Positions 1 through 54,473 of a DNA stretch of 54,473 bases are shown here, piece after piece. Location of the stretch: assembly GCA_038059415.1 (NCBI GenBank), contig JBBTJN010000007.1, positions 1 to 54,473 of the forward strand, read 5' to 3'. Source of the DNA: Elusimicrobiota bacterium. GTDB taxonomy: Bacteria; Elusimicrobiota; Elusimicrobia; UBA1565; UBA9628. How positions within the stretch are numbered: position 1 is the first letter of the stretch; each line of letters begins with the position of its first letter. Below the pieces are notes generated by a model that saw only the letters and a list, made by a program, of their open reading frames with translations, did not search any database and was not told the origin of the DNA. Position numbers and translations under genes: made by a program.

Positions 1-633
<633 letters not shown>

Positions 634-643
634 AGGAACCCCA

Positions 644-1392
<749 letters not shown>

Positions 1393-1396
<4 letters not shown>

Positions 1397-2565
1397 TCGC
1401 GCAAGCCCTCGCCGCCCAAAGGAAAGGCTGGCGGTTTACTCCCATCACGGCCCTCACGAATCCGGATTTCAAGCCCGCCGGCCTGCCCGAGCGCATCGAG
1501 CCGCTCGCCGGCCGCGTGCTGTGCCCCGTGGGTTTCCATCGCGCAGCGCTCGTCAACGGCCGCTGGGAGGCCAGGCACGCTATGCTCAAACTGCCCGCCG
1601 GCGTGAGCGTCGAGCCGCTCTCGGCAGCGTCCGGCGTCGGAGAATATTTGGACCGCCCGACGCCCTCGGACCTGCCGCTCGCGAAGGCCGCGTCCGCCGC
1701 GCGCGACGGCATCGTCGTTCGCGTCTCGCGCCATGTGCGCGTCGACCGGCCCATCCATCTCGTCCACGTCTCCGGGGCCTCGTCTCTCGCCGCATCCTCC
1801 CAGACGCGCGTGCTCGTGATGCTCGAGCCCGGCGCCTCGGCGGAGCTCGTCGAGGAGACCTTGTCTTTCGGGAACGCCCCGTCATGGAAGAACGTCCGCG
1901 CCCAGGTCGTCCTCGGCGAGGGCTCCTTTCTGCGGCACCACCGCATCGTCCGCGAAGGGTTGCAGGGGCGGTTGACCTTGGCGCTTGAGGTCGCGCTCGC
2001 CTCCCGCGCGCGCTACGAATCGCACGCTCTGAACTTCGGCGGTCTGTTCGCGCGCGAGGACCTGCGCGTGCGCATAGAGGGCGAGGGCGCGGAGTGCGTG
2101 CTCAACGGCCTGGCCCTGCTCGGCGGCTGCGAGTTCGCCGACCATCACACGGTCGTCGAGCATATCGCGGTTGGCGGGACCACCCGTCAACTTTATAAAG
2201 CGGTCATTGACGACAAGGCGCGGTTTGTCTTCGATGGACTGATCTCGGTCAAGCCCGGCGCGCAAAAAACGGACGCGCAGGTGTACAATAGGAACCTCTT
2301 GCTGTCCGAGGAGGCTCGCGTGAACACAAACCCCGAGTTCAAGATCCTCGCCGACGATGTTTCCTGCAAGCACGGCGGAGCGGTCGGGCAGCTCTCTCTT
2401 GAGGCGCTGTTCTATCTCCGCTCGCGAGGCATCGGCGCCGACGAGGCCCGCCGTCTGCTCGTCTACGCCTTCGGCTCGGAGATGGTCGACCGCATCGCGC
2501 TCGAGCCGCTGAAGCTGGCGCTCGCCGACGCGCTGCACGGGCGCATGCCCGAGGAGCATCTTTGA
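1393..2565 (+). CDS. sufD: Fe-S cluster assembly protein SufD
   Basis: GTG start overlaps the sufC stop. The C-terminal region (NTNPEFKILADDVSCKHGGAVGQL..LFYLRSRGI) is SufB/D-like, and the gene sits at the expected operon position. Confidence 0.85.
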
Positions 2566-2566
2566 T

Positions 2567-3817
2567 ATGACGGGTCTTGACGTGAAGAAGATTCGCGCGG
2601 ACTTCCCGATACTCTCTCGCCTCGTGCGCGGCAAGCCGTTAGCCTTCCTCGATAATGCGGCGACCACGCAGAAGCCGCGATCCATGATCGCGGCCCTCGT
2701 CAATTTTTACGAAAACAACAACGCGAACGTGCATCGTGGCGTCCACACGCTGTCGGAAGAATCCACCAATATGGCCGAGGCGACGCGGGCCAAGCTTGCC
2801 GTGTTCGTCGCAGCGCCCAAGCCCGAGACCTTGATCTTTACCCGCAACGCGACGGAGTCGCTCAATGTGATCGCTCACGCCTGGGCCCGAAAGTTCCTGA
2901 AGGCCGGTGACATCGTGCTATCCACCGAGATGGAGCATCACTCGAACATCGTGCCGTGGCAGTTGCTCGCGGCCGAGCGCGGCATCACACTCAAGTTCGT
3001 ACCGGTCGAACCTGACGGCACGTTCGACCTAGTCAAGGTCAAGGCGCTGCTCGCCGAAGGCCCCAAGCTGTTCACCTTCACCGCCATTTCCAACGCGATC
3101 GGGACGGTCAATCCGGTGCTTGAGCTGATCAAACTCGGCAAAGCGGCCGGCGCGGTCGTGTCGGTGGATGCGTGTCAGTGGGCGCCTCACCGCGCGATCG
3201 ATCTCAAGGCTTGGGGCGCGGACTTCGTCTCCTTCTCCGCCCACAAGATGCTGGGCCCGACCGGCATCGGCGTGCTCTGGGGCCGAGAGGAGCTGCTCGA
3301 GGCGATGGACCCGTTCCTCGGCGGCGGCGATATGATCTCCCGCGTCACTCTCGAGAAGTCCACATGGAACGCACTCCCGTACAAATTCGAGGCGGGCACG
3401 CCGAACTTCGCCGACCAAGTCGCCTTCGGCCCCGCGCTCGACTATCTGACGGCCGTGGGCCTCGGCAACATCTCCGCGCACGAGCACGCGTTGGCGGGCA
3501 AGACGCGCGAGATTCTTGAGGCCGAGGGCGTGACCGTGCTCGGACCCAAGGATGCGGCCGGACGTTCGAGCGTGGTTTCGTTCAATGTTCCGGGGGTGCA
3601 TCCGCATGATGTCGGCACGGCCTTCGACTTGGAAGGAGTGGCGGTGCGCGTCGGCCATCATTGCTGTCAGCCCTTGATGCGCAAGCTCCAGTGCGGCGGA
3701 ACCGCGCGGGCGAGCTTTTATTTATATAACGACGAGGCGGATGTGGAGGCGTTTGAGCGCGCGCTCAAGCGCACGCTGAAATTCTTCAAGGTCAAGACGA
3801 AGGAGGGGGTGCGGTGA
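2567..3817 (+). CDS. sufS: Cysteine desulfurase SufS (class V aminotransferase)
   Basis: PLP-lysine context SAHKMLGPTGIG and active-site Cys context RVGHHCCQP. Confidence 0.92.
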   Translation: MTGLDVKKIRADFPILSRLVRGKPLAFLDNAATTQKPRSMIAALVNFYENNNANVHRGVHTLSEESTNMAEATRAKLAVFVAAPKPETLIFTRNATESLNVIAHAWARKFLKAGDIVLSTEMEHHSNIVPWQLLAAERGITLKFVPVEPDGTFDLVKVKALLAEGPKLFTFTAISNAIGTVNPVLELIKLGKAAGAVVSVDACQWAPHRAIDLKAWGADFVSFSAHKMLGPTGIGVLWGREELLEAMDPFLGGGDMISRVTLEKSTWNALPYKFEAGTPNFADQVAFGPALDYLTAVGLGNISAHEHALAGKTREILEAEGVTVLGPKDAAGRSSVVSFNVPGVHPHDVGTAFDLEGVAVRVGHHCCQPLMRKLQCGGTARASFYLYNDEADVEAFERALKRTLKFFKVKTKEGVR

Positions 3818-4266
3818 GGGAAGGCGATGCGGAGCTCCAGGATCTCTATCGGGAGGTTCTTCTTGATTATTCCCTATCCACGACCCGCAAGGGCAAGTGC
3901 GACCCGGCGGACCTTCGCGCCCACGGCATCAACCCCGTATGCGGAGACGAGCTCGAGATCACGGCGAAAATCAAGGGCGGCAAGGTCAACAAGCTACGCT
4001 ATGTGGGCCACGGGTGCGTGATCAGCCAGGCCTCCGCGGCGATGATGGCCGAGGCGCTTGAAGGCACCGACATTGCGAAAGCCAAGGAGCTCGCGGTCGC
4101 GTTTAAGGAGCTGATGCTCGATATGGACGCGCCGGCGTTGGCCCTGCCGCCGGAGCTTGAGCAGCTCGCGAGCTTGGAAGGCGTGCGCAAGTTTCCGCTG
4201 CGCGTGAAGTGCGCGACCTTGGGTTGGAACACCGTGCTACAGGGTTTGGAGGCGGTCAAATCATGA
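3814..4266 (+). CDS. sufU: SUF-type NifU/IscU-family scaffold protein SufU
   Basis: Three conserved Cys contexts (NPVCGDE, GHGCVISQAS, VKCATLGW). The start overlaps the sufS stop. Confidence 0.88.
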   Translation: MREGDAELQDLYREVLLDYSLSTTRKGKCDPADLRAHGINPVCGDELEITAKIKGGKVNKLRYVGHGCVISQASAAMMAEALEGTDIAKAKELAVAFKELMLDMDAPALALPPELEQLASLEGVRKFPLRVKCATLGWNTVLQGLEAVKS

Positions 4267-4604
4267 GCGCCGAAGTCGCGGACGAGAAGGAGGCGACCTT
4301 CAAACAGGTCGGCGAGGCGCTTAAGCTCGTCATCGACCCGGAGATTCACATCAACATCGTTGATCTCGGACTCGTTTACGGCGTCGAGTTCGGCGAGTCG
4401 CCGAAGGGCAGAAAGGTCCTGGTGCGCATGAGCCTGACCTCGCCCGCCTGCCCGTACGGGCCGATGCTGCTCGCCTGCGCGCACACCGCCCTGACGAAAC
4501 TTCCCGGCATCAGGGACGTCGATGTGGATCTCACGTTCATGCCGAGTTGGGATCCGCGCACGATGGCCACCGAGGATGCGAAGGAGCAGTTGGGGCTTTA
4601 CTGA
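4263..4604 (+). CDS. DUF59/MIP18-family Fe-S assembly protein (SufT-like)
   Basis: LKLVIDPEIHINIVDLGLVY..MSLTSPACPYGP is the typical DUF59 core. The ATG overlaps the sufU stop. Confidence 0.8.
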   Translation: MSAEVADEKEATFKQVGEALKLVIDPEIHINIVDLGLVYGVEFGESPKGRKVLVRMSLTSPACPYGPMLLACAHTALTKLPGIRDVDVDLTFMPSWDPRTMATEDAKEQLGLY

Positions 4605-4611
4605 GGACACG

Positions 4612-5079
4612 ATGAGAATTACGAGTTCGATCGAATACGCGACCCGCCTGATGGTGGCGCTGGCCTTGGAGCACGGCAAGGCGCCGGTTCCGGCCGAGCG
4701 CCTGGCTGAGTCCGACAACGTCCCCGCAGACTATGTGAGCCAAATTTTGGTAAAACTCCGCCGTGCCGGGCTCGTGACGAGCCATCGCGGCAGCGCTGGA
4801 GGATATTCCCTTTCGCGCAAGCCGGAGGAGATCACGATTGAGCAGGTGGTGCGCGCCGTGGATGGAGCGGTTTTTGAGGAAGTGTGTGAGCGCTACGAGA
4901 CGGGCACGAAGGATTGCCGCCATCATGGGCAGTGCGCGATCTCGCCTGTGTGGACGAGACTCGGCGTAATCGTGACGCGTTACTTCGAAGGTGTGACCTT
5001 GGCCTCTATTCTCGAGCAGAAGGCGGGCGCGTGCGGCGCGGCTCCGGCATGGCTCGGGAAGCCGGCGCTGGGCAAATAG
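4612..5079 (+). CDS. Rrf2-family transcriptional regulator
   Basis: N-terminal MRITSSIEYATRLMVALA plus a wHTH (YVSQILVKLRRAGLVTSHRGSAGGY), with Cys residues in the C-terminal half. Confidence 0.88.
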   Translation: MRITSSIEYATRLMVALALEHGKAPVPAERLAESDNVPADYVSQILVKLRRAGLVTSHRGSAGGYSLSRKPEEITIEQVVRAVDGAVFEEVCERYETGTKDCRHHGQCAISPVWTRLGVIVTRYFEGVTLASILEQKAGACGAAPAWLGKPALGK

Positions 5080-5114
5080 GACGCCGCGCGAAAGCGCGGG
5101 GGAGGAGCATATTT

Positions 5115-5345
5115 ATGACGATCCACGAACGCGTCGAGAAGGTGTTGGAGAAGATCCGGCCCTACATCCAATCCGACGGCGGCGACATCACCTTGATCTC
5201 GGTCGACGAGATCGCGGGCGTCGTTAAGGTGCGCCTCTCTGGAGCCTGCGGCTCGTGCCCGAGCTCGACGGCGACCCTGAAGGGCGGCGTCGAGCGCATG
5301 GTCCGGCAGGAAATCCCCGAGATCAAGGAAGTCGTCTCGGTCTGA
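5115..5345 (+). CDS. NifU C-terminal domain (Nfu-like) Fe-S carrier protein
   Basis: IRPYIQSDGGDI..LSGACGSCPSS CxxC motif. GGAGGAG RBS lies 7 nt upstream. Confidence 0.85.
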   Translation: MTIHERVEKVLEKIRPYIQSDGGDITLISVDEIAGVVKVRLSGACGSCPSSTATLKGGVERMVRQEIPEIKEVVSV

Positions 5346-5347
5346 CG

Positions 5348-6175
5348 TTGCCCAAGCGCGTCGAACTGCATTGCCACTCGATCTTTTCCGATGGGACATT
5401 GACTCCGGCGGAGCTCGTGTCGCGCGCCATCAAGAATGGAGTCGAACTCCTCACCCTGACCGACCACGACAGCATCTCCGGCGGGCCCGATCTATCGAGC
5501 GCCGCGAAAGCGGCGGGTCTTGATGTTCGCCTCGGCATCGAGATCAACTGCGCGGGCGAGGGCGCGGCCGATCGAGTTCACATTCTGGGCTACGGCTTCA
5601 ACCCCGTTTCTCCCGGCTTCGCTGAGCGCCTCTGCGAGTTTCGCGAGCGCCGCACCGTGCGTTCGAAGCTCATTGTCGAGAATCTGCGCGCCCTCGGCAT
5701 CGACATCGAGTTTGAGCACGTCCGGTCCGGCGCCCACGAGACTTTGGGCCGACCGCACGTCGCCGACGCGTTGCGTCGCCTCGGCATCGTCAAAAGCCGC
5801 AAGGAGGCCTTCGACCGATTTCTCATCAAGGGCAAGCCCGGCTATGTTGAGTCCATGGGGCCGAGTCCGGCGGAGGCGATCGCCCTGATCCGCGACGCCG
5901 ACGGCACCGCCTGCCTCGCGCATCCGCAGACCGCGGGCAAGGAAAATGAGCTCGATGCATTGTATCGTTTGGGTATTCAGGGAATTGAGGTTCTCTATTC
6001 GGGCCACACGCCGTCGCAGGTCCGGACTTATGGCGACTGGGCCTCAGCCAAGGGGCTCCTGGCCGTGGGCGGCTCGGACTTTCACGGTCCGAACACGGGC
6101 CGGGAAGAGCGTCTCGGAATTGAGTACGATGACGCCGGGTATGCCGCCGTCATGAAATGTATAGAGACATGTTAG
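5348..6175 (+). CDS. PHP-domain metal-dependent phosphoesterase
   Basis: VELHCHSIFSDG, LTDHDS and GGSDFHG motifs. The start is uncertain; I chose the TTG at 5348 just after the Nfu stop. Confidence 0.7.
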   Translation: MPKRVELHCHSIFSDGTLTPAELVSRAIKNGVELLTLTDHDSISGGPDLSSAAKAAGLDVRLGIEINCAGEGAADRVHILGYGFNPVSPGFAERLCEFRERRTVRSKLIVENLRALGIDIEFEHVRSGAHETLGRPHVADALRRLGIVKSRKEAFDRFLIKGKPGYVESMGPSPAEAIALIRDADGTACLAHPQTAGKENELDALYRLGIQGIEVLYSGHTPSQVRTYGDWASAKGLLAVGGSDFHGPNTGREERLGIEYDDAGYAAVMKCIETC

Positions 6176-6879
6176 TCATCGCCCACCGCGGCGCCAGCGG
6201 CCACGCGCCCGAAAACACGATGGCGGCCTTTCTCCGCGCGCTCACGATGGGCGCGCCTGCCATCGAGCTCGACGTACACCAGACTCTCGACCACGAGCTG
6301 GTTGTCGCGCACGACGACGACCTCAAGCGCTGCGGACGCGACAAGCGCCGCATCAAGAACGTCCATTGGGACGACATCTCCGGACTTGATGTCGGCGCCT
6401 GGTTCGACAAGGGCTTCGCCGGCGAGCGGCTCCCGCGCCTTGCGGACGTCTTCGACATTCTTCCGCGCACCGTTGAACTTCATGTCGAGATCAAGCGCGG
6501 TTCCTCCGTCTACCCCGGAATCGAGGAGCGTGTCGTGGATATGATCCATAAGCGCGGCGCCTTGGCCCGCACGGTCGTGTCGAGCTTCGATCATGCGGCC
6601 CTGTATTCGGTGCGTTCACTCGATGAGAAGGTGCGCATCGGCTACCTGCTGGGCCTCACGACCTTGCAGACGGCCTTTCGGGAGATGAGTGACATCGCCG
6701 CCGAGAGCCTCAACCTCAGCGTCCGGCAGACGCTCGCGCGCACGATCAAGGCGGCCCATAGTCGCGGTCTTAAGATCCTCGTCTACACGGTCAACACCCC
6801 CGTCGAGCGCGACAGCCTCAACAGGCTCGGCGTGGACGGCATCTTCTGCAACTACCCCGAGCTCAACCTGTGGGGTTAA
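6169..6879 (+). CDS. Glycerophosphodiester phosphodiesterase
   Basis: VIAHRGASGHAPENT, IELDVH and VEIK motifs. An alternative ATG lies at 6157. Confidence 0.85.
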   Translation: MLVIAHRGASGHAPENTMAAFLRALTMGAPAIELDVHQTLDHELVVAHDDDLKRCGRDKRRIKNVHWDDISGLDVGAWFDKGFAGERLPRLADVFDILPRTVELHVEIKRGSSVYPGIEERVVDMIHKRGALARTVVSSFDHAALYSVRSLDEKVRIGYLLGLTTLQTAFREMSDIAAESLNLSVRQTLARTIKAAHSRGLKILVYTVNTPVERDSLNRLGVDGIFCNYPELNLWG

Positions 6880-7928
6880 ACACGGCCTGCGTCGAACCTT
6901 CTTCAGACGAGATCGAGGTTGAGTCAGCCCGCCTTGCCGACAAAGGCCTGGCTGCCCTCGGCTATCAAGACGACGAACTCTCGCGCGCCGCGCGCCTGAC
7001 CTGGAAGATCAATCGGGTCAAGGAAGCGAAAAACGCGGTCATACCGGCCCACGTCTATCAGCGCCCGGAGATCCTGCTAGGAGTCGCCGACTTCGTCGGC
7101 GATTCCTATAAGCTCGCCAAACTCGGCGCCGCCTCGGATGCGAAGCGCATTATTTTCTGTGGCGTGCGCTTCATGGCCGAGACCGCGAAGATCCTGAGCC
7201 TGGATAAGGAAGTTTTTCTGCCGGCGCCGGAGGCCGGCTGTTCGTTGTCGGAATCCATCACGGCGGCCGACGTGCGCGCGCTCAAGAAAAAATATCCGGG
7301 AGCGCCGGTCGCGGTGTACATCAATACGACTGCCGCGGTGAAGGCCGAGTGCGACGTCGTCGTGACTTCGGCCAATGCGCCCAAAATACTGCGGAAACTT
7401 TTCGCGAAGCACTCGCAGGTGATATTCGCGCCTGACGCGATGATGGGCGGGAACCTCGCCAAGGATCTCGACAAGAAGCTCGGAGAAGAACTCATCGTTT
7501 GGAACGGAACGTGTCTTGTGCACGACAATTTCGACGCGGCGTCGGTCGAGTTCTACCGCAAGATGTATCCGGGCGTGAAGATCCTCGCGCACTTCGAGTG
7601 CGCTCCGGCTCTGACCTCCGTCGTCGACTATATCGGCGGCACGGGCGACATGATGAAGTGGGTGGACGACCACAAAGCTTCCTCTTACATGCTGATCACC
7701 GAATGCGGCCTCGGCGACCTCGCGCGCACGAGGTTCCCGAACAAGATATTCGTGCCGATGTGCCGCCTGTGCCCGTATATGAAGGCAGTCACCCTCGAGC
7801 GCGTGCTGTGCGCACTGGAGCGCCCGACGGCGTCCCAACGTATCGAGGTGCCCGCGGCTCTCGCCGCCCGCGCCTTGCGCCCGATCGAGCGCATGTTCGA
7901 GATGTCGGAAGATAAGGCCGCGGCGTGA
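6870..7928 (+). CDS. nadA: Quinolinate synthase NadA
   Basis: IPAHVYQRPE, FCGVRFMAETAKIL, VYINTTAAVKA and ITECGL are typical NadA blocks. The GTG start is uncertain. Confidence 0.85.
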   Translation: MGLNTACVEPSSDEIEVESARLADKGLAALGYQDDELSRAARLTWKINRVKEAKNAVIPAHVYQRPEILLGVADFVGDSYKLAKLGAASDAKRIIFCGVRFMAETAKILSLDKEVFLPAPEAGCSLSESITAADVRALKKKYPGAPVAVYINTTAAVKAECDVVVTSANAPKILRKLFAKHSQVIFAPDAMMGGNLAKDLDKKLGEELIVWNGTCLVHDNFDAASVEFYRKMYPGVKILAHFECAPALTSVVDYIGGTGDMMKWVDDHKASSYMLITECGLGDLARTRFPNKIFVPMCRLCPYMKAVTLERVLCALERPTASQRIEVPAALAARALRPIERMFEMSEDKAAA

Positions 7929-9496
7929 GCCTCTGGATTTCCTGGACGGCCGCGGCGTTCGCCCGCGCGAAGGCGCAGGGCAAGCCGATCCTGGCCGCGG
8001 TCGGCCCCCTGCCGCCCGAGCATCTGAAGGCGGACGAAGGCGAGATCGCGCGCCACTTCGTAGCCGTGCTGGCCGATCCGGAGACGCGGCCCGATGCCGC
8101 CATGCGCATAGGGCTCGATCACGCGGTGGTCCTCGATCTAGACGGGGCGCGCAGGGCTGTCCTGCCGCTCCCGTCGCCCGCGCTGGGTGAGTCTCTCGCC
8201 CGTCTGGCTCTCGAGGCGGTCGCCCCTCTGCGCCCGGATGCTCCGGCCATTTCCGTCTGGACCGGCGCAGTGCGCGAGACGGAGCTCTCTGCGGCTCCCG
8301 ACGAGACGATGATCTCCTCCATTTTCTCCGCGTTCAGCGCCCTGCCCGACGCGCAGACCGATCCCGTTCTCGTTGAGAGCCTGCTCCACGTCGCGGGCGA
8401 GCGCGGCGACGCCGCGGCGCGAGCCGCCCTGATGAAGGCGCTCGAGGTCCGTTGGTCCGGCTGGGACCCGGCTCGCCGCTCTTTCCTCCCCGGCTCCGGC
8501 TCGCCGCTCATGACGCACGCCCGCTGGGCGTCCTTGTTCTGGGACGCGCACGCGCTGACGGGCGAGGCGAGGTGGCGCGCCGCCGCCGCGGACATCAGCG
8601 AGCATCTGCTCCGCAGTCTATGGGATTCAGGCGCCGGGGCCTTTCGCCGCGCCGGCAGGACGGAGTCCGCCGTCTATCCCGCATACGGCAACGCCCTGGC
8701 GGCGTCGGCGCTCCTGCGCGCGCACGCTTACGGGCATCCGGGCGCGGGCGAGGCGGCGTTGAAGACCTTGACCTTCCTCCAGAGCCGTCTGTACGATCCT
8801 GCCTCGGGTCTCCGGCACTCGGTCGGCGGAGAGGGGGAATCCGTCGGCGGCCTCCTTGGCGACGCGGCGGCGACGGCGCTCGCCTTCACCGACGGTTTCC
8901 TCGCGACCGGCATGAAGGCGCACCGCGAGTTTGCAGACGTGATTCTGCGCTTCCTCTTCCGAGAACTGTGGGAGCGCGAGTCAGGTGGATTTCTCGACCG
9001 CGTCGCTCGCGCCGGCGATCCGGCGATCCTGCGCGAGCCGCATGTGGATCCGACGCTGAACGCCGTCGCCCTTGAGGTTTGCCGCCGCATGTACCATCTC
9101 AAGGGAAACCATAACTATCGGCGCTGGCTCGATTGGGGTTTGCGCAGCGCGTGGAACTTAGAGATGCGCGATTCTCCCGCCTCCCGCGGCCGCGCCGGTT
9201 TGGCCCGCGTCGCCGACCTTCACGCGCGCGGGCGCATGGACTTTGAACTTGTCGGTCGCCCTGGCGAGCCGAAGGCCGACGCGCTGCTCGCCGCCGTGAA
9301 CCGGCCGTACCTGCCGCGCAAGGTGATCTCCTTCGTCGATCCCGACGATCAGGACTATCTTCTCGCGCACCGCTTCCAGGCCGAGACCTACCCGCGCGTG
9401 TTCGGCTGCGGTGCGGACCTGCGCCGGTTGGCTGATGCGTCCGAGCCCGCGGGCGTGCCCGCCGTGGTCGAGGCCGTCAAGGGAGAAGAAAAGTGA
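7925..9496 (+). CDS. YyaL/DUF255-like protein with an (alpha/alpha)6-type body and a degenerate thioredoxin-like N-terminus
   Basis: N-terminal W..AFARAKAQGKPIL resembles DUF255, but the CxxC cysteines are absent. The rest is a long Ala/Leu-rich helical repeat body. Confidence 0.45.
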   Translation: MSLWISWTAAAFARAKAQGKPILAAVGPLPPEHLKADEGEIARHFVAVLADPETRPDAAMRIGLDHAVVLDLDGARRAVLPLPSPALGESLARLALEAVAPLRPDAPAISVWTGAVRETELSAAPDETMISSIFSAFSALPDAQTDPVLVESLLHVAGERGDAAARAALMKALEVRWSGWDPARRSFLPGSGSPLMTHARWASLFWDAHALTGEARWRAAAADISEHLLRSLWDSGAGAFRRAGRTESAVYPAYGNALAASALLRAHAYGHPGAGEAALKTLTFLQSRLYDPASGLRHSVGGEGESVGGLLGDAAATALAFTDGFLATGMKAHREFADVILRFLFRELWERESGGFLDRVARAGDPAILREPHVDPTLNAVALEVCRRMYHLKGNHNYRRWLDWGLRSAWNLEMRDSPASRGRAGLARVADLHARGRMDFELVGRPGEPKADALLAAVNRPYLPRKVISFVDPDDQDYLLAHRFQAETYPRVFGCGADLRRLADASEPAGVPAVVEAVKGEEK

Positions 9497-10674
9497 GCGG
9501 CGTGAAGCATTTTGCCGAAGGTTTCTCGGAGGATAAGGACTGGAGAGCGGCCGCCGTCGCCGCCGCGAAGGCGGCGCGCATGCGCCTTGGTCCCGGGCCC
9601 TGCGATTTGGCGCTCGTGTTCGTCGCGGAGGCGTTTAAGGACTTCGATCCCGCCGAATTCTCGACGCTCCTCGCCAAGAGTCTCTCATCCTTGCGCGTGC
9701 TCGGCTGCAACGCGAGCGGCGTCATCGCCGGCCGCAGGGAGATTGAGATGACGCCCGGAATCTCGATTCTGGCCATGCGCCTGCCCGGCGTGCGCGTCCA
9801 GCCCTTCGCCTTCACCCAGGAGGAGCTCGGCAAGTTCGAGAACGGGGCCGCGCTCGTCAAGGAGCTCGACCTTTATCCGAACGAGAATCCGAAGTTCATG
9901 ATCCTGAGCGACATGCCAAGCGGCAATACCGAACGCATGGCCGCGCTGTTCAACGAAGGCTACCCCGGCGCGCCGCTCGTAGGCGGCGTGGTCAGCGGCC
10001 CGCTCCTGCATAAGCCCGCCTGGCTGCTGCTCGGCTCGAAAGTTCTCAAACAAGGTCTCGCGGGCGTGGCGCTCGTCGGTCCCGTCGAGATCCAGACCGT
10101 CGTGGCGCAGGGCTGTCGCCCGATCGGCGATCCCCTGACCGTGACCAGGGCCGAGGGCAGCGTCCTGCACGAGCTTGGCGGGCGCAACCCGCTGGAGGTC
10201 CTGCGCGAGACGCTCTCGAAGTGCACGCCCGTCGACCAGAGTCTCGCGCGCGGCTCCCTGTTCGCGGGCCTTGTCTTAAACGAGGGTCAAACCGAGTTCC
10301 GCCGCGGCGACTTCCTCATTCGCAACGTCCTTGGCTACGACGACAAGTCGGGCTCGCTTGTGCTCGGTGCGAACCTCCGCCGAGGCCAAACCTTGCAGTT
10401 CCAGCTGCGTGATGCGCACACCTCCGACTTGGACTTCTCGATGCTGCTGGGTGCCCTGCCCGAGATGGACTCCGCGCCTCGCGGAGCTCTTCTCTTTTCC
10501 TGCTGCGGGCGCGGCAAGGGCCTGTACGGCGAGTCGGATCACGATGCGACCTTGGTGCAGAGCCTGCGCGGCCCGGTACCGATGGCCGGCTTCTTCGCCA
10601 ACGGCGAGTTCGGCCCCGTCGGCGGCCGCAACTTCGTCCACGGCTACGCCTCAAGCTTTGCGCTGATCAAGTAG
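9493..10674 (+). CDS. FIST-domain sensory protein
   Basis: C-terminal LLFSCCGRGKGLYG..GFFANGEFGPVGG.NFVHGYASSFALI is the FIST_C signature. Confidence 0.75.
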   Translation: MSGVKHFAEGFSEDKDWRAAAVAAAKAARMRLGPGPCDLALVFVAEAFKDFDPAEFSTLLAKSLSSLRVLGCNASGVIAGRREIEMTPGISILAMRLPGVRVQPFAFTQEELGKFENGAALVKELDLYPNENPKFMILSDMPSGNTERMAALFNEGYPGAPLVGGVVSGPLLHKPAWLLLGSKVLKQGLAGVALVGPVEIQTVVAQGCRPIGDPLTVTRAEGSVLHELGGRNPLEVLRETLSKCTPVDQSLARGSLFAGLVLNEGQTEFRRGDFLIRNVLGYDDKSGSLVLGANLRRGQTLQFQLRDAHTSDLDFSMLLGALPEMDSAPRGALLFSCCGRGKGLYGESDHDATLVQSLRGPVPMAGFFANGEFGPVGGRNFVHGYASSFALIK

Positions 10675-11388
10675 ATCTGCGCAGAGGAGCTCCTGCGTCT
10701 CAGAAGTAGGCCAGACGACGCGCGACTCGATGTCGGCCTCGAAGGCATACGGGAGAGCATTCTCGGGGGGCTGGAACGTCACGCGGTAGCCGTGCGTGCT
10801 GGTTCGCTCGACGCTCCAGGACGGACGGCCGCCCGGAAGCTCGAGTTCGCCGCCCAGCCTCTCGCCCAGGGACTTCTTGTCGTCGGGGAGCTTCCACTCA
10901 TGCACGAGCAGCAAGGCTTCCAGCGAGCGGTCGTCGTCGATGACGGCGGACGCGCCCTTCGCGGAGGGCCGGGTGTTTGCGACGACGGCGGGCGAGGGGC
11001 GGGCCAAGGCGATGAGATTGAGCGCGGCATCCGCCGGGGGGCGGCGCGCGGCGCCGAGCTCGAGGACGACGGCGCAGGCGACGATCGCCGCGTACGGCGC
11101 GAACGACTGCAGGCTCACGGTCCGCGGGGGGGCCTCCTTCCTGGGGGCCGGGACCGGCGGCTGCGCTGGTAAGACGGTCGCGATGGAGGGCGTGGTCGTC
11201 TCTAATTGAGTGTTCAAGGAGGCCTTGAGCATCGCGACCTGCACGCGGAGGCGGGCGAGGGCTTCTTCGCGTTCGGTGAGCCGGGTCTTGGCGGCTTGCG
11301 CGGCCTCGCGCAGGCCCTCGGCGCGCTCGCGCATGATCTCGGTGTGGAGTCGCGCGCTGATCTCGGGGGATCGTTCGATGTCAATCAT
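10651..11388 (-). CDS. Hypothetical protein with a coiled-coil N-terminus and one hydrophobic segment
   Basis: This is the internal ATG (MIDIERSPEISARLH) of the 667-aa ORF. The upstream part of that ORF is antisense to the M2 peptidase gene and is rejected. Confidence 0.45.
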   Translation of the reverse strand: MIDIERSPEISARLHTEIMRERAEGLREAAQAAKTRLTEREEALARLRVQVAMLKASLNTQLETTTPSIATVLPAQPPVPAPRKEAPPRTVSLQSFAPYAAIVACAVVLELGAARRPPADAALNLIALARPSPAVVANTRPSAKGASAVIDDDRSLEALLLVHEWKLPDDKKSLGERLGGELELPGGRPSWSVERTSTHGYRVTFQPPENALPYAFEADIESRVVWPTSETQELLCADLLDQRKA

Positions 11389-11481
11389 GTCGGCAGCCTC
11401 AGGGTAGCCGCCCGTCGTTAAAGAGTTATTACGACCGTGCCATATGTCAATTTTGCGCCTCAGGATTGGTATCCTAGACGC

Positions 11482-13272
11482 ATGATCACTGTCTTCCTGG
11501 CCGCCCTCCTCGCCGCACCATCCCATGCCGCCGCTCCCACCGTCAAACAGGCTCAGGCGTTCATGGACACGACCGAAGCGACGCTCGACGCGCTCGGCCG
11601 CCGCTCGGCCTTCGCCTCCTGGGTCCAGCAGACCGATATCAACTACTCCACCGAGTGGCTCGCCTCCGACGCCGACCTCGCCTACTCCTCCAAGGCCGCC
11701 GAGCTTGCCCATGCGGCACGCAAGTACGACAAGCTCGCTTTGCCCGCCGACCTCGCGCGCAAGTTCCTCGCCCTCAAGCTCACCGTGACCTCGCCCGCTC
11801 CGCCCGATCCCAAAGAACAAAAAGAGCTCTCCGACACCAAGGTCTGGCTCGATAGCACTTACGGCAAGGGCAAGTACTGCCCGGCCTCGACGACCACCTG
11901 CCTCACGCTCGACGCCATGTCCGACATCCTCAGAGACTCCCGTGATCCCAAGACGCTTCTCGAGATGTGGACCGGCTGGCGCACCATCTCCCCGGTCATG
12001 CGCCCGCGCTATCAGCGCTTCGTCGAACTCTCCAACAAGGGCTCCCGCGACCTGGGCTTTAAGGACACCGCCGACCAGTGGCGCTCCGGCTACGACATGA
12101 CGCCCGACGCGTTCGCCGCCGAGCTCGATCGCCAGTGGCTGGCGGTCAAGCCCCTCTATGAGGCGCTCCACGCCTACGTCCGCCGCCGCCTCACCGAAAA
12201 ATACGGCAAGGAGGCCATGGGCGAGGACGGCCTCATCCCCGAGCAGCTCACGGGCAACATGTGGGGCCAGTCCTGGGAGAACATCTACGACCTCGTCGCC
12301 CCCCCGAAGACTAAGCCCGCATTCGACCTCACCGAGCGCCTGAAGGCGGCCAAGCTCGACGAGAAAACCATGGTGCAGTACGGCGAGCGCTTCTTTACCT
12401 CGATGGGCTTTGATCCACTTCCTCCCACATTCTGGGAGCGCTCCATGCTTACCCGGCCCCGCGACCGCGAGGTCGTCTGCCATGCCTCGGCCTGGGACGT
12501 CGAGAACGGCCAGGACCTGCGCATCAAGATGTGCATCAAGATCAACGCCGATGACTTCGTGACCATCCACCACGAGCTCGGCCATAACTTTTATCAGCGC
12601 GCGTACGAGAAACAACCTTTCTTTTTCCGCGGTTCCGCCAACGACGGCTTCCATGAGGCCTTGGGCGACACCATAGCGCTCGCCGTGACGCCAGAATATC
12701 TCAAAGAGGTCAAGCTCATCGATACCGTCCCCGGTCCGGAGGGGGACATCGACCTGCTCCTCAAAATGGCGCTCGAGCGGGTGGCGTTTTTACCCTTCGG
12801 GCTCCTCGTCGACCAGTGGCGCTGGGGCGTGTTCTCGGGCAAGATCAAGCCGGAGAACTACAACCAGGCGTGGTGGGACCTCGTCAAAAAATATCAGGGC
12901 CTCAAGCCCCCGGTCGCCCGCTCCGAGGCCGACTTCGATCCGGGCGCCAAGTATCATATCCCGGGCAACACGCCTTACGCGCGCTACTTCCTGGCCCATA
13001 TCTACCAGTTCCAGTTCTACCGCGCCCTGTGCAAGCAGCACGGGCACACGGGGCCGCTGCATCGCTGCTCGTACTATGGCGACAAGGCCGCCGGCAAGCG
13101 CCTGGGCGACATGATGGCGCTGGGCTCGAGCCGGCCGTGGCCCGACGCCCTCGAGGCCGCGACGGGGCAGCGGCAGATGGACGCGACTGCGGTCCTCGAG
13201 TACTTCGCGCCGCTCAAGGCCTGGCTCGACGAGCAGAACAAGGGACAGAGCGTCGGATGGAAGGCGGACTGA
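11482..13272 (+). CDS. M2-family (angiotensin-converting-enzyme-like) peptidyl-dipeptidase, secreted
   Basis: Signal peptide MITVFLAALLAAPSHAAA, zinc motif HHELGHNFY and a downstream EALGD glutamate block. Confidence 0.8.
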   Translation: MITVFLAALLAAPSHAAAPTVKQAQAFMDTTEATLDALGRRSAFASWVQQTDINYSTEWLASDADLAYSSKAAELAHAARKYDKLALPADLARKFLALKLTVTSPAPPDPKEQKELSDTKVWLDSTYGKGKYCPASTTTCLTLDAMSDILRDSRDPKTLLEMWTGWRTISPVMRPRYQRFVELSNKGSRDLGFKDTADQWRSGYDMTPDAFAAELDRQWLAVKPLYEALHAYVRRRLTEKYGKEAMGEDGLIPEQLTGNMWGQSWENIYDLVAPPKTKPAFDLTERLKAAKLDEKTMVQYGERFFTSMGFDPLPPTFWERSMLTRPRDREVVCHASAWDVENGQDLRIKMCIKINADDFVTIHHELGHNFYQRAYEKQPFFFRGSANDGFHEALGDTIALAVTPEYLKEVKLIDTVPGPEGDIDLLLKMALERVAFLPFGLLVDQWRWGVFSGKIKPENYNQAWWDLVKKYQGLKPPVARSEADFDPGAKYHIPGNTPYARYFLAHIYQFQFYRALCKQHGHTGPLHRCSYYGDKAAGKRLGDMMALGSSRPWPDALEAATGQRQMDATAVLEYFAPLKAWLDEQNKGQSVGWKAD

Positions 13273-13317
13273 CGATCTGGGGTTGGAGATTGTGAAGTCA
13301 ATGTTGATGGAGCAGAC

Positions 13318-13836
13318 ATGAGGAACGTGTCGAAGAACTTCGTCGCGATCGACTTCGAGACCGCAGACCAAGGCCGCGACAGCGCCTGCGCGGTGGGCTT
13401 GGTCACGGTCGTCAACGGCAAGATCGTCAAGAGAGAGAGTCATCTGATCAGGCCGCCGAGAAGCGGGTTTATTTTCTCCTACATTCACGGCATCGAGTGG
13501 TCCCACGTGGCAACGAAGCCGACCTTCGCCGGGCTGTGGCCGAAGCTCAAGAAGAGCCTGGCGGGCGCGGATTATCTCGCGGCTCATAACGCCGGCTTCG
13601 ACAGCGGTGTCCTCAACGCTTGCTGCGCGGTGGCGGGCGTCAAGGTACCCGCGGTGCCATTCATCTGCACTGTTAAACTCGCCCGCAGAGCCTGGTCTAT
13701 CCATCCGACGAAACTTCCGGACGTCTGTCGACACCTAGGCCTCAAGCTCGACCACCATGACGCTCTATCCGACGCCGAGGCCTGCGCGAACATCGTCCTC
13801 GCGGCGGCCAGGGACGGGATTGTCCACGTAGGATGA
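13318..13836 (+). CDS. DEDDh 3'-5' exonuclease (DnaQ-like domain)
   Basis: ExoI VAIDFETAD, ExoII AHNAGFD and ExoIII HHDALSDAEA. Confidence 0.85.
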   Translation: MRNVSKNFVAIDFETADQGRDSACAVGLVTVVNGKIVKRESHLIRPPRSGFIFSYIHGIEWSHVATKPTFAGLWPKLKKSLAGADYLAAHNAGFDSGVLNACCAVAGVKVPAVPFICTVKLARRAWSIHPTKLPDVCRHLGLKLDHHDALSDAEACANIVLAAARDGIVHVG

Positions 13837-13852
13837 GAACAGGACTGCGAAT

Positions 13853-13930
13853 ATGAAATCCGCCGAAGGCATCGAGCCGCCCATCTGGCGACGCATTGAG
13901 GTGGCTGGCGACAGTAGCCTGAGAGGATGA
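13853..13930 (+). pseudogene. 25-codon remnant resembling the N-terminus of a pRiA4b ORF-3-like protein
   Basis: MKSAEGIEPPIWRRIEVAGDSSLRG*. The IEPPIWRR.V motif is characteristic of that family, whose members are normally much longer. Confidence 0.3.
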
Positions 13931-13955
13931 TTTGTAGCGTGCCAGGAGCTCATCT

Positions 13956-14636
13956 GTGAGAAAACTGGTCGAGGGCATTGTTCGCTTCCGCCGAGATATG
14001 CGCCCAGGCTATCGCGAGCAATTCGCTCACCTGGCGCTCGATCAGCGGCCGGACACCCTCTTTGTCGCTTGCTCCGACAGCCGTGTGGTGCCAAATACGT
14101 TCGCCTCTACTGATCCCGGCGACCTGTTCGTCGTGCGCAACCCGGGCAACATTATTCCTCCCGAGGAGTCCTCGCAGGTTCCCGCCGCGGCTGGCGCGGC
14201 GGCCGCCGTTGAGTTCGCCGTGCGCCGCCTGGGTGTGGCGGAAGCGGTCGTGTGCGGGCACTCCGACTGTGGGGTGATGAAGGCGATGGCTGCGGGCACG
14301 GAGGGGGACGCCGGCCCGCTGGCGGCCTGGCTGCGCGCGGCGGGCGACTCGCTACGCGAACTGGAGCGCCGCCCGCAACTCGCGCCGGAGAGGCCGCTGC
14401 ACGACCGGCTGGCGCAAGCCAACACGCTCGTGCAACTCGAGCACTTGAAGACCCACGCCGCCGTGCGTGAGGCCATCGTCGCCGGTCGCCTGCGCCTGCA
14501 CGCTTGGTGGTTCGACCTCGCCGGCGCCGACGTCCACGCATGGGAGCCGACCCTGGGGCGCTTCACGCTCATCGATGAGGCTGAGGCGGAGAGAATCTTC
14601 TCTCGCCTCGACGCCTCGCCCGAGTCCGACTTTTAA
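13956..14636 (+). CDS. Beta-class carbonic anhydrase
   Basis: Zinc ligand contexts VACSDSRV and VCGHSDCG. GTG start. Confidence 0.88.
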   Translation: MRKLVEGIVRFRRDMRPGYREQFAHLALDQRPDTLFVACSDSRVVPNTFASTDPGDLFVVRNPGNIIPPEESSQVPAAAGAAAAVEFAVRRLGVAEAVVCGHSDCGVMKAMAAGTEGDAGPLAAWLRAAGDSLRELERRPQLAPERPLHDRLAQANTLVQLEHLKTHAAVREAIVAGRLRLHAWWFDLAGADVHAWEPTLGRFTLIDEAEAERIFSRLDASPESDF

Positions 14637-14761
14637 TCCGGCAAGATTCTTGACCGATGCCGTTGACGTTTCTGGGCTGGTCAGACTTATCGTTAGAAAT
14701 ACCGGTAAAATTACATGGGACGAACGTCGGAACCGCAAACTCATTTAGGCGCCTAAAGTTC

Positions 14762-15886
14762 CTAAAGTCGCTGAAGACGTACAGTGTCGGGAGTATCACC
14801 CGTAACAGACGGACAGGAAAAATATTTCGCAGGGTCTATCCCTGCGCTGCGCAGGTCGGCAAAGACCTTCTGCACGCTGACACCTAGGCTGGAGTCGGTC
14901 CGGAATTTGTCCGCAGTGTTGCCGCTGGCGGTATGCAGGCCGATAAGGCGGCCTGTCTGGTCAAAAATGGGCCCTCCGCTTTTGCCGTGGTAAGCGTCGT
15001 TGTCGGAAAGAATGAGTTCTCCGGCGGCGATGCCCGGCTGGTAAATCTCATAGAAGACCGTCTGGCTCACGGAGTTGAGGGTCGCCAGCCAAGCGCTGGT
15101 CCGCAGGTCCGCAGCCTTGCGGCCGTAGGTCTCGACCAAGACCCCTCCGGGAGAAGAGGGCGCATTGTCGTCAGAGCGGAAGGCGGGCCCGGGGAAGCCC
15201 ATGTCCCACAATCGGGAACCCGCAGCCGGGGCGGTGGGTTGCGCCGGCACGCATGGGCTGGGATGATCGGTCTGGGTCTTGAGGATGGCCCAGTCGCCTG
15301 GTGCGATGTGCCGAATCTGTTCGATGAGATTAGGCTGCCTGGCGAGATCCGAAACGTCGGGAGAACTTGCGCGTGGCTTCAGGTATCCCCGGCCCGCAAC
15401 CACTAGGAAGGTCGGATAAGCTTCGGCCCTCATATTTGTGCGAACCGCATCGTAGGGGTTGGCGTCGCTCCCATGCTCAGTGAGCGTGAGCTGGGAGACG
15501 CTTCTGACTTGGGCGCGTTGCATATATGATTTGACGCAATGGGATGCGGTCAGGATATAGCCGCTGCGCGATATATACGTCCCAGTACAGCTTGTGAACC
15601 AGGAGTTAAGTTTAACTACAGACTTTTGGACATCGGCCGAGAACAAGGGTTGGTCTGGGGTCTGTCCCGGCGTGTAGAAGCCGGCGGCCGCGGGCATAAT
15701 GTTCCGTCTGAACCGGTCCCTGGACTCGGCACTCTGCCGGGTTGACTGAATTAAGACCTCTTGGACTTTCTGACTAAAATGGGCGTCTCCTATAACTCTG
15801 GATTCCTGAGCCTGGAGGGGCGCACAAGCCAAGAGCGCACTGATGAGCACGGTGGACATCGTACTGTTGTTTTTTATATTTTCCAT
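14762..15886 (-). CDS. Secreted trypsin-like (S1) serine protease
   Basis: Signal peptide, TASHCV (His) and GKSGGPIF (Ser). Confidence 0.8.
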   Translation of the reverse strand: MENIKNNSTMSTVLISALLACAPLQAQESRVIGDAHFSQKVQEVLIQSTRQSAESRDRFRRNIMPAAAGFYTPGQTPDQPLFSADVQKSVVKLNSWFTSCTGTYISRSGYILTASHCVKSYMQRAQVRSVSQLTLTEHGSDANPYDAVRTNMRAEAYPTFLVVAGRGYLKPRASSPDVSDLARQPNLIEQIRHIAPGDWAILKTQTDHPSPCVPAQPTAPAAGSRLWDMGFPGPAFRSDDNAPSSPGGVLVETYGRKAADLRTSAWLATLNSVSQTVFYEIYQPGIAAGELILSDNDAYHGKSGGPIFDQTGRLIGLHTASGNTADKFRTDSSLGVSVQKVFADLRSAGIDPAKYFSCPSVTGDTPDTVRLQRL

Positions 15887-16066
15887 CGATGTCGTTAGGA
15901 TAGGCGGCGCAAGCGCCCGACTCGAGGGGCAAACGGCACGTTTTTGGGGCCAGTAGACCTATGTTCCAATCCGGGTCCTTTGTGTCCCTGCGTGACACTA
16001 TGGCGACAAAGGCTGCAAACAGGCCATGGGGTGATTGCCGGAAAGACGTTCTAGTATAACGATTTT

Positions 16067-16105
16067 GGAGAGGTGGCCGAGCGGTTTAAGGCACCAGTCT
16101 TGAAA
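16067..16105 (+). repeat. attL: 39-nt stub identical to nt 1-39 of tRNA-Ser(UGA), not a functional tRNA
   Basis: GGAGAGGTGGCCGAGCGGTTTAAGGCACCAGTCTTGAAA is identical to 51230-51268. Similarity stops after the anticodon loop. Confidence 0.9.
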
Positions 16106-16191
16106 GCCGAACAGCCGTTGTCGGTCCCCGCTGTAGAAGCATTCTCCGTCTGAGATTCCCCATCTCAGTTTGCGTCTAATCGCTCGAGATT

Positions 16192-16230
16192 GCCCCAAAT
16201 CGCCCCAAGGTTCACACTGACATTCACACT
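16192..16230 (+). repeat. Left-arm repeats (GCCCCAA x2, GGTTCACACT, TTCACACT); candidate integrase arm-type sites
   Basis: CCCCAAGGTTCACACT (16203-16218) matches CCCCAAAGGTTCACACT at 51114-51130. Confidence 0.4.
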
Positions 16231-16285
16231 CAGTTGCCGCGCGTTCCCGGGAATCATCTTTATGCTGATGGGCTGGGACATAGTC

Positions 16286-17404
16286 TCAGGTGTTCCGTAG
16301 AGTCGAGTCGATGAAGTTTCTAGGCGTCCAACCTTGCGCCAGTTTCTTTAGGCCGAACTCGTCGAACATGGCGAGACCTGCGCCTACAGCAATTCCCGGT
16401 CCGCCTGTCACCGCGGCACCCACCGCGCTGCCTATGGCGATCTTCATTAGCTTAAAGCCCGTTGTCTCGAAGAAACCTTCCGGTTTCTGGAGAGCGTCGA
16501 GATACACTTTCGTGATGTCCTCAGCCCTTCCAGTCTGGGTAACATTCCAGAGCCACTCCCTGAGACGGACACTGCTTTCACGAGTGCGCAGATCGGGAAG
16601 CGCACTGAAACTTAAGGTGTTTTTTAAGAACGCGTTCTTAAGGCTGGGGACTCGCTCAATCTCCGCAATTCTATTGAACGCATCGCGCAATGCACTTTCG
16701 CGAGGCTCTGAGACGACAATAGCCTGACATACCATCCAAGGACGCTCGTCGTTGAGGAAGTCGTATCCATGCGTCGCGGCAACCTCGGCCTCAAGCGTGT
16801 CACTCGCTAATCCACAGAGTTTCCGGCGATCTTCAATCGGGAGATCTTCTAGTGTCTTGCCGTCGAGCCCGAATACGTCGAGAACATGCTGTTTATACAT
16901 CTCGTGGACCAAGCCGACAACGCGGTGTGAGAGCTTGTCGGACGGCAGTATGGTCCGGTCGGATATTTTCTTCGAGAGAGATGAACGCTCTGCATCGCTG
17001 AGGAGGCCGGGAAACCAATTCAATCCCAGGCGCGCTGATTCCGCTGGATCGCAGTGGGCTGGTGAACTGAGGGCACCGGCTTGAAGGGGCAATATCCCTT
17101 TGCCTCTGAAAGCATCATTGTCGTAGTACGTCACCGTTGGTCGCCAAAGCACGAACTCAATAGCCCCCTGTTCCAGAAGGGATTCGAATCCGCGGATGCC
17201 AAATACTTTAATCAGCTGAGCTGCGACAACATTCTCTCCATAGACTCTGAACGACACTTTGTCCGCGAGCATGAGCAGCTCAGCAGTCGTGCCGATAAGG
17301 TCCATTAGTTCCAGCGTGTAAAGGCGAGTGTCGAGCAGTTCTGTAGTCTTAAGGTACTTCGAAGCAAAGGCATCGTTCCGTTTGACCCAGATAGTCTTCG
17401 GCAT
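16286..17404 (-). CDS. Hypothetical protein with a Gly/Ala-rich hydrophobic C-terminal segment
   Basis: ATG at 17404 is preceded by GAGGG. C-terminal IAIGSAVGAAVTGGPGIAVGAGLAMF is glycine-zipper-like. The gene lies 91 nt downstream of HerA on the same strand. Confidence 0.55.
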   Translation of the reverse strand: MPKTIWVKRNDAFASKYLKTTELLDTRLYTLELMDLIGTTAELLMLADKVSFRVYGENVVAAQLIKVFGIRGFESLLEQGAIEFVLWRPTVTYYDNDAFRGKGILPLQAGALSSPAHCDPAESARLGLNWFPGLLSDAERSSLSKKISDRTILPSDKLSHRVVGLVHEMYKQHVLDVFGLDGKTLEDLPIEDRRKLCGLASDTLEAEVAATHGYDFLNDERPWMVCQAIVVSEPRESALRDAFNRIAEIERVPSLKNAFLKNTLSFSALPDLRTRESSVRLREWLWNVTQTGRAEDITKVYLDALQKPEGFFETTGFKLMKIAIGSAVGAAVTGGPGIAVGAGLAMFDEFGLKKLAQGWTPRNFIDSTLRNT

Positions 17405-17519
17405 GGCTGGCCCTCGATGGTGAGACAAGAAGCTATGCCCGCTCCGGGCGGGATAGGTGCGATCCAGCTAGGATACTTGGTCTCCGCGTTTGCTGCCAGC
17501 CCGTTATGGACAGAGCCTT

Positions 17520-19211
17520 CTAGCGTTCCTGGTCACGCCACCGTTTCACGATGGCGTCCACATCAAGGTCCGTTGGGCCGTCCTTCCACTGCGTATAGAA
17601 ATCCACATCGTCGCTGTTGGGCGTGGGGTTCGGTTTGTCGAACTGAAGTCGAGTCGGCAGTGGAACGGCTTCTCCGAGTACCAGGGCTTCACCCCGGCCT
17701 AAACCTGCCAGTACGCTAACCAAGTCTCCCTCGCTTTCGGGAACAAGGCTACGCACGTAGGCCTGGTCCTCAGGGTTGGTGATCCGCAGGCAGATGAATG
17801 TCCCGCATTGAGCGAGAACAGTATCGGAGACCTCGTGAGGTCGCTGACTGACCACCGCCAAGCCAACACCGTACTTGCGGCCCTCCTTAGCGATCCGTTC
17901 CATAGACTTCCGTGAGCCCGCAAACTGGCTCTCGCTTGCACGGGGGATATAGGCGTGAGCTTCTTCGCACATCAGGAGGATAGGGAACTCACGGTACTTT
18001 GGGTTCCAGTAGTTAAACTCGAACGCCAGCCGGCCAATCTGTGCCGCCACCGTAGGACGAACATCGAATGGCACCGAGGAGAGGTCGATCACGGTGACAG
18101 CTGATTTAGGAGTTCCAAGTCCTACAAAGTCCCGAAGCAGCGTTGCGAGAGATGCGGACCCATTGCGGACCATTGGTTTCAGCAGGAAGTCATAGCGAAC
18201 GTCGTTGAGTTTGCTGTCCAGCCGCATCAAGAAGTTGTCGAAGGCTCCGGTGAGGGGGCCTTTGATGGGCTTCCCAGTGCTCGCGCTGGGCTCTAACCCG
18301 TTCTTGGCCTCAATAGCTGCTCTCAACGCTGTCAGATCAAAATGAACCGGAGTGTCTATCGTTGTTCGTGCCAACCCGAGGCGCTTGCCCTCGGCGAGTC
18401 GCAGGGCTCCTAGTACTTCTCTGAATACCGCCGTCTGATTGTGGGCGCTGAAGTCGGTATGGTCGATTAGCAGATCGCAGAGCTCAGCGTACGTCATCAG
18501 CCAGTAAGGAATCTCAAGCTTGCGAGCATCTACGTGCCGGACGATCGTTTCAGCGAAGGCATAGTGTCGCGTGGCATCTCGTTCCCAGCAGTATTCCCCA
18601 TGAAGATCCAAGATGATTATGTGGGCACGCGGCATGACTGCTACAGTGCGCTGCACAAGGGAGGCGACGGTCCAAGATTTGCCTGACCCGGTCTGCCCCA
18701 GAATCGCAAAGTGCCGGCCAAACAGGTTTGTCGGATCAAGGCACACTTTGAGCGACGGGTGACTCGCAACTGTACCCACCGAGAAGCCTTTCGACTGGAA
18801 GCGTTCGAACATCTTGGCGATATCTAGGGACCCGATCGCGTGCACCTCGGCTCCGGTGGTTGGATACCGGCCGATGCCACGCTCAAACTGTCCATTGGCA
18901 AGTATCGACCCAATAGGCGCCAGCCTCGCTATCCGCTTTGCGTAGGGAAGCCTCGCCGTATCCTCGCCAGGCGTCTCGATCGTAGGTGCCGCGAGAGCTT
19001 CCTGTTCCGTCATGCGAGTCACGATCGCAATGATGTTGATATCGTTTTGGCGTATCGCGACGTAGGACCCAATCTGTCCAACAAGAATGTCCTCGTCACC
19101 GATCGTGATGGTGGGTGTACGCCCCTGGTCGTCTTCGGTCATCGAGGCAGTCATAAGACTGCCCTGCACATCGACGACGTAACCGATTATCGTAGTGGCT
19201 GACTCAGGCAT
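17520..19211 (-). CDS. herA: HerA-like (DUF87) ATPase/helicase of a SIR2-HerA defence pair
   Basis: Walker A GQTGSGKS and Walker B-type blocks IIILDLHGEY and LLMCEEAHAYIP. The start lies 3 nt after the SIR2 stop. Confidence 0.8.
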   Translation of the reverse strand: MPESATTIIGYVVDVQGSLMTASMTEDDQGRTPTITIGDEDILVGQIGSYVAIRQNDINIIAIVTRMTEQEALAAPTIETPGEDTARLPYAKRIARLAPIGSILANGQFERGIGRYPTTGAEVHAIGSLDIAKMFERFQSKGFSVGTVASHPSLKVCLDPTNLFGRHFAILGQTGSGKSWTVASLVQRTVAVMPRAHIIILDLHGEYCWERDATRHYAFAETIVRHVDARKLEIPYWLMTYAELCDLLIDHTDFSAHNQTAVFREVLGALRLAEGKRLGLARTTIDTPVHFDLTALRAAIEAKNGLEPSASTGKPIKGPLTGAFDNFLMRLDSKLNDVRYDFLLKPMVRNGSASLATLLRDFVGLGTPKSAVTVIDLSSVPFDVRPTVAAQIGRLAFEFNYWNPKYREFPILLMCEEAHAYIPRASESQFAGSRKSMERIAKEGRKYGVGLAVVSQRPHEVSDTVLAQCGTFICLRITNPEDQAYVRSLVPESEGDLVSVLAGLGRGEALVLGEAVPLPTRLQFDKPNPTPNSDDVDFYTQWKDGPTDLDVDAIVKRWRDQER

Positions 19212-19214
19212 GGT

Positions 19215-20243
19215 TCAAATCTCCTTGGCCAGGCGCTCGAAGCTCCAGAGATCGGCGTGCCCGGGACCAGTTCGGCCCTTCAACGAGCATTGTGTTTCGG
19301 TGACGATGATTACGTTTGTTTTGGTGCTCCATCGAGCCCAGGCAGCAGTTTCCAGGGCCTTGGTGAAGATCAGCACTGTGAAGTCCGTCCGTGCGAGGGC
19401 GGCCTCGATGACCGAGTTTACATGCTCATCCACGAAAGCGTATCCGATGCACACTAGTCGATTTATGGGGGTGGCGTTGTGCCCTAAACAACCACGAAAC
19501 GTAGACCATAGATTCGAGTATGGTGGGGTCATCGTATCGACAGCCTTCCGACGCTGAGGCGGAATCATGAGCCGTTTGGTGGAGGTGGGTGGGCCAGCAT
19601 CGAATCGAGACCGCCGAATGCCATTGGTCGGGCATTCATACCAGCCGAGTGAACCATGGAGCTTCAATAGATGGAGGGGCTTGACGGTTTCGTCAAACTG
19701 CTTGCCCTTATGTGTTCCTCGTATCCGCCCGACTCGCTCCTCAAACACGGCAGGATCGAAGAAGGAGTTCTCCGAGCCAAGAAAGCCATCGACAATGCGA
19801 ATCCGGGCGTGTGCTGCCGCTCGTTCAATGAGTGGATCATAGTTCAGGCTGAAGATCTTGGCGCACGGGTCAGCTCGCTGAGAGACTCGCCGAACGAACT
19901 CGCTGTGCAAGTCGAGAGAGGGTGTCTTGGTCATTAGCAGCTCTGCTAATGCTGCCGTCACCAGGTGACGATAGGGCGTGTCGTTCGCCCCGCCATCATC
20001 AAGCAAGTCAAGAGCGTGTTCGAGTCCACTCGCGCCGTTAGTTAGCTTGGCTTGGATCTCATCCCGCTTTGTGGTATCCGAGATTCGGTCCTTAATGAGA
20101 TTCCACAGTTGGAACGCAAGAGGGTATCCCGCACCGTTGAGGTATGAGGACCCTGCGCCAAGGAGATAGCCGACACGCTGAGACTTGAGTTGCTGAGCAA
20201 CCTTTGTCTCGAGGTCAGAAATGAAATCGGCTGCGGGGCTCAT
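19215..20243 (-). CDS. SIR2-family protein (SIR2_2 type), defence-associated
   Basis: GAGSS, SLNYDPLIE and KLHGSLGWY motifs. The start is placed at MSPAADF; the ORF is open to 20360, which would remove the promoter region. Confidence 0.8.
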   Translation of the reverse strand: MSPAADFISDLETKVAQQLKSQRVGYLLGAGSSYLNGAGYPLAFQLWNLIKDRISDTTKRDEIQAKLTNGASGLEHALDLLDDGGANDTPYRHLVTAALAELLMTKTPSLDLHSEFVRRVSQRADPCAKIFSLNYDPLIERAAAHARIRIVDGFLGSENSFFDPAVFEERVGRIRGTHKGKQFDETVKPLHLLKLHGSLGWYECPTNGIRRSRFDAGPPTSTKRLMIPPQRRKAVDTMTPPYSNLWSTFRGCLGHNATPINRLVCIGYAFVDEHVNSVIEAALARTDFTVLIFTKALETAAWARWSTKTNVIIVTETQCSLKGRTGPGHADLWSFERLAKEI

Positions 20244-20375
20244 TTTGTCGTGGCATCGAGGTGAGATTCTATCATTTACAATATTTTCGAGATTCGTCCG
20301 ACGAGAGCGGAGCGTCGCTATCGTATACATGGTGACAACAGCGCCGTCAAACGAGTACAATCTTCCCTAGAGAAG

Positions 20376-20594
20376 ATGGCTACCCAAATTCAATTGCCTC
20401 ACCCCACGGGCAAGGATTTCTACACCACGGTTCAAGTGGCAGAAGTTCTCGGGTACACGATTCAACATACTCGGTGGTTGATACGGACGAACCGGCTGAA
20501 CGCTGTTAAGGTCGGAAGAGACTGGTTAATTCCGCAGGCTGGAGTAGCGAGCTATCTTGCTGCCAGGGCCTCGGACAAACAGCCACGCCATTGA
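20376..20594 (+). CDS. Excisionase-family (HTH_17) DNA-binding protein, possible R-M controller
   Basis: YTTVQVAEVLGYTIQHTRWLIRTNRLNAVKVGRDWLIPQAGVASYL. Confidence 0.7.
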   Translation: MATQIQLPHPTGKDFYTTVQVAEVLGYTIQHTRWLIRTNRLNAVKVGRDWLIPQAGVASYLAARASDKQPRH

Positions 20595-20604
20595 GGAGAG
20601 AACT

Positions 20605-21570
20605 ATGACTACCACTACTGTCCGACCTCGTCCCAAGACCAAGGCCCCGACCAACCAGCTCGTGTTGCAGTCACCGACCCATGCGCCGGCACCAGTCCTG
20701 GCTGCTGGTTTACAGAAAGAGGTGAAGCCGAAAGGGGTTGTCCATCCGCGTAATCCGCTGAATGATCTGACTGCAACGGAGTGGATTCCCGAGACGGTGT
20801 CTGTTTGGAACCAGCGTGGACTTGGGGCGAATCACGCTGATGCTCAGATTGAGCGTCAACACCCGGCGCCGTTTTCTTTTACTGACGTTGCGCGCTTAGT
20901 CCGGTTCTTCACGAAGAAAGGACAGATTGTATTGGATCCCTTTGTTGGTGTCGGCTCTACGCTGAAAGCCTGTGCTCTTGAACAACGTCAGGGAATAGGT
21001 TTCGAGTTGAACCCTAAGTACGCTGAGCTGGCAAAGAAGCGTCTCCAGCTCGAAGTGCCGGATAAAGCTGCCGTCGCCCAGCAGAAAGTGGTTAAGGGCG
21101 ACTGCCGTACGCTTGTCGCTGCTTTACCCGAGAACAGCATTGATTTCGTGGTAACGAGCCCACCGTACGCCGCGATCCTTCACAAGGAGGATCACAAGGT
21201 CCGACAGGAGAGAACGGACCGGGGCTTGGATACGCGCTACAGCGACAACAAGAAGGACTTCGGCAATATCAAAGACTATCCGAAGTTTCTTGATCAGCTC
21301 GCTGAACTCCTTGGCGGATGCGCGAAGGCGCTTAAGCCGAAGAAGTATATGGCCGTTGTTGTTGGAGACTTCCGCGAGAAGTCAAAGTACGTGATGTTCC
21401 ATGCAGACTTGGCGAATGCCCTCTCGAAGTATTCCCTGGGTGTTCGTGGCATCACTGTGCTCTATCAGCGGCACAAACGGGTGTTCCCGTATGGATATCC
21501 TTACGCCTTTGTTCCGAACATGCACCATCAATTCATTGTGATCCTGCAAAATGAGAAGACAGCAAAGTAA
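20605..21570 (+). CDS. DNA methyltransferase (N4-C/N6-A type), motif order I then IV
   Basis: HPAPFSF..VLDPFVGVGST (AdoMet motif) precedes VVTSPPY (catalytic motif). GAGGAGAG RBS. Confidence 0.85.
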   Translation: MTTTTVRPRPKTKAPTNQLVLQSPTHAPAPVLAAGLQKEVKPKGVVHPRNPLNDLTATEWIPETVSVWNQRGLGANHADAQIERQHPAPFSFTDVARLVRFFTKKGQIVLDPFVGVGSTLKACALEQRQGIGFELNPKYAELAKKRLQLEVPDKAAVAQQKVVKGDCRTLVAALPENSIDFVVTSPPYAAILHKEDHKVRQERTDRGLDTRYSDNKKDFGNIKDYPKFLDQLAELLGGCAKALKPKKYMAVVVGDFREKSKYVMFHADLANALSKYSLGVRGITVLYQRHKRVFPYGYPYAFVPNMHHQFIVILQNEKTAK

Positions 21571-22357
21571 GCCCATCGGAAGCGGCATAGTTGTTGGTGA
21601 CTGCATCGAGGAGCTTCGGAAGCTCCCGGATGCCTGCACTAATTTGATTATTGCCGACCCTCCTTACAATCTCAACAAGGACTTTGGGCTTTGGAAAGAA
21701 TCAGAGCATCGGCACGAATGGTTCGATTGGTGTAAGAAGTGGCTGACGGAGTGCAAGCGGATCCTTCGCCCCGAGGGCAACATCTTTGTCTACGGCATTC
21801 ATCACCATATCTGTTGGATCCAGTGTTTTCTCTACGAGCAGGGCCTCGACTATAGACGCCTTATTGTCTGGAACTATGAGAATGGGTTTTCCGGCTACAC
21901 CCGCAGCCTTTCAGCGCACTATGAGCCGCTTCTGTGGTTTTCCGCTGGCCCGAAGTATATCTTTCATCCGATTCGTGAGCCTTATAAGAGCCTGGAACGC
22001 CTCAAGTACAAGGTGATCAAGAACGGGAAGACTTGGCAACCGAACCCCGAGGGGCGGATGGCCGGCGACGTGTGGAGATTCCCTACTCTTGCGGGGAGAC
22101 GTTTCCGAGATGAGAAGGTGGCTCATCCGACGCAGAAGCCACTCTCTATCTCCCTGCGAATTGTAAAGCACTTTTCAAATCCCGGAGATTTGGTCGTCGT
22201 TCCGTTTGCGGGAAGCGGAACCGAGTGCGTCGCGGCCAAGCAACTGGGGCGTGAGTACCTGGGATTCGACCTTAACTCCAAGTATGCTGAGATCGCCCGA
22301 GAGCGCATCCGAACGGCCATCGCTGCACCTGCAGACAAAGCTACTTCGCTGCTTTAA
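21551..22357 (+). CDS. DNA methyltransferase (N4-C/N6-A type, beta class), motif order IV then I
   Basis: IIADPPYNL lies near the N-terminus. HPTQKPLSI..VVVPFAGSGTE lies near the C-terminus. Confidence 0.88.
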   Translation: MRRQQSKPIGSGIVVGDCIEELRKLPDACTNLIIADPPYNLNKDFGLWKESEHRHEWFDWCKKWLTECKRILRPEGNIFVYGIHHHICWIQCFLYEQGLDYRRLIVWNYENGFSGYTRSLSAHYEPLLWFSAGPKYIFHPIREPYKSLERLKYKVIKNGKTWQPNPEGRMAGDVWRFPTLAGRRFRDEKVAHPTQKPLSISLRIVKHFSNPGDLVVVPFAGSGTECVAAKQLGREYLGFDLNSKYAEIARERIRTAIAAPADKATSLL

Positions 22358-23474
22358 GCCAACCCCTGTAGCCTTTCCCATCTTCCGGCGTTCTCCCAAG
22401 CGTTGCGCTTAGGCCTGTTGCGATTGACTGGTTGTCGGCATCGGCATAGAAGCTCACTACGCCGCCGAGCTTCAACTTGTGCCGCTCCCAGACAAGGAGG
22501 AGCAGCGCTCCAACCGTGAGAGATTGGATTCGAATCCCAAGTATTTCCTGAACATCCTTCACGACGCGCCAGTATTCCGACCTCGCATTGGGAAAAGAAA
22601 GAGTCACGATAGCGGGCGTGATCTCCTCAAGCTTCCCCTTGTGCCGGGAGACTAACACGGCGCAGCTATCCAGTATGCTTCGAGGCGAATCAAGAGTGGC
22701 TCCCTCGGAGAACTCCACTTCTGCGGTGCCCACCGATGTCGAATGGAAGGCCGCATCCATCCGAACGTTCGTGTCGCCGTGGCGACGCATCTCCCATGAG
22801 ATACCAAGCGCCCTCATTAGATTTCTGACGAGGAGATTCGGGAATTGTGCGGATATGCCGCGAGGCGGGTGAGTCAGGTGTTCGTAGATTGCCTCTAAGA
22901 AGTTCTCGCCGCGCTCGACGATCGTTCCTTTGACGGCAGCTTTAGCGAATACCCGCGCAATCTCGTCCGTGTTCTTCTTCTCAACTGCTCGAGTAGAAAG
23001 AACGAATCCCTCGTTCGGCCTGTCGTTCACGACTGCGCCTTTTGTAGTCAACGTGATAGCGGAGACAGGGCAGCGAACCACACAGAGGCCGCATGTTATG
23101 CATGACGGCGCGGATATCATCGGGACACCCGTGCGCTCATCAAGCTCCATGGCATTCGTTGGGCAAACATCTGGCGTCGTATCCGCTGGGAATGCCGCTA
23201 GGGCAGCTGAGGTTTTGTCCTCTGCGGTGTATCTCATGCACGGGGTATCAGGACAATGGATACAGGAGCCCGCGACTTCGATCCCGCCCTTGAATTTAAT
23301 GCGCGACGGCACGCCCAGCCCGCCATGAATAACCTCAAGCGGGACGCTAGTGAGGTCCTTGCCCTTAATGAGTGCCGTGGACCGCTTAAGGATTTTCAAT
23401 TTCGAGCAGTCCTCGCAGGTGCAGGATGGCGTCCTTGTCCGGAGCGCGTCCAAACAGGACCTTCGATACTGCAA
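22341..23474 (-). CDS. 4Fe-4S ferredoxin-domain protein with an uncharacterised C-terminal domain, co-oriented with the endonuclease
   Basis: CIHCPDTPC..DVCP and CITCGLCVVRCP cluster motifs, followed by about 230 aa without a motif I recognise. The start is uncertain because the ORF overlaps the upstream gene by 89 nt. Confidence 0.6.
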   Translation of the reverse strand: MQYRRSCLDALRTRTPSCTCEDCSKLKILKRSTALIKGKDLTSVPLEVIHGGLGVPSRIKFKGGIEVAGSCIHCPDTPCMRYTAEDKTSAALAAFPADTTPDVCPTNAMELDERTGVPMISAPSCITCGLCVVRCPVSAITLTTKGAVVNDRPNEGFVLSTRAVEKKNTDEIARVFAKAAVKGTIVERGENFLEAIYEHLTHPPRGISAQFPNLLVRNLMRALGISWEMRRHGDTNVRMDAAFHSTSVGTAEVEFSEGATLDSPRSILDSCAVLVSRHKGKLEEITPAIVTLSFPNARSEYWRVVKDVQEILGIRIQSLTVGALLLLVWERHKLKLGGVVSFYADADNQSIATGLSATLGRTPEDGKGYRGWLKAAK

Positions 23475-25086
23475 GGCGAATCAATGTTCGGAAGTCGATC
23501 ACGCCAATTGAGAGTTTGTAGGTCGAATGGATATCAGAGATCAGCGAAGAGACTTCGGAGCGGTCATTCGGGGGCTCGTACCCTACCGCCAAGCTGGCTG
23601 CAGTTCGCGTCGTTGGAACATAGCGGCGGGCGAGGAGGACGACCTTATTCTCGAGAGCTTGTCGGACCCCTTTCACAGAAAGGAACTCTTCCTCTCCCGG
23701 CGATTTGATCTCAATCGGGACCGACTCTTTCGCGTCCTTGATGAGTGCGTCCATTCGCTGATAGTTCACGCCCGCTCGAGAGCACGTGCAGTCGAAGCCC
23801 AGAATCTTAAAGAGGTCTGCTACCGCTGGGTAGAAAGTGGCCTTCCCGGCGCCTCTAAATGATTCGAATATGGTGTCCGCAATTTTGTCGATGCCGAGCT
23901 TCCGGTCGGCCTCTTTGATTTGGGCAGCGATTGGCGAGCTGTCCACGGGAGCCCTGCTCTTGTCAGTGCTAAGCCGAACCTTGGCTATCAGCGGGGTACG
24001 CGCTGATCCTGCGGCAGCATCTTTGGCAACTCCAAGGCCGGGGCTAGTGCTGCGCGTAGAACCTTCTGAATAGGGCGGGAAAGCTTTGCGGAGAAGATCT
24101 GGCGCACACTCTTGGAAGGGTGAGAATAAGAGGCGGCTAGCATCTCTGACTTTGAGTTTCGCCGTCAAAATTCCGCAGGTCGCGGCAAGTGCTGCGGGCT
24201 TCTCGGCAACGTCCGCCAACGAGAAGCCTGAAATCGCCATCATCTGGTAGAAGGAGAGTTTTATGAAGGCAAGGGCCTCGGGTTCTCGCGCAGACCCAAG
24301 ATCCGAGCAGCGCACGTCAGTTGCATTTTGAACCCTTTGGGCAGCGGCATCGCCGCTTCCCGTGAGGACATATTCGACTCCCCGCCCGTCTCTAGCCGGC
24401 ATTGCCCAGCCCGCCCAGCGCAACACCCCGAGAGGGAACCTCGTGTAGTTCTGGAGAGTGTTGAGCTGGATCTTAATCTCAGAGGCGAACTTATTTACGG
24501 CCGCATCTGTCCCGTTCGTTTCACGAAGGCGTCGAATGCGCTTGATTGCGTGCGCAACCTCTTCATCATCTCGATCATCCTCCAACTGCAGGGGCCCAAG
24601 AATGATCTCGTCACGAGAGATTTTCCCATCCAGCTCTCGCGCCATGCGCAGGATAGTCGCTATCGGCCGGACTTTGTGAGCGCCCTTCACCTCAACGTGG
24701 GGGTTCGGGTAGCTGATGTGGAGAATGCACTCGCGAATTAGCTTCTCCAGGATGCCGGGGTCCATTGCGATGTGGGCGCCCAGATAGGTGAAGTTGAATT
24801 CCTGTCGATTGTCCGGAAGGCTATGAATCCAGCCCAGGATGCGGAAGAGTTCGGAATACATCTTTGACTGGTTGAAGAGGGGATCGCGGCTACGGTCCTT
24901 ACGCGTGCTTCGGAGCAGGGCTTCGTCGCCGATGTGCCCGGACGAGGTCGCCAGGTTGCTATCCACGAGTGCTTGAGACATGTCGTCAAGCGTGAAGCTG
25001 GGCAGCGTTCGGAGCGCCTGGAAAAGCGCCTTGAATATTCTAACGAACGCAGCAATGTCCGAGCCGGGATTCGGGAAGCGCAGCAC
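23386..25086 (-). CDS. Putative restriction endonuclease (large type II/IIS-like, possibly AlwI-family)
   Basis: Candidate PD-(D/E)xK catalytic motif MDALIKDAKESVPIEIKSPG near the C-terminus. 566 aa, convergent with two methyltransferase genes. Confidence 0.55.
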   Translation of the reverse strand: MLRFPNPGSDIAAFVRIFKALFQALRTLPSFTLDDMSQALVDSNLATSSGHIGDEALLRSTRKDRSRDPLFNQSKMYSELFRILGWIHSLPDNRQEFNFTYLGAHIAMDPGILEKLIRECILHISYPNPHVEVKGAHKVRPIATILRMARELDGKISRDEIILGPLQLEDDRDDEEVAHAIKRIRRLRETNGTDAAVNKFASEIKIQLNTLQNYTRFPLGVLRWAGWAMPARDGRGVEYVLTGSGDAAAQRVQNATDVRCSDLGSAREPEALAFIKLSFYQMMAISGFSLADVAEKPAALAATCGILTAKLKVRDASRLLFSPFQECAPDLLRKAFPPYSEGSTRSTSPGLGVAKDAAAGSARTPLIAKVRLSTDKSRAPVDSSPIAAQIKEADRKLGIDKIADTIFESFRGAGKATFYPAVADLFKILGFDCTCSRAGVNYQRMDALIKDAKESVPIEIKSPGEEEFLSVKGVRQALENKVVLLARRYVPTTRTAASLAVGYEPPNDRSEVSSLISDIHSTYKLSIGVIDFRTLIRLAVSKVLFGRAPDKDAILHLRGLLEIENP

Positions 25087-25154
25087 GGGGGAAGCTTATC
25101 ATTTTGGTTTTATGACCATAATGTTAGAATCCCTTTAGAATATGGAGCTTTTCA

Positions 25155-25685
25155 ATGCCTAAGCTAGTGAAGGCTAAGGTTTCAAACGAGCGAAAGAACC
25201 TGCACCGGCTTGCCGGTGAGTTCTTGGTGGCCTCGCGCTTAACGCAACGGGGCTTCATGGTCACGCTGCAGTGGGGCAGTACCATCAGCTACGACATTCT
25301 GGTTTTCGATAAGCAAGGGAATGTCGCGTTCATAGAAGTGAAGTCGAGCGCATCCTACCATCGGCGGTGGGTGCTCCAAAGCAAATACGCTCGTCCAGAG
25401 ACGGACTCGATTCCTCTCGCCAAGCGATTCATTTGCTGCGTTGACTTATCATCGATGGGACGTGAGCCTGACATCTACGTCTTTCCCGCAGCCCTCGTCG
25501 CGAAGGGGCTTAGCTATTACTTCAATGGCAAGTACCCAAATAGCTTGAGCTATCACCTTTCGCTCGATTTCAAACCACAAGGACAAACGAAGAATCCGCA
25601 CGTAAAAACCGTTGGCGAACATATCGACGCAGACTCATACCGAGAGAACTTCAAGGCACTCGGTGTCACACCCCTGGCAACGTAG
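25155..25685 (+). CDS. Small PD-(D/E)xK nuclease-fold protein (Hjc/restriction-endonuclease-like)
   Basis: YDILVFDKQGNVAFIEVKSS gives a D..E-V-K arrangement. 176 aa. Confidence 0.45.
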   Translation: MPKLVKAKVSNERKNLHRLAGEFLVASRLTQRGFMVTLQWGSTISYDILVFDKQGNVAFIEVKSSASYHRRWVLQSKYARPETDSIPLAKRFICCVDLSSMGREPDIYVFPAALVAKGLSYYFNGKYPNSLSYHLSLDFKPQGQTKNPHVKTVGEHIDADSYRENFKALGVTPLAT

Positions 25686-25734
25686 AGCTGCACCCAGTTT
25701 TACCCATCGGCAGCGCGACAAGTTCATAAAAGGG

Positions 25735-25831
25735 TCATGGATGCCTTTAGAATGACCTAGGAGCTCTTGTCCATAGTCCCTTGAAGTTTTGGTCGGCCAA
25801 ATACCCTATAAGTCGATATCGCTCGAAATAG
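25735..25831 (+). repeat. Island repeat copy 1 (~97 nt core; similarity extends about 22 nt further left)
   Basis: TCATGGATGCCTTTAGAATGACC..CCCTTGAAGTTTTGGTCGGCCAAATACCCTATAAGTCGATATCGCTCGAAATAG. Nearly identical to copy 4. Confidence 0.9.
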
Positions 25832-25847
25832 ACTACCTGTGCAGGTG

Positions 25848-25887
25848 TTCAGGTAGCTCTAGGCCACCTCGTATACTTAGACGAATG
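25848..25887 (+). promoter_or_regulatory. Candidate promoter TTCAGG-N16-CGTATA, with an ATG 8 nt after the TATACT box
   Basis: Read directly from the sequence. A 7-bp hairpin (25833-25839/25850-25856) overlaps the -35 position. Confidence 0.35.
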
Positions 25888-26232
25888 AGCGCTGGCCTGC
25901 ATCTGCGAGAAGTCCCGGGTCTCCAGTTGCCCGGGCAGCCGGTGGTGGGGGGATGACGGCGCGGCAAGGGCTGCGGATGGGCCGATACTGCCTGCGATGC
26001 GCCCGGGAGTCCCGTTCAGGGCTGAGCATAAGTCCTGTCGTAAGGTGCCCCTTTTCCTTTTACCGCGAACTGTTCGTGCAAGGTGGAGCCGATAGCCCCG
26101 AAACAGGCAGAGGATAAATGCCAAGCTGAGTAGTAGTCACTGGTCGTGGTACTATTTCTTTGCAGAGATTCTCATGGCTAACCCGGTACGGGAAAAGTTT
26201 GGGGGCTGGTACGCCGCTGAAGGAGAAAAGTC

Positions 26233-27165
26233 ATGCCGGGTGCCTACGCTCATATCACTCTAGCGAACCTTCTTAAAGAACCCGCACGGCTTGAGGCCAT
26301 TCCCGCCTTCCCAGTAGAGGCTATCTCCGCAGTTCTGGACTACTTTAAGTTCTGCGAGTTGGGAGCTGTAAGCCCAGACTACCCCTACCTGTCGGTAGGA
26401 GACAAGAAGGCCGAGGCCTGGGCCAACCTCATGCATTATACGCGTACCGGTGCGATGCTCCAGGTCGGAATTGGGAAACTGCGGGGTCTGCCCAAGGAAA
26501 CGATGCACAAAGGATTGGCCTGGTTGCTGGGCTACGCGGCTCACGTGGCAACCGATGTTTCAATCCACCCGGTCGTCAATCTCAAAGTTGGTCGCTACGA
26601 AGACAACAAGAGGATGCACCGAGTCTGTGAGCTGAACCAGGACGCCCATATCTTCCAACGGATGAAGCTCGGGGGCGTCGGTCTCTCCGAGCACCTGGAT
26701 TCAGGGATCGGTGGGTGCTGCAATCCTCGGAACAAGAAGCAGCTCGATACGGACATCGTTGATCTCTGGAAGAGCATTCTTAAAGAGGTCCACCCTGCCG
26801 AGTTTAAGAAGAACCCTCCGGATTTCAACAAGTGGCACAAACTCTTTAAGTTGATGGTCGATGATGTCGCGGAAGAGGGGAATAAGCTGATGCCCTTTGC
26901 CCGGCACCTGGGCGTCAACTGCGGGCTGACTTATCCAACGGCGGACGAGATTGACCGCCAATTCATCGACGGACTTGCTGTTCCCGGCGGTGCCCGCGAG
27001 GGATATGATTCGATCTTCGACCGGACGATTGGCAACGTCGGCGGAGTCTGGCAGCTTGTTGCGTCCGGGGTCCTGCAAGGCGATGAGAAGTATGTGGCCC
27101 GGCTCGGAACATGGAATCTTGATACGGGAAAGGACGAGAACGACCGAATGGTCTTCTGGAGCTGA
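26233..27165 (+). CDS. Zinc-dependent phospholipase C-like family protein (no signal peptide seen)
   Basis: His/Asp-rich blocks AYAHI, SPDYPY, LMHY, GYAAHVATDVSIHP and HRVCELNQDAH. GAAGGAG RBS. Confidence 0.55.
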   Translation: MPGAYAHITLANLLKEPARLEAIPAFPVEAISAVLDYFKFCELGAVSPDYPYLSVGDKKAEAWANLMHYTRTGAMLQVGIGKLRGLPKETMHKGLAWLLGYAAHVATDVSIHPVVNLKVGRYEDNKRMHRVCELNQDAHIFQRMKLGGVGLSEHLDSGIGGCCNPRNKKQLDTDIVDLWKSILKEVHPAEFKKNPPDFNKWHKLFKLMVDDVAEEGNKLMPFARHLGVNCGLTYPTADEIDRQFIDGLAVPGGAREGYDSIFDRTIGNVGGVWQLVASGVLQGDEKYVARLGTWNLDTGKDENDRMVFWS

Positions 27166-27167
27166 GA

Positions 27168-27644
27168 ATGCGAAGAACTACATTCACTGCGGGTGTCGGC
27201 CTAGTCGCCCTCATCTTTGTCGCTTCCTGCCATCGAAAGATTGCCCCAGTCCAGTCCCGCGCCGCCACGGCAGATCAGCCCAGCCTCGGTGCGCCCAACT
27301 CCGAAGAGGTCTTAATTCTTGGTTCGGCGCTCACCAAGCTTAGTGCCTCCGCCGAATCGGCCGTGCGGTATAAAAATCCTCCACCGAACCTGAGTGAGAA
27401 CGACCTGCTCGAGTTCGCTACCCAGCATGACCCATCTCTCCTGGAGCCGTTTTCCAAGTATCGGCTGAAAATTATGAGCCAGGGGGGGCACGCTGTTGTC
27501 CTGGTCTGCACCAAGGATGGGCGGGCGGCATTCCTTGAAGACGCTGGCTGTAGTGGGCCATTGGAGAAACGTGCGGCGGAGGGCTCCCCACTCCCGCCGT
27601 GTGAGTTCTCAGTGAACGTTCGTGAGGCGTGTGCACTCAAATGA
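27168..27644 (+). CDS. Lipoprotein, function unknown
   Basis: Lipobox in MRRTTFTAGVGLVALIFVASC. Confidence 0.6.
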   Translation: MRRTTFTAGVGLVALIFVASCHRKIAPVQSRAATADQPSLGAPNSEEVLILGSALTKLSASAESAVRYKNPPPNLSENDLLEFATQHDPSLLEPFSKYRLKIMSQGGHAVVLVCTKDGRAAFLEDAGCSGPLEKRAAEGSPLPPCEFSVNVREACALK

Positions 27645-28825
27645 GAGTTACAGGAATAATCGCCGCAGTAGTTAGCGTACTGTCCCTGCCCGTTTACGCC
27701 GCCACGCCCTCCGAGCCTTACAAAGTATTCTTCGGCAACCTCCACGCGCATAGCTCTTACTCGGACGGCTCCGGAACTCCCGCAGAGGCTTTTACCTTTG
27801 CTCGCGACACCGGCAAACTCGACTTCATGGCACTATCTGAACATAACCATGCGAGTGCCGAAATGGGAGCTAAGGAACGGCGGGACGGGCTGATGATCGC
27901 GACTCAGGAGGATCTCTACAACGGAGACGGCGAGAACTCCGTTACCTCGGCGGCTCGGCGGGCGACTGAGGACGGACGGTTCGTTGCCCTGGCGGGTCAA
28001 GAGTTCAGCGCAATCTCAAAAGGCAATCACATCAACGTCTTTGAGATCAAGCCGGTGATCAAGACGGAGAACGGTGCCTTCGATCAGCTATTTCGCTTCC
28101 TTGCTGCGACACCGGACAGCCTGGGAGAACCCGCGCTCGTAATGTTGAATCACCCTGGTGACTTCAAGGGCCCTGAAGAGTACGGTGAGGACGACTGCCC
28201 TGACCGGAAGACATGGATCGCGACGTTGAACAAGTACGCGGCGCTAATCGAGGTCCTAAGCGGTCCGGCCATGGCCAAGACCAAGAAGCGCCCAACCGGT
28301 AACGCCCAGCGCGACTATTTTCACTATCTGAGTCTCGGGCTCTACCTAGCACCAACCGCGTCCCAGGACAATCACTACAAAACCTGGGGCACGGCGACGG
28401 ACACGCGGACGGGCGTCTTAGCCAAGAGTCTGACCAAGGCCGACATCCTTAACGCTCTGAAGGCTCGGAGAGCCTACGCCACGCATGACAAGAACTTGCG
28501 CGTATGGTTCCGAGTAGGTGGCAACCTGATGGGAGATATCGTTAAGGCTGGGGCCGACTTGAAGGCGGTCAATGCCACGGTTACGATCGAGGACGGCGAT
28601 GAGCCCCAGGCCCACTACAAGATTGAGCTTCTTCGCGGTGTGGTCGGCGGCGGCGACGACACGGCTGTTGTGACTCAGCGAGAGCTTGTCGGCGACGGTA
28701 GCGTCCGGTTCGAGAACGTTCGCTATCGCGGAGGCAGGAGCTACTACCTCGTCAGGATCGCGCAGAGCAGTGGGCGCGGGCCGAAGGATATGACCTGGAC
28801 GGCCCCAGTCTGGATCGAGCCCTAG
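27641..28825 (+). CDS. Secreted PHP-domain (CehA/McbA-like) metallohydrolase
   Basis: Signal peptide, then FGNLHAHSSYSDGSG and ALSEHNH. ATGA overlap with the preceding gene. Confidence 0.7.
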   Translation: MRVTGIIAAVVSVLSLPVYAATPSEPYKVFFGNLHAHSSYSDGSGTPAEAFTFARDTGKLDFMALSEHNHASAEMGAKERRDGLMIATQEDLYNGDGENSVTSAARRATEDGRFVALAGQEFSAISKGNHINVFEIKPVIKTENGAFDQLFRFLAATPDSLGEPALVMLNHPGDFKGPEEYGEDDCPDRKTWIATLNKYAALIEVLSGPAMAKTKKRPTGNAQRDYFHYLSLGLYLAPTASQDNHYKTWGTATDTRTGVLAKSLTKADILNALKARRAYATHDKNLRVWFRVGGNLMGDIVKAGADLKAVNATVTIEDGDEPQAHYKIELLRGVVGGGDDTAVVTQRELVGDGSVRFENVRYRGGRSYYLVRIAQSSGRGPKDMTWTAPVWIEP

Positions 28826-29061
28826 GAGTTTCGGGAAATCGCAAAGAGGAACCTATGAAGAATTGTCCTTTCTGTGCTGAAGAGATCCAGGCCACTGCGA
28901 AAGGGTGGCAAGTTTGGTGTCAATCCGGATGGCAAGTCCCGTACCTGCGCTGACCGCCGGCTTGCGCATCCTCCACTTGCTGACGGCGAGTGAACTCTGA
29001 CACTTTGACAGTTTGTCAGAAGCCCCAACCCCCTCGCAACGCGACAAGCTCAATAAAAGGG

Positions 29062-29158
29062 TCATGGTTGCCCTTAAAATGACATTAGAGAAGAGCAAGG
29101 TAGACCCTTGAAGTTTTGGTCGGCCGAATACCCTATAAGTCAATATCGCTAGAAACAG
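29062..29158 (+). repeat. Island repeat copy 2
   Basis: TCATGGTTGCCCTTAAAATGAC..CCCTTGAAGTTTTGGTCGGCCGAATACCCTATAAGTCAATATCGCTAGAAACAG. Confidence 0.9.
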
Positions 29159-29198
29159 TGCAAGGATGCGTTCCTCCGGCGTCCGGCGTCTTAGGGCT

Positions 29199-29215
29199 CG
29201 TATAGATGTTTTGTG
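29199..29215 (+). promoter_or_regulatory. CTCGTATAGA box 7 nt upstream of the ligase GTG (candidate leaderless promoter)
   Basis: CGTATA at 29199-29204 and GTG at 29213. Confidence 0.35.
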
Positions 29216-30280
29216 GATCGCGCCCTCCTCGATCAGCTGGCCCCAATGTTGGCCACCGACCTGCGCGACCTTCCCAGTGCAGATCAAGACAGAGTATGGA
29301 ACACCCCGGACTTCGTGGCCGAAGAGAAGCTCAACGGTATTCGGGCGCTCCTTCATATAGGACAATCCGAGTCCCGACTGACTACCCGCGTCAGGAGCAA
29401 GCGTACGGGTCTCTACCTCGAGCGTAGCGACAACTTCCCGCACCTTCGGGATCTCCCGGTGAGCTTCCTCGAAGGCACCGTTTTGGACGGAGAGCTTCTG
29501 CTCGACAAGGCACGCCTCTTCACCGGCACGACTTGGGCTCATGGATCGTTATCGTGCACGATGGCGGTTTGCAGTAGCTCACCGGCGCGGGCTGTTGAGA
29601 TCCAAGGGCGAGAGGGGAAAGCCGACTACTGCGTCTTTGACATCATCCGGGATCGTGGCGCAGCGGTTGAGGGTTTCCCGCTGTCGGAGCGCCGCCGTCG
29701 GCTGGAAAGCGTATTCGTCGAGCTGCGCAAGCGGGGAATCTCCCTGGAATCGTTGAGGCTCGTGCCGCAGGTCCAGGAAAAAAAGCGGGCGTTCTACGCA
29801 CAGGTCCTTCGAGACGGCGGGGAGGGCGTGATGCTCAAGCACCGCGACGGTCTGTACCAGCACGCGGGCAGGTCTCCCCGCGTCTTGAAGGCAAAGCGGT
29901 CTCTAACGGTGGATGGGTTCATCATCGGCTCCACGGCTGGCAAGAACGGCAACGCGGGCTTGGTCGGGAGTTTGCGGATCGGGGTCTATGATGCCGATAC
30001 CGGAGAGATCCGCGAGATAGCCGGCGTTGCGCCCTATGACCTCAGCCGCGGGCCCAAGAAGAGTAATCTCCGCCGTGCGATGACGGTTCTGCTCAGTGGG
30101 GCGCCGGAGCTTGCGCCTGGGTTCCAGGGTCGTGTTGTGGAGATCGAAGCCTTCTGCTGGAACAAGAACGCTCGGCTCGTCCATGCCAAGCTGGCCCGGT
30201 TTCGGCCGGATAAGGACAAGGCCGATTGCCGCGTTGACTTCTCGTCGCTGGGGGTGGCGGATGCCGTGGACCCCGGGTGA
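29213..30280 (+). CDS. ATP-dependent DNA ligase
   Basis: Adenylation motif EEKLNGIR, N-terminal LAPMLAT, plus GEGVMLK and LKAK blocks. An alternative start is the Met of PMLAT at 29246. Confidence 0.85.
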   Translation: MDRALLDQLAPMLATDLRDLPSADQDRVWNTPDFVAEEKLNGIRALLHIGQSESRLTTRVRSKRTGLYLERSDNFPHLRDLPVSFLEGTVLDGELLLDKARLFTGTTWAHGSLSCTMAVCSSSPARAVEIQGREGKADYCVFDIIRDRGAAVEGFPLSERRRRLESVFVELRKRGISLESLRLVPQVQEKKRAFYAQVLRDGGEGVMLKHRDGLYQHAGRSPRVLKAKRSLTVDGFIIGSTAGKNGNAGLVGSLRIGVYDADTGEIREIAGVAPYDLSRGPKKSNLRRAMTVLLSGAPELAPGFQGRVVEIEAFCWNKNARLVHAKLARFRPDKDKADCRVDFSSLGVADAVDPG

Positions 30281-30458
30281 TAAGTGCGTCCTTAACGAGG
30301 CAGTATTCAGTCGGTTCGACAAAAGCTTCGGACCTATGGTCTGCCGCGATCCAGAGGTATATGTGGTTGCCCACATCGACCCGGTGCAGGCCGTCGTCAT
30401 CATCGTCGGCAAGAAGGGCCCCACGCCGGTCCTGGCGACCTGGATTCTTCCGATCTAG
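30261..30458 (+). CDS. Small hypothetical protein (65 aa) overlapping the ligase 3' end
   Basis: MPWTPGDKCVLNEAVFSRFDKSFGPMVCRDPEVYVVAHIDPVQAVVIIVGKKG has a protein-like composition. I recognise no homology. Confidence 0.35.
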   Translation: MPWTPGDKCVLNEAVFSRFDKSFGPMVCRDPEVYVVAHIDPVQAVVIIVGKKGPTPVLATWILPI

Positions 30459-30514
30459 GCCACGGCTGGAAGAATTTGGAATCGCCGGCTTCCGAGCGCA
30501 AGAGAATTAAATCA

Positions 30515-30610
30515 TCATGGATGCCTTTAAAATGACATTAGAGAAGACTTACTCGGTCCATTGAAGTTTGGTCGGCCGGAAACCCTATAAGTCAATCTCG
30601 CTTGAAATAG
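30515..30610 (+). repeat. Island repeat copy 3
   Basis: TCATGGATGCCTTTAAAATGAC..CCATTGAAGTTTGGTCGGCCGGAAACCCTATAAGTCAATCTCGCTTGAAATAG. Confidence 0.9.
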
Positions 30611-30627
30611 GGCTGGGAAGGCTCTCT

Positions 30628-30646
30628 CGTATATTGGGTGAGGATG
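30628..30646 (+). promoter_or_regulatory. TCTCGTATATTG box, with GTG 3 nt and ATG 9 nt downstream
   Basis: CGTATA at 30628-30633, lying 18 nt after repeat copy 3. Confidence 0.35.
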
Positions 30647-30880
30647 GAAGCGCGTCGAGGTCTCAGGGTGGCGTTCCACTGTTTCGACTGCCTCCAGGAA
30701 TCTTTAGTACCCGGAAGGAAATACAGGCGGACAGAGCCCGCGTGCCAAAGCTGCTATGGCGACCTCTTTCGAGGCACGCGGGATGATTTCATGCGCCTCG
30801 TCGCTAGCGTCGCCCGGAAGAACCTCGATAAGTCGGTTGGGACGATGATTCGCGTGCGCCTGCCCACATGTAGGAACTGA
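30638..30880 (+). CDS. Small zinc-ribbon-like protein (two CxxC pairs)
   Basis: HCFDC and CQSC pairs. The start is GTG 30638 or ATG 30644 (MEARR...). It lies directly upstream of the sigma factor gene. Confidence 0.45.
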   Translation: MRMEARRGLRVAFHCFDCLQESLVPGRKYRRTEPACQSCYGDLFRGTRDDFMRLVASVARKNLDKSVGTMIRVRLPTCRN

Positions 30881-30905
30881 CGGTCCTCATAGTTCCTCGG
30901 CTTTC

Positions 30906-30946
30906 TGAAGGTTCTGATTTGTCGCTTCGTATATCTGTATTCCATG
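30906..30946 (+). promoter_or_regulatory. Candidate ECF-type promoter of the sigma gene: TGAAGG-N16-CGTATA, with the ATG 9 nt after TATATC
   Basis: TGAAGG at 30906-30911, CGTATA at 30928-30933 and ATG at 30944. Confidence 0.45.
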
Positions 30947-31501
30947 GGCGACGGCAGTCAGCAGATCGGATTCATCGAACAGCTCATACTTCGAGAGACG
31001 CCGAGTGCCTATCGCGTGGCGATGAGCCTGACGCGGAACCCTGAGGCCTCAAAGGAGCTTGTTCAGGAAGCCTCCTACCGCATTCTCCTCAACCAGCGGG
31101 CCTTCAACGCATCCCGGTCCGGAACAGCCTGGTTTCAAGCTGTTGTCCGCAACCTGTTCATCGATGGGCGCCGGAGCTTCGAATATCGGCGCGGTGTCTC
31201 GTTGAGTCAGACGATCGTCGCTGATGGGCCCTGCTACAGCGAACTGCTGCCGAGCGATGAGCCTGGGGTGTTGGAGCAACTCGAGCGAGGGGAAGACAGC
31301 CGGGCTGTGCGTCGAATCACGAACAGGCTCCGTAAGGAGCATAAAGAAGTCCTCAAGCTCTGTGACATGCAGGCGTTGAGCTACGAAGAGGCGGCTGGGG
31401 TTCTGGCCGTTTCAGTCGGGACAGTTCGTTCAAGACTATTCCGTGCTAGACGGGCGTTCCGTTTACTCTGGGCCAAGGAGAATCTCGCGCATGGTGGATG
31501 A
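30944..31501 (+). CDS. ECF-type sigma-70 family RNA polymerase sigma factor
   Basis: Region 2 (ASKELVQEASYRILLN..AWFQAVVRNLFIDGRR) and region 4 HTH (LSYEEAAGVLAVSVGTVRSRLFRARRAF). Confidence 0.85.
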   Translation: MGDGSQQIGFIEQLILRETPSAYRVAMSLTRNPEASKELVQEASYRILLNQRAFNASRSGTAWFQAVVRNLFIDGRRSFEYRRGVSLSQTIVADGPCYSELLPSDEPGVLEQLERGEDSRAVRRITNRLRKEHKEVLKLCDMQALSYEEAAGVLAVSVGTVRSRLFRARRAFRLLWAKENLAHGG

Positions 31502-32468
31502 CTGCATTTTTAAGAATGGGTACCTGACGCCTACTGGCGTCAGGGTTTATTCATCGCTCGCTCATAATATTCCAGGCATCGACCTGGATTCGAGCAATGA
31601 CCAGATCTCGGATCTGATCTGTAAGTACGGAGAACGATCTAAGTCCTTGCTGTCTGAACACAGCGAGGATAGCCTGACCTTTACAACCTTTCATGCGCTG
31701 AGCAAGTTGCCAACGAAAGATTGGCTTGTTGATTTCTTCCGTGCGGCCTTCGGGCCCAAGATTGCCGCGGCTTATGCGCCCTACGTGAATGAAGCTGTCC
31801 TAAGATTTTGGCAACCCCATAGCAGCCCGAATCTGTATCTCGAGTACTTGGCCAAAAAGATTTCACGTGAGGGTGAGTCAGCGCTCAAGCACCTCGACGC
31901 AGGATCGCGCGTCAGGGCCAAGCAACGACTCCAAAAGCTCCTTTCCGGTGAGCTTGAGTGGGGCGAGCAACCGACTGAGGTTGATGTGCAGATCACTATC
32001 GGTAAAAAATTGATCATCTTTGTCGAGGTCAAGGTCTATTCCGACATCGGCAAGTTCGGGACCTTGAACGGGACGGATAACCGGAATCAAGTCATCCGTA
32101 ACCTCGAGGTGGTTTCGGAGGTCAAGCAGCGCCTCGGGTTCGAGGATGCCAAACTCGTGCTCCTGACTTTAGATCGCGCTTCGGACAAGCTGTACTCCCA
32201 ATCCATGCGGCGCTATCGAGGACCCGATTTGCGGAAGATGCGGATGTGGGATGAGGTCACGCCCGGCTGGGAGAGAATCCGAAAGGACCTGCCTCACCGA
32301 GCGGATGAGAGCCCGGAGTGGCACCAGCGTCTGAACACGTCGCTTGGCTGGGTAATCTGGCCGGAAATGGTCAAGATTCTTGTCGCAGGGTACAGCCGGC
32401 TATGGCGTAACGTGGCCCTCCAGATGGATGATCTTCCCGCATCAAATGATATTGCTGCCAGTCGATAG
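31491..32468 (+). CDS. Hypothetical protein with a PD-(D/E)xK-like motif
   Basis: TEVDVQITIGKKLIIFVEVKVYSD. The start overlaps the sigma stop by 11 nt. Confidence 0.45.
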   Translation: MVDDCIFKNGYLTPTGVRVYSSLAHNIPGIDLDSSNDQISDLICKYGERSKSLLSEHSEDSLTFTTFHALSKLPTKDWLVDFFRAAFGPKIAAAYAPYVNEAVLRFWQPHSSPNLYLEYLAKKISREGESALKHLDAGSRVRAKQRLQKLLSGELEWGEQPTEVDVQITIGKKLIIFVEVKVYSDIGKFGTLNGTDNRNQVIRNLEVVSEVKQRLGFEDAKLVLLTLDRASDKLYSQSMRRYRGPDLRKMRMWDEVTPGWERIRKDLPHRADESPEWHQRLNTSLGWVIWPEMVKILVAGYSRLWRNVALQMDDLPASNDIAASR

Positions 32469-32733
32469 GGCAGTTCGGGCGACTCTTCCCTTCGTCCTCG
32501 GGTTGGTCTTTACAACCTTGGCGGCGCTGCAGAGTGGGCATAACGTACGAGGCCTCTGGCGCAGATCGTTTCTAACGTCACTGGGGCTGGGGACCTGTCA
32601 GTTTCTCATGGTGCAGTGGGCCGTGCGACAGGGCCTGGAGTTCTGGATCTTCCAGGCCGGAGCTGCGGTCGGCGCCGCGGTTGGAAGTTTCCTGGTGGCT
32701 CGGGGCATCCTGGGTCGAACGGCAAGCCCATGA
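32446..32733 (+). CDS. Small membrane protein (2-3 predicted TM helices)
   Basis: Hydrophobic stretches LPFVLGLVFTTLAAL, LGLGTCQFLMV and AGAAVGAAVGSFLVA. The start is uncertain (32380, 32428 or 32446). Confidence 0.4.
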   Translation: MILLPVDRAVRATLPFVLGLVFTTLAALQSGHNVRGLWRRSFLTSLGLGTCQFLMVQWAVRQGLEFWIFQAGAAVGAAVGSFLVARGILGRTASP

Positions 32734-32951
32734 AGCGCCGGGAGAAACGGGTTCAGGGGGCCGAGTGTCCGGCTTGCAACGGACAGGGGAAGGTCTGCTG
32801 CGTGACATGGGCCGTGGCAAGGGGGAACGCCGGCTCGGACCTGGAGTACAGCGGGATCGGACTACCGCTCTGGCCGCTCGGGTCCCATCTCGAGATGACA
32901 CGATGCCCGTTCTGCGGGAAGGGATTTACTCCTTCGGGAAGAAGAAGCTGA
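32730..32951 (+). CDS. Small zinc-ribbon protein (73 aa)
   Basis: CPACNGQG and CPFCGKG pairs. ATGA overlap with the preceding ORF. Confidence 0.45.
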   Translation: MKRREKRVQGAECPACNGQGKVCCVTWAVARGNAGSDLEYSGIGLPLWPLGSHLEMTRCPFCGKGFTPSGRRS

Positions 32952-33156
32952 GAGGCTTGCCGTATAACTTAGACATGCGCCGAAGCTCGATGATGTCCAG
33001 GCGACGCTCGCCCGACTCCATCTTTGAGACGAAGGATTGCGGCTTCCGCAGCTTGCTGGCCACCTCGACCTGGGTCAGCTTGGCCGCGACACGGGCTTCC
33101 CGCAGCTTTCTGACAATGTCCCGGTGCTCTGCCGTAAAAATAGTCTTTGATTTCAT
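32926..33156 (-). CDS. XRE-family HTH transcriptional regulator
   Basis: LREARVAAKLTQVEVASKLRKPQSFVSKMESGERRLDIIEL. An alternative ATG lies at 33162. Confidence 0.85.
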   Translation of the reverse strand: MKSKTIFTAEHRDIVRKLREARVAAKLTQVEVASKLRKPQSFVSKMESGERRLDIIELRRMSKLYGKPLSFFFPKE

Positions 33157-33157
33157 G

Positions 33158-33180
33158 CCCATCCCTTGACATGGGATGGG
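33158..33180. promoter_or_regulatory. Perfect 8-bp inverted repeat CCCATCCC-TTGACAT-GGGATGGG around a TTGACA -35-like hexamer; candidate XRE operator
   Basis: Read directly. It lies between the XRE start and the divergent lipoprotein gene. Confidence 0.5.
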
Positions 33181-33240
33181 TCAGCCTATATCCTTTTATC
33201 CAATATCCATAAACGGGATATTTCAAAGGAGTGCAGCGTA

Positions 33241-34293
33241 ATGAGCAGACTGAATGCGGACTTGAGGATTACGCTTGTCCTGATTGCAGCGCTCGTGACC
33301 GCCGCTTGTCGTGGCGGCAGTTTTCAACCACTGGGGATGTCTCTGCAAGGCTTCGAGAAGATTCTCCCAGACCCCTGCAAATTGGATTCCACGCGGAAAA
33401 TCAGCGACGGGGTTTTCAAGGACTACACGCTCCAGGCCTACAACTGTGGAGACGCTGGCCGTCAGGAGCTTGTCATTGATGGCTCCCGGGTTCTCAAGTA
33501 CGCCATCCTCATGGACGCTGCTATATTCAAGGATCCGCGGGTAATCGCAGCCCAGCGTGATCAGGTCTTGCGGCTCGGAATGTTTGGGTCGTTATATACG
33601 GTCGCCAAGAATGTCCCCAAAGGTAAGCTCCTTGACTTGTTGAAACAGAAGCCGCCCGAGGTCTTCGATATATTCGGGGAGAACTGGGAGAAGTGCATCC
33701 GGCTCAACGTCCCGATGACCTCGACATTGGAAGGCTACGCCTATTCGTGCGAGGTGGAGAATGGCGACACCGTTCGTTTCAGCGTCACTTCTGAGGGGGC
33801 GTACCTCAAGGAGAAATCGCTACGGATACACGGAGACCCGGCTGGGGGCGCATCGACCGGCGACTCCTCGGGGCCTGACGTTCTGCCGAAGATTACAGGC
33901 CCACGTGATTGCAGCAGGATCGATGTAGGCATGTCGATGAATGAGGTCGAGAGGGTGATGGGACAAAAGTCCGATGAACCGGCAGACATAGTCCTGATGT
34001 GGCGGGATCCTAATGGGCCTATGGGGATGGGCATGCCGATCCGGGGGTTTGGACTCGAGCGCAAGGAGTTCGTGGGGAATCTTGAGAAAGGGTTCACTTA
34101 CTGGTACGTCTCCCTCTCGTGCACGGTGGAGTTTAGCCCTCGCACCGCCAGGGTAAGTAGCGTTAATCGTCACTCCGTAGTTCCCTTGACTGCTAAACCC
34201 AAAGGATCTGAGTTCGGGGTGTACATGCTCGGTAGGGTGCCGGGCCTTCGGACCCCAGAGTGGGCGTCGGGACAGGGAGGAGATGCGCCATGA
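33241..34293 (+). CDS. Lipoprotein, function unknown
   Basis: Lipobox in MSRLNADLRITLVLIAALVTAAC. Confidence 0.6.
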   Translation: MSRLNADLRITLVLIAALVTAACRGGSFQPLGMSLQGFEKILPDPCKLDSTRKISDGVFKDYTLQAYNCGDAGRQELVIDGSRVLKYAILMDAAIFKDPRVIAAQRDQVLRLGMFGSLYTVAKNVPKGKLLDLLKQKPPEVFDIFGENWEKCIRLNVPMTSTLEGYAYSCEVENGDTVRFSVTSEGAYLKEKSLRIHGDPAGGASTGDSSGPDVLPKITGPRDCSRIDVGMSMNEVERVMGQKSDEPADIVLMWRDPNGPMGMGMPIRGFGLERKEFVGNLEKGFTYWYVSLSCTVEFSPRTARVSSVNRHSVVPLTAKPKGSEFGVYMLGRVPGLRTPEWASGQGGDAP

Positions 34294-35867
34294 GGCAAGT
34301 AAGTCGTGATTTCATCTTATGCTGTGTCCTGGCCTTGCTCCCGACAGGAGGATCGATGGCGGCGGGTGTCGCAGAGACACGGAACAGGAAACTCCAGAAT
34401 ATCCTTCACGCAGTCAGGGAAGAGAAGAACCCCAGCCTCCGCCGGGATGCTGTGGATGCCTTGGGCAAAATGGGGGCTATTGCTGTTCCCGGACTAACTG
34501 AAGTGCTCAAAGATAGCGATCCCAGAATTCGTTTTGCTGCAGCCGAGGCTTTAGAACGGCTGGGGCCAGTTGCAAGTGCGGCGGCCTCCATGTTAGTAGA
34601 AGTCAGCATCAATGATGGTAGCCGGGGGCTCTGCGGACCAGGTATTTTCCCATCCACCTGTTTTACCACAGCAGAACTCTTGAGCAAGATTGGCCCGTCT
34701 GCCAAGAAAGCAGTAGTCCCGTCACTGGTGGAAGCCTTAAAGAATGACAACGCAGGTGTTCGCTTTTGGGCCATATACTCGTTGGAGAAGATGGGCCCCA
34801 TAGCCAGGGAAGCGATTCCAGCGCTCGCAGAAGCGATTAAGGACAGTGATTCAAGTGTCCGCTTCCAAGCCGTAGGGGCTTTAGTCAAGGTTGGCCCTAA
34901 TTCACCCGAGACAGTTCCCGCATTGGTAGTGGCTCTCTCAGACAACTACATCGCCAACCGGAAGGCTGCAGTAGGCGCGTTGGCCGAGTTGGGTCCAGCT
35001 GGAAAGAATGCTGCCGCCGAATTAGTCGAAGCCTTAAAGGACGATGAACTCGCGGACGCGGCTGCCAAGGCTCTTGGCAAGATGGGTTCAGCTGCGAAGG
35101 AAGCTGTTCCTGCACTAATAGAACGATTCAAAGAAGACGGGCAATTCCGATCTAGGAGTAGTCTGGCTATTGAGATTCTAAGCAAGATAGGTTCTCCTGC
35201 TCTTCCAGCGCTGCTGGAAGCTCTGAAAGATCCTAATGCTTCTGTTCGTAGGTGCGCGGCGGAATCTTTGGGCGGAATAAGTCCGGCTACTAAGACGGCA
35301 GTCCAGGCTTTGGCCGTCGCCCTTAAGGATGACGATCCCAATATTCGCACGGCTGCGTCAATGGCGCTGGGTAAGATAGGTCCAACCGCAAAGGATGCCG
35401 TCCCACCATTGGTTGCGGCTCTCAAGGATCAAAATCGTGAAGTTCGTGTAGCCGCGGTAAGTGCTTTAGGTGATATTGGCCCAGAGGCAGCGGCAGCTGT
35501 CCCTTTCTTGGTGGAGGGCTTAAGTGCTAGCCATAGGTTGACACCCGCTCATTCATCGGCAGAAATGGCAGACGATTGGGGTAGCAACGCACGGGATGCT
35601 TTAGTAAAAATAGGACCCGCATCCGTATCGGCATTAGTGACCGCCATGAAAAGCACTAATGTGGAAATGCGCAATGGAGCCGCCAGCGCGCTGAACCTGA
35701 TGGGTGCATCTCGTGCAAAGGCAGCGGCTCCCGCATTGGCTGAGCTTTCCAAGACGGAGTGGAATCCGAAGGTAAAAGAATCGATGCTGGATGCACTCGA
35801 TCTGATAAGACGGGGTTGTGAACCTCCCGATTGGAATTGCCGAATAAGACGTGGAAGCCGACGTTGA
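34290..35867 (+). CDS. Secreted HEAT-repeat (PBS-lyase-type) protein
   Basis: Signal-like N-terminus and about 14 tandem units of the type A..ALG.(I/M)GP.A..AVP.L..ALKD.. .VR..A. ATGA overlap with the upstream gene. Confidence 0.8.
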   Translation: MRQVSRDFILCCVLALLPTGGSMAAGVAETRNRKLQNILHAVREEKNPSLRRDAVDALGKMGAIAVPGLTEVLKDSDPRIRFAAAEALERLGPVASAAASMLVEVSINDGSRGLCGPGIFPSTCFTTAELLSKIGPSAKKAVVPSLVEALKNDNAGVRFWAIYSLEKMGPIAREAIPALAEAIKDSDSSVRFQAVGALVKVGPNSPETVPALVVALSDNYIANRKAAVGALAELGPAGKNAAAELVEALKDDELADAAAKALGKMGSAAKEAVPALIERFKEDGQFRSRSSLAIEILSKIGSPALPALLEALKDPNASVRRCAAESLGGISPATKTAVQALAVALKDDDPNIRTAASMALGKIGPTAKDAVPPLVAALKDQNREVRVAAVSALGDIGPEAAAAVPFLVEGLSASHRLTPAHSSAEMADDWGSNARDALVKIGPASVSALVTAMKSTNVEMRNGAASALNLMGASRAKAAAPALAELSKTEWNPKVKESMLDALDLIRRGCEPPDWNCRIRRGSRR

Positions 35868-35898
35868 TGCTCGATTCTGCGGCAGCAGCTCGGTCCAT

Positions 35899-36792
35899 AT
35901 GAAGAAGCAGATGGTCGTTTTCGTGGCCATCACAGCTTCCATGATTGGGACGCCACAAGCTTACGGCTGGAGCCGTGTCGGCCATCAGACCGTTGCCCTC
36001 ATCGCGGAGCGCAGACTCAGCACGACCACCCTGAGCAAGGTCCACTCCATCCTAGGCCCTGGTATCAGCCTTGCGGATATCGCCGGTTGCGCCGACAACA
36101 TCAAACGCCATCCCGTTAACTGTGCCGGCAGTTTCCAGGTCGCCAGAGATCCGTCTAGCAAGCGTCAGCACTACATTAACGTCTCGGTCGCGGATTCTCC
36201 GAATTCCATGACCATCATGGGTTCCTGCCGCGTTCAGGGAAAGACTCAGGCGTGCAACATCGACCAGATCCAAGATGGCCTGGCGGTTCTGAAGGACCCG
36301 GCCGCCACACGCGCGCAGAAGCAGATAGCCCTCATGTTCATCGTCCACTTCGTCGGGGATCTCCACCAGCCGCTCCACAACGCCTCTGAGGTTGACGCCA
36401 GGGGTCGCGGTGATGGCGGTGGCAATGGCGCCAAGGTCTGGTTCATGCAGTCGGCCAAGGCCAAGACGCCAACCAATCTTCATCATGTATGGGACAATGT
36501 CATCGAAAGCGATGCGGCCCTTAAGCGCATGGGAGCCGGAACTCTTGCCGAGGAGCTCACAGCTGAGATTCAGAGTAAGGACGTGGCGGCCTGGCTAAAG
36601 GTGAGCGTCGCCGAGAGCGCTCTGGAGAGTTTCCTCATCGCGAAGACGCTGATTTATCCTGCTTATCACGCTCCCGATGGAAAGCGGCCCAGCCTCGACT
36701 ATCAGGCACGCATGCGGCCGGTTGCGAGGGAACAGGTGGCGAAGGCGGGTGTGAGACTTGCAGCGATGCTTGAGGAAGCCCTAAGCCCGTAG
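35899..36792 (+). CDS. Secreted S1/P1-family nuclease
   Basis: Signal peptide, then the mature N-terminus WSRVGHQ. HFVGDLHQPLH and NLHHVWD zinc-ligand blocks. Confidence 0.8.
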   Translation: MKKQMVVFVAITASMIGTPQAYGWSRVGHQTVALIAERRLSTTTLSKVHSILGPGISLADIAGCADNIKRHPVNCAGSFQVARDPSSKRQHYINVSVADSPNSMTIMGSCRVQGKTQACNIDQIQDGLAVLKDPAATRAQKQIALMFIVHFVGDLHQPLHNASEVDARGRGDGGGNGAKVWFMQSAKAKTPTNLHHVWDNVIESDAALKRMGAGTLAEELTAEIQSKDVAAWLKVSVAESALESFLIAKTLIYPAYHAPDGKRPSLDYQARMRPVAREQVAKAGVRLAAMLEEALSP

Positions 36793-36824
36793 GCCGCGCA
36801 CTTAGCGGCTTTCGCCAGCCGCTT

Positions 36825-36841
36825 CGTATATTGGTAGGGTG
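36825..36841 (+). promoter_or_regulatory. CTTCGTATATTG box 7 nt upstream of the GTG at 36839
   Basis: CGTATA at 36825-36830. Confidence 0.35.
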
Positions 36842-37408
36842 AGGCTCGGCTCTTCCGCCTTTATCGTGCAAATCCTGCGGGACCATCTCTTCGCAGGGGA
36901 GCGAGTGCTCCGCGAGCGAGCCGCGGAGTTCCTCAGTAAAACGCGATCCCGCGCGGTAGTCCGTAAGCTCGCACGAGCTCTCAGTTCTCCGCGGGACTAT
37001 GTTTCCACCCGAGCGGCCTGGGGGCTCACCCTCTGCAAGGATGACCTCGCCATAGACTTGCTCGAAAGGGCACTGAACGGCGGGAATGAGCGGATTCGTT
37101 CGCAGGCGTCATGGGCTCTCGGGCGGATAGAGAATCCCCGAGCTATGAAGGTGCTCGTATCCGCCTTGGAAAGCCCCAGACGAGCTGTGTACGCTCAAGC
37201 GGCTGCGGGACTTTGGCGAGCGGCGGTAAACGGATACCGAAGCGCGCAGGTGGAACGAACACTCATAGGTCTACTGAAGCGTGATAAAGGTCAAGTCGCG
37301 CTCACGCTGAGCCACATGCTCCGAAATCGGACGAGCCCGCCTCGAAAGAGACCTGCCACGGCGGTTCTAACCGCGTTCGAGCGGCATGGCGGCTCCTGGA
37401 TCCGGTAG
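36839..37408 (+). CDS. HEAT-repeat protein (short, no signal peptide seen)
   Basis: Repeats of the type R..A.WALG.I..P.A...L. GTG start. Confidence 0.6.
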   Translation: MRLGSSAFIVQILRDHLFAGERVLRERAAEFLSKTRSRAVVRKLARALSSPRDYVSTRAAWGLTLCKDDLAIDLLERALNGGNERIRSQASWALGRIENPRAMKVLVSALESPRRAVYAQAAAGLWRAAVNGYRSAQVERTLIGLLKRDKGQVALTLSHMLRNRTSPPRKRPATAVLTAFERHGGSWIR

Positions 37409-37409
37409 G

Positions 37410-37453
37410 CCATGAAGAATACCGGCTACGCGATTCCGTATAGAAATAGTGCA
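37410..37453 (+). repeat. Degenerate fifth copy of the 3' half of the island repeat, containing TGAAGA-N18-CGTATA
   Basis: CCATGAAGAATACC..CCGTATAGAAATAGTGCA versus copy 2 CCTTGAAG..GAATACC..CGCTAGAAACAGTGCA. The last 14 nt match at 13 of 14 positions. Confidence 0.5.
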
Positions 37454-37735
37454 CCTAAAACAACGCCGGAGATGTTTCCGGACGCAAGCATTAGGGGATC
37501 GACGTGGTGCACCGATCGCTTGCGAAGTGGCCCGGTGGAGGACCCATACCGCCAGATCACAACTCTCAGCGAGAGATCGTCGCTGCCAGGCCCCACGAGT
37601 GCCTGCGAGTCCGGGAGTATGGCCACTAACGAGCGGCAGGCGGCTCCCCGCGAAGAAACTCTCACGCATCGAAAGTACTCGACCCTGGTAGGTAGGGGTT
37701 AGTAGCTCGGTGCGCCCAACCGACAGATAGTAGTT

Positions 37736-39034
37736 ATGTTTACCTCGAGCCTCTTCGACACGACGCCGACGCGGGAAGCTCAGCTCGAGCAGATTCGGCA
37801 GATGTACCAGCTTCCTCCCGACCATGAGTTTATCCCTGTGGAGCTGCGCGTCGCCGAGATGCTCCGCGAAGCGGGAGCGCGGGGCCTTCGCGTCGACAGC
37901 GACATCCTTACCTCGGAAACCGCCAAGGTCGAAGCCGAACTCAGCGTCTTGCAGCGTGATATCGATCGGCTGGCGCGGCATTCTGTCAGGGTAGGCTCAT
38001 CGGCGGACCTCGCCCAGCTCCTATTCAACGAGCTTGGGTTTCCTTGCGCGAAGCAGACGCGCAAGGGCAAGCCTTCATTCGGCGTCGAGGCCCTCAAGAA
38101 GTACGCCCACCCCGTCGCCGCCCTGATTTCCAAATGGAAGTCCGCCCGCTCCACGTTGAGTTTCCTACAGGTGATGCGCTCATACCTCCTCGATGGGCGG
38201 ATTCGCACGGAGTTCCTTCCCTGGAACTGCCCGACCGGCCGCATCTACTGCCGCGACCTCAATCTCCAGCAGGTGCCAGCGCCTGGATGCCGCGCCATCG
38301 TCCCGGACCCGGGCATGGTCTTCGTCTACGGGGACTTCGACCAGGCCGAGCTCCGAATCATGATGGCGCTCGCCAGCGAAACCCGCTACTACGCGGCTCT
38401 CCAAAACGCGGATATCCATATCCTTACAGCCGCCGCCGTCTTCGCCGTCGCCGAGTCCGCCGTCACGGACGCGCAGCGCGATGTCGGCAAGATGGTAACC
38501 TACGCGGTCTCCTACGGCGTCTACCCAACCTCATTGGCCTTCCGGCTCGGCATCAGCCGGCTGCACGCCGAGGACTACATTGCCCGCTACTTCTCGGCGC
38601 ATCCTCGTCTTGCGACTTGGATGGAGGAGCGTCGTGCTTCCGCCCGTGCTTGTGGGCATACCTCCACGCTCTTCGGCCATCGCCGGGACCTGCGCTCGGT
38701 GCGCGACTTTGGCTCGCGGGACCGTATGGCCGTCAACACGGCGGTCCAAGGTGCCCAAGCCGGCTATTTAAAGCTCGCCATCAAGCGGGTCGGCGAGGAG
38801 TTCGCTCAGGCCATGCCCTCGGCCCAGTTCATGATGACGGTCCACGACTCCATCCTCCTGCAGGTCCCCGAGGCCCAAGCCGATGAGGCCGCAGACCTCC
38901 TCCGGCGCTGCATGCGCTTCGATCTGCCCAACCCCGCTCCCGATGGGCCGCTACAACTCCAGGCCACCGTATCCTCCGGGCGCTCCTGGGCCGCCGTCGC
39001 CCACGACGAGCCCATGCTCCCCGCCGCTGTCTGA
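37736..39034 (+). CDS. Family A DNA polymerase, polymerase domain only (432 aa, no exonuclease domains)
   Basis: Motif A DFDQAELRIMMA, motif B RDVGKMVTYAVSYGV and motif C TVHDSILL (HDS instead of the usual HDE). Confidence 0.8.
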   Translation: MFTSSLFDTTPTREAQLEQIRQMYQLPPDHEFIPVELRVAEMLREAGARGLRVDSDILTSETAKVEAELSVLQRDIDRLARHSVRVGSSADLAQLLFNELGFPCAKQTRKGKPSFGVEALKKYAHPVAALISKWKSARSTLSFLQVMRSYLLDGRIRTEFLPWNCPTGRIYCRDLNLQQVPAPGCRAIVPDPGMVFVYGDFDQAELRIMMALASETRYYAALQNADIHILTAAAVFAVAESAVTDAQRDVGKMVTYAVSYGVYPTSLAFRLGISRLHAEDYIARYFSAHPRLATWMEERRASARACGHTSTLFGHRRDLRSVRDFGSRDRMAVNTAVQGAQAGYLKLAIKRVGEEFAQAMPSAQFMMTVHDSILLQVPEAQADEAADLLRRCMRFDLPNPAPDGPLQLQATVSSGRSWAAVAHDEPMLPAAV

Positions 39035-39077
39035 GGCATACCTCTCGAGCGACTTACTGAATACAGCCGCACGCCTC

Positions 39078-39093
39078 CGTATACCAATTCATG
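39078..39093 (+). promoter_or_regulatory. CTCCGTATACC box 6 nt upstream of an ATG (39091); probable promoter of the Dam-like gene
   Basis: CGTATA at 39078-39083. The methyltransferase ATG at 39128 has its own GGAGGG RBS. Confidence 0.35.
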
Positions 39094-39127
39094 GAAGCAC
39101 GTCGTCAAAAGCTTCCTCGGAGGGTTT

Positions 39128-39700
39128 ATGGCTTGGGACATCGAACGATTTCGTGCTGCAACTGCGCCGTCCAGCACGTCGGAGTGGCTTACGCCGAAGC
39201 ACATCGTCGACGTTCTCGGCCCGTTCGACCTCGACCCCTGCTCGCCCGTCAACAGGCCTTGGCCCACGGCCTCACTGCACTACACCATCGAGGATGACGG
39301 CCTCTCCAAGTCCTGGCACGGCTTTACCTGGCTCAATCCGCCCTACGAGCGGGGTTCCCTGCCTCGCTGGATGGCCCGCTTCGCGGAGCACAATAACGGC
39401 ATCGCCCTGGTCAACGCCCGCACCGAGACCTCCTGGTTCGTGAAGTCAGTCTGGCCCAAGGCCCTCGCCCTCTTCTTCCCGGCCGGTCGCATTGTCTTCT
39501 GCCGCCCGGATGGCTCCAAGGCCCTCGCGGCTGGCTCGCCGTCCGTCTTCGTCGCCATGGGCTCACCCGCCCGTGACCGCCTCGCCCATGTCAAGTTGCC
39601 AGGCCAGTTCATCTCCGGGCCGTTCTCCCAGGAGCCCATCAAGCTCCCGACTCAGTCTGCCCCGGAAGTTATCAGCTCTCCGGCCAGTTTGACAGCATAG
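39128..39700 (+). CDS. Phage-type DNA N6-adenine methyltransferase (Dam-like, PF05869-like)
   Basis: SEWLTPKHIV..FDLDPC..WLNPPYERG. Confidence 0.75.
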   Translation: MAWDIERFRAATAPSSTSEWLTPKHIVDVLGPFDLDPCSPVNRPWPTASLHYTIEDDGLSKSWHGFTWLNPPYERGSLPRWMARFAEHNNGIALVNARTETSWFVKSVWPKALALFFPAGRIVFCRPDGSKALAAGSPSVFVAMGSPARDRLAHVKLPGQFISGPFSQEPIKLPTQSAPEVISSPASLTA

Positions 39701-39895
39701 GTCCTGGATTTACGCTGGCTCCCGCTTGGGGCCCGGCTCCGCTAGGGCGTCCTGCGGACCAGAAGAGAGATGTTCTCGAAGGCGAGCGGGTAGAAAGAAG
39801 GTCTCGGAAGCAGGATGGCCGGAATAGGGCAGTAGTCACCCATCCAGCCTTGCTAGGCCTACCCGCGACGGCCACACGAAGCCTCACGACGGGAT

Positions 39896-39934
39896 TTCGA
39901 CGCCCGCTTGAGAAATCCTAGAATGTGTCCGATG
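39896..39934 (+). promoter_or_regulatory. Sigma-70-like promoter TTCGAC-N17-TAGAAT, with the ATG 8 nt after the -10 box (leaderless)
   Basis: TTCGAC at 39896-39901, TAGAAT at 39919-39924 and ATG at 39932. Confidence 0.45.
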
Positions 39935-40279
39935 GCACGATGGATTAACCGCGCAGCACTCGTCGTCCGACCCCGCCAGCCGTACCTCGACTGGGCCGCA
40001 AGCGTGGATGCCGAGGCCCCGGAGCACGCCAAGGCGCTCGAGGGGCGGATGTCCATATATCTCGTGGGCGAGGACCCCGCTGAGCGCGCGGAGACCGCGC
40101 CGCTCGAGGGCTACTTCGAACGCATCTTCGAGATGGAGTTCGAGGCTTGGTGTCCGGATGAAGAAGCGTGGCCCGCGCGGCCCTGGTCCTTGGCCATGTT
40201 CCACGAATGGTTCGAGGCGGTGGGGGAATCCATCGTCACGGACCTGGAAGCAGGCCCCGTCCGGGCCGAGAAGCGATGA
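39932..40279 (+). CDS. Hypothetical acidic protein (115 aa); first gene of a coupled four-gene operon
   Basis: MARWINRAALVVRPRQPYLDWA... I recognise no domain. Confidence 0.55.
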   Translation: MARWINRAALVVRPRQPYLDWAASVDAEAPEHAKALEGRMSIYLVGEDPAERAETAPLEGYFERIFEMEFEAWCPDEEAWPARPWSLAMFHEWFEAVGESIVTDLEAGPVRAEKR

Positions 40280-40926
40280 CCTGGCAGGACGTCGCCCGCC
40301 AGATCAAGCGCCGGGAGCGGGACCACCAGAAGATCCTTATGGCCGTGCTCCGCGCTGATGGCGAGAGGATCTTTCCGATGGATCTGATTGCCATCGGGGT
40401 CATGAAGCGCTCCCGGATGCTGATTCAGGGATTCTTGGTCATGCTCCGCTCTGAGAACTACCTTTGCGCCGGACCTCTTTTGAGGATGCAACTGGATAAC
40501 ATCCTCCGGCTCTACGCGGCGAGCCTCTTTCCAAGCGGCAGTGATACGTTGAAGGCGTTCCTTCATGACATGCCGCTTTCAAAGTTGAAGTCTCCCGATG
40601 GGAAGCCCTTGACCGACAAGGAGCTCACAATTCGCGTCGGCAAGATATACCCTTGGCTGCCTCGGGTATACGAGACGACTTCCGGTTTCGTCCATTTCTC
40701 GCGATCGGCCATTATGAGCACGGTCGAAAGTTTGTCGGAAGAGGGTTCGCTCCGAGTGGTTGTGGGGCAGGGGGGCGGGCGCCGCTGGAAGCCTGAAGAG
40801 CGGCTCGCCGCCGCACAGGCATTCGATGAGGCGACCAAGGCGGTTCTTCAAATGGTCGCTTCTTGGGGTCACGTGAAGGCGGTGGAAGGCGCTAAACGGC
40901 CGCAAGAGGCCGCGGATGGCCGCTAA
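40276..40926 (+). CDS. Hypothetical helical protein, weakly AbiV/DUF5677-like
   Basis: ATGA overlap with the upstream gene. LLRMQLDNILRLYAASL-type helices. The family assignment is only an impression. Confidence 0.5.
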   Translation: MTWQDVARQIKRRERDHQKILMAVLRADGERIFPMDLIAIGVMKRSRMLIQGFLVMLRSENYLCAGPLLRMQLDNILRLYAASLFPSGSDTLKAFLHDMPLSKLKSPDGKPLTDKELTIRVGKIYPWLPRVYETTSGFVHFSRSAIMSTVESLSEEGSLRVVVGQGGGRRWKPEERLAAAQAFDEATKAVLQMVASWGHVKAVEGAKRPQEAADGR

Positions 40927-41773
40927 TCTGGTCGCGGAATTGGTGGCGCTCCACCAGTCGGTCAGGGCGGAAGAGCACCTATCGATGGTTCGTGAGCACA
41001 TCGTCCGCGACCCCGAGACAGGAAAAGCGCTTTGGGATTCATACATCCCTTTCGTCGGCCCGCACTATGAGCCGGGGGGAGTTCTGCTCGTCGGCACGGC
41101 GCAGAGTCTGGCGAAGACGGCCCGGAAGACTGACCCCAGCGATTGGCGCCTGGCGACGGGCACACCGGACCACCCGCTGTTTCGCCTATACCGCGTGGGG
41201 GACACCACTGTGCCGCGGCCTCTCGAGATTCGGGATGTCTCGTTCGAGAAGATCGCGATTCAGCCGTTCGAGGATGGCATCTTCGCGGGAATCGCGGGAA
41301 TTGCTCTCGCCGCGAAAGGCATGGGTGTTTATCGAGACCTTAATGATGTGACGTGCCGGATCGCGGTCACGAATTTCTTCAAACACTCACTTCATACGGA
41401 ATCTGGAGGCGACCTACGCCCCTGGGATCTGCCACGCGCAACCGCGCAGGTGTACGCCCGAGTGGTCTCGGAGCAATATATCCGCCGGGAGTTGGAAATC
41501 CTAAAGCCTGCCGTAGTCGTCGCTTTCAATAACGAGACCGCCCAAGAGATGCGCAGGTTGGGGCATCCCGCTGTTTATGGGATTAAGGACCCCGCGTGGC
41601 TTAAACGCGGTGGGAGCTTTCCGGGTAAGCCGGTGAGCTTGGACGAAGAAGCTCGTGAGTTGCACGCGATATATGTGTCCCAGATGCGCTCCATGTACAG
41701 TCAGCAGATGGCCGGCCGTGTGACCGGTTACTTGGCGTACTACCATGCGGAGCTGCTGAGGCCGCCGGCATGA
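40916..41773 (+). CDS. Hypothetical protein, possibly uracil-DNA-glycosylase-superfamily fold
   Basis: Blocks GVLLVGTAQS, AVTNFFKHSL and LKPAVVVAFNNETA are arranged like UDG family motifs but are diverged. 11-nt overlap with the upstream gene. Confidence 0.4.
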   Translation: MAANLVAELVALHQSVRAEEHLSMVREHIVRDPETGKALWDSYIPFVGPHYEPGGVLLVGTAQSLAKTARKTDPSDWRLATGTPDHPLFRLYRVGDTTVPRPLEIRDVSFEKIAIQPFEDGIFAGIAGIALAAKGMGVYRDLNDVTCRIAVTNFFKHSLHTESGGDLRPWDLPRATAQVYARVVSEQYIRRELEILKPAVVVAFNNETAQEMRRLGHPAVYGIKDPAWLKRGGSFPGKPVSLDEEARELHAIYVSQMRSMYSQQMAGRVTGYLAYYHAELLRPPA

Positions 41774-41786
41774 TCAAAGGCGACTG

Positions 41787-42434
41787 ATGCGCATATCGCT
41801 GATCGGAACAACCCACGCCGAGAGGGGCTTGGCGAACACGGGAGAGCTCCTGGCGATCCTGGAGCGCTGCAAGCCGGAGGTCATCTTCGCGGAGATTCCT
41901 GCCACCCATGCGGAGCGTTACGCAAACGCCTCTCATGCTACTCTCGAGTCCATCGCCGTTGCGCGATATCTTGCGAGCAATCAAGCGGAGGTTGTTCCCG
42001 TCGATCTCGCCGAGCCCGAGGAGAAGTTCTTCGACGATTCGAAAGAGATGTTCACGGCCGTCGAGCGGAGGAGTCCCAAGTACCGCAGCCTTGTAGATCG
42101 CAACACCGATGAGGTCCGGGCCGGGGGATTTCGTTATCTCAACAGCGACCAGTGCATGCAGGCGTGGGAAGACATCTATCGCGAGGTGCTGGAGACGATC
42201 GAATGGATCGGCGACCGGCGGCTGCGTGAGATTTACGACCTTTGGAGCCATGTCAATGAGAGCCGTGACCGAGAGATGATGCGGAATATTGCGCTCTACT
42301 CAGATCGCAACGCTGGGGCACGTGGAGTATTCCTTGTTGGTGCTGCACACCGGAAGTCCATCATCGACAAGGCTTCCGCGGGAAGCGAAACCGGATTGCC
42401 TCCAATCGAGTGGGACCTTGGCGGCTTTCTTTGA
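41787..42434 (+). CDS. TraB/GumN/PrgY-like family protein
   Basis: N-terminal ISLIGTTHAE..PEVIFAEIP and C-terminal SRDREMMRNI..VFLVGAAHRKSI resemble the TraB family signature. Confidence 0.45.
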   Translation: MRISLIGTTHAERGLANTGELLAILERCKPEVIFAEIPATHAERYANASHATLESIAVARYLASNQAEVVPVDLAEPEEKFFDDSKEMFTAVERRSPKYRSLVDRNTDEVRAGGFRYLNSDQCMQAWEDIYREVLETIEWIGDRRLREIYDLWSHVNESRDREMMRNIALYSDRNAGARGVFLVGAAHRKSIIDKASAGSETGLPPIEWDLGGFL

Positions 42435-42595
42435 TAGGCAATAGGCCGACCACATCATGACGGAGAAGTGCTAACCAAGGGGTACCGTCAAAAAGGTATA
42501 GCTACAGCGAATCCTGCGTGGGCTCAATCGTGCTTCGTTCCCGCCCCGTAAAGTATTTCCAGTCCCGATGGTGCCGGGAAAGTTTAATGGATTAG

Positions 42596-42692
42596 CTCTG
42601 GATGGCTTTAGATTGACCTAGGAGCTCTTGTCCATAGTCCCTTGAAGTTTTGGTCGGCCGGATACGCTATAGGTCAATCTCGCTAGGAATAG
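42596..42692 (+). repeat. Island repeat copy 4
   Basis: CTCTGGATGGCTTTAGATTGACCTAGGAGCTCTTGTCCATAGTCCCTTGAAGTTTTGGTCGGCCGGATACGCTATAGGTCAATCTCGCTAGGAATAG. Confidence 0.9.
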
Positions 42693-42879
42693 GCCTCCCG
42701 TTCGTTGAAACAGGCCGCAGCTCCAAATCAGCCGCCGGCGATGCTCCCAATCCCATCGTAGGCGCTAAAGGGTGTGATCGTCCCCGGTTTCGATGCTATT
42801 GGCGGGCACCTCGTGCGAGCAACTCGGCGCTCGCTCCGTGACGATGGGGGCACCGACGAAAAGGTATATAGGCAGTGGG

Positions 42880-42960
42880 GAGGTAGGTCTTATTTAACGT
42901 ATTGGTTTATACAGATACCCACTTCAATGAGGTAGTTAGTAGTGTTAATAGATTAGGTTT
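42880..42960. other. Locally AT-rich tract with short TTAGTAG/TTAATAG-type repeats; candidate replication origin or unwinding element
   Basis: GGTCTTATTTAACGTATTGGTTTATACAGATA..GTAGTTAGTAGTGTTAATAGATTAGGTTTA stands out in a GC-rich context. Confidence 0.3.
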
Positions 42961-42982
42961 ACGTCGGCTGGGATGTTAATCG

Positions 42983-43021
42983 TGCAGGACGCGATGGCCG
43001 TCTCCGTATATTGGGAGCATG
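42983..43021 (+). promoter_or_regulatory. TGCAGG-N16-CGTATA, with the ATG 7 nt after TATATT (leaderless DUF2958 gene)
   Basis: TGCAGG at 42983-42988, CGTATA at 43005-43010 and ATG at 43019. Confidence 0.4.
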
Positions 43022-43324
43022 AAGCTGCTGACCAATGAACTAGAGAAGCTCCTGCCGGGGATTAAGACAACCGAGGCCCAGCCCGATCCCGTCGTCTTCG
43101 TCAAGTTCTTCGACCCTTGCGGCTCCTGGACCTGGTACGCCACCGAGTACGACCCGGTTCGCCGTGAGTTCTTCGGCTTCGTTCGCGGCTTCGAAGACGA
43201 ACTGGGCTACTTTAGCCTAGATGAGCTTTCATCCGTCAAGAACAAGCTCGGCCTCGGCATCGAGCGCGACCTTTACTGGCAGCCCACCCCGCTGTCCAAG
43301 GTCAAGAGCGGCGAAGTCCGCTGA
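43019..43324 (+). CDS. DUF2958-family protein
   Basis: VFVKFFDPCGSWTWYATEYDP..FFGFVRGFEDELGYFSLDEL is the DUF2958 signature common on plasmids and ICEs. Confidence 0.75.
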   Translation: MKLLTNELEKLLPGIKTTEAQPDPVVFVKFFDPCGSWTWYATEYDPVRREFFGFVRGFEDELGYFSLDELSSVKNKLGLGIERDLYWQPTPLSKVKSGEVR

Positions 43325-43347
43325 GCAATATCCCCGCCGCAAGTCTC

Positions 43348-43394
43348 CGTATATCAAGAGAGTCAGCAGGCTTGGTCATAGGAGATTTTGCATG
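43348..43394 (+). promoter_or_regulatory. CTCCGTATATCA box 37 nt upstream of the ATG at 43392 (with an AGGAG RBS)
   Basis: CGTATA at 43348-43353. Confidence 0.3.
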
Positions 43395-43865
43395 GTCGAG
43401 AACACGACGAGAGTAGAGTCAGACGCATCCCATCTCTCCACGGGCGATGAAGGCCGCACGGAGTATTTCAAGATCCAGGACGGAGACAGGGTCCAGCGGA
43501 TGGCGAAGTTCAACATCGCCTATCCCAAGTGGATGATTCCCCGAGGCCGTCGCTCAAGCCAACTCCGCCAGCTCGGCTCCGAAACATACTGCGGATGGGT
43601 GATCGCCTATGCCGACATCATCGAAGGGCTCGTCTTGGATGTCGTCCTGCACGCGGCCTGGCAGTGGGATGAGCCAGTCCCCCAGGAGGAGAGCCCGAGG
43701 CGCGGGCTACCTGCCGACCGGACCCGCTGCGACCTTCTCGTGCACGACATCGCCAAGACCTTGATGGCCAAATGGGGGATGAAAGACTGCGAGGTCTTCG
43801 TCCGGATTACGCCCCTTGCGAACCAACGACATTATTGTGAGAGCTCCTCGAAGAACGCAGCGTAG
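43392..43865 (+). CDS. Hypothetical protein
   Basis: Internal ATG (MVENTTRVESD) preceded by AGGAG. Confidence 0.5.
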   Translation: MVENTTRVESDASHLSTGDEGRTEYFKIQDGDRVQRMAKFNIAYPKWMIPRGRRSSQLRQLGSETYCGWVIAYADIIEGLVLDVVLHAAWQWDEPVPQEESPRRGLPADRTRCDLLVHDIAKTLMAKWGMKDCEVFVRITPLANQRHYCESSSKNAA

Positions 43866-43879
43866 CAGGGAGGTCAGCG

Positions 43880-44209
43880 ATGAAGAGTAAGATGATGGCG
43901 AGGAAGCCGGGCCTGGCAGGTTGCTGGTCCCAACTGTCCGGCGTCGGCAGATGGCTCGTCCACAACACCGGCGTCGAGCTGTCCGTCATCGGCGGTCCCT
44001 ACCGGAACCAGAAGCAGTTCATGGCCGGACTCACGGCGTTCCTGCGGAGCGAGAACTTCAACGAGGATGATACCATCCACATCCTGACCTTCAACCCGAA
44101 GGGCCCGGAGTTCTCCGAGTTCAGTGGCTGGTTCATGGAGTCCGCCAAACAGCTCGCCGGCCAAGCCCGCCAGACGACTCGTACCAAGGTTGGCTATACC
44201 AGCGTATGA
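43880..44209 (+). CDS. Hypothetical protein
   Basis: ORF with GGGAGG upstream. I recognise no domain. Confidence 0.45.
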   Translation: MKSKMMARKPGLAGCWSQLSGVGRWLVHNTGVELSVIGGPYRNQKQFMAGLTAFLRSENFNEDDTIHILTFNPKGPEFSEFSGWFMESAKQLAGQARQTTRTKVGYTSV

Positions 44210-44262
44210 CCACCCGCCCATTCTCCACCGACCAGTGGCCGTGAAGACCGCCGAGTTGTTGG

Positions 44263-44574
44263 CTACTTCCCGACCTTGGACCAGGTCATGCACCCGGGAT
44301 GCGCAGTAAAGATGTCGGGGCTCTTCGTGTCGCGCCCAGCTTTACGCACCAAGTCCCGGTGTTCGTTGAGCTGCTTGGCCAGACGTGTGTGGAGCTTCCG
44401 GAAGGGCTGGATCTTACGCCGATACGCATGCAGCGCCTCGATGTACGCCTTCTGGTTCCTCTGGGCCAGCTTGAGGATGAACTGGTGGCTCGTGAACCTG
44501 TTGGGCATCAATGCGATGACCTGGGGGTAGTTCTCAAAGAGTTCGTCGAGGTCGGATTGTTTCACTGGTCTCAT
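44263..44574 (-). CDS. Hypothetical protein
   Basis: The only minus-strand ORF in this module with protein-like composition (MRPVKQSDLDELFENYPQVIALMPNRFTSHQFILKLAQRNQKAYIEAL). Confidence 0.45.
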   Translation of the reverse strand: MRPVKQSDLDELFENYPQVIALMPNRFTSHQFILKLAQRNQKAYIEALHAYRRKIQPFRKLHTRLAKQLNEHRDLVRKAGRDTKSPDIFTAHPGCMTWSKVGK

Positions 44575-44637
44575 TCTATAACATCAGATTCTCGTTGTGC
44601 TGTGGTCCCTCAGGTGCCGAAGAGCTAGAATCAGTCA

Positions 44638-45570
44638 ATGGCACGAAGATCCCAGGCCAAAGACGAGGCCCGCCGGGTCCAAATCGCTTTCTACAAGTGG
44701 GAGTACCTCCGCCGCAACGACGGCTACCGCCAGCACTACGATGAGCTCATGGACCGATACGGCAAGGTCCTGAAGCGGGCGGGCTACCCTCACTCCGACT
44801 ACACGAAGTCCCTGAACGAAGAGCTGCTTGGACGGTTGGGCAATCTGCACTTCATCTGGCGGGTCAACTTCATGAAGGACCCGGACATGACGCTGCCCCT
44901 GGACGCCCTGCTCCGCCAGGGTGACAAGGCCTGGGCCAGGAACCCTTTCTGGAATGAGTACGGGTTCTCGATTCTCGCGGATACTGAGGTCATATCGCCA
45001 GACGTGATCCGGTTCAAGAACCTTTCTGTGGATTTCCGTTTGGACAAGGATTGGTTCCCGCTCGCGATCAACCTTGAGGCGGAGCCTAAGACTCTCGAAC
45101 AGCCGCTCATGAGGCTCTTAAAGCAGGTCCGCCTTGCCCGCAAGGTTCAAGCCTCGGGAGCCAGGCGCCGGCTCGGCATCCAGAAGATCGAGCCCGGCAA
45201 GGACTTCGCAGGGTTCAAGGATTACATCCTAGTGTGGGAAGCCATGCGTGATCTCGGTATCCGGGGATACATACAGCCCGATGGGACGTGGAAGCGTCTT
45301 CTGGGGAAGAGCAAGCCTCCGCGCTTTAAGACGTGGGGGGCACTCGCCGGCCATTTCCTCCAGGGGAAGTGGCCAGCCAAACATAAACCCGCCCCTGAAG
45401 AGTTCCTTACCCGCGATGAAGCTGTGATGCTCGCCACGAAGGTGGGTTGGCTTTCAGGCGCAGATGCGTCATTTCAGAAGATGGATCGTGATGTCCTCCG
45501 CCGTGCCCGCCGTGCCACCTCCCAGGCGGTCCTTCTCATCGACAAGAAGGGCTACCAGAACATCTCCTAG
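44638..45570 (+). CDS. Protein with an N-terminal transcriptional-regulator-like domain (DUF6499/RovC-like)
   Basis: FYKWEYLRRNDGYRQHY resembles the WE(Y/F)LRRNP.Y motif seen on integrative elements. Confidence 0.45.
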   Translation: MARRSQAKDEARRVQIAFYKWEYLRRNDGYRQHYDELMDRYGKVLKRAGYPHSDYTKSLNEELLGRLGNLHFIWRVNFMKDPDMTLPLDALLRQGDKAWARNPFWNEYGFSILADTEVISPDVIRFKNLSVDFRLDKDWFPLAINLEAEPKTLEQPLMRLLKQVRLARKVQASGARRRLGIQKIEPGKDFAGFKDYILVWEAMRDLGIRGYIQPDGTWKRLLGKSKPPRFKTWGALAGHFLQGKWPAKHKPAPEEFLTRDEAVMLATKVGWLSGADASFQKMDRDVLRRARRATSQAVLLIDKKGYQNIS

Positions 45571-45638
45571 TCCCCGGCCCACGGAAGGGGACCCCCAGCG
45601 TCGGTCGTAGTTCTCCAGCCATCCAGCTATCCTTGTTC

Positions 45639-47492
45639 ATGAGGACCATGGACATGGATACCAATAACGAACCGCTGAAGACTCTGGAGATAGACCTGTT
45701 CGCCTCCATATACCAACTCGCTGCTGAGCACAAATGGTCCAAGGAGACGGTCGAGGCTCTGATCACAAAGGCGCGCAGCTATCTCAATGCCCTCTCGCCT
45801 GAGCCGGCTCAATGGGATGTCGCCCCGTACTATCGCGTCGGCGACCTGTGCAACTTGGACCTGATCGGGAAAGTGGTCAAGGTTCGAGCTGCCATCTCCT
45901 ATGTGAGCGATCCGCTGATCGTTTGGCGCGATGACTTTCGCACCCTTTGCATCAACCTGACCTTCCAGGATCCGTCTGATGGAAACCGCATCGCCTCGAC
46001 GGCGGTCACTTGGACTCCGCTGATCGACAAGCTCCGCCAATACCGGAAGAAGCATACGGTCTACGACATCCTCGGGTCCGTTTACGATCTGCCGATTGAT
46101 GACTCAGGGCACGTCTGCGAGTTCAGACTGTCGGTCTACGACATCAAGCCCTCAACGACGCCGCTTCAAATGATTATGGCCTGTCAGGAGGAGATCCTGG
46201 CCACCCAGCAACTCGTGGAGACGCTCAAGAGTCGGAAGCAGCCCATCTTCGACTTCCTGTTCTCTGAGGCAATCCGGGCTCGTGCCGTCCACGGATTGGA
46301 CAAGGCCACCCTGTTACGCGATACCCTCCAGTTCGTTGTCCTGCAAGCTGCTTCTGGGGGCGTTGTCCTTGGCGCCAGCGGGAAGCTCCACTCCTTAATA
46401 ATCGGTGCCCCTGCCGTGGGCAAGAAGCTCGCACGGGATGAGAGCAAGGAACTCAACCCGACATTCCAAGAGGCCCAACCGTCAAAGGTCACGGCGGCTG
46501 GGCTCTCGGCCACGACCTATTTCGAGAAGGGGGGCTGGCACTCCAAGCCCGGCTATATCCCGCTGGCACACCAAGGCGTGTTGGTCATCCAGGACTACCA
46601 CACGGTCCAGACTCAGAAGCAGAAGATTCAAGGGATCCTGTCGATGGCGATGGAAGACGGCATCGTGGAGGACAGCACGGCCGCCCGCGCCACCTACCTG
46701 GCTCAGACCGCCATTCACCTGGACTTGAACAAGTTGTCGGACCTCTCGCCGCACCTGCGCCACAAGCTTCACAGGCTGGATGACATCCGGATTCCAATGC
46801 ACCTGCTTTCCCGCTTCGACTTCATCGTGGATATTCCCCGTGACACTGCCCGGCAGATGGCGGTCGCCCTTGCGATGTATGACGGCTTGGGGTCCACGAG
46901 GGAACAAATCGAGGAACATGAAGGAGGGCGGCAACTCCGCCTCCTGATCGCCTATCTCCGCACCGTCCATAGCGAAGTCCACTTCCCGCCAGAGGTACGG
47001 GATTACATGAAGGCCAAGCATGGCGAACTGATGGAGATTAACCGGCTCCAGTTCGACCGCCTTCCTTGGCTCAGCGACTTCCAAACGAGGACTACGGTCT
47101 CCATTGCCAAGTTCACCGCCGCCGCCGCTCGTCTCGCTGACCGGTCGGTGGCCCAGAAGGAGGATGTCGATCTCATTCTCCCTTTCGTGGCGAGGAAGTA
47201 CGAGTTTCTGCAAAGCCTCCAGTCTCACCTCGTTGTCCCCGAATCGTGGGATGGCCGGCGTGACCTGCGGGATGTCCGTACCGCGTGGATTCTCCGGAGC
47301 TTCGCTGGCCGCAATGAGGTGAAGGTTTCTGAGATCGTGTCGGCCTCTAGCGAGCCCCTTGCCCGCAAGACGGTCTACAGGATTCTGGAAGAGTTGGTAT
47401 TGGAGGGCACAGTCAAGAGACTCGCCTACGGGTCCTATGATTTCAGTGCGGTGAAGAACGACGAAGGAGGTTCAAATGAGCCTGCTGATTAA
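45639..47492 (+). CDS. MCM-like AAA+ replicative helicase
   Basis: Walker A-like GAPAVGKK, Walker B-like GVLVIQDYH and arginine-finger block LSRFDFIV (MCM SRFD). OB-like N-terminal domain. The start is ambiguous (45633-45654). Confidence 0.7.
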   Translation: MRTMDMDTNNEPLKTLEIDLFASIYQLAAEHKWSKETVEALITKARSYLNALSPEPAQWDVAPYYRVGDLCNLDLIGKVVKVRAAISYVSDPLIVWRDDFRTLCINLTFQDPSDGNRIASTAVTWTPLIDKLRQYRKKHTVYDILGSVYDLPIDDSGHVCEFRLSVYDIKPSTTPLQMIMACQEEILATQQLVETLKSRKQPIFDFLFSEAIRARAVHGLDKATLLRDTLQFVVLQAASGGVVLGASGKLHSLIIGAPAVGKKLARDESKELNPTFQEAQPSKVTAAGLSATTYFEKGGWHSKPGYIPLAHQGVLVIQDYHTVQTQKQKIQGILSMAMEDGIVEDSTAARATYLAQTAIHLDLNKLSDLSPHLRHKLHRLDDIRIPMHLLSRFDFIVDIPRDTARQMAVALAMYDGLGSTREQIEEHEGGRQLRLLIAYLRTVHSEVHFPPEVRDYMKAKHGELMEINRLQFDRLPWLSDFQTRTTVSIAKFTAAAARLADRSVAQKEDVDLILPFVARKYEFLQSLQSHLVVPESWDGRRDLRDVRTAWILRSFAGRNEVKVSEIVSASSEPLARKTVYRILEELVLEGTVKRLAYGSYDFSAVKNDEGGSNEPAD

Positions 47493-48393
47493 GTATAGGC
47501 CCAAGACGTTGGGGGAATTCGTTGGAGCCAGTGCCCGGAAGGTCGCCATCAAGCTCTTGAAGCGTCGTTTGGCACAGCTCAAGGAGATCAGAGTGGGGGG
47601 CAGCCAAGTAATCATTGGGCAACCCCTTCTGATTGCCGTGATTGGAGACTTCGGTTGCGGGAAAACCTCGTTGACCCGCCTCTTTGGCAAAGGGCACTTC
47701 TGCTCCATGTCGGAGGAGTCCGGCCCCTGTGGTCCTTGCGCGGTTTGTCTGGGCTTCGAGGAGCAGTTCGACTATGGCAAGGGCTGTTTGGAGACCTCAA
47801 GGTTGGGCAGTCGGACGCCGACAACAAAGCAGAACGACATTTACTCGTTCCGGGTGCTGGATCTCGCCAATACCGATATCGATCAGCTGCGGGAACTCAT
47901 CAGCGTGATCGGGCCGTCCAATAAATTTATCCTCCCTACTTTCTGTCGGCAATTCCCCGAGGTCGTTATCCTTGATGAAGCTCACCGGGCGGACAAACAA
48001 ACGAAGCAGCAAGCACTGCTCGATGCCCTTTGTCACGGGCTGTTCAGCTCGGTGATTCTGAGTGTCGCCCGGGCTAACCTCCACATGATGGATGAGGCCT
48101 TCATGCAGCGCTTCACCCCGATCTACCTTGAGAAGCCCGAGTTTGGAGAGTTGGTCGCCTTCGCGGAAGGTGTCGCTGAGAAGGAGTCTGTCAGATTTGC
48201 CAATAAGTCCGTCGTCGAGGAACTGGTTGAAGGTGCCAATTCGGTCCCTCGCAATGTTCTGCGGTTGTTGGATATGGCAACGCTGGAAGACTCCGCCATA
48301 ACGTCGGCGTGGGTGGAAAAGATGCGCCTCCAGATTCAGCCGCCCCCGAGCGCTTTGAAAGTCGAAACAGACACAAGGAGGATGTTCCCGTGA
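47476..48393 (+). CDS. AAA+ ATPase, clamp-loader (DnaX/RFC)-like
   Basis: Walker A GDFGCGKTS, Cys cluster CGPCAVC and Walker B VVILDEAHRAD. GAAGGAGG RBS. Confidence 0.6.
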   Translation: MSLLIKYRPKTLGEFVGASARKVAIKLLKRRLAQLKEIRVGGSQVIIGQPLLIAVIGDFGCGKTSLTRLFGKGHFCSMSEESGPCGPCAVCLGFEEQFDYGKGCLETSRLGSRTPTTKQNDIYSFRVLDLANTDIDQLRELISVIGPSNKFILPTFCRQFPEVVILDEAHRADKQTKQQALLDALCHGLFSSVILSVARANLHMMDEAFMQRFTPIYLEKPEFGELVAFAEGVAEKESVRFANKSVVEELVEGANSVPRNVLRLLDMATLEDSAITSAWVEKMRLQIQPPPSALKVETDTRRMFP

Positions 48394-48806
48394 AAGAAAA
48401 GAATCCGAAGGAGGCGTGGCGAAGACACGCCAAGATACACGGCATGCAGGTTAAGTTGCCCAAGGGAGGCCGCCCCTGCTCCGAGGTAACCGAGGCCGTC
48501 GCTCAAGCCATGGCGCGTCTGCCATACAAGCAGGGCAAGCACCGTGCAGTTCGTTCTGCCATTGTCTTTGAGTTTGTCTATGAGGACGGCACCGTCTTCT
48601 CGGTAGTAACTGAGAACCGTGCCGTTCCATTTCCCAGCACTGTACGTGGTGCCTGGTTGGAGAAGGATGGCTCCCCGGTCCTGATGGGGAATTTCTCCTG
48701 CTGTCTGAACGGTAAATTCCGCCGCGCTTTGGAAGGCGGAGAACCCGCCTTTTTCTATAGACCCGTGCGATTCGAGAAGAGGGGCGAGTATGGGGTGCGA
48801 CAGTAG
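48390..48806 (+). CDS. Hypothetical protein
   Basis: GTGA overlap with the upstream stop. AAGGAGG lies 8 nt upstream. Confidence 0.45.
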   Translation: MKEKNPKEAWRRHAKIHGMQVKLPKGGRPCSEVTEAVAQAMARLPYKQGKHRAVRSAIVFEFVYEDGTVFSVVTENRAVPFPSTVRGAWLEKDGSPVLMGNFSCCLNGKFRRALEGGEPAFFYRPVRFEKRGEYGVRQ

Positions 48807-48919
48807 CAGGCAGGGTCTGACCAATGAGTTATTTCACGAAGAATAATCGCATCAGTTGTCTGCCAGGGCTAGCCGTCAGTCGCTTCCGACCGACACGCCG
48901 GGCTGCGGGGAGGAATGTT

Positions 48920-49612
48920 ATGGGCTCAACAAGCGCCATCGAATGGACAGACGCGACCTGGAACCCGTGGCATGGCTGCACTCGGGTATCTCCCGGTTGC
49001 TTGCACTGCTACATGTATTCGGACAAGCGCCGCTTCGGTCAAGATCCTACCGTCGTGGTCCGAAGCAAGACTCGCTTCCGCGAGCCGCTCAAGTGGCACG
49101 AGCCCAAGCGGGTGTTCACCTGCTCGTGGAGCGACTGGTTCCATCCCGCAGCGGACCAGTGGCGCTCCGAGGCCTGGGAGATCATCCGAGCTGCGCCGCA
49201 TCACACCTATCAAATTCTTACTAAGCGGCCTGAGCTAATACCTGGCCGCCTACCTGAAGACTGGGGGAATGGCTGGCGCAATGTATGGCTCGGCGTCTCG
49301 GTGGAGAGCAGCGACTATGTTCAGCGCATCGACGCCCTGCGCAGAATCCCTGCGCAGGTGCGATACCTCTCCCTTGAACCTCTCCTTGGACCGCTACCCA
49401 ATCTGGATCTCCGAGGTATCGGATGGGTGATCGCCGGCGGTGAGTCTGGCGCTGGGTATCGAAGATGCAATGGGTTTTGGGTGCGGGACATCCGAGATCA
49501 ATGCGTGAGCGCGCATGTCCCGTTCTTCTTCAAGCAATGGGGAGGCTGGCAGCCCAAGGCACGCGGTCGTCTCTTGGATGGGCGGAAGTGGAGCGAGTTC
49601 CCCGTGGAGTAG
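48920..49612 (+). CDS. Phage Gp37/Gp68 family (DUF5131) protein
   Basis: IEWTDATWNPWHGCTRVSPGCLHCYM is the family signature. GGGGAGG RBS. Confidence 0.8.
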   Translation: MGSTSAIEWTDATWNPWHGCTRVSPGCLHCYMYSDKRRFGQDPTVVVRSKTRFREPLKWHEPKRVFTCSWSDWFHPAADQWRSEAWEIIRAAPHHTYQILTKRPELIPGRLPEDWGNGWRNVWLGVSVESSDYVQRIDALRRIPAQVRYLSLEPLLGPLPNLDLRGIGWVIAGGESGAGYRRCNGFWVRDIRDQCVSAHVPFFFKQWGGWQPKARGRLLDGRKWSEFPVE

Positions 49613-49614
49613 TT

Positions 49615-50025
49615 ATGAAAGCGAAGGGACAAGACGACGAGAGCAATCCGTATATCATCGATGGATGGAAGGGCTATGTGCCGGCTTTACCGGCTTTTAA
49701 GTCAGGCCACCAGGAATTCAAGCTGGTCTACGAGGATGGTCGCCTCATCGAATCGGTTGAGGTCCCTACCTCAGCGCCCACCGCCGCCGCCAGTTCGGCC
49801 CCGGGAGTCTTGCCAGTGCCTGCGGCTCCTCAGGATGGGTGGCTAAGCATGAGGCAGGCGGCTGGAAAGATGCGGCGTTCGTACTCCTGGTTTTCAAGGA
49901 ATTGGAGGGGGATGGGCTTTCACCCCACAGCTGGTCGTCCGCTGCTATTTGAAGAGAAGGAAATTGAGGGGTACTTGCAGGGACATCGAGTCCGGCGATC
50001 CCGAGGCAGGCCCAGAAAGGCGTAA
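49615..50025 (+). CDS. Excisionase-like HTH protein (candidate Xis/RDF)
   Basis: C-terminal WLSMRQAAGKM..GRPLLFEEKEIEGYL is HTH_17-like. The gene lies immediately upstream of the integrase. Confidence 0.5.
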   Translation: MKAKGQDDESNPYIIDGWKGYVPALPAFKSGHQEFKLVYEDGRLIESVEVPTSAPTAAASSAPGVLPVPAAPQDGWLSMRQAAGKMRRSYSWFSRNWRGMGFHPTAGRPLLFEEKEIEGYLQGHRVRRSRGRPRKA

Positions 50026-50031
50026 GAATTT

Positions 50032-51087
50032 ATGGCCAAGAAAGGTCCACGTAAACTTGAGGTTCCATACACGGGGAACGGGATGGTGCGCTTCGAGTAC
50101 CATCACAAGGAGAAGTATGTCCGTCGGCTAATTTCCCTGGACGCCCTCACGGAATTCCTGACGGGTCAGTCCAATCCAAGGTCAAATATGGGCGAGGGGA
50201 CCACGCCCGTTGAGCTTGAGGCGTTTATAAGCCAGGAATATTTGCCGCGGTGTGCCAGGCCGCGGTTTACGAATGATCGTTCTTATAACGCCGAGCGAGA
50301 TCTGGCCCATGCGCTGATTCGCACATTAGGCAAGATTCCTTTGCATGAGATCCGCTCCCGGCACTCCGAAGACCACAAGGACGGGCGGCTTGGGGCAGGG
50401 AGGGCCAATAACACCATCAAGAGGGAACTTCGTTGCCTCAAGCGCGTTTTAGATTATGCCGTCGCGAAGGGGCGCGTGCAGGAAAACCCGCTCCCGCCGG
50501 TGAGGGGGCTCACCTCTGCAACGCGAAGGGAAATCTGGTTGAATAAGGCTGAAATCGACAAGTTGGTCGGCTGCTGTCCCGATGAGCTTAAGCCCCTCGT
50601 GGAATTCTTGGTGTTGACGGGGGCTCGCATAAGGGAGGCGTTGGATTTACAAGAGGGTGATATCGATGTGGAGAAGGGCATCCTCCGCATCCCGACGCAG
50701 AAGAGACGAAGGTCGCCCCGTGCGGCGATGCGTAAATTCGAGATCGCGACGTTGGGGGGCAGATTCCAGCGGTTGATGGCGCAGATGGTTCCGCATCCTG
50801 AAACGAAGAAGTATTTCCACTTCGACAGGCACGGGGACATGTCGTATAGCTGGGTGAGCAAGCTGTTCCGAGAGGCGAGGAGCAAAGCGGGCTTCAAGGA
50901 CATAAAAATTCATGATTTAAGGGGCTCGTTCTGCATGCACAGGGCGGTCGTGGTTAAGGACTTCCGGACATTGCAGCAGGAGATGGGGCATGCGAGCCCA
51001 AGCTCCATTCAGAGTTATTTGGACAGCGCAGACCACCTGGATCGTGCGGATTCGATTTTCACGGACGAGGCGCCAGTTGGAGCCTAA
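50032..51087 (+). CDS. Tyrosine recombinase / phage-type integrase
   Basis: TGARIREAL (Arg), HDLRGSF (His-x-x-Arg) and GHASPSSIQSYL (His..Tyr). It is adjacent to a tRNA gene. Confidence 0.9.
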   Translation: MAKKGPRKLEVPYTGNGMVRFEYHHKEKYVRRLISLDALTEFLTGQSNPRSNMGEGTTPVELEAFISQEYLPRCARPRFTNDRSYNAERDLAHALIRTLGKIPLHEIRSRHSEDHKDGRLGAGRANNTIKRELRCLKRVLDYAVAKGRVQENPLPPVRGLTSATRREIWLNKAEIDKLVGCCPDELKPLVEFLVLTGARIREALDLQEGDIDVEKGILRIPTQKRRRSPRAAMRKFEIATLGGRFQRLMAQMVPHPETKKYFHFDRHGDMSYSWVSKLFREARSKAGFKDIKIHDLRGSFCMHRAVVVKDFRTLQQEMGHASPSSIQSYLDSADHLDRADSIFTDEAPVGA

Positions 51088-51104
51088 TTCCGGGTTGTGA
51101 TGGG

Positions 51105-51130
51105 GCAAAGGTTCCCCAAAGGTTCACACT
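51105..51130 (+). repeat. Right-arm repeats (CAAAGGTTC x2, CCCCAAAGGTTCACACT); candidate integrase arm-type sites
   Basis: Matches 16203-16218. GTTCCCGGG follows in both arms (51166 and 16243). Confidence 0.4.
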
Positions 51131-51229
51131 TTAATCCGGCGAGTTTCTTGTGTTGGCGGCGGTTAGTTCCCGGGGCATTTCTGAATTACCGTTACAGATA
51201 CTGGTAAAATAGAGTTCCCACCGATTTAG

Positions 51230-51316
51230 GGAGAGGTGGCCGAGCGGTTTAAGGCACCAGTCTTGAAAACTGGCGACGTGTAACAGCGTCCGTGGGTTCG
51301 AATCCCACCCTCTCCG
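51230..51316 (+). tRNA. tRNA-Ser (anticodon UGA), 87 nt with a long variable arm; CCA not encoded
   Basis: Manual fold. Acceptor GGAGAGG/CCTCTCC. Anticodon stem CCAGT/ACTGG with loop CTTGAAA. Variable-arm stem GACG/CGTC. T arm GTGGG-TTCGAAT-CCCAC. Confidence 0.9.
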
Positions 51317-51452
51317 CCGATTTTTCCATAGGAATTAAGGATGCTTGGGTCTTGGTGTGTTCGTAACCCTCACTGCGCGACTTTGCTGGATTCGGCGCTA
51401 TGGTGATCGTCACCACCTTCCTCGCCCCACCCCTGCTGAAGAAGTCCCTGTC

Positions 51453-52997
51453 TTAGGGGTGCTGGCCGCTGAAAAGCCCGCGCAGGTAGGCCCCGATCGC
51501 CGCCGCGTTCTTCTGGTAGAACACCGCCAGGGCGATCACGCCGACGCCGAAGCCCGCCATTCCGAAGTACGAGAACAGCGTCCCGCCGAACACGTCCCAC
51601 AATAGATAGCCGATATAGCTGAACAAAGCGCCCGCGCCGTAGACAGCAAAGCTCTTGCGGTCGATGATCGCTCCGAGAGCGATCAGAGCGGTTCCGCCGA
51701 GCGCGAAAACGAGCTTCGGCAGAACGAGATAGTTCCAGGCCAGCATGCCCGCGCCGAAAACCAAGGCGGTCAGGCCCGCGAGATAGACCCAGCGCGCGTA
51801 GTCCACGTCCTTAAAGCTGACATCGAGCCTGCGGCCGCCCACGATGAGCAGGGCGCCGAACGCCGAGAACAGCGCGGAAGGCCCGTAGGCATACGCGTGC
51901 GGCAGGCCGACGATGTCGGCGGCCATGCCCAGAAGAGCAACCGCCGCCGGCATCGCAAGAAAGCCGAAGCGGAAACGCTTCGCGGCGATCACCGCCGCGC
52001 CGACGGCCGCGAACTCGACGGCCAGGCGGACCGCGAAGGTATCCCAAGTCGCTCCCGCAAACGCCAAGCCGGCGGCGACGGACACCGGCGCCATCACCAC
52101 CGCCAAGGTCGCCAGCACGCCCGAGGCGACGGCAAAGCCCTTCTTCTGAAGGACGGACGCCCCGCCCCAGAACGCGATCAGATATGCCAGGCTCGCGGCC
52201 AAGGCCGCGCCTGTGCCGATCGTGGCCCAGGTCGTGGCGAGGAACAGCGCCATCGCCGTCATCACGATGCCACTGCCGACTTTGACGGCGGCAGTCACCA
52301 AGGCGTCCTTCTTCGGCGCGGGCGCGGGGATCTCGGGTGCCGGGGGAGTCGGCTCCTGGGCGGACGCGTTGCGTTCCGTCGAATGGGAAAGGCCCGCCCC
52401 GGGCTCGCTTTGGCCGGCCGGAACCTCTTGCGGCACGCGGCCGTGGCCGAGGGCGTCGGCATTGCGCTGCGCCAAGGCTAAGGCGGCCTCGCCGCGATAG
52501 ACCGCGGCCGTGACATCAGCGGCGTCCGCTTCCTCGCGCAAGCCCGCGACTTCGTGCGGAGCCATGTACAGAGCATAGTTCGCCGTGTAGCTCCTCAGCC
52601 CCTTGGCGCGGCCTTCCCAGGCGGCCGCCTCCGCGGGAGTCTTCTCCTTAACAAGAACGCTCGCCCCGGAATAGACCGCGCGGGAAGCCTCGATGAGCGC
52701 CTTCTCGAATTGCATGGCGGTCGGGACCGCTCCGGGGACAACCCCCAACGCAACCAGCGCGTCGGCCACGGGCGCCAAAGCCGGCGCGACCGCCTCCGTG
52801 TTCAAGCTTCCGCGCAGACCGGCGACCAAGCCGGGAAATCCGACCGCCGAGGCGGCGGGCGAATTCAGGAAGATTGAAATAGACGTGACCTGACCGGCCG
52901 ACACCGGGTTGGACCACGAGCCAGGCCCTTTCATCACCCCGGCGGAAACGGAAGCAGCGGCGAGCATAAGGGCGCAAAGGAAAGGGAGTGTGTTCAT
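51453..52997 (-). CDS. Polytopic membrane protein with a signal peptide and an Ala-rich N-terminal domain
   Basis: MNTLPFLCALMLAAASVSA, then at least 8 hydrophobic helices in the C-terminal half. Confidence 0.6.
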   Translation of the reverse strand: MNTLPFLCALMLAAASVSAGVMKGPGSWSNPVSAGQVTSISIFLNSPAASAVGFPGLVAGLRGSLNTEAVAPALAPVADALVALGVVPGAVPTAMQFEKALIEASRAVYSGASVLVKEKTPAEAAAWEGRAKGLRSYTANYALYMAPHEVAGLREEADAADVTAAVYRGEAALALAQRNADALGHGRVPQEVPAGQSEPGAGLSHSTERNASAQEPTPPAPEIPAPAPKKDALVTAAVKVGSGIVMTAMALFLATTWATIGTGAALAASLAYLIAFWGGASVLQKKGFAVASGVLATLAVVMAPVSVAAGLAFAGATWDTFAVRLAVEFAAVGAAVIAAKRFRFGFLAMPAAVALLGMAADIVGLPHAYAYGPSALFSAFGALLIVGGRRLDVSFKDVDYARWVYLAGLTALVFGAGMLAWNYLVLPKLVFALGGTALIALGAIIDRKSFAVYGAGALFSYIGYLLWDVFGGTLFSYFGMAGFGVGVIALAVFYQKNAAAIGAYLRGLFSGQHP

Positions 52998-53234
52998 GCG
53001 GGCATTCTATCGCGAAGCTCGGTTTATCCGTATGAAGCAAAGGTCCCATGGCCCGGCAGACAATGGCTCTAGGCGCCGGAGGGGCAATAGTCCTAGTCGA
53101 CGGGACGCGCCATCGCGCGAAGCTTGAGGCCGGGCGCCACCTCGACCACCGCTTCCACGCGGAAGGCCATGCGCTCCCAGAACGGGGCGGAGCTCGGGCC
53201 GCTCCTTCAACTGGGACACGACCGGGATAGAGGT

Positions 53235-53705
53235 TCAGCGCTGGTAAGTGCCCATCAGCCCGGCTTCGGCGAGCACGTGCCCCGAGAGCGAAGCGAGCAC
53301 TTGCGCCTTGGCGGCGCGCGGCTTGAGGCCGAGGACTTTGTCGAGCGCATAGAGCTTGAAGAAGTAGCGGTGCGGCTTGCCGGGCGGCGGCAGCGGCCCG
53401 TAGTAACCAAGCCGTTCGAACTGGTCCACACCCCAGCAGACACCGTGCTTCGATCCGCCAGGCCCCGTCTCGGTCTTCGATATTTTTTGGGGCAGTTCCA
53501 TTTGCGTCGCGGGAAGATCGTAGAGCACCCAGTGGACCCAGGTGCCGGCAGGCGCGTCGGGATCGTCCATGATCAACGCAAAGCTCTTGGTCGCCGCCGG
53601 CGCGTTCGCCCATCGCAGCGCGGGCGAGCAGTCCTCGCCATCGCCGGTATGCATCTTCGGGATTTGACCGCTGGATTGGAAGGCCGGGCTCGTCAAAGTC
53701 ATCAT
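53235..53705 (-). CDS. YbhB/YbcL-family PEBP (Raf kinase inhibitor-like) protein
   Basis: SPAFQSSGQIP, LIMDDPDAP, WVHWVLYDLP and GPLPPPG..HRYFFKLYAL. Confidence 0.85.
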   Translation of the reverse strand: MMTLTSPAFQSSGQIPKMHTGDGEDCSPALRWANAPAATKSFALIMDDPDAPAGTWVHWVLYDLPATQMELPQKISKTETGPGGSKHGVCWGVDQFERLGYYGPLPPPGKPHRYFFKLYALDKVLGLKPRAAKAQVLASLSGHVLAEAGLMGTYQR

Positions 53706-53725
53706 GGAGGTGTCCTCATCTGCGA

Positions 53726-54397
53726 CTAGAACAGCGACAGGAAGCGGTCTTCGTACTCCTCGAAAAGATCGTGCTCGCGAAGCTTCCTTCCCAGCGCCTC
53801 GACGAAGGAGCGGTCGCGCCGGGCGGAGTCGAAAAGCGCTTCCACCTCGCGCCGCCGCCGGTCACCCTCGCCGCGGTCGGGGGAGAACATGTCACGGCGC
53901 TCCAGGTCCCGCACGTGGCCAGGAAAGGAGCGTGCCGCTTCGTCGAGAGTGAACTTCATGAGCGCCAGCGACCACGCGCTGTCGGGACAGAGGATCACGG
54001 CCCGATCCGTCACGCCGCGCGCTTCGAAGTCGGCGAGCATCCGGTCGGCGATGATGCGTTGGTTCTCGTGAACAACGCACGCGGCGAGGCCCTGGTTGCG
54101 GAAGTTATACTCGAGCCCTCGCAACAGGTCTCGGTAGGATGTCGAGATCCAACGCGCGAACCCGGCGGCCTCGTCTCCGAAGCCTTCAAACCGCTCTTTA
54201 AACGCGCTTGGCGTCAATATCTGCGGGCGCTGAGAGACGACGGTTCCCTCACGTACACGCGTCCGGTCGGGCAACTCGTCTACCGTCGAGATGAGGTGAT
54301 AGTTGATGTGCGTTGAGCCGAAAGTGGCTAGGCGGTGTTTGGGCTCACGCAGGATATGCGTGCGGGAGAGAAGTTTCTGGATCGGGTCTGATGCCAC
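53726..54397 (-). CDS. Conserved hypothetical protein
   Basis: Long ORF with coding-like composition. I recognise no motif. Confidence 0.5.
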   Translation of the reverse strand: MASDPIQKLLSRTHILREPKHRLATFGSTHINYHLISTVDELPDRTRVREGTVVSQRPQILTPSAFKERFEGFGDEAAGFARWISTSYRDLLRGLEYNFRNQGLAACVVHENQRIIADRMLADFEARGVTDRAVILCPDSAWSLALMKFTLDEAARSFPGHVRDLERRDMFSPDRGEGDRRRREVEALFDSARRDRSFVEALGRKLREHDLFEEYEDRFLSLF

Positions 54398-54473
54398 GTC
54401 CTTATTCTAGATAAAATAGACGAGCCAACACCCCGCGTTATTTCGTAGGTTGCTCCCGGGAAAGTCTGGGCGC

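What the first reader, a model, noticed from the sequence alone, without database searches (positions are those of the whole stretch)
20376..25086. R-M module with two motif-permuted methyltransferases and a 4Fe-4S protein downstream of the endonuclease
An HTH gene and two methyltransferases face a 566-aa putative endonuclease with an ..D..EIK motif. The first methyltransferase has the order FxGxG-type motif then TSPPY. The second has DPPY then FxGxG-type motif. Two methyltransferases usually indicate an asymmetric (type IIS) site. The endonuclease is followed on the same strand by a 377-aa protein whose N-terminus carries two ferredoxin-type clusters (CIHCPDTPC..CP and CITCGLCVVRCP), fused to an uncharacterised ~230-aa domain. 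Some AlwI-family type IIS enzymes are heterodimers of a large nicking subunit and a small second-strand subunit. An Fe-S-bearing second subunit or redox- or DNA-charge-sensing accessory would be unusual. The Fe-S ORF overlaps the endonuclease 3' end by up to 89 nt and the second methyltransferase convergently by 17 nt.
Basis: partly seen in the sequence, partly recalled or inferred. Interest (0 to 1): 0.7.

Follow-up and report, generated by a model that had tools for sequence, protein, structure and literature searches.

The report
Two-subunit restriction enzyme with iron-sulfur domain
This is a restriction-modification gene cassette whose DNA-cutting enzyme appears to be built from a large FokI/BspD6I-like subunit and a small second nuclease subunit that, unusually, carries a ferredoxin-type domain with eight invariant cysteines; the cassette is widespread in bacteria but unannotated in every library searched.

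Summary

**Genes in window 20376-25086**
- An HTH_17 gene.
- A permuted SPPY methyltransferase, M1. Its true start is 20605 (321 aa).
- A beta-class DPPY methyltransferase, M2.
- Convergent with these, a 566-aa protein and a 352-aa Fe-S protein. The Fe-S protein is not 377 aa: it starts at TTG 23399 and overlaps the 566-aa gene by 14 nt.

**What the two convergent proteins are**
- The 566-aa protein matches nothing by sequence in Pfam, NCBIfam, PADLOC, PHROGs or PDB sequences.
- Its AlphaFold model matches only Nt.BspD6I and FokI, over the full length (E 1e-9 to 6e-7).
- The Fe-S protein's C-terminal domain has a FokI/BspD6I-type nuclease fold.
- That domain is a paralogue of the 566-aa protein's catalytic domain (hhalign 97-98%, E 1e-11). 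This is the BspD6I large/small subunit arrangement.

**Conservation**
- The four-gene core is conserved in all 77 evaluable loci out of 80 species genomes from many phyla.
- 70 loci have the eight-cysteine domain on the small subunit. Seven have a 211-232-aa small subunit without it.

**Conclusion**
This is most likely a heterodimeric type IIS restriction-modification system, and a new variant because the second-strand subunit carries an Fe-S domain. The recognition site, cleavage and the role of the clusters are untested.

The parts
20332..20377 (+). Candidate promoter (GTGACA-18-TACAAT) and a 9+9-nt palindrome (ATCTTCCCT/AGAGAAGAT) overlapping the HTH start codon. Possibly an operator. Weak evidence.
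   Evidence: The promoter-like count in the region is not above the shuffled controls (4 found against 2.3 +/- 1.4).
20376..20594 (+). 72-aa HTH_17/excisionase-type DNA-binding protein, the presumed transcriptional controller of the cassette.
   Evidence: Pfam HTH_17 1e-8 and TIGR01764 1e-8. A small HTH gene sits upstream of M1 in many other loci, or is fused to M1 in Oceanobacillus, but it comes from non-orthologous HTH families.
20605..21570 (+). M1: 321-aa circularly permuted N6_N4 DNA methyltransferase. FVGVGS (residue 113) precedes SPPY (residue 185). Predicted N4-cytosine methyltransferase.
   Evidence: PF01555 85 bits in two stretches and PADLOC MTase_II 3e-33. Motif positions. SPPY with FxGxG first in 73 of 75 homologues.
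21551..22357 (+). M2: 268-aa beta-class N6_N4 DNA methyltransferase. DPPY (residue 36) precedes FAGSGT (residue 219). Predicted N6-adenine methyltransferase.
   Evidence: PF01555 173 bits, NF008572 3.7e-42, PADLOC MTase_II 1e-56. DPPY first in 74 of 77 homologues.
22341..23399 (-). Small subunit, 352 aa: an N-terminal beta segment, a ferredoxin-type domain with eight cysteines, and a C-terminal PD-(D/E)XK nuclease domain.
   Evidence: Start and length. AlphaFold2 model pLDDT 92, pTM 0.92. Foldseek hits to FokI, Nt.BspD6I, HindIII and the WOR5 Fe-S subunit.
23070..23264 (-). Ferredoxin-type motifs of the small subunit: C46, C49, C54, C79-P and C100, C103, C106, C110-P.
   Evidence: All 8 Cys are invariant in 37 homologues at 30-47% identity. 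All 69 long small subunits scanned from the genome loci carry the eight-cysteine pattern: 60 match it exactly, and 9 differ only in the residue after a fourth Cys. Fer4-family hits sit just below or near the Pfam cut-offs. PDB sequence hits are to di- and poly-ferredoxin subunits.
22344..22922 (-). Nuclease domain of the small subunit (residues 160-352) with R213-M-D215 ... E227-V-E229, P-N-A-R-S-E275-Y and an invariant C-terminal K352.
   Evidence: hhalign against the large subunit's catalytic domain gives probability 97-98%, E 1.5e-11 to 7.7e-13. Invariant columns. R.D...E.E and a terminal Lys in 74 of 75 small subunits.
23386..25086 (-). Large subunit, 566 aa: FokI/Nt.BspD6I-like type IIS endonuclease or nickase.
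   Evidence: AlphaFold2 model pLDDT 88. The top 11 Foldseek hits are only Nt.BspD6I and FokI, E 8.5e-9 to 5.6e-7. At least 828 homologue clusters, all unnamed or 'hypothetical'.
24067..25086 (-). DNA-recognition region of the large subunit (residues 1-340): helical and winged-helix subdomains.
   Evidence: The full-length Foldseek alignments to FokI and Nt.BspD6I span more than 600 columns. Weaker hits are to winged-helix DNA-binding proteins. The region is highly conserved, with motifs RFPNPGSD, NQSKMYSE and NYTRFP.
23389..23904 (-). Catalytic PD-(D/E)XK domain of the large subunit (residues 395-566): D446, E459-I-K461, then R475-Q-A-L-E479-N-K.
   Evidence: These residues are invariant in 42 homologues. 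Coordinates. Residues 343-362 ahead of the domain are a low-confidence linker.

Best explanation
Window 20376-25086 encodes a heterodimeric type IIS (type IIT, 'Class III') restriction-modification system.

**Large subunit.** The 566-aa subunit has the FokI/Nt.BspD6I architecture: N-terminal recognition subdomains, a flexible linker and a C-terminal PD-(D/E)XK domain (D446, E459, K461). By analogy it binds an asymmetric site as a monomer and cuts one strand.

**Small subunit.** The gene immediately downstream, translationally coupled by a 14-nt overlap, encodes a 352-aa subunit. Its C-terminal domain is a paralogue of the large subunit's catalytic domain. Its acidic triad is D215, E227, E229, a BamHI-like ExE in place of ExK. 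By analogy with ss.BspD6I it docks on the DNA-bound large subunit and cuts the second strand.

**Host protection.** Two methyltransferases each modify one strand of the asymmetric site. M1 (SPPY, permuted) is probably an N4-cytosine enzyme. M2 (DPPY, beta class) is probably an N6-adenine enzyme. The small HTH protein probably controls expression.

**What is new.** The small subunit carries an N-terminal ferredoxin-type domain with eight invariant cysteines, inferred to hold two [4Fe-4S] clusters. I think it most likely serves as a rigid structural and assembly module packed on the nuclease domain, so that an intact holo-domain is needed for productive second-strand cleavage.

**Status of each step.**
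- Shown: the gene content, the folds, the paralogy and the conserved linkage.
- Inferred: DNA cleavage, strand assignment, methylation chemistry, cluster binding and the role of the Fe-S domain.
For: - **Large-subunit fold.** The only significant PDB matches are Nt.BspD6I (E 8.5e-9) and FokI (E 2e-7), over more than 600 aligned columns.
- **Small-subunit fold.** FokI (1.5e-4), Nt.BspD6I (1.4e-3) and HindIII for the C-terminal domain. The WOR5 Fe-S subunit (8e-4, probability 1.0) for the N-terminal domain. BFVD hits are phage 'restriction endonuclease' proteins.
- **Paralogy of the two catalytic domains.** hhalign probability 97-98%, E 1.5e-11 to 7.7e-13. It aligns RMD215 with RMD446, E227-x-E229 with E459-x-K461, and PNARSEY with PNDRSEV.
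- **Same arrangement as BspD6I/BstNBI.** There the small subunit is encoded by the adjacent ORF and resembles the large subunit's catalytic domain (PMC3017599, section 7).
- **Conserved linkage.** 7 of 7 contexts. All 77 evaluable loci among 80 species genomes have a small-subunit gene directly downstream. M1 has SPPY in 74 of 75 and M2 has DPPY in 75 of 77.
- **Cysteines.** Eight invariant in 37 homologues, and present in all 69 long small subunits scanned.
- **ExE can be catalytic.** BamHI uses D94/E111/E113, and the D94N/E113K mutant is cleavage-deficient (PMC8845596 abstract).
- **Defence-island context.** A SIR2-HerA pair lies next door. GmrSD, Mrr and SIR2 genes flank other loci.
Against: - No sequence-level match to any characterised restriction enzyme family. 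Pfam RE_AlwI and FokI models give no hit even at E<=1. A PDB profile search gives no hit at E<=10.
- TM-scores of the full-length fold matches are low (0.25-0.33), because the domain arrangements differ.
- The small subunit lacks the canonical Lys (E229), so it could be non-catalytic.
- Seven of 77 loci have small subunits without the Fe-S domain, in at least two clades. One phage-borne cassette is the same. So the domain is not required for the core mechanism.
- The ferredoxin core is acidic, with mean net charge -5.5. This argues against direct DNA-backbone binding and leaves its role open.
- No recognition site, methylation data or cleavage data exist here.
- The metal content cannot be read from sequence.
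Confidence: 0.75

Rival explanations
1. The Fe-S domain is a regulatory switch rather than a passive scaffold. Cluster oxidation, reduction or loss (from oxygen, oxidative stress, iron starvation or DNA-mediated charge transfer) would disable or release the small subunit. The system would then toggle between double-strand cutting and mere nicking. This accepts the heterodimeric type IIS frame and differs only in the role of the clusters.
For: - The domain is a bona fide electron-transfer-type fold: eight invariant Cys, an acidic surface typical of ferredoxins, and best matches to redox-enzyme Fe-S subunits.
- It has been kept without exception across one large clade spanning many phyla.
- In Class III enzymes the small subunit is active only in complex, so any effect on docking would gate the second cut (PMC3017599).
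Against: - No redox partner gene is conserved in the cassette.
- Fe-S-bearing forms occur in aerobes (Oceanobacillus, Polynucleobacter, Marinobacter, Paracoccus) and in strict anaerobes (Clostridia, Dehalococcoidia). Fe-S-less forms also occur in both. So there is no lifestyle correlation.
- Ferredoxin-like di-cluster domains with purely structural roles exist, for example ABCE1, which is among the PDB hits. That role is from my own knowledge.
Confidence: 0.2
2. The small subunit is catalytically dead because ExK has been replaced by ExE. It acts only as an activator, dimerisation partner or inhibitor of the large subunit, which cuts both strands itself through transient FokI-like dimerisation.
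For: - The canonical Lys is replaced by an invariant Glu (E229) in every small subunit.
- FokI-type enzymes can cut both strands by dimerising their catalytic domains (PMC2673415 abstract).
Against: - D215, E227 and E229 are invariant or nearly so in Fe-S and Fe-S-less forms alike. So are R213, N271, R273 and E275. That pattern indicates a preserved active site rather than a decayed one.
- BamHI shows that ExE sites are active.
- The characterised analogues BspD6I, BtsI and BsrDI all use the small subunit's own active site.
Confidence: 0.1
3. The Fe-S protein is an unrelated metabolic ferredoxin that merely lies next to a restriction-modification system. Alternatively, the cassette is not a restriction system at all, for example a nickase used by a mobile element.
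For: - Public annotation calls homologues '4Fe-4S binding protein' or 'ferredoxin'.
- No defence-system model matches the two restriction genes.
Against: - The C-terminal domain has a nuclease fold and is paralogous to the neighbouring endonuclease.
- Adjacency is strict across phyla: 77 of 77 evaluable loci, usually overlapping or abutting the large gene.
- Two strand-complementary methyltransferases always accompany the pair.
Confidence: 0.03

Closest known systems
R.BspD6I / R.BstNBI: heterodimeric type IIS enzyme made of the nickase Nt.BspD6I and the small subunit ss.BspD6I ('Class III' of Chan, Stoddard and Xu; PMC3017599)
   Same: - The large subunit of about 570-600 aa gives the best full-length fold match.
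- The small subunit is encoded by the next ORF downstream.
- The small subunit is homologous to the large subunit's catalytic domain.
- The short-clade small subunits (211-232 aa) are close in size to a bare catalytic domain.
   Different: - No detectable sequence similarity: Pfam RE_AlwI is not hit, and a PDB profile search finds nothing.
- The small subunit carries an extra N-terminal segment of about 150 aa with an eight-cysteine ferredoxin-type domain.
- Its active site reads D...ExE rather than D...ExK.
- It ends in an invariant Lys.
FokI (monomeric type IIS enzyme that dimerises through its cleavage domain)
   Same: Both have three-part recognition subdomains followed by a C-terminal PD-(D/E)XK cleavage domain. 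FokI is the second-best full-length fold match for the large subunit, and the best match for the small subunit's nuclease domain.
   Different: FokI has no separate small subunit. There is no sequence similarity. FokI's methyltransferase is a single fused protein rather than two separate genes (from my own knowledge).
Bacterial-type 2x[4Fe-4S] ferredoxin domains, for example the WOR5 beta subunit (6x1o_B), FwdF, NuoI and RnfB, and the non-redox ferredoxin-like domain of ABCE1
   Same: The CxxCxxxxC...CP and CxxCxxCxxxCP motifs are the same. The fold match to the WOR5 Fe-S subunit has probability 1.0. Sequence hits are to di-cluster ferredoxin subunits and to ABCE1.
   Different: - The domain is fused to a nuclease and embedded in a restriction-modification cassette.
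- A family-specific insertion of about 20 residues, with a conserved F-P-x-D motif, lies between the third and fourth Cys of the first motif.
- No redox partner is encoded nearby.
Single-[4Fe-4S] PD-(D/E)XK nucleases (Cas4, AddB, Dna2, Exo5)
   Same: A PD-(D/E)XK nuclease combined with iron-sulfur cysteines (from my own knowledge; see also PMC5704561, listed).
   Different: Those enzymes have one cluster held by four Cys that staple the nuclease domain itself. Here a separate ferredoxin-type module with eight Cys precedes the nuclease domain.

Membership tests
Heterodimeric 'Class III' type IIS/IIT restriction endonucleases (BspD6I/BstNBI type) | Large subunit with FokI-like recognition subdomains and one C-terminal PD-(D/E)XK site | tested here: met
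   AlphaFold2 model. The top 11 Foldseek PDB hits are only Nt.BspD6I and FokI over the full length. D446/E459/K461 are invariant.
Heterodimeric 'Class III' type IIS/IIT restriction endonucleases (BspD6I/BstNBI type) | Small subunit encoded by the adjacent ORF and homologous to the large subunit's catalytic domain | tested here: met
   14-nt overlap with the large gene. hhalign probability 97-98%, E 1.5e-11. Adjacent in all 77 evaluable loci.
Heterodimeric 'Class III' type IIS/IIT restriction endonucleases (BspD6I/BstNBI type) | Large subunit alone nicks one strand; both subunits are needed for double-strand cleavage at a fixed offset from an asymmetric site | not testable with these tools
   Needs biochemistry. 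The two non-identical methyltransferases are consistent with an asymmetric site.
Pfam RE_AlwI (PF09491) and FokI sequence families | Significant match to the family HMM | tested here: not met
   The large subunit and its two halves have no Pfam hit except one chance-level match to an unrelated domain (DDT, E 0.093, N-terminal half) at E<=1. A PDB profile search finds nothing at E<=10.
PD-(D/E)XK nuclease superfamily (small subunit) | Restriction-endonuclease-like fold with a D...(D/E)xK catalytic motif | tested here: inconclusive
   The fold is met. The motif is D215...E227-x-E229, with Glu in place of Lys. It is invariant and BamHI-like, but activity is unproven.
2x[4Fe-4S] bacterial-type ferredoxin domain | Two Cys motifs (CxxCxxC...CP type) giving eight ligands in a ferredoxin fold | tested here: met
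   C46, C49, C54, C79 and C100, C103, C106, C110 are invariant. The fold match to the WOR5 Fe-S subunit has probability 1.0.
2x[4Fe-4S] bacterial-type ferredoxin domain | Score above the curated Pfam or NCBIfam cut-off | tested here: inconclusive
   In the window protein, Fer4_7 scores 26.4 bits against a cut-off of 27, and Fer4 scores 20.7 against 21.1. Many homologues carry precomputed Fer4 hits.
2x[4Fe-4S] bacterial-type ferredoxin domain | Actual binding of two [4Fe-4S] clusters | not testable with these tools
   Needs anaerobic purification with UV-visible or EPR spectroscopy and iron/sulfide analysis.
N6_N4 DNA methyltransferases (PF01555) | Match above the Pfam cut-off, with the catalytic (D/S)PPY motif and the FxGxG AdoMet-binding motif | tested here: met
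   M1 scores 85 bits, with FVGVGS then SPPY. M2 scores 173 bits, with DPPY then FAGSGT. The target bases (m4C and m6A) are inferred from the motifs only.

The most novel reading that the evidence does not exclude
The di-cluster ferredoxin domain makes restriction conditional. The redox state or integrity of the clusters (oxygen, oxidative stress, iron supply or DNA-mediated charge transfer) would decide whether the small subunit can engage. The same enzyme would then switch between a harmless or repairable nick and a lethal double-strand break. This would be the first redox-gated or iron-gated restriction endonuclease.
Probability: 0.2. Interest if true: 0.85.

Novelty: new variant of a known kind. 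Interest (0 to 1): 0.62.

Why it matters
- **No precedent found.** The literature searches here found no restriction endonuclease described with an iron-sulfur ferredoxin domain, and I know of none. The catalytic and metal repertoire described for type II enzymes is PD-(D/E)XK, HNH, GIY-YIG, PLD and half-pipe, with structural zinc.
- **Large and uncharacterised.** The family has at least 828 large-subunit clusters at 90% identity, about 350 small-subunit clusters at 50% identity, and is present in 118 species-representative genomes. No family library searched here matches the two restriction subunits, apart from ferredoxin-type hits to the small subunit's N-terminal domain. The names the sources give are 'hypothetical protein' or 'ferredoxin'.
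- **Practical value.** It would add a new source of type IIS enzymes and natural strand-specific nickases.
- **Conceptual value.** Nature has run a control experiment, with Fe-S-bearing and Fe-S-less small subunits on the same chassis. That makes the question 'what is an Fe-S cluster doing on a nuclease?' directly testable.

Tried and rejected
- **Sequence searches of the 566-aa protein.** Pfam, NCBIfam, PADLOC, PHROGs and PDB sequences, with the single sequence and with a 42-sequence profile, found nothing. Domain-wise Pfam at E<=1 gave only one chance-level hit to an unrelated domain (DDT, E 0.093).
- **Plasmid collection.** tblastn found no match. The phage collection gave one hit, a Fe-S-less cassette in Clostridium phage CWou-2020b.
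- **First search with the whole Fe-S protein.** It was swamped by ferredoxins: only the 8000 candidates sharing most words with the query were scored, and 42 family members were found. Searching the C-terminal domain alone gave a cleaner picture.
- **A docking feature on the large subunit.** I looked for an insertion or clade-specific feature that might dock the Fe-S domain. There was only a 6-residue linker difference and five conservative column changes, so no docking site could be inferred.
- **Iterated HMM search for orthologues of the HTH gene.** It failed, finding 1 of 80 loci. The reason is that the regulator slot is filled by different HTH families.
- **Literature.** Five full-text searches for an Fe-S or ferredoxin domain in restriction enzymes found no description.
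- **DNA binding by the ferredoxin core.** I considered this and consider it unlikely, because the core is acidic.
- **PADLOC hits to mad1 and mad2.** I considered assignment to the MADS system and rejected it. The hits are weak: mad1 has E 0.009, and the mad2 match is generic methyltransferase similarity.

Full report
**1. Observation**

On the plus strand:
- A 72-aa HTH_17/excisionase-type protein at 20376-20594 (Pfam 1e-8).
- M1, an N6_N4 methyltransferase. It matches the Pfam model in two stretches because it is circularly permuted. FVGVGS lies at residue 113 and SPPY at residue 185.
- M2 at 21551-22357, a canonical beta-class N6_N4 methyltransferase (173 bits). DPPY lies at residue 36 and FAGSGT at residue 219.

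On the minus strand, convergent with these:
- A 566-aa ORF at 23386-25086.
- Directly downstream of it, an ORF with the two cysteine motifs CIHCPDTPC...CP and CITCGLCVVRCP.

Three details need correction:
- M1 most likely starts at ATG 20605, behind a GGAGAG site, giving 321 aa.
- The Fe-S protein starts at TTG 23399 and is 352 aa. Its N-terminus, MKILKRS, aligns with the N-termini of all homologues, and the public gene call agrees.
- Its overlap with the 566-aa gene is therefore 14 nt, typical of translational coupling, rather than 89 nt. The 17-nt tail-to-tail overlap with M2 is as stated.

**2. The 566-aa protein**

Sequence methods are blind to it. There is no hit in Pfam, NCBIfam, PADLOC, PHROGs or PDB sequences. 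This holds even with a 42-sequence profile at E<=10 or with its halves at E<=1, apart from one chance-level Pfam match (DDT domain, E 0.093) for the N-terminal half.

It nevertheless has at least 828 homologue clusters at 90% identity, none carrying an informative name. The family is strongly conserved. Its N-terminal motifs are RFPNPGSD, NQSKMYSE and NYTRFP. Its C-terminal signature is GVNYQRxD446A ... PIE459-I-K461SPGEE ... RQALENK, a textbook PD-(D/E)XK motif.

An AlphaFold2 model built on that alignment is confident: mean pLDDT 88, with one disordered linker at residues 343-362. Against the PDB, its eleven significant Foldseek matches are exclusively the nickase Nt.BspD6I (best E 8.5e-9) and FokI (2e-7). 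The alignments span more than 600 columns, and the twelfth hit has E 0.12. TM-scores are low (0.25-0.33), as expected for multi-domain proteins whose domains are arranged differently. The specificity of the hit list is the stronger evidence.

The protein therefore has the type IIS architecture: recognition subdomains, a linker and one cleavage domain.

**3. The Fe-S protein**

A 37-sequence alignment at 30-47% identity shows all eight cysteines invariant: C46, C49, C54, C79 and C100, C103, C106, C110. It also shows an equally conserved C-terminal half: R206, G208, D209, N211, R213, D215, E227, E229, R240, R252, N271, R273, E275, D282, W304 and the very last residue, K352.

The AlphaFold2 model is very confident (pLDDT 92, pTM 0.92), so the two halves pack into one body. 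Foldseek separates them:
- The N-terminal part matches the Fe-S subunit of WOR5 (probability 1.0).
- The C-terminal part matches FokI (E 1.5e-4), Nt.BspD6I (1.4e-3), HindIII, Cdn1/Card1 and Mus81. All are PD-(D/E)XK nucleases.

In the viral structure library the top named hits are phage 'restriction endonuclease' proteins.

A profile-profile comparison of this C-terminal domain with the catalytic domain of the 566-aa family gives probability 97-98% and E 1.5e-11 (local) to 7.7e-13 (global). It aligns motif on motif:
- RMD215 with RMD446.
- E227-V-E229 with E459-I-K461.
- SPRSILD with VRQALEN.
- PNARSEY with PNDRSEV.

The small protein is thus a paralogue of its neighbour's cleavage domain. This is the relationship described for the heterodimeric type IIS enzyme BspD6I/BstNBI. 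There the small subunit is encoded by the adjacent ORF, resembles the large subunit's catalytic domain, and is active only in complex, while the large subunit alone is a nickase (PMC3017599, section 7).

**4. Linkage and distribution**

All seven genomic contexts looked up by exact protein identity show the same core: large gene, small gene, M2 and M1, usually with a small HTH gene. The hosts were Oceanobacillus massiliensis, Dehalococcoidia and Chloroflexia genomes assembled from metagenomes, and groundwater and other metagenomes.

A scan of one genome per species in GTDB (a database with one representative genome per bacterial and archaeal species) found 118 species with a large-subunit homologue, and 80 loci were fetched. 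The hosts include Chloroflexota, Bacillota, Pseudomonadota, Verrucomicrobiota, Planctomycetota, Poribacteria, Bacteroidota, Actinomycetota, Saccharibacteria, Melainabacteria and Prochlorococcus.

- **Small subunit:** three loci end too early to judge. All 77 others have a small-subunit gene abutting or overlapping the end of the large gene.
- **M1:** SPPY was found in 74 of 75 homologues, with FxGxG confirmed ahead of it in 73.
- **M2:** DPPY was found in 75 of 77, confirmed ahead of FxGxG in 74.
- **Gene order:** it varies. The methyltransferases are either convergent downstream or co-linear upstream, but the content does not change.
- **Family size:** a search of 1.84 billion cluster representatives with the small subunit's nuclease domain alone found 348 clusters at E<=1e-3. 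Most are 330-370 aa with the domain at residues ~155-350, which means they carry the N-terminal extension.

**5. The Fe-S domain is usual but not universal**

- Seventy of the 77 loci have a small subunit with the eight-cysteine pattern. One of them, L024, is cut off by the contig end, so only its N-terminal part could be seen.
- Six have a 211-215-aa small subunit with no such domain: two Saccharibacteria, Veillonella parvula, Aliidiomarina, and two Clostridia-type genomes assembled from metagenomes.
- These six form a single clade in a neighbour-joining tree of the large subunits.
- A Prochlorococcus locus has a 232-aa Fe-S-less small subunit in a different part of the tree, so the domain was lost or gained at least twice.
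- Clostridium phage CWou-2020b carries a complete Fe-S-less cassette, annotated only as 'hypothetical protein' for both restriction genes.
- The short forms keep R-x-D ... E-x-E, PN-R-(S/T)-(D/E)-Y and the terminal Lys.

The catalytic module is therefore common to all members, and the ferredoxin module is an accretion that one large clade has kept without exception. I found no insertion in the large subunits that tracks the presence of the Fe-S domain. Presence or absence of the domain does not follow an aerobic or anaerobic lifestyle.

**6. Mechanism**

Best-supported model:
1. The large subunit binds an asymmetric site and cuts one strand with D446/E459/K461.
2. The small subunit docks through the paralogous domain and cuts the other strand with D215/E227/E229.
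3. M1 (SPPY, probably N4-cytosine) and M2 (DPPY, probably N6-adenine) each protect one strand.
4. The HTH protein regulates expression.

The ExE variant is not a sign of inactivity in itself. BamHI uses D94/E111/E113, and the E113K change contributes to a cleavage-dead mutant (PMC8845596 abstract). These residues are also invariant here.

*The HTH regulator.* In other loci this slot is filled by MerR/HTH_17, Cro/C1-type or HTH_59 proteins, or the HTH is fused to M1. That behaviour fits an exchangeable controller.

*The Fe-S domain.* I favour a structural and assembly role, for these reasons:
- The domain packs tightly on the nuclease domain (pTM 0.92).
- No redox partner is conserved in the cassette.
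- The ferredoxin core is acidic, with mean net charge -5.5. This argues against DNA-backbone binding.
- ABCE1, which appears among the sequence hits, is a precedent for a structural di-cluster domain. That is from my own knowledge.

A regulatory role remains open and is the more exciting reading. Because the small subunit acts only in complex, any cluster-dependent change in docking would switch the enzyme between nicking and double-strand cutting.

The gene content, folds, paralogy and linkage are shown. Everything about activity, site, methylated bases, metal content and the role of the clusters is inferred.

**7. Comparison with what is known**

The system works like BspD6I/BstNBI. It meets the two testable architectural criteria of that class, but fails sequence membership in the Pfam AlwI and FokI families.

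It differs in four ways:
- The Fe-S domain.
- The ExE site.
- The invariant C-terminal Lys.
- Its pair of separate, motif-permuted methyltransferases.

Five full-text literature searches found no description of an Fe-S or ferredoxin domain in a restriction enzyme. REBASE could not be consulted.

I classify the finding as a new variant of a known kind. It is also a large family that none of the libraries searched here recognises.

**8. Context**

The window comes from a 65-kb groundwater metagenome contig. The cassette sits in a stretch of lower G+C, about 15-37 kb. A SIR2-HerA defence pair lies beside it. Other nuclease and ligase genes lie nearby. This is consistent with a defence island.

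Noticed in passing
window 17520-20360 (-), and 16286-17428 (-): A SIR2 (381 aa; PADLOC SIR2 2.5e-44) and HerA (563 aa; PADLOC HerA 7.7e-149) anti-phage pair lies immediately upstream of the cassette. It is followed on the same strand by a 380-aa ORF with no hit in Pfam, NCBIfam or PADLOC (PHROGs not searched). The restriction-modification module is therefore part of a defence island.
   Followed up: partly
window 25155-25685 (+): A 176-aa ORF is transcribed divergently from the large subunit. It has weak NOV_C (1.6e-4) and PDDEXK_5 (2.7e-3) hits, so it may be a small stand-alone nuclease. It is not conserved next to the cassette in other species.
   Followed up: partly
window 22344-22346 (K352), and the small subunits of L009-L088: The last residue of the small subunit is Lys in 74 of 75 homologues, in Fe-S and Fe-S-less forms alike. 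The canonical active-site Lys is replaced by Glu. The terminal Lys might reach an active site, either its own or the partner's. This is unexplained.
   Followed up: partly
L040 6598-7296 (Prochlorococcus sp. AG-347-K18): A 232-aa small subunit without any Fe-S domain, in a different clade from the six other short forms. This indicates a second, independent absence of the domain, here in an organism of iron-poor waters.
   Followed up: partly
L091 2-1545 (15-kb contig, coverage about 5): A 99.2%-identical copy of the large-subunit gene carries several 1-2-nt deletions, all within short runs of G or C. These break it into 205-, 249- and 59-aa pieces, while the small subunit, M1 and M2 are intact. 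This is either decay of the restriction gene or low-coverage assembly error.
   Followed up: partly
L092 (Clostridium phage CWou-2020b, CP063968.1, record 6714-11285): A phage or plasmid-prophage of Clostridium botulinum carries a complete co-linear cassette: HTH, M1, M2, a 563-aa large subunit and a 214-aa Fe-S-less small subunit. Both restriction genes are annotated as hypothetical proteins.
   Followed up: partly
upstream of M1 in L018, L023-L025, L027-L029, L031, L032, L034, L036, L038, L039, L043, L055, L066, L071, L074, L076 and L082: The small regulator gene ahead of M1 belongs to different, non-orthologous HTH families in different lineages: MerR/HTH_17, Cro/C1 HTH_26/HTH_3/HTH_31, and HTH_59. 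In Oceanobacillus it is fused to M1.
   Followed up: partly
window 20332-20377: A promoter-like site (GTGACA-18-TACAAT, 10 of 12 matches) and a 9+9-nt palindrome lie over the HTH start codon. Public gene calls skipped the 72-aa HTH ORF altogether (L089, L090).
   Followed up: no
window about 15000-37000: G+C is 0.52-0.60 here against 0.62-0.71 in the flanks. The stretch also encodes a trypsin-like peptidase (14762-15886), a Zn-dependent phospholipase C (26233-27165), an ATP-dependent DNA ligase (29213-30280), a HEAT-repeat protein (34260-35867) and an S1/P1 nuclease (35851-36792). It is probably a horizontally acquired island.
   Followed up: no

Follow-up and report, generated by a model that had tools for sequence, protein, structure and literature searches.

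The 23-bp promoters of T7 and the gp28 and gp34 promoters of SPO1 are read by polymerases or sigma factors encoded by the phages themselves, and are repeated in near-identical, co-oriented copies before the modules of a mobile element that has its own transcription specificity factor. Cluster K mycobacteriophages carry short conserved motifs (SAS and ESAS) a few nucleotides before many start codons, SAS being thought to act in translation, and the stoperators of Cluster A mycobacteriophages are asymmetric, co-oriented intergenic sites along a mobile genome. The KorA/KorB operators of IncP plasmids and the repeats of IncW plasmids reiterate a regulatory sequence at the promoter region of each backbone module; these operators, palindromes of 12-13 bp, are the targets of known repressors. 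Direct-orientation repeats also flank the gene cassettes of integrons, where attC sites are imperfect palindromes that fold into hairpins and lie at the cassette 3' end. Promoters of autoregulated ECF sigma factors are ~30 nt long and are found directly 5' of the sigma operon and before other genes. The sigma-W promoters of Bacillus subtilis (TGAAAC-N16-CGTA) combine a TGAAAC -35 with a CGTA -10, and a T-tract next to the -35, present in some sigma-W targets, has been described for ECF promoters (PMC5758882).

The window analysed here, a stretch of 54,473 nt from a groundwater Elusimicrobiota genome, holds a mobile element of ~35 kb in which a ~120-nt non-coding unit is present four times. The element is delimited by a 39-nt direct repeat, in which attL (16067-16105, + strand) is identical to the 5' half of a tRNA-Ser(UGA) gene at 51230-51268, and by an integrase gene (50032-51087). 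As in T7 and SPO1, a predicted specificity factor is encoded together with co-oriented sequences before modules; it differs in being an integrative element in which recognisable virion genes were not found, and in that its copies are longer, 70-85% alike, and of two centre variants.

Position and anatomy of the repeat copies

Four direct copies on the + strand, as given in a preliminary description, were recovered by repeat finding and by nhmmer (E 1e-34 to 1e-37), with bounds slightly wider than those reported before. Each lies in intergenic DNA and points the same way as the + strand gene that follows it. Copy c1 (25723-25843; E 2e-37, also recovered by pattern matches) has an R-type centre and lies 5' of a trio identified by Pfam and NCBIfam as PLC, a 158-aa protein and a CehA-McbA-like PHP protein. 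Copy c2 (29050-29171; E 1.5e-35), with an S-type centre, is specific to the lineage of the window and stands directly 5' of the ligase's own candidate CGTATA promoter. Copy c3 (30504-30621; E 4e-34), also S-type, occupies a conserved position upstream of a zinc-ribbon ORF and the sigma operon, with orthologous copies in the related loci L010, L009, L142, L138, L127, L166 and L007. Copy c4 (42584-42704; E 1.3e-35), with an R-type centre and a diverged block A, precedes DUF2958 and the replication module, a position kept in L153 and L008. For c1 to c4, the next long ORF begins after 389, 41, 22 and 314 nt, respectively, and the copies are 3327, 1452 and 12082 nt apart with genes in between, an arrangement that is not that of a CRISPR array.

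The segment at 37410-37453, taken before for a degenerate 3' half-copy, was missed by the family HMM at E<=10 with filters off and could not be aligned to the family. It is a TGAAG-N19-CGTATA promoter-like site (37413-37442, + strand, by motif match) located 6 nt 5' of the GTG at which a conserved small ORF (37449-37691) begins, and it shares with the repeat the bipartite motif only. The polymerase gene is therefore left with no copy directly 5' of it. Likewise, the ligase is bracketed by c2 and c3 as proposed, but not as a single-gene cassette, since a 65-codon ORF (30261-30458), also called in relatives, lies in the same interval. The statement that the family partitions the island into cassettes is overstated, because the copies concern no more than the 17 kb on the right-hand side, the half-copy is rejected and most transcription units in that part begin with the shorter CGTATA motif.

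Both conserved blocks described before were found in the copies by pattern matching: block 2 (GGTCGGCCNNANACNCTATANGTC) gave 4 matches with 0.00 expected, and block 1 gave 3 matches at <=3 mismatches with 0.00 expected, copy 4 being more diverged. The invariant core reads TTGAAG-TTTT-GGTCGGCC (25781-25798 in c1), with an SSTATA hexamer 17-18 nt past TGAAG (CCTATA at 25805-25810 in c1). It is preceded by a conserved 22-nt block at about -63 to -85 (block A, 25735-25756 in c1) and by a 22-nt centre of which two conserved versions exist; as claimed, the centres of c1 and c4 are identical (22/22), and those of c2 and c3 match at 14/22. Copy c1 is a mosaic, its flanks being c2-like (27/31 and 29/32) and its centre that of c4. 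On the 3' side of the core stands a conserved block, GTCAAT-N2-CGCT-N-GAAAYAG, kept even in copies that are followed by no CGTATA box. No inverted repeats and no stable fold were found inside the copies, which agrees with the absence of a strong dyad noted previously.

Several other identities were tried. The copies differ from attC sites in having neither dyad nor fold and in lying 5' of genes; an integron integrase is absent as well. Terminal inverted repeats are absent, nhmmer found no copy in 19 kb of host flank, and copies occur on one GTDB contig only, all of which speaks against a MITE or a dispersed host repeat (REP, ERIC). Alignments to the attL/attR core, the tRNA-Ser anticodon arm, reached at best 6-10 nt and were equalled or beaten by 127-273 of 300 shuffles, so the copies are not secondary att sites of the integrase. 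A structured cis-regulatory RNA found no support either: RNAalifold gave no conserved structure (-2.6 kcal/mol, 5 pairs, essentially no covariation), single-sequence fold z-scores were near 0 (-0.9 to +0.9), and an Rfam search was empty at the gathering threshold and at E<=1. No coding frame is conserved in the repeat.

An ECF-type sigma factor and its candidate promoters

The first gene past c3 encodes a 78-aa zinc-ribbon-like ORF (30644-30880, + strand; CxxC...CxxC). It is followed by an element-encoded ECF-type sigma-70 family factor (30944-31501, + strand; Pfam Sigma70_r2/r4_2; TIGR02937 67.5 bits with a cutoff of 42.9) and by a 325-aa protein (31491-32468, + strand), predicted to be co-transcribed with sigma and 75-82% identical across elements, in which a D...ExK motif suggests a putative PD-(D/E)XK fold. 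No recognisable anti-sigma was found. Further along lies an XRE/HTH_3 regulator (32926-33162, - strand), with a divergent promoter of the TTGACA type and, at 33159-33181, a palindromic operator; this operator was searched for in the repeat copies and is absent from them.

The motif TGAAG-N16-19-SSTATA occurs six times in 54 kb against 0.13 expected, always on the + strand and inside the element. The six matches are the four repeat cores, one further gene-proximal site and a sigma-proximal promoter-like site, TGAAGG-N16-CGTATA (30906-30933, + strand), which leaves 10 nt to the sigma start codon. In 9 related elements the -35 and -10 of this last site (TCTGAAGG-N16-CGTATA) are conserved and its spacer varies, as would be expected of a true promoter. 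CGTATA boxes on the + strand are also found at 30628-30633 directly past c3 (10 nt 5' of the zinc-ribbon ORF's ATG, and part of the S-type unit in relatives), at 29199-29204 (8 nt before the ligase GTG at 29213), at 25870-25875 past c1 (10 nt upstream of a 24-codon ORF at 25886), at 36825-36830 (8 nt before the GTG of a 189-aa HEAT-repeat gene), and at 43005-43010 (8 nt before the DUF2958 ATG at 43019). Between 25.7 and 51.2 kb, the + strand has 12 CGTATA boxes and the - strand 3; at eight of these sites a start codon follows after 5-12 nt, where the random mean is 0.11 and at least eight were obtained in 0 of 20000 trials.

The consensus of the class, tCtGAAGG-N16-CGTATA (37 sites), has an ECF-type layout: it is bipartite, with a GAAC-like -35 and a CGT-containing -10 about 16-17 nt apart. 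The likeness to sigma-W promoters (PMC5758882) extends to the (T)GAA(G/A) -35, the CGTA-containing -10, the N16-17 spacing and, for the repeat core, the T-tract after the -35; the predicted sigma-promoter pair differs in being carried by a mobile element with no recognisable anti-sigma. A sigma-70 housekeeping promoter did not fit: a consensus scan (TTGACA-N16-18-TATAAT) flagged no copy, TTGAAG stands 19-20 nt from TATAAG, and T at -7 in CGTATAnn is present in 14 of 37 sites, as opposed to the conserved T of housekeeping promoters. Host-type -10 boxes (TAGAAT/TATCCT) are found in the element's TTGACA promoter at 33166 and at host leaderless genes, and on this comparison of a handful of sites the CGTATA class appears to differ from host-type promoters. 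In placement the CGTATA boxes are similar to SAS/ESAS, and in asymmetry and co-orientation the repeat is similar to stoperators; the sequences and the host phylum differ, and the geometry of CGTATA fits the -10 box of leaderless mRNAs.

The repeat core shares its bipartite layout with the sigma-proximal site, a member of the CGTATA class that occurs throughout the element, but departs from the class in detail. Following TGAAG and the T-tract, its -10-like hexamer is SSTATA at N17-18 and varies among copies (CCTATA, GCTATA, GGTATA, GGTGTA, CCTTTA), the CG of CGTATA never being present, whereas the nominal spacer GGTCGGCC is nearly invariant; this is the reverse of the conservation at the sigma-proximal promoter and differs from autoregulated ECF promoters, as does the ~120-nt length of the conserved unit. 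The invariant spacer and varying -10 suggest a protein-binding site rather than, or besides, a simple promoter. In three of the four window copies the -35/-10 spacing is one nucleotide longer than at the sigma promoter; the T-tract of c3 is one T short, which makes its spacing equal. No start codon lies at a leaderless distance past the repeat's own -10.

Conservation among related elements

The family was not found in phage, plasmid and IMG/VR collections, and among 185,579 GTDB species genomes one contig carried copies, a related element in an Elusimicrobia MAG. Rather than being dispersed genome-wide, the repeat is thus restricted to this element and related integrative elements that encode the same ECF sigma clade: all nine loci with a sigma at least 55% identical carry at least one copy, while three loci with 42-44% identical sigma relatives have neither a copy nor the proximal CGTATA promoter. 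An S-type copy is located 5' of the sigma operon in 8/9 related loci, and a proximal CGTATA promoter-like site precedes sigma or RadC-sigma in 9/9. The S-type copy is 90/80/79/80% identical to its orthologues, against 65/67/59/63% for the sigma CDS and 72-75% for the best conserved neighbouring gene, values that point to selection on its DNA. Of 14 distinct copies, 13 stand 5' of the gene that follows and share its orientation, and in related elements the genes 3' of copies are conserved and those 5' variable.

The comparative alignment suggested earlier places breaks in homology at repeat edges. In L142 and L010, homology to relatives begins exactly at the 5' edge of the repeat with unrelated cargo upstream, and at the ligase junction it starts at 29174-29199, just past c2. 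Copy c2 is closer to the copy of L142 (84%) than to c3 of the window itself (80%), and L009 holds a relic copy (4405-4547) between two defence systems.

Interpretation of the repeat unit

The ~120-nt unit most likely serves the sigma factor of the element as a shared promoter/operator cassette. Of the three roles put forward in the preliminary description, that of promoter or operator is best supported, by the shared motif, the upstream co-orientation and the co-occurrence with one sigma clade; structured RNA found no support, and recombination boundaries are partly supported, as a consequence and not as a function. On balance, we lean towards a composite ECF-type promoter and operator that arose at the sigma operon, copies of it then being placed before other modules. 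The core would form an ECF-type promoter-like unit (-35 TTGAAG, T-tract, GGTCGGCC, -10-like SSTATA), with the upstream 22-nt block and the 22-nt centre as putative operator or activator sites. The ancestral copy, with a second, CGTATA-type promoter at a fixed distance behind it that abuts the start codon, would govern the zinc-ribbon-ORF/sigma/325-aa operon, and a second copy type the replication module; in the lineage of the window, extra copies would have been set before the ligase and the PLC/PHP trio. Promoter activity, sigma dependence and operator function of the copies, as we infer them, would allow the ECF sigma to turn on several modules together, mostly from leaderless mRNAs. The distance of 300-390 nt between c1 or c4 and the next long gene speaks against a promoter.

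The better conservation of the nominal spacer than of the nominal -10 is also what an array of repressor or roadblock sites would show, in which the invariant asymmetric 18-mer TTGAAGTTTTGGTCGGCC, block A with the centre, or both bind an element-encoded regulator that silences or insulates each module, promoter likeness being secondary. The asymmetric, intergenic copies co-oriented with transcription fit such an array, which would be comparable to the Cluster A stoperators or the KorA/KorB operators of IncP, and the existence of two conserved versions of the centre points to different protein sites. One regulatory sequence is likewise repeated per module on IncP and IncW plasmids; the unit here is long and asymmetric, unlike their short palindromes. 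The operator of the only recognisable repressor (XRE) is missing from the copies, no candidate binding protein was matched to block A or the centre, and TGAAG...SSTATA fits the sigma promoter far beyond chance, which makes this array unlikely. The primary sequence might instead act in RNA, with GTCAAT-N2-CGCT-N-GAAAYAG, transcribed from the repeat's promoter or from upstream, as an ops/boxA-like antitermination or stability element. Its retention where the CGTATA box is lacking, the long leaders after c1 and c4, and CGCTNGAAA, which we take to be loosely boxA-like, would agree with a primary-sequence signal of this kind, which the repeat may contain; as the main role it is very unlikely, since neither fold, covariation nor Rfam match was obtained and the proteins of the element included no recognisable NusG/RfaH/N/Q-like factor.

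The junctions in L142 and L010, the position of c2 beside the conserved ligase promoter and its nearness to the L142 copy, the mosaic c1 and the relic in L009 would follow if the copies were selected as homology anchors, recombination between which, within or between elements, shuffles cargo in a recombinase-independent analogue of integron cassette boundaries. Selection for recombination leaves the invariant core, the two centre alleles and the fixed orientation to downstream genes unexplained; operon starts are natural insertion points anyway, cargo varies mostly upstream of the first copy, and neither att/tRNA similarity nor a dyad for a site-specific recombinase is present, so that we regard selected anchoring as distinctly unlikely. 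In the promoter/operator reading, the copies serve as homology patches for module joining and exchange because they are long and conserved, and the cassette marks module junctions, and probably helps create them, as a side effect. Rather unlikely, taken as a whole, is a portable regulatory adaptor, a long conserved promoter-operator unit duplicated or imported with captured cargo that wires the latter into the ECF sigma regulon and at the same time is a homology patch for module swaps between related elements; captured cargo would here comprise the PLC/PHP trio, the ligase and, in relatives, defence genes.

The repeat neatly exemplifies regulation of a kind already known; it is no new repeat class, and it overturns no concept. 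It provides a concrete regulatory map for an integrative element of the Elusimicrobiota, a phylum with almost no experimental genetics, comprising an element-encoded ECF sigma, a putative promoter class that abuts start codons and would yield leaderless mRNAs, and a long cassette before four modules. In the mosaic copies and defence-cargo junctions, the way in which mobile elements bring new cargo under their own regulation can be studied on a small scale. A sigma-promoter pair that functions in a heterologous host would add a new orthogonal part of the ECF type, and if the adaptor reading is true, the cassette would be to an uncultured phylum what cassette capture is to integrons, but promoter-first and recombinase-independent.

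Gene content of the integrative element

The window forms part of a 65-kb contig from the Hainich groundwater metagenome, and its host flanks include a suf operon with a SufS that shares 85-88% identity with proteins of Elusimicrobiota MAGs. An integrative element of ~35 kb (~16.1-51.2 kb) is marked by a G+C content of 53-60% (about 56%), compared with 62-71% in the flanks (host about 64%), a 39-nt direct repeat (16067-16105 and 51230-51268), and a tyrosine integrase (50032-51087) that adjoins an intact tRNA-Ser(UGA) (51230-51318). The direct repeat equals the 5' half of this tRNA, which therefore places the crossover in the anticodon loop. No published description of this element was found in a literature search.

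The left part carries defence cargo, comprised of SIR2-HerA and two N6/N4 methyltransferases (17520-22357). Such cargo has its hotspot at this position, left of the sigma module, and recurs there on the related contigs L007 (1-9000), L008 (1-8600) and L009 (1-8260), where the relatives encode GmrSD/AIPR/Mrr, Z1-DUF4420-HATPase, or Hachiman and a DISARM-like SNF2/methylase set. A Wadjet-like JetD/SMC set lies beside a 42% identical sigma relative on contig L139 (2258-9481), which is outside the clade.

Nearly all genes of the right part are on the + strand. They encode, in order, a Zn-PLC-like protein, a 158-aa protein and a CehA/McbA-type PHP hydrolase; an ATP-dependent ligase, a small zinc-ribbon ORF, the ECF sigma factor and a 325-aa protein; an XRE regulator (on the opposite strand), HEAT-repeat proteins and an S1/P1 nuclease; a family-A polymerase and a Dam-like methylase; and finally DUF2958, an MCM-like helicase, a clamp-loader-like ATPase and DUF5131. 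The combination of a Zn-PLC/P1-nuclease-fold protein, PHP hydrolase, S1/P1 nuclease and several HEAT-repeat proteins with weak PADLOC HEAT matches (26233-28825 and 34260-37408) is unusual; it would come under the control described below and, with the ligase, PolA and Dam that sit alongside, may constitute a so far uncharacterised module for DNA targeting or defence.

The gene for the 325-aa protein (31491-32468) overlaps the end of the sigma gene, and its product is 75-82% identical across elements, where sigma is only ~60% identical. It had no Pfam, NCBIfam, PHROG or PDB match, and both a PDB profile search and a single-sequence AlphaFold model (pLDDT 36) were uninformative; the motif D165...E179-x-K181, which is invariant, is suggestive of a PD-(D/E)XK nuclease fold. 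A typical anti-sigma factor is absent.

Anatomy and distribution of the repeat family

An HMM built from the four repeat copies matched the window exactly four times (E 1e-34 to 1e-37), at 25723-25843 (c1), 29050-29171 (c2), 30504-30621 (c3) and 42584-42704 (c4), and detected no fifth copy even at E<=10 with filters off. Four direct copies are far beyond chance. The same-orientation copies of the preliminary description, with their two conserved blocks and centre variants, are real; one detail was wrong, as the degenerate half-copy proposed at 37410-37453 does not belong to the family and is not matched by its HMM.

In an alignment of 14 distinct copies, the repeat consists, from 5' to 3', of an A-rich stretch, block A (TCATGGATGCCTTTARAATGAC), a 22-nt centre, the near-invariant CCYTTGAAGTTTTGGTCGGCC, 7-8 variable nt, TATARGTCAAT and CGCT-N-GAAAYAG. 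The centre exists in two versions, each kept between elements: S (TTAGAGAAGA...), 21/22 identical between c3 and the related contig L010, and R (CTAGGAGCTC...), 20/22 identical between c1/c4 and L008. Their positions are also conserved, S-type copies lying directly upstream of the zinc-ribbon ORF and sigma operon, and R-type copies upstream of the DUF2958/MCM replication module (c4 and the contigs L153 and L008). Copies c1 and c2 occur only in the window's lineage, and the ligase of relatives has no copy in front.

The S-type copy of the window is 90, 80, 79 and 80% identical to that of the related loci L010, L142, L138 and L009, respectively, compared with 65, 67, 59 and 63% for the sigma CDS and about 72-75% DNA identity for the best-conserved neighbour, the 325-aa protein gene. 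Purifying selection therefore acts on the entire unit at the DNA level, and on its centre as well.

A 389-nt leader (25844-26232) without Rfam match separates c1 from the PLC-like gene, which has its own Shine-Dalgarno sequence; the leader contains a 24-codon ORF (25886-25960) directly after a CGTATA box. Between c4 and DUF2958, a non-coding, AT-rich stretch (42860-42990) with short direct repeats (GAGGTAG x2, GTTAAT x2) is 76% conserved with L008 (17246-17338) and could serve as a replication origin or in additional control; words resembling these (GGTAGGT...GTTAGTAG) precede the polymerase gene at 37687-37705.

Among 185,579 species (one genome each), the family turned up only once, on a 13-kb contig from an Elusimicrobia MAG; this contig carries a related element that has two copies. 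No copy was found in IMG/VR, searched by DNA and by the 325-aa protein, nor by BLAST in GenBank phages and PLSDB plasmids; a metagenome pattern scan yielded at least one true extra copy (contig L127), its other matches being mostly chance 17-mers. A comparison of contigs that encode sigma factors related to that of the element showed at least one repeat copy in every one of the nine loci whose sigma is >=55% identical, and none in the three with relatives at 42-44%. The host flanks also contain none. Being confined to the element and its sigma-clade relatives, the family is therefore not the genome-wide dispersed repeat that the preliminary description had named as the finding that would undo its reading.

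A putative promoter class abutting start codons

The hexamer CGTATA is strongly enriched in the right part of the element, with 12 occurrences on the + strand versus 3 on the - strand. Eight + strand sites (25870, 29199, 30628, 30928, 36825, 37437, 39078 and 43005) have a start codon within the 5-12 nt that follow, the distances being 6-10 nt; under random placement the mean was 0.11, and 0/20000 trials reached eight. The genes so preceded include the ligase, the zinc-ribbon ORF, sigma, a 189-aa HEAT protein, a conserved small ORF and DUF2958. At 39078-39130, the ATG after the box (39091) is not in frame with the Dam-like gene as annotated (39128); it may open a small ORF that overlaps this gene, or the methylase may have been annotated with the wrong start.

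Across relatives, 37 sites gave the consensus tCtGAAGG-N16-CGTATAnn, followed after 4-8 nt by ATG/GTG. In the site immediately ahead of sigma (or RadC-sigma), both the -35 (CTGAAGG/CTGACGG) and the -10 are conserved, with a variable spacer between them, the signature of a genuine promoter. This layout is shared with the ECF promoters of Bacillus sigma-W, which have a TGAAAC -35 and a CGTA -10 (PMC5758882). Given the distance to the start codon, transcription would start at or beside it, and the mRNAs would be leaderless.

The XRE-controlled promoter of the element is unlike this class, being TTGACA-type with a palindromic operator. It lies divergent to the XRE gene (33159-33200), with TTGACA inside the palindrome CCCATCCC-TTGACA-TGGGATGGG, whose half-sites covary in relatives (CCTATCCC/GGGATAGG; CCTCTCCC/GGGGAGTAGG; L009 11955-12000, L138 5368-5410), changing in step as expected of a repressor operator. 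Since host-type promoters, among them the TAGAAT boxes of two host genes described below, differ from the CGTATA class, we infer that the latter may be read by the element's own sigma factor.

Nature of the repeat

The motif TGAAG-N16-19-SSTATA matches the window six times versus 0.13 expected: at the four repeat cores, the sigma-proximal promoter and the half-copy site. A T-tract directly follows the -35 in the repeat core, and such -35-proximal tracts stimulate some ECF holoenzymes (PMC5758882). S-type copies additionally place the 3' block GAAAYAGG exactly N16 upstream of the CGTATA box abutting the zinc-ribbon ORF, so that the ancestral unit comprised two tandem promoter-like sites; these are separable, as L008 has this box without the repeat. 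Sigma-70 and sigma-54 (-24/-12) readings of the core were ruled out by eye and by consensus scan. Overall, the repeat is best explained, at somewhat better than even probability, as an element-specific, reiterated ECF-type promoter/operator cassette.

The core may also, or instead, be a protein-binding site acting as an operator or roadblock, as is argued by a nominal spacer (GGTCGGCC) that is nearly invariant, a nominal -10 that varies and is never CGTATA, a spacing 1 nt longer than that of the sigma promoter (except in c3), and the absence of a start codon at leaderless distance after the core. The covarying XRE palindrome is missing from the copies, which speaks against binding by that repressor, and no binding protein can be assigned. 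The RNA element suggested in the preliminary description is rejected as a structured RNA: RNAalifold gave a 5-pair stem only (-2.6 kcal/mol), essentially without covariation, 12 copies folded singly adopted differing structures (z-scores -0.9 to +0.9), Rfam returned nothing even at E<=1, and a small hairpin in the spacer after GAAAYAG is, by alignment, not kept in L138 and the related locus L166. Protein coding is rejected by stops in every + frame, a 1-nt indel between copies and, in the alignments, no substitution bias at third positions. The copies have no internal dyad or stable fold, bearing out the earlier exclusion of attC, CRISPR and MITE elements, nor any similarity to the att core or tRNA that a pseudo-att site would have.

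Recombination boundaries, also proposed earlier, are borne out in part. Aligned with L142 or L010, homology to the window starts at the repeat's 5' edge, and gene content changes there, the upstream cargo being unrelated (AAA ATPase; UvrD-like helicase). Copy c2 ends 3 nt short of where homology to the ligase promoters of other elements starts. Copy c1 is a mosaic, c2-like in its 5' extension, block A (27/31) and 3' part (29/32), with the centre of c4 (22/22). A relic copy with a truncated zinc-ribbon ORF start (L009 4405-4547), between DISARM-like and Hachiman-like systems that are both on the minus strand and for which it is wrongly oriented, looks like the scar of a past module joining. Recombination among copies has therefore happened, and copies coincide with junctions; as this is equally expected if promoters merely mark operon starts, it is a consequence and not the primary function.

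Leaderless transcripts may not be confined to the element. In two host genes on the - strand, whose ends lie at 52997 and 54397, TAGAAT precedes the start codon by exactly 6 nt (52998-53020 and 54398-54420) and a Shine-Dalgarno sequence is lacking, suggesting that this Elusimicrobiota host makes common use of leaderless mRNAs. For the element and its relatives, the CGTATA motif implies that ECF-type promoters would drive leaderless mRNAs throughout.

What the first reader, a model, noticed from the sequence alone, without database searches (positions are those of the whole stretch)
25870..43353. Recurrent YYCGTATA box 5-9 nt upstream of start codons implies leaderless mRNAs
These are the + strand intergenic occurrences I found. 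At 25870 an ATG follows 8 nt after the TATA hexamer. At 29199 the ligase GTG follows at 7 nt. At 30628 a GTG follows at 3 nt and an ATG at 9 nt. At 30928 the sigma ATG follows at 9 nt. At 36825 a GTG follows at 7 nt. At 37437 a GTG follows at 5 nt. At 39078 an ATG follows at 6 nt. At 43005 the DUF2958 ATG follows at 7 nt. At 43348 and 20322 the box lies further from the ATG. The flank is pyrimidine-rich (CTC or CTT) in all but the last. A -10 element ending about 7 nt before the start codon means transcription would begin at or next to the start codon. A separate sigma-70-like TTCGAC-N17-TAGAAT-N7-ATG at 39896-39934 shows the same geometry. The chromosomal flanks, by contrast, show ordinary Shine-Dalgarno spacing. 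CGTATA alone is expected several times by chance in 54 kb, and I saw copies in coding DNA (7774, 49650, and the minus strand at about 40665). The signal is therefore the intergenic concentration and the fixed spacing. My count is by eye, not exhaustive.
Basis: seen in the sequence. Interest (0 to 1): 0.7.

Follow-up and report, generated by a model that had tools for sequence, protein, structure and literature searches.

The report
Mobile element's own promoter box, leaderless genes
The repeated CGTATA box is real and is most likely the -10 promoter element read by a sigma factor that a 35-kb integrated mobile element of an uncultured groundwater bacterium (Elusimicrobiota) carries itself; it sits so close to the start codons that most of its messages should have no leader, which is a tidy but not unprecedented arrangement.

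Summary

- **Enrichment.** CGTATA occurs 19 times in the window against 6.5 expected. In the element core it occurs 12 times on the + strand against 1.7 expected. Nine of those 12 lie in the 10.7% of DNA that is non-coding.
- **Conservation.** Ten related elements from other metagenomes keep the exact hexamer at the same five gene fronts (ligase, Zn-ribbon protein, radC/sigma operon, small HEAT protein, DUF2958). It lies 7-10 nt before ATG/GTG, the spacer sequence varies, and there is no Shine-Dalgarno sequence.
- **Promoter, not translation signal.** The box also starts a conserved structured RNA and sits about 40 nt upstream of two Shine-Dalgarno-led genes.
- **Which sigma.** Every element encodes an ECF-type sigma whose own operon carries the box. 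CGTATA is the B. subtilis SigW-type -10 element, and a weak -35-like GA(A/C) peaks 18 nt upstream.
- **Host habit.** Leaderless geometry is also seen in host genes, as TAGAAT-N6-start.

Corrections to the finding: the site at 37437 precedes an RNA, the sites at 39078 and 43348 have leaders, and the ATG at 25870 opens only 23 codons. No transcription start site is shown experimentally. I class it as a new member of known kinds.

The parts
16067..16105 (+). Left end of the element: a 39-bp copy of the 5' half of tRNA-Ser (att repeat).
   Evidence: Exact 39-bp direct repeat with 51230-51268.
51230..51318 (+). tRNA-Ser(TGA), the integration target and right end of the element. The tyrosine integrase gene (50032-51087) lies next to it.
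   Evidence: ARAGORN and Rfam; Phage_integrase Pfam match; direct repeat.
25870..25875 (+). CGTATA box P1, just after repeat R25. The following ATG (25885) opens only 23 codons, so P1 probably drives the operon at 25953-28825 through a leader. This is uncertain.
29199..29204 (+). CGTATA box P2, 8 nt before the GTG (29213) of the ATP-dependent DNA ligase, with no Shine-Dalgarno sequence.
   Evidence: Box and 8-nt spacing (7 nt in L004) are conserved in all nine ligase genes compared, the window's included. The GTG is the first possible start in 8 of 9.
30628..30633 (+). CGTATA box P3, 10 nt before the ATG (30644) of a 78-aa CxxC...CxxC Zn-ribbon protein.
   Evidence: Conserved in all elements with 7-10 nt spacing. 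The upstream GAAA(T/C)AG comes from repeat R30.
30928..30933 (+). CGTATA box P4, 10 nt before the ATG (30944) of the ECF sigma gene. It is preceded by CTGAAG 17 nt upstream. This is the autoregulatory promoter.
   Evidence: The box precedes the sigma gene or the radC-sigma operon in all 11 elements. Public proteins with the N-terminal extension 'M(G/C)RFVYLYS' are translations of the box itself.
30944..31501 (+). ECF-type sigma factor, 185 aa, the proposed reader of the box.
   Evidence: Sigma70_r2 and r4_2 Pfam matches. TIGR02937 sigma70-ECF scores 67.5 bits against a cutoff of 42.9. Closest solved structures are SigE, SigH, SigL and SigW.
31491..32468 (+). 325-aa partner protein, translationally coupled to sigma, function unknown. 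It has invariant D165...E179-x-K181.
   Evidence: 75-84% identical between elements, which is more conserved than sigma. No Pfam, PDB, PHROG or PADLOC match.
32961..32966 (+). CGTATA embedded antisense in the 3' end of the minus-strand HTH repressor-like gene (32926-33162). It is a possible sigma-dependent antisense or read-through promoter.
   Evidence: Kept in 4 elements through the codons (TTA/CTA/ATA)-TAC-G.. while the first codon position varies. Inference only.
36825..36830 (+). CGTATA box P6, 8 nt before the GTG (36839) of a 189-aa HEAT-repeat protein.
   Evidence: Conserved in all nine genes compared at 7-8 nt spacing.
37437..37442 (+). CGTATA box P7, the promoter of the structured RNA and, probably, of the PolA gene.
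   Evidence: Conserved in 8 elements.
37449..37735 (+). Conserved structured RNA of about 290 nt that abuts the ATG of a polymerase-domain-only family A DNA polymerase (37736-39034). It is not the 80-aa ORF.
   Evidence: Indels not in multiples of three; CTG or no codon at the supposed 'start' in L002, L032 and L033; 72 pairs, 94.6% paired, 10 pairs with compensatory changes, 0 of 500 shuffles reach the score. No Rfam match.
39078..39083 (+). CGTATA box P8, 44 nt before the ATG (39128) of the Dam-like methyltransferase, which has a GGAGG Shine-Dalgarno sequence. This is a leadered case.
   Evidence: The box and its upstream CTGAATAC are conserved in L004, which has no ATG next to the box.
43005..43010 (+). 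CGTATA box P9, 8 nt before the ATG (43019) of the DUF2958 protein.
   Evidence: The ortholog in L030 has the box 9 nt before a GTG, with an in-frame stop 6 nt upstream.
43348..43353 (+). CGTATA box P10, 38 nt before the ATG (43392) of a 157-aa protein that has an AGGAG Shine-Dalgarno sequence. This is a leadered case.
20322..20327 (+). CGTATA copy in the cargo region between the SIR2 gene and a methyltransferase gene. Its flank (AT) is atypical and its status is uncertain.
   Evidence: No ortholog was available.
39897..39934 (+). Host-type (sigma-70-like) leaderless promoter: TCGACG-N16-TAGAAT-N7-ATG, in front of a 115-aa ORF.
44573..44640 (.). Divergent pair of host-type leaderless promoters: TAGAAT-N7-GTG on the - strand (103-aa ORF) and TAGAAT-N6-ATG on the + strand (310-aa protein, followed by the MCM helicase and other genes).

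Best explanation
**Setting.** The window holds a 35-kb integrative element, bounded by att repeats at 16067-16105 and 51230-51268 and inserted in tRNA-Ser of an Elusimicrobiota chromosome.

**What the box is.** The CGTATA box is the -10 element of about ten element-specific promoters. The proposed mechanism is as follows.
1. Host RNA polymerase core binds the element's own ECF-type sigma factor (30944-31501).
2. This holoenzyme recognises CGTATA. At some promoters it also reads a weak -35-like (C)TGA(A/C)(G) box 17-18 nt upstream.
3. Transcription starts about 7-9 nt downstream of the box.

**Consequences.**
- The start codons of the ligase, Zn-ribbon, sigma (or radC-sigma), small HEAT and DUF2958 genes lie 7-10 nt after the box with no Shine-Dalgarno sequence. 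Their mRNAs should therefore begin at, or within about 3 nt of, AUG/GUG and be translated as leaderless mRNAs.
- The same promoter type also makes a structured RNA of about 290 nt joined to the PolA gene.
- It also makes two ordinary leadered, Shine-Dalgarno-containing mRNAs.
- The sigma gene sits behind its own box, which gives positive feedback.

**Host habit.** Leaderless expression is not special to the element. The host's own housekeeping-type promoters (TAGAAT) show the same geometry.

**Shown:** the enrichment, strand bias and intergenic location of the box; its conservation and spacing; the absence of Shine-Dalgarno sequences; and the ECF nature of the sigma.

**Inferred:** that this sigma reads the box, where transcription starts, and that translation is leaderless.
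For: **Enrichment and placement.**

**Conservation.** In 10 other independent elements the box is exactly conserved at orthologous sites. The spacer and upstream DNA diverge, and the spacing stays at 7-10 nt.

**Start codons.** The start codon after the box is the first possible start in 27 of 42 sites. In 8 sites an in-frame stop lies 3-9 nt upstream. The sigma protein alignment starts at the Met 10 nt after the box.

**Promoter rather than translation signal.**
- The box precedes a non-coding RNA whose conservation starts 8-10 nt downstream.
- The box lies 38-44 nt upstream of genes that have Shine-Dalgarno sequences.
- The ligase gene follows divergently oriented cargo genes in L003, L025 and L030-L033, so a promoter must lie in that intergenic region, and the box is the only conserved element there.

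**ECF link.**
- The sigma passes the NCBIfam ECF cutoff.
- CGTATA is the right-hand element of the bipartite TGAAACTTT...CGTATA motif listed in DBTBS (PMC8769915). That this is the B. subtilis SigW motif is my own knowledge.
- CGT-core -10 elements appear in the S. coelicolor SigE regulon, including one CGTATA (PMC6767563).
- GA[AC] peaks 18 nt upstream, in 21 of 60 distinct sites across 6 promoter groups.
- The box precedes the sigma operon in all 11 elements.
- The box is enriched only in loci whose sigma is at least 54% identical. Loci with about 40%-identical sigmas have no excess of the box (no copy in five, 1 + and 2 - copies in L005/L012), and there the sigma gene has a normal GGAGG-led start.

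**Not sigma-70.** Host-type promoters are TAGAAT.

**Precedent for start-site distance.** The sigma of phage phiEco32 starts transcription 6-8 bp downstream of its single promoter element tAATGTAtA (PMC8948821).

**Leaderless expression is plausible in this host.** A host gene whose signal peptide starts at the ATG lies 6 nt after TAGAAT. GTG or ATG is sufficient for leaderless initiation in mycobacteria (PMC6448022).
Against: - No transcription start site, RNA-seq or proteomic data exist for this uncultured organism, so the start position is inferred.
- The -35-like element is weak and absent from many sites. A Gibbs sampler found only ortholog-specific upstream conservation, not a common -35. 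The Zn-ribbon promoters place GAAA(T/C) 3 nt further upstream than the others do. The canonical ECF 'AAC' core is not generally present.
- The link between sigma and box is confounded by common descent, because every element that has the box is homologous as a whole.
- With spacings of 9-10 nt the mRNA may carry 1-3 nt of leader.
- Many spacers end in G-rich runs (GGTG, GAGG, GGGT) directly next to the start codon. These could be vestigial or unusually close Shine-Dalgarno sequences, used when the genes are read through from upstream promoters.
- GUG-initiated leaderless mRNAs translate poorly in E. coli (own knowledge).
Confidence: 0.7

Rival explanations
1. The box is a promoter -10 element, but it is read by a host-encoded alternative (ECF or other) sigma factor. 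The element's sigma is then just one of the genes in that regulon.
For: Nothing here shows directly which sigma binds the box. Mobile elements often use host stress sigmas. The conserved 325-aa partner and the Zn-ribbon protein could be the real regulators.
Against: - The box precedes the sigma operon in all 11 elements, which is the usual ECF autoregulation pattern.
- About 38 kb of Elusimicrobiota host DNA held here (the window flanks and L005) has only chance-level copies, none in front of a gene.
- Loci with sigmas about 40% identical to this one have no excess of the box.
Confidence: 0.13
2. The box acts at the RNA level. It would be a processing site (CGUAUA) where an endoribonuclease cuts polycistronic transcripts just upstream of each ORF, producing processed leaderless mRNAs. 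Alternatively, it would be a non-Shine-Dalgarno ribosome-recruiting element.
For: The box has a fixed short distance to start codons and there is no Shine-Dalgarno sequence. Nuclease genes (S1/P1, and a possible PD-(D/E)XK-like partner) lie in the element.
Against: - The box is the only conserved sequence in intergenic regions that follow divergently transcribed genes, where a promoter is required.
- A position-specific -35-like signal lies 17-18 nt upstream of the box.
- The box precedes a non-coding RNA.
- The box lies about 40 nt from Shine-Dalgarno-led genes.
- The box matches a known ECF -10 element.
Confidence: 0.05
3. The box is an operator or activator-binding site for one of the element's DNA-binding proteins (the HTH protein or the Zn-ribbon protein), and the true promoters overlap it or lie elsewhere.
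For: Short conserved boxes near start codons can be operators. The element encodes an HTH protein and a Zn-ribbon protein next to the sigma. A 105-nt repeat with further conserved boxes lies upstream of three of the sites.
Against: - The box is a single non-palindromic hexamer, always on the sense strand.
- No other -10-like element is conserved between the box and the start codon, and there is no room for one in 7-10 nt.
- The HTH protein has its own obvious palindromic operator at 33157-33182.
Confidence: 0.05
4. The box is a variant housekeeping (sigma-70/SigA) -10 element (TATAnn or an extended form) of the host.
For: The box contains TATA.
Against: - In the CGTATA register the near-invariant A at position 2 of the hexamer is a G.
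- In the TATAnn register the near-invariant final T is not conserved: T, A, C and G all occur.
- Host-type promoters in the same DNA read TAGAAT, with TTGACA-like -35 boxes.
- The invariant CG makes no sense for sigma-70.
Confidence: 0.05

Closest known systems
ECF sigma promoters of the Bacillus subtilis SigW type (TGAAAC-N16-CGTATA), and ECF promoters in general (-35 'AAC', -10 'CGT')
   Same: - The -10 hexamer CGTATA is identical (DBTBS motif quoted in PMC8769915; the attribution to SigW is my own knowledge).
- The cognate sigma is an ECF-type two-domain sigma.
- The sigma gene lies behind its own promoter.
- The sigma operon promoters read TGAAG/TGACG-N17-CGTATA.
   Different: - The -35 is weak, variable and often absent, and it lacks the AAC core.
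- The sigma is only distantly related to SigW (E = 1e-7 to the solved SigW structure).
- No membrane anti-sigma gene is evident. The conserved partner is an unknown 325-aa cytoplasmic-looking protein.
- The regulon is a mobile element's replication and repair-like genes, not envelope stress genes.
- Most targets are leaderless.
Phage-encoded sigma factors with their own promoter class (phiEco32 gp36: tAATGTAtA; phage 7-11 gp47: GTAAtg-N16-aCTA)
   Same: - A mobile genetic element brings its own sigma, which redirects host RNA polymerase to a short, sharply conserved element repeated in front of its genes.
- Transcription starts 6-9 bp downstream of the element (PMC8948821).
- The phiEco32 element shares the GTAtA core.
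   Different: - Those are lytic phages with temporal middle and late classes. This element is an integrated, non-phage-like element with no structural genes found.
- gp36 lacks region 4, whereas this sigma has region 4.
- Leaderless targets are not a feature reported for those phages in the text I read.
Leaderless mRNAs of Actinobacteria and Deinococcus (a -10 element about 6-7 nt before ATG/GTG), and the lambda cI mRNA from PRM
   Same: - The geometry is the same: a -10 element immediately upstream of the start codon, no Shine-Dalgarno sequence, and both ATG and GTG used (PMC6448022).
- Regulatory genes in a divergent switch are leaderless, as here at 44573-44640. The lambda cI comparison is my own knowledge.
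   Different: - In those organisms the promoters are housekeeping-sigma promoters (TANNNT). Here a second class, dependent on an alternative sigma, has the same design.
- The organism is an uncultured Elusimicrobiota bacterium, for which I found no transcript 5'-end data.

Membership tests
ECF sigma-dependent promoter | A cognate ECF (group 4, sigma2 + sigma4 only) sigma factor is present. | tested here: met
   The 185-aa protein has Sigma70_r2 and r4_2. TIGR02937 sigma70-ECF scores 67.5 bits against a cutoff of 42.9. The best solved relatives are ECF SigE, SigH, SigL and SigW.
ECF sigma-dependent promoter | The -10 element has a CGT core. | tested here: met
   CGTATA is invariant in 60 distinct sites from 11 elements. 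It is identical to the DBTBS right-hand element quoted in PMC8769915.
ECF sigma-dependent promoter | A conserved -35 element (typically containing AAC) lies 16-17 nt upstream. | tested here: inconclusive
   - There is a positional peak of GA[AC] at 18 nt (21 of 60 sites, 6 groups) and of [CT]GA[AC][GC] at 17 nt (15 of 60, 4 groups).
- Many sites lack it and AAC is rare.
- The column-wise information content of the 11 window sites is low, and Gibbs sampling found no common box.
ECF sigma-dependent promoter | Autoregulation: the promoter motif lies upstream of the sigma gene or operon. | tested here: met
   The box lies 7-10 nt before the sigma gene, or before radC-sigma, in all 11 elements.
ECF sigma-dependent promoter | Transcription from the motif depends on that sigma. 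| not testable with these tools
   This needs in vitro transcription or reporter assays.
Leaderless mRNA | The transcription start site coincides with the start codon, or lies within 5 nt of it. | not testable with these tools
   It is inferred from the box-to-start distance of 7-10 nt, from the onset of RNA conservation 8-10 nt after the box, and from transcription start sites 6-9 bp downstream of the elements of comparable sigmas.
Leaderless mRNA | No Shine-Dalgarno sequence at functional distance. | tested here: met
   No GGAG, GAGG or AGGA lies 5-13 nt upstream of the box-adjacent starts. Internal and other genes of the same element do have such sequences.
Leaderless mRNA | The start codon is correctly assigned. 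| tested here: met
   - It is the first possible start in 27 of 42 sites, and stops lie 3-9 nt upstream in 8.
- The conserved sigma N-terminus starts there.
- Synonymous third-position changes begin at the ligase GTG.
- The Pfam ligase domain starts at residue 11.
Housekeeping sigma-70 -10 element (TAnnnT) | A at hexamer position 2 and T at position 6. | tested here: not met
   The CGTATA register has G at position 2. The TATAnn register has a variable position 6. Host-type -10 elements here are TAGAAT.
phiEco32 gp36-type single-element promoter | A sigma without region 4 and a promoter without any -35. | tested here: not met
   This sigma has region 4 (PF08281, E = 1e-12), and a weak -35-like positional signal exists.

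The most novel reading that the evidence does not exclude
An undescribed family of self-replicating integrative elements of Elusimicrobiota runs most of its core programme through its own ECF sigma, from a nearly -35-independent CGTATA promoter.

- The family carries a ligase, a polymerase-domain-only PolA, an MCM helicase and a clamp-loader-like ATPase, plus defence cargo.
- Nearly all protein targets are deliberately leaderless.
- The same promoter makes a new structured RNA of about 290 nt, fused without a Shine-Dalgarno sequence to the PolA gene.
- A copy embedded antisense in the repressor gene would flip the switch.

The RNA, and the very highly conserved 325-aa sigma partner, would then be new components of the sigma and replication control.
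Probability: 0.35. Interest if true: 0.65.

Novelty: new member of a known kind. Interest (0 to 1): 0.5.

Why it matters
- **Annotation.** The box gives a ready-made promoter and regulon map for a family of mobile elements in a phylum with almost no genetics. It corrects gene starts: public sigma and ligase models start at the wrong codon. It also removes one false ORF that is really an RNA.
- **Testable parts.** If the sigma-box pair is confirmed, it is a compact orthogonal transcription unit (one small sigma, one 6-bp box) that yields leaderless mRNAs.
- **Biology of the host.** It indicates that leaderless expression is used both by an Elusimicrobiota host and by its mobile element.
- **Limits.** Neither element-encoded sigmas nor leaderless mRNAs are new in principle.

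Tried and rejected
- **Common -35 box.** Gibbs sampling on 41 upstream regions returned only ortholog-specific conservation (TGGATTC, TA(A/G)GTCA at -33), not a shared -35. The fixed-register information content of the 11 window sites showed nothing beyond YY-CGTATA.
- **Degenerate box.** One-mismatch variants are not enriched, so I did not extend the site list.
- **Rfam.** A search of the whole window and a relaxed search of 37300-37800 found only the tRNA.
- **Viral contigs.** An exact-pattern scan for the box plus the RNA 5' end found nothing.
- **Genome collection.** The scan with the sigma profile gave only three loci. One is a true relative (L004) and two are distant.
- **The 325-aa partner.** Single-sequence AlphaFold gave a mean pLDDT of 36 and was unusable, so I ran no fold search. 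PDB sequence and profile searches, Pfam at E = 1, NCBIfam, PHROGs and PADLOC all gave nothing. The PD-(D/E)XK idea rests only on an invariant D...ExK seen by eye.
- **RNA stability.** Single-sequence folding of the RNA is no better than shuffles (z = -0.22). The case for structure rests on covariation and indel patterns only.
- **Sites rejected as promoters.** 49649 and 50843 are coding. 7774, 17592 and the minus-strand copies are coding and at chance level.
- **Prophage.** Rejected because no structural or packaging genes were found.

Full report

Yes. CGTATA occurs 19 times in the 54.5-kb window against 6.5 +/- 2.8 in dinucleotide-preserving shuffles, and no shuffle reaches 19. YYCGTATA occurs 12 times against 1.9 expected.

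In the element core (25155-51087):
- The + strand has 12 copies against 1.7 expected from a first-order Markov model (P = 2e-7).
- The - strand has 3 copies against 1.6, which is not significant.
- Nine of the 12 + strand copies lie in the 10.7% of that DNA that I call non-coding (P = 3e-7).

Nine of the 19 copies have an ATG or GTG that opens at least 60 codons, 6-10 nt downstream. The background frequency is 4.6% (P = 6e-8). One-mismatch variants are not enriched beyond the exact copies, so the box is sharply defined.

**2. What surrounds it?**

The G+C content drops from 0.63-0.67 to 0.55-0.58 between about 15 and 51 kb. A 39-bp exact direct repeat, which is the 5' half of tRNA-Ser(TGA), lies at 16067-16105 and 51230-51268. 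A tyrosine integrase gene (50032-51087) lies next to the intact tRNA. This is therefore an integrated element of about 35 kb.

The host is an Elusimicrobiota bacterium. Every named top hit of the flanking SufS protein (75-87% identity) is annotated as an Elusimicrobia/Elusimicrobiota MAG. The contig comes from a Hainich groundwater metagenome.

The left third of the element is cargo:
- A SIR2-HerA defence pair.
- Two DNA methyltransferases and other genes.

The rest is a conserved core:
- ATP-dependent ligase.
- A 78-aa CxxC...CxxC protein.
- An ECF-type sigma.
- A 325-aa partner protein.
- An HTH gene on the minus strand.
- A lipoprotein, a large HEAT protein and an S1/P1 nuclease.
- A small HEAT protein.
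- A polymerase-domain-only family A DNA polymerase.
- A Dam-like methylase.
- Several unknown genes.
- A DUF2958 protein.
- A divergent regulatory pair.
- An MCM-like helicase and a clamp-loader-like ATPase.
- A DUF5131 protein.
- An excisionase-like protein and the integrase.

No phage structural gene was found.

**3. Comparative test**

I retrieved related loci through homologs of the sigma and of PolA. After removing two duplicates, ten other independent elements remain: L001, L002, L003, L004/L031, L008, L024, L025, L030, L032 and L033. They share the core gene order but carry different cargo (Hachiman, GmrSD, type I restriction-modification, and others).

The exact hexamer is kept on the sense strand at the orthologous positions in all of them, while the neighbouring bases diverge. 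The distance from the last A of the box to the start codon is shown below.

| Gene | Distance to start codon (nt) |
|---|---|
| Ligase | 8 in eight elements, 7 in one |
| Zn-ribbon protein | 7-10 |
| Sigma or radC-sigma | 7-10 |
| Small HEAT protein | 7-8 |
| DUF2958 | 8-9 |

- The spacer sequence is not conserved (for the ligase: GATGTTTT, GTTGTTTC, ACTGTTCA, GTCGTGAG, GCCGCCTT, GCTGAGGG) and contains no properly spaced Shine-Dalgarno sequence.
- The start codon after the box is the first possible start in 27 of 42 cases. In eight cases an in-frame stop lies only 3-9 nt upstream.
- The sigma alignment begins at the Met 10 nt after the box. Three public protein models carry an N-terminal 'M(G/C)(R/L)FVYLY(S/F)', which is simply the translated box TTCGTATATCTGTAT.
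- Other genes of the same element do have good Shine-Dalgarno sequences (25155, 26233, 27168, 39128, 43392, 43880, 47476). The lack of one at box-adjacent genes is therefore specific.

**4. Transcription signal or translation signal?**

Three facts favour transcription.

(a) The site at 37437 does not precede a protein.
- The 80-codon 'ORF' is a conserved RNA of about 290 nt.
- Its alignment shows indels that are not multiples of three. The supposed GTG is CTG in L002 and is absent or out of register in L032 and L033.
- Conservation begins at GCACCUAAAACAA, 8-10 nt after the box.
- The consensus structure has 72 pairs and 94.6% of cells paired. Ten pairs show changes on both sides, and no shuffle out of 500 reaches the covariation score.
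- Rfam has no match.

(b) At 39078 and 43348 the box lies 44 and 38 nt upstream of ATGs that have GGAGG and AGGAG Shine-Dalgarno sequences. In L004 the 39078-type box has no ATG beside it.

(c) The ligase gene follows cargo genes on the opposite strand in several elements. A promoter must therefore lie in that intergenic region, and the box is the only conserved element there.

**5. Which sigma?**

The box does not fit a housekeeping -10 element:
- In the CGTATA register, position 2 is G.
- In the TATAnn register, the last position is variable.
- Promoters of housekeeping type in the same DNA read TAGAAT, sometimes with TTGACA-like -35 boxes.

The box does fit ECF promoters:
- CGTATA is the right-hand element of the bipartite TGAAACTTT...CGTATA motif from DBTBS (PMC8769915). 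I know this as the B. subtilis SigW consensus.
- CGT-core -10 elements are listed for S. coelicolor SigE, including one CGTATA (PMC6767563).

The element's 185-aa sigma passes the NCBIfam ECF model.

A weak -35-like signal exists:
- GA[AC] peaks 18 nt upstream, in 21 of 60 distinct sites from six promoter groups.
- [CT]GA[AC][GC] peaks 17 nt upstream, in 15 of 60 sites.
- It is clearest in the sigma-operon promoters (CTGAAG or CTGACG, then N17, then CGTATA).
- It is absent from many sites, and Gibbs sampling did not find a common box.

The sigma operon carries the box in all eleven elements, which is the usual ECF autoregulation pattern.

The box is enriched only in loci whose sigma is at least 54% identical to the window's. 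Loci with sigmas about 40% identical have no excess of the box (no copy in five of them, 1 + and 2 - copies in L005/L012), and their sigma gene has a long conserved leader with a GGAGG Shine-Dalgarno sequence. This correlation is confounded by common descent, so I put the sigma assignment at about 0.7.

**6. Leaderless or not?**

The start position is inferred, not measured. The evidence is:
- The onset of RNA conservation 8-10 nt after the box.
- Transcription starts 6-9 bp downstream of the promoter elements of the phiEco32 and phage 7-11 sigmas (PMC8948821).
- The 7-10 nt spacing to the start codon.

Together these imply 5' untranslated regions of 0-3 nt.

Leaderless use of both ATG and GTG is established in mycobacteria (PMC6448022). 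The host itself appears to use the design:
- TAGAAT-N6-ATG precedes a chromosomal 514-aa gene whose signal peptide begins at that ATG.
- TAGAAT-N6-GTG precedes the next chromosomal gene.
- Both genes have a third-codon-position G+C content (GC3) of 0.78-0.83, like SufS and NadA.

Inside the element the same housekeeping-type geometry is found at 39919 (N7-ATG) and in a divergent pair at 44578(-) and 44626(+). The contrast is between two promoter classes, not between leaderless and leadered DNA.

Caveat: many spacers end in G-rich runs next to the start codon. These could serve as very close Shine-Dalgarno sequences on read-through transcripts.

**7. Site-by-site verdict in the window**

| Status | Sites |
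|---|---|
| Leaderless protein starts, well supported | 29199 (ligase), 30628 (Zn-ribbon; the ATG at 10 nt, not the GTG at 4 nt), 30928 (sigma), 36825 (HEAT), 43005 (DUF2958) |
| Promoter of an RNA and PolA | 37437 |
| Promoters with a leader and a Shine-Dalgarno sequence | 39078, 43348 |
| Promoter likely, target unclear | 25870 |
| Embedded antisense in the HTH gene | 32961 |
| Uncertain | 20322 |
| Coding coincidences or chance | 7774, 17592, 49649, 50843 and the four minus-strand copies |

At 32961 the box is kept in four elements through the codons (TTA/CTA/ATA)-TAC-G.., whose -TA third positions are unusual for this G+C content. It is a possible antisense or read-through promoter, by inference only.

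**8. Comparison with what is known**

The parts are known:
- ECF sigma promoters with a CGT-core -10 element and autoregulation.
- Mobile-element-encoded sigmas with private promoter classes (phiEco32, phage 7-11).
- Leaderless mRNAs with a -10 element abutting ATG or GTG (Actinobacteria, Deinococcus).

The combination is new as an instance. An ECF sigma of an integrative, non-phage element in Elusimicrobiota has a regulon that is mostly leaderless and a -35 that is weak. I class it as a new member of known kinds, with an interest score of 0.5.

The structured RNA fused to the PolA gene, and the very conserved 325-aa sigma partner (75-84% identity between elements, against the 54-86% of the sigma), are the less expected items. 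They deserve their own follow-up.

Noticed in passing
window 37449-37735 (+); also L002:14421-14756, L004:8670-8976, L025:7485-7777, L030:7511-7802, L032:9694-10000, L033:8537-8828: A conserved structured RNA of about 290 nt lies directly upstream of, and abuts, the ATG of a polymerase-domain-only PolA gene that has no Shine-Dalgarno sequence. In L002 the RNA occurs without PolA. It has 72 consensus pairs, 10 of them with compensatory changes. There is no Rfam match. The single-sequence stability z-score is only -0.22.
   Followed up: partly
window 25725-25840, 29052-29167, 30505-30618, 42599-42701: Four copies of an intergenic repeat of about 105-115 nt. Each contains a TA(G/A)AAT box, a terminator-like hairpin followed by a T-run, and the conserved TATAAGTCAAT(A/C)TCGCT(A/T)GAAA(T/C)AG. 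Three copies end 17-40 nt upstream of a CGTATA box. The 3' half is conserved upstream of the Zn-ribbon gene in all related elements. It may be a terminator-plus-regulatory cassette.
   Followed up: partly
window 16067-16105 and 51230-51268: An exact 39-bp direct repeat, equal to the 5' half of tRNA-Ser(TGA) through the anticodon loop, defines the ends of an integrative element of about 35.2 kb. The integrase gene lies at the tRNA end.
   Followed up: yes
window 17520-20360 (-), 20557-22357 (+): The cargo region holds a SIR2-HerA anti-phage defence pair (PADLOC HerA E = 8e-149, SIR2 E = 3e-44) and two N6/N4 DNA methyltransferases. Related elements carry other defence cargo at the same end (Hachiman HamA plus helicase, GmrSD, AIPR, type I restriction-modification, Z1/DUF4420).
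   Followed up: partly
window 53004-53009 (-) and 54404-54409 (-), host chromosome: Host genes show housekeeping-type leaderless geometry. TAGAAT-N6-ATG precedes a 514-aa gene whose signal peptide starts at that ATG, and TAGAAT-N6-GTG precedes a 223-aa gene. Both genes have GC3 of about 0.8.
   Followed up: partly
window 44573-44640: Back-to-back TAGAAT leaderless promoters drive a 103-aa gene (-) and a 310-aa gene (+) that heads the MCM helicase/replication operon. This looks like the element's genetic switch.
   Followed up: no
window 33157-33194: The palindrome CCCATCCC-TTGACA-TGGGATGGG spans the -35 of a TTGACA-N17-TATCCT promoter. It lies immediately next to the start of the divergent HTH gene (ATG at 33162 on the minus strand) and is a likely operator for that HTH repressor. 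The + strand gene it controls is a lipoprotein with a Shine-Dalgarno-led ATG at 33241.
   Followed up: no
window 31491-32468 (+): The 325-aa protein is translationally coupled to the sigma gene (the two overlap by 11 nt). It is 75-84% identical between elements, more conserved than most of their sigmas (54-64% identical to the window's; one reaches 86%), and has invariant D165...E179-x-K181. It matches no known family or solved structure.
   Followed up: partly
public protein models P0004, P0007, P0009; ligase genes in L003, L024, L026-L028, L030: Automatic gene calls are misplaced at these promoters. Three sigma models start 9 codons too early, inside the box (M-x-x-F-V-Y-L-Y-x). Several ligase models start about 11 codons too late.
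   Followed up: yes
L005, L006, L009-L012 upstream of the sigma gene: The sister clade of sigmas, about 40% identical, has a different conserved upstream region of about 100 nt (GGTTCCCAGGTAGGGCCCCACCATTTA(T/A)TCCTCG...), with a normal GGAGG-led start and no CGTATA in front of the sigma gene. It probably uses a different promoter specificity.
   Followed up: no

Follow-up and report, generated by a model that had tools for sequence, protein, structure and literature searches.

A predicted sigma regulon on a tRNA-integrated island of an Elusimicrobiota bacterium, and a repeat that resembles its promoter

Mobile islands with anti-phage systems tend to be treated one gene at a time, and little is known of how they are activated. 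The stretch of DNA considered in this study (hereafter the window: positions 1 to 54,473 of contig JBBTJN010000007.1, assembly GCA_038059415.1) comes from a member of the Elusimicrobiota, a phylum of which very few members have been cultured and in which, as far as I know, promoters have yet to be mapped. Within it lies an open reading frame that resembles the gene of an ECF sigma factor, along with several strings that resemble promoters for such a factor, one in front of the gene itself and others within the copies of a repeated element. The original prediction joined these into a sigma regulon belonging to a mobile island, in which promoters inside every copy of the repeat would switch on all the cargo modules together. 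The question raised by the locus is therefore whether the sigma factor has a regulon of its own and, if so, where the promoters of that regulon lie. The promoters discussed below are predictions made from sequence.

The window holds an integrative element of 35 kb, from position 16067 to 51268, inserted at a gene for tRNA-Ser (Table 1). A perfect direct repeat that originates from the tRNA gene marks the two ends, the gene for a tyrosine integrase adjoins the intact tRNA-Ser, and the GC fraction is about 0.55 in the element, as compared to 0.62–0.70 in its flanks. By these three characteristics (direct repeat, adjacent integrase and shift in composition), the element is a tRNA-integrated genomic island. 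Its genes encode a SIR2-like protein, HerA, two DNA methylases, a phospholipase C-like protein, an ATP-dependent ligase, the sigma factor, an XRE-type repressor, HEAT-repeat proteins, an S1/P1 nuclease, a family A DNA polymerase, a Dam methylase, an MCM-like helicase and a DUF5131 protein. Among the ORFs run against Pfam, ten of which were also run against PHROGs, none was recognised as a virion gene; several ORFs found no match. The SufS protein of the host shares 82–88% identity with proteins of Elusimicrobia MAGs, which places the host in the Elusimicrobiota.

Table 1. Coordinates of features of the island, in positions of the window. Spacers are given as N followed by their length; PWM scores are from a matrix trained on other loci.
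Feature	Position	Strand	Remarks
Left end of island, displaced 5' fragment of tRNA-Ser	16067..16105	+	39-nt perfect direct repeat with 51230-51268
Possible CGTATA promoter	20322..20327	+	-35 TCCGACG; 48 nt upstream of HTH_17/methylase operon; weaker
Repeat copy 1	25725..25845	+	box TGAAGT-N17-CCTATA at 25782-25810
CGTATA box upstream of phospholipase C/PHP-like module	25870..25875	+	some 25 nt downstream of repeat copy 1; PWM 14.4 bits
Repeat copy 2	29052..29172	+	directly upstream of ligase promoter; box at 29109-29137, N17
Ligase promoter	29173..29204	+	CCTCCGGCGT-N16-CGTATA; 8 nt before GTG 29213; PWM 19.3 bits
Repeat copy 3	30505..30623	+	canonical position, upstream of zinc-ribbon promoter; box at 30562-30589, N16
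CGTATA box of zinc-ribbon gene	30628..30633	+	fixed distance from repeat copy 3
78-aa C4 zinc-ribbon protein	30644..30880	+	true start ATG 30644
Sigma-operon promoter	30906..30933	+	-35 TGAAGG 30906-30911, 16-nt spacer, -10 CGTATA 30928-30933
ECF-type sigma factor, 185 aa	30944..31501	+	Sigma70_r2 and Sigma70_r4_2; TIGR02937
324-aa orphan protein	31494..32468	+	start overlaps sigma stop; weak PD-(D/E)xK nuclease-like core
73-aa protein	32730..32951	+	last conserved gene of sigma operon; DnaJ-like CxxCxGxG zinc motif read from sequence
XRE-family repressor-like gene	32926..33162	-	conserved in all sister islands
Sigma-70-type promoter TTGACA-N17-TATCCT	33158..33194	+	overlapped by inverted repeat CCCATCCC-N7-GGGATGGG
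CGTATA box of 189-aa HEAT-repeat gene	36825..36830	+	8 nt before GTG 36839; PWM 15.6 bits
CGTATA box heading conserved candidate structured RNA	37437..37442	+	conserved in six loci
Candidate structured non-coding RNA	37449..37735	+	about 290 nt, 13 helices; conserved; absent from Rfam
CGTATA box upstream of Dam methylase gene	39078..39083	+	7 nt before ATG 39091; orthologous in L019
Repeat copy 4	42586..42706	+	before AT-rich non-coding stretch and replication module; box at 42643-42671, N17, GCTATA
CGTATA box at head of replication module	43005..43010	+	8 nt before ATG 43019, 101-aa ORF
CGTATA box before 61-aa ORF upstream of integrase	49649..49654	+	6 nt before ATG 49661
Tyrosine integrase	50032..51087	+	Pfam Phage_integrase
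Intact tRNA-Ser(TGA)	51230..51318	+	first 39 nt are the right-end direct repeat

To compare the island with its relatives, I retrieved eleven related loci. Those labelled L001–L005, L069 and L085 are elements of the same kind as the island in the window, to which L083 and L084 are related more remotely. In the elements of the same kind, a common order of genes runs from the variable cargo through the ligase gene, the small zinc-ribbon gene and sometimes RadC to the sigma gene, the gene for a 324-aa protein, that for a small zinc protein and the XRE gene on the minus strand, followed by the HEAT genes and so onward to the integrase. The variable cargo in the sister islands includes GmrSD, AIPR, Z1/DUF4420, Hachiman, a UvrD-like protein and type I restriction-modification.

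The identification of the ECF sigma factor was borne out. The protein contains Sigma70_r2 at residues 15–78 and Sigma70_r4_2 at residues 120–171, and it scores 67.5 bits against TIGR02937, for which the cutoff is 42.9. It does not pass as an ortholog of SigW, scoring 49.8 bits against TIGR02948 (cutoff 243.1) and 54.2 against PRK09641 (cutoff 209), and none of the equivalog models in NCBIfam, SigW included, reaches its cutoff. The clade to which the protein belongs is small and known from metagenomes only: there are 12 cluster representatives at 55–86% identity and a few at 38–49%, after which come generic ECF sigma factors at about 35%. No close relative was found in phage databases, where the best matches are 25–28% identical.

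The sigma gene is translationally coupled to the gene for the 324-aa protein, an orphan with 24 relatives that, in the sister islands, is better conserved than the sigma factor. Residues D165, E179 and K181 are invariant. An AF2 model of the protein (mean pLDDT 84) finds its best Foldseek matches, all of them weak, in LmuA (E 0.0095, TM 0.26), the Hachiman system and then restriction enzymes. A sequence-profile search of the PDB found no match, and phage databases contain no relative of the protein. The model weakly suggests that the partner of the sigma factor is nuclease-like, with a PD-(D/E)xK-like fold.

A cognate anti-sigma factor is typically, but not universally, co-transcribed with an ECF sigma factor, and the small zinc-ribbon proteins on either side of the sigma gene had been put forward as candidates. 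One of them, the 78-aa protein, is kept upstream of the sigma operon or RadC-sigma operon in the sister islands. The HxxxCxxC motif that characterises zinc anti-sigma factors is missing from both it and the 73-aa protein, as judged by reading their sequences; neither of them matches an anti-sigma domain, and no such domain in Pfam or NCBIfam matches the genes downstream of sigma. Neither protein resembles an anti-sigma factor.

The promoter proposed in front of the sigma gene, TGAAGG-N16-CGTATA, is present and well supported. Its -10 element lies 10 nt upstream of the ATG. A string of the form TCTGA[AC]G[GA]-N16-CGTATA, that is, a GAA-type -35 element and CGTATA in exact spacing, is kept in all eight of the islands that carry the sigma operon. 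Between lineages (seven islands), identity amounts to 0.76 in the -35 zone, 0.45 in the spacer, 1.00 in the -10 element and 0.30–0.38 in the flanks. Conserved -35 and -10 elements set amongst a diverged spacer and diverged flanks are the classical footprint of a promoter, and the conservation is consistent with autoregulation. When the roughly 109,000 positions of the window were ranked by a PWM trained only on loci other than the window, this site came first (28.5 bits), followed by those of the ligase gene and the HEAT gene and by the box at 25870.

As the ranking indicates, the signal is not confined to the sigma operon. About ten CGTATA promoter boxes are found in the window, all on the plus strand. 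What they share is an invariant (Y)TY-CGTATA, ending 5–10 nt short of the start codon (ATG or GTG) of genes that are first in their operons, with a looser -35 element (consensus YTCYGRMG, best form TCTGAAGG) exactly 16 nt upstream. The form of the -35 element depends on the class of gene (TCTGAAGG, TCTCCGRCG, CTTAGAAG or GAAT), its register fixed at 16 nt from the box. No constraint is seen on the two bases following TATA. The element is therefore CGTATA, as opposed to a hexamer similar to TATAAT, and this points to a sigma factor of the ECF type instead of the housekeeping factor. Amongst classes of promoters the -35 element differs considerably, and other factors may therefore serve part of the regulon.

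The orthologous boxes are kept wherever the gene is present: in 7/7 cases for the ligase gene (the box at 29199 recurs in L003, L004, L005, L069, L085 and L084), 8/8 for the zinc-ribbon gene, 8/8 for the HEAT gene (the box at 36825 is orthologous in 7 loci) and 6/6 for the candidate structured RNA described below. In an unbiased count of hexamers at -22 to -3, CGTATA is the commonest, occurring at 7 of 15 first-in-operon starts. The plus strand of the island has 14 copies of the hexamer against an expected 2.4, the minus strand has three, and the host flanks have 1+1. None of the gene starts in the 19 kb of host flank has a CGTATA box.

The idea of a sigma regulon belonging to the island survives in part: many of the island's operons are headed by promoters of this type. 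It does not extend to the boxes inside the repeat, considered below, nor to all the cargo: the defence genes on the minus strand (SIR2-HerA, Fe-S and others) lack a preceding CGTATA box, in the window and the sister loci alike, and the claim that all cargo modules are switched on together was too broad. A promoter of a different type, similar to those of sigma-70, is found at 33167, facing away from the XRE gene. It is probably the point at which host polymerase enters the island early, under control of the XRE operator. No further half-sites of that operator were found above chance near the sigma-type promoters.

At ECF promoters of this type, transcription starts about 6–8 nt after the -10 element. 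The boxes end so close to the start codons that there is no room for a Shine-Dalgarno sequence, and hence the first genes of operons headed by CGTATA are predicted to have mRNAs that are leaderless or possess a few leader bases at most. Genes internal to the operons do carry GGAG-type ribosome sites.

One of the boxes does not head a protein gene at all. The string at 37413-37442 (TGAAGA-N18-CGTATA, plus strand) had been taken for a degenerate copy of the repeat, but an HMM of the repeat gives no match to it, and the -35 element conserved at this box is not in the TGAAGA-N18 register but is instead a GAAT 16–17 nt upstream of it. The site heads a conserved region of about 290 nt, beginning 6–8 nt after the box, that is a candidate for a structured RNA. 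Five sequences fold together into 13 helices (-82 kcal/mol) with 92.8% of the cells paired, and there are 10 compensatory pairs, compared to 4.9 +/- 1.5 in shuffled alignments (0/500 reach ten) and 1–3 when the partners are slid. The alternative that a protein gene lies downstream of the box was rejected, as the translation is rich in arginine and the reading frame is broken between loci. A search of Rfam with the window and three sister loci yielded only tRNA at the gathering threshold, a search with 37380-37760 yielded nothing at E<=1, and the 5' motif of the candidate was not found in viral contigs. The candidate RNA adjoins the gene for DNA polymerase. It is probably free-standing, since in L002 it is followed by another CGTATA promoter and not by the polymerase gene. 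That a non-coding structured RNA would start 6–8 nt after the box is an argument for taking the box as a signal for transcription rather than for translation.

There remains the repeat, within which most of the promoters of the original prediction were placed. The six promoter-like strings on which that prediction was built are all to be found on the plus strand where it had put them, and the degenerate pattern that describes them has six matches in place of the 0.13 expected, a number to be read with the knowledge that four of the six belong to copies of a single repeat and are not independent. The unit of the repeat measures about 115–120 nt instead of the 97 nt first given. The HMM, built from the four copies in the window, recognises true copies in sister islands only: L004, L005 (also L032), L019, L002, L003 (two copies), L069 and L085. 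In addition, L001 has a degenerate copy and L084 three that consist of the core alone. Searching genome, metagenome and viral collections with an 18-mer from the core gave 74 loci, of which the HMM accepts only L019, L032 and L069; the other matches are about as many as expected by chance for 17.5 specified bases.

The positions of the repeat are as characteristic as its sequence. Eight copies fill the 120 nt immediately 5' to the CGTATA box of the zinc-ribbon gene, at a fixed distance from it. A second conserved position, ahead of a non-coding stretch rich in AT and of the replication module, is occupied by copy 4 of the window and by copies in L002 and L019, and the remaining copies flank variable modules. 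The core of the repeat, TTGAAGTTTTGGTCGGCCG...TATARGTCAAT, is invariant, and the central segment is free to vary (0.43 identity). The 320 nt that follow copy 4 are conserved, and the indication that they form a structured RNA is weak (-27 kcal/mol, from two sequences only). Several kinds of promoter other than that of an ECF sigma factor were considered for the repeat. A scan for sigma-70 promoters found none within it; TTGAAG-N20-TATAAG, examined by eye as a possible exception, lacks the final T of the -10 element and has too long a spacer. Readings of the repeat as a MerR-type promoter with long spacer and as the -24/-12 elements of sigma-54 each fail for want of required bases.

The explanation that I favour, and judge on balance to be probable, is that the island has a sigma regulon served by CGTATA promoters and that the repeat is a separate conserved element whose box merely looks like one of them. 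It has to be weighed first against the possibility that the box of the repeat, TGAAGT-N17-CCTATA, is itself a working sigma promoter, in tandem with the CGTATA box downstream in each module headed by a repeat. There is something to be said for this. TTGAAG and a T-tract are invariant in 12 copies of the repeat, as are TTGARA and a T-tract in three distant ones; the distance of 16–17 nt to xxTATA resembles that of ECF promoters, and TATA is present in most copies, even those of the distant L084; all copies are intergenic and on the plus strand, almost all of them co-directional with the next gene; and the chance of finding such a box in an element of 115 nt is about 3e-4, by a rough estimate made before allowing for post-hoc choice. 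The box could conceivably be a weak or conditional promoter. However, the bases before TATA (or TTTA or TGTA) are CC, GC or GG, and in none of 16 copies, including three from L084, are they CG, which is invariant at every orthologous promoter. Amongst the 11 non-degenerate copies, identity is 0.92 in the "-35", 0.86 in the "spacer" TTTTGGTCGGCCG, 0.78 in the "-10" and 0.83 in the block after it, so that the spacer is better conserved than the -10 element, the opposite of the footprint of a promoter. The boxes score at background by the PWM (about 1 bit or less, rank 112–678 of about 109,000), although the penalty for CC is inflated by the training sites having been found through a search for CGTATA. 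Outside the repeat, CCTATA shows no enrichment, there being five instances on each strand. Finally, a true CGTATA box already lies 39–62 nt downstream of the repeat box in copies 1–3, and about 330 nt downstream in copy 4. I regard a promoter in the repeat as rather unlikely, and the claim that every copy contains one as not sustained by these comparisons: the internal box is probably a look-alike and not a promoter of the regulon.

If the box is not a promoter, the repeat may yet act in other ways. It may be transcribed and its core function as RNA (as a leader or in processing or antitermination, for example), from a promoter at the invariant TAnnnT in its left half. The TA...T is indeed invariant in 12 copies (alignment columns 29–34), and the repeat can form a hairpin of 5 bp, UUUGG-UCGG-CCRRA, in which changes are only between A and G, preserving U-A or U-G pairs, and in whose loop falls the one-base deletion of the distant copies. 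That small hairpin (-2.5 kcal/mol) is nonetheless all that RNAalifold finds, the other strand gives nothing, Rfam has no match, TAnnnT is not retained in the copies of L084, and no convincing -35 partner was found for it, all of which make the proposal very improbable. It is also improbable, if for different reasons, that the repeat is chiefly a landmark for recombination, with identical cassettes at the borders of modules enabling sister islands to swap cargo by homologous recombination, in which case the extra copies would call for no regulatory role in particular. Copies 1 and 2 of the window do bracket the phospholipase/PHP-like module, in L003 a second copy, CGTATA box included, adjoins the Hachiman cassette, and in L004 a UvrD-like gene has been inserted just to the left of the repeat. 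But a core of 45 nt that stays nearly invariant between islands whose sigma factors are 55–60% identical, with a central segment that does vary, requires some sequence-specific function. A quite different alternative leaves the repeat aside and supposes that the CGTATA boxes serve a sigma factor of the host, for instance a chromosomal ECF factor, the island's own having another set of targets. L084 offers some encouragement, as it has four CGTATA-N8-9-ATG boxes and three cores of the repeat but lacks a sigma gene within the 21 kb retrieved (MGTU01000025.1, positions 182575-203492), and so does L083, which still uses CGTATA with a sigma factor only 34% identical. In the case of L084, the sigma gene may lie elsewhere in the island, or a host factor may be able to read the box. 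Against a host factor stand the lack of boxes at gene starts in the host flank, the finding that the best match to the consensus belongs to the sigma factor's own operon in all eight islands having that operon, and the co-occurrence of the motif with the sigma clade, the motif being absent beside the more distant homologs of L006–L008. I consider this alternative highly unlikely.

The favoured explanation, a sigma regulon with CGTATA promoters, may be compared with systems already known. The consensus of promoters of the SigW type in Bacillus subtilis is TGAAAC-N16-CGTATA, and the promoters of the island are similar in having a -35 element containing GAA, a spacer of 16 nt and an identical -10 element, as well as a sigma gene behind a putative promoter of its own. 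They differ in that the sigma factor is not an ortholog of SigW and no membrane anti-sigma factor of the RsiW type is encoded downstream, in that the promoters abut start codons and so predict leaderless mRNAs, and in that the system is carried by a mobile island of Elusimicrobiota.

A parallel in logic is DdvS of Myxococcus xanthus, an ECF sigma factor that switches on a defence island of CBASS and CRISPR-Cas through four DdvS-dependent promoters, is expressed from its own promoter, and is held by DdvA, a transmembrane anti-sigma factor with a CHAT protease module (PMC11506125). Common to the two are a single ECF sigma factor, a promoter of its own (predicted here) and a few further promoters of matching sequence, on an island linked to defence. 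Unlike those of DdvS, the sigma-type promoters of this island head core genes (ligase, replication and RNA) and not the defence cargo on the other strand, and Pfam and NCBIfam reveal no anti-sigma factor similar to DdvA encoded near the sigma gene. Phages provide a third comparison, for example phiEco32, whose gp36, with its partner gp79, is a phage-encoded sigma factor that takes over middle and late transcription (PMC12276001). Here as there, a mobile element brings a sigma factor, in this case most likely to redirect the core polymerase of its host to the element's own promoters, and the sigma-70-type promoter at 33167, with its XRE-type operator, could act first, as in the cascades of phage sigma factors. 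In contrast to phiEco32, no virion genes are recognised in the island, and the partner is a nuclease-like orphan rather than a factor of the gp79 type. Taken together, the absence of a recognisable anti-sigma factor, the targets predicted to be leaderless, the coupled partner that appears nuclease-like and the placement of the signal on core genes would set the island apart from the known systems.

How the parts might work together can be sketched as follows. The sigma factor of the island most likely steers the core RNA polymerase of the host to the CGTATA promoters. The operon that encodes it, together with the 324-aa nuclease-like protein and the small zinc protein, matches the consensus best, and the result would be positive autoregulation. 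Other members of the regulon would be the ATP-dependent ligase, the upstream zinc-ribbon gene, the HEAT-repeat gene, the candidate structured RNA of 290 nt, the gene preceding Dam, the start of the replication module and the small ORF ahead of the integrase. The ancestral site of the 115-nt repeat would be the 120 nt immediately 5' to the zinc-ribbon box. As a working guess, the repeat could be a platform for the binding of a regulator that gates entry to the sigma feedback loop, duplicated at the boundaries of modules by recombination. That the whole amounts to a self-contained programme (an ECF sigma factor without an anti-sigma factor, a nuclease-like partner, a leaderless regulon that includes an RNA, and a repeat that both gates the loop and marks the borders where sister islands trade defence and other cargo) is an attractive but doubtful proposition.

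The distinction between the true signal of the regulon and a persuasive look-alike in the repeat is of practical consequence, since it bears on any reporter based on the repeat. Comparison with eleven sister loci places the sigma signal on core functions of the island (ligase, replication and a new RNA) and not on its defence cargo. What the island would offer is a compact circuit that can be tested: one sigma factor, a sharp promoter (TCTGAAGG-N16-CGTATA) 5–10 nt from the start of the gene, and about ten targets.

Two stretches of non-coding DNA in the island are conserved among the related loci retrieved for comparison (sister islands, numbered with the prefix L), and their positions are collected with those of the other features in the table below. 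One, about 290 nt long and seen in the window and five sister loci, lies immediately 3' of a CGTATA promoter, the promoter-like signal shared by island operons. It is predicted to fold into 13 helices, with compensatory changes, and has no match in Rfam. The region, which adjoins the island DNA polymerase gene, is a candidate for a new structured RNA. The other stretch, about 320 nt and partly AT-rich, separates repeat copy 4 from the beginning of the replication module. It shows only weak RNA structure and, in the window and L002, holds no conserved ORF; it may be a replication origin.

Coordinates of features in the window island and its sister islands
Feature	Window	Sister islands
Conserved ~290-nt non-coding region	37449-37735	L085 14541-14857; L005 7479-7777; L002 14415-14700; L019 664-960; L003 15118-15315
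Conserved ~320-nt non-coding stretch	42706-43000	L002 17066-17400
Inverted repeat and sigma-70 promoter	33158-33194	
Spacer hairpin, Zn-ribbon gene promoter	30610-30627	
324-aa protein gene	31494-32468	
Small membrane-protein ORF	32446-32733	
73-aa Zn protein gene	32730-32951	
Direct repeat	16067-16105	
Intact tRNA-Ser	51230-51318	
Defence cargo, left part	16286-25086	L001 1-8967; L002 1-8554; L003 1-8257; L004 566-9496; L085 1-7097
Second repeat copy		L003 4409-4560

Diverging from the minus-strand, repressor-like XRE gene is a consensus sigma-70 promoter, whose -35 is covered by an 8-bp inverted repeat, CCCATCCC-N7-GGGATGGG. To judge from the sequence, this arrangement resembles a classical repressor-operator switch. 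The gene that follows has its true start at ATG 33242, with an AAGGAG site upstream. At the promoter of the Zn-ribbon gene, the 16-nt spacer of the window and of orthologous copies retains a small hairpin (GRGC-N7-GCYC), in which a single pair varies across islands as G-C, G-U and A-U. A conserved hairpin within a promoter spacer is unexpected.

In the sigma operon, the sigma stop codon is overlapped by the start of a gene for an orphan 324-aa protein, better conserved across sister islands than sigma itself. The orphan gives a weak match to the PD-(D/E)xK fold (LmuA/HamA-like), with D...ExK invariant. The operon ends with a 73-aa protein, kept in every close sister island, that bears a DnaJ-type CxxCxGxG zinc motif. 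Between these two genes the window has a small membrane-protein ORF. L001 has no space for it, because a gap of just about 40 nt separates the flanking genes there, and the other sister islands seem to have similar spacing. The ORF appears to be an insertion found in the window island alone.

The direct repeat of the island equals positions 1-39 of tRNA-Ser, i.e., its 5' part, and the integrase lies immediately upstream of the intact tRNA; therefore the element supplies the 5' half of the tRNA and its promoter. In the usual case, an integrating element supplies the 3' end.

The left part of the islands is a cargo hotspot. Each sister island carries different defence systems there (GmrSD/AIPR, Z1/DUF4420, Hachiman, UvrD-like or type I R-M) and the window carries SIR2-HerA; most of these systems are encoded on the other strand from the core genes. 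In L003 a second repeat copy has its own CGTATA box, set at the canonical distance, and all that follows is a start-codon-like stub. This copy adjoins the Hachiman cassette and looks like the footprint of a cargo insertion via recombination at the repeat.
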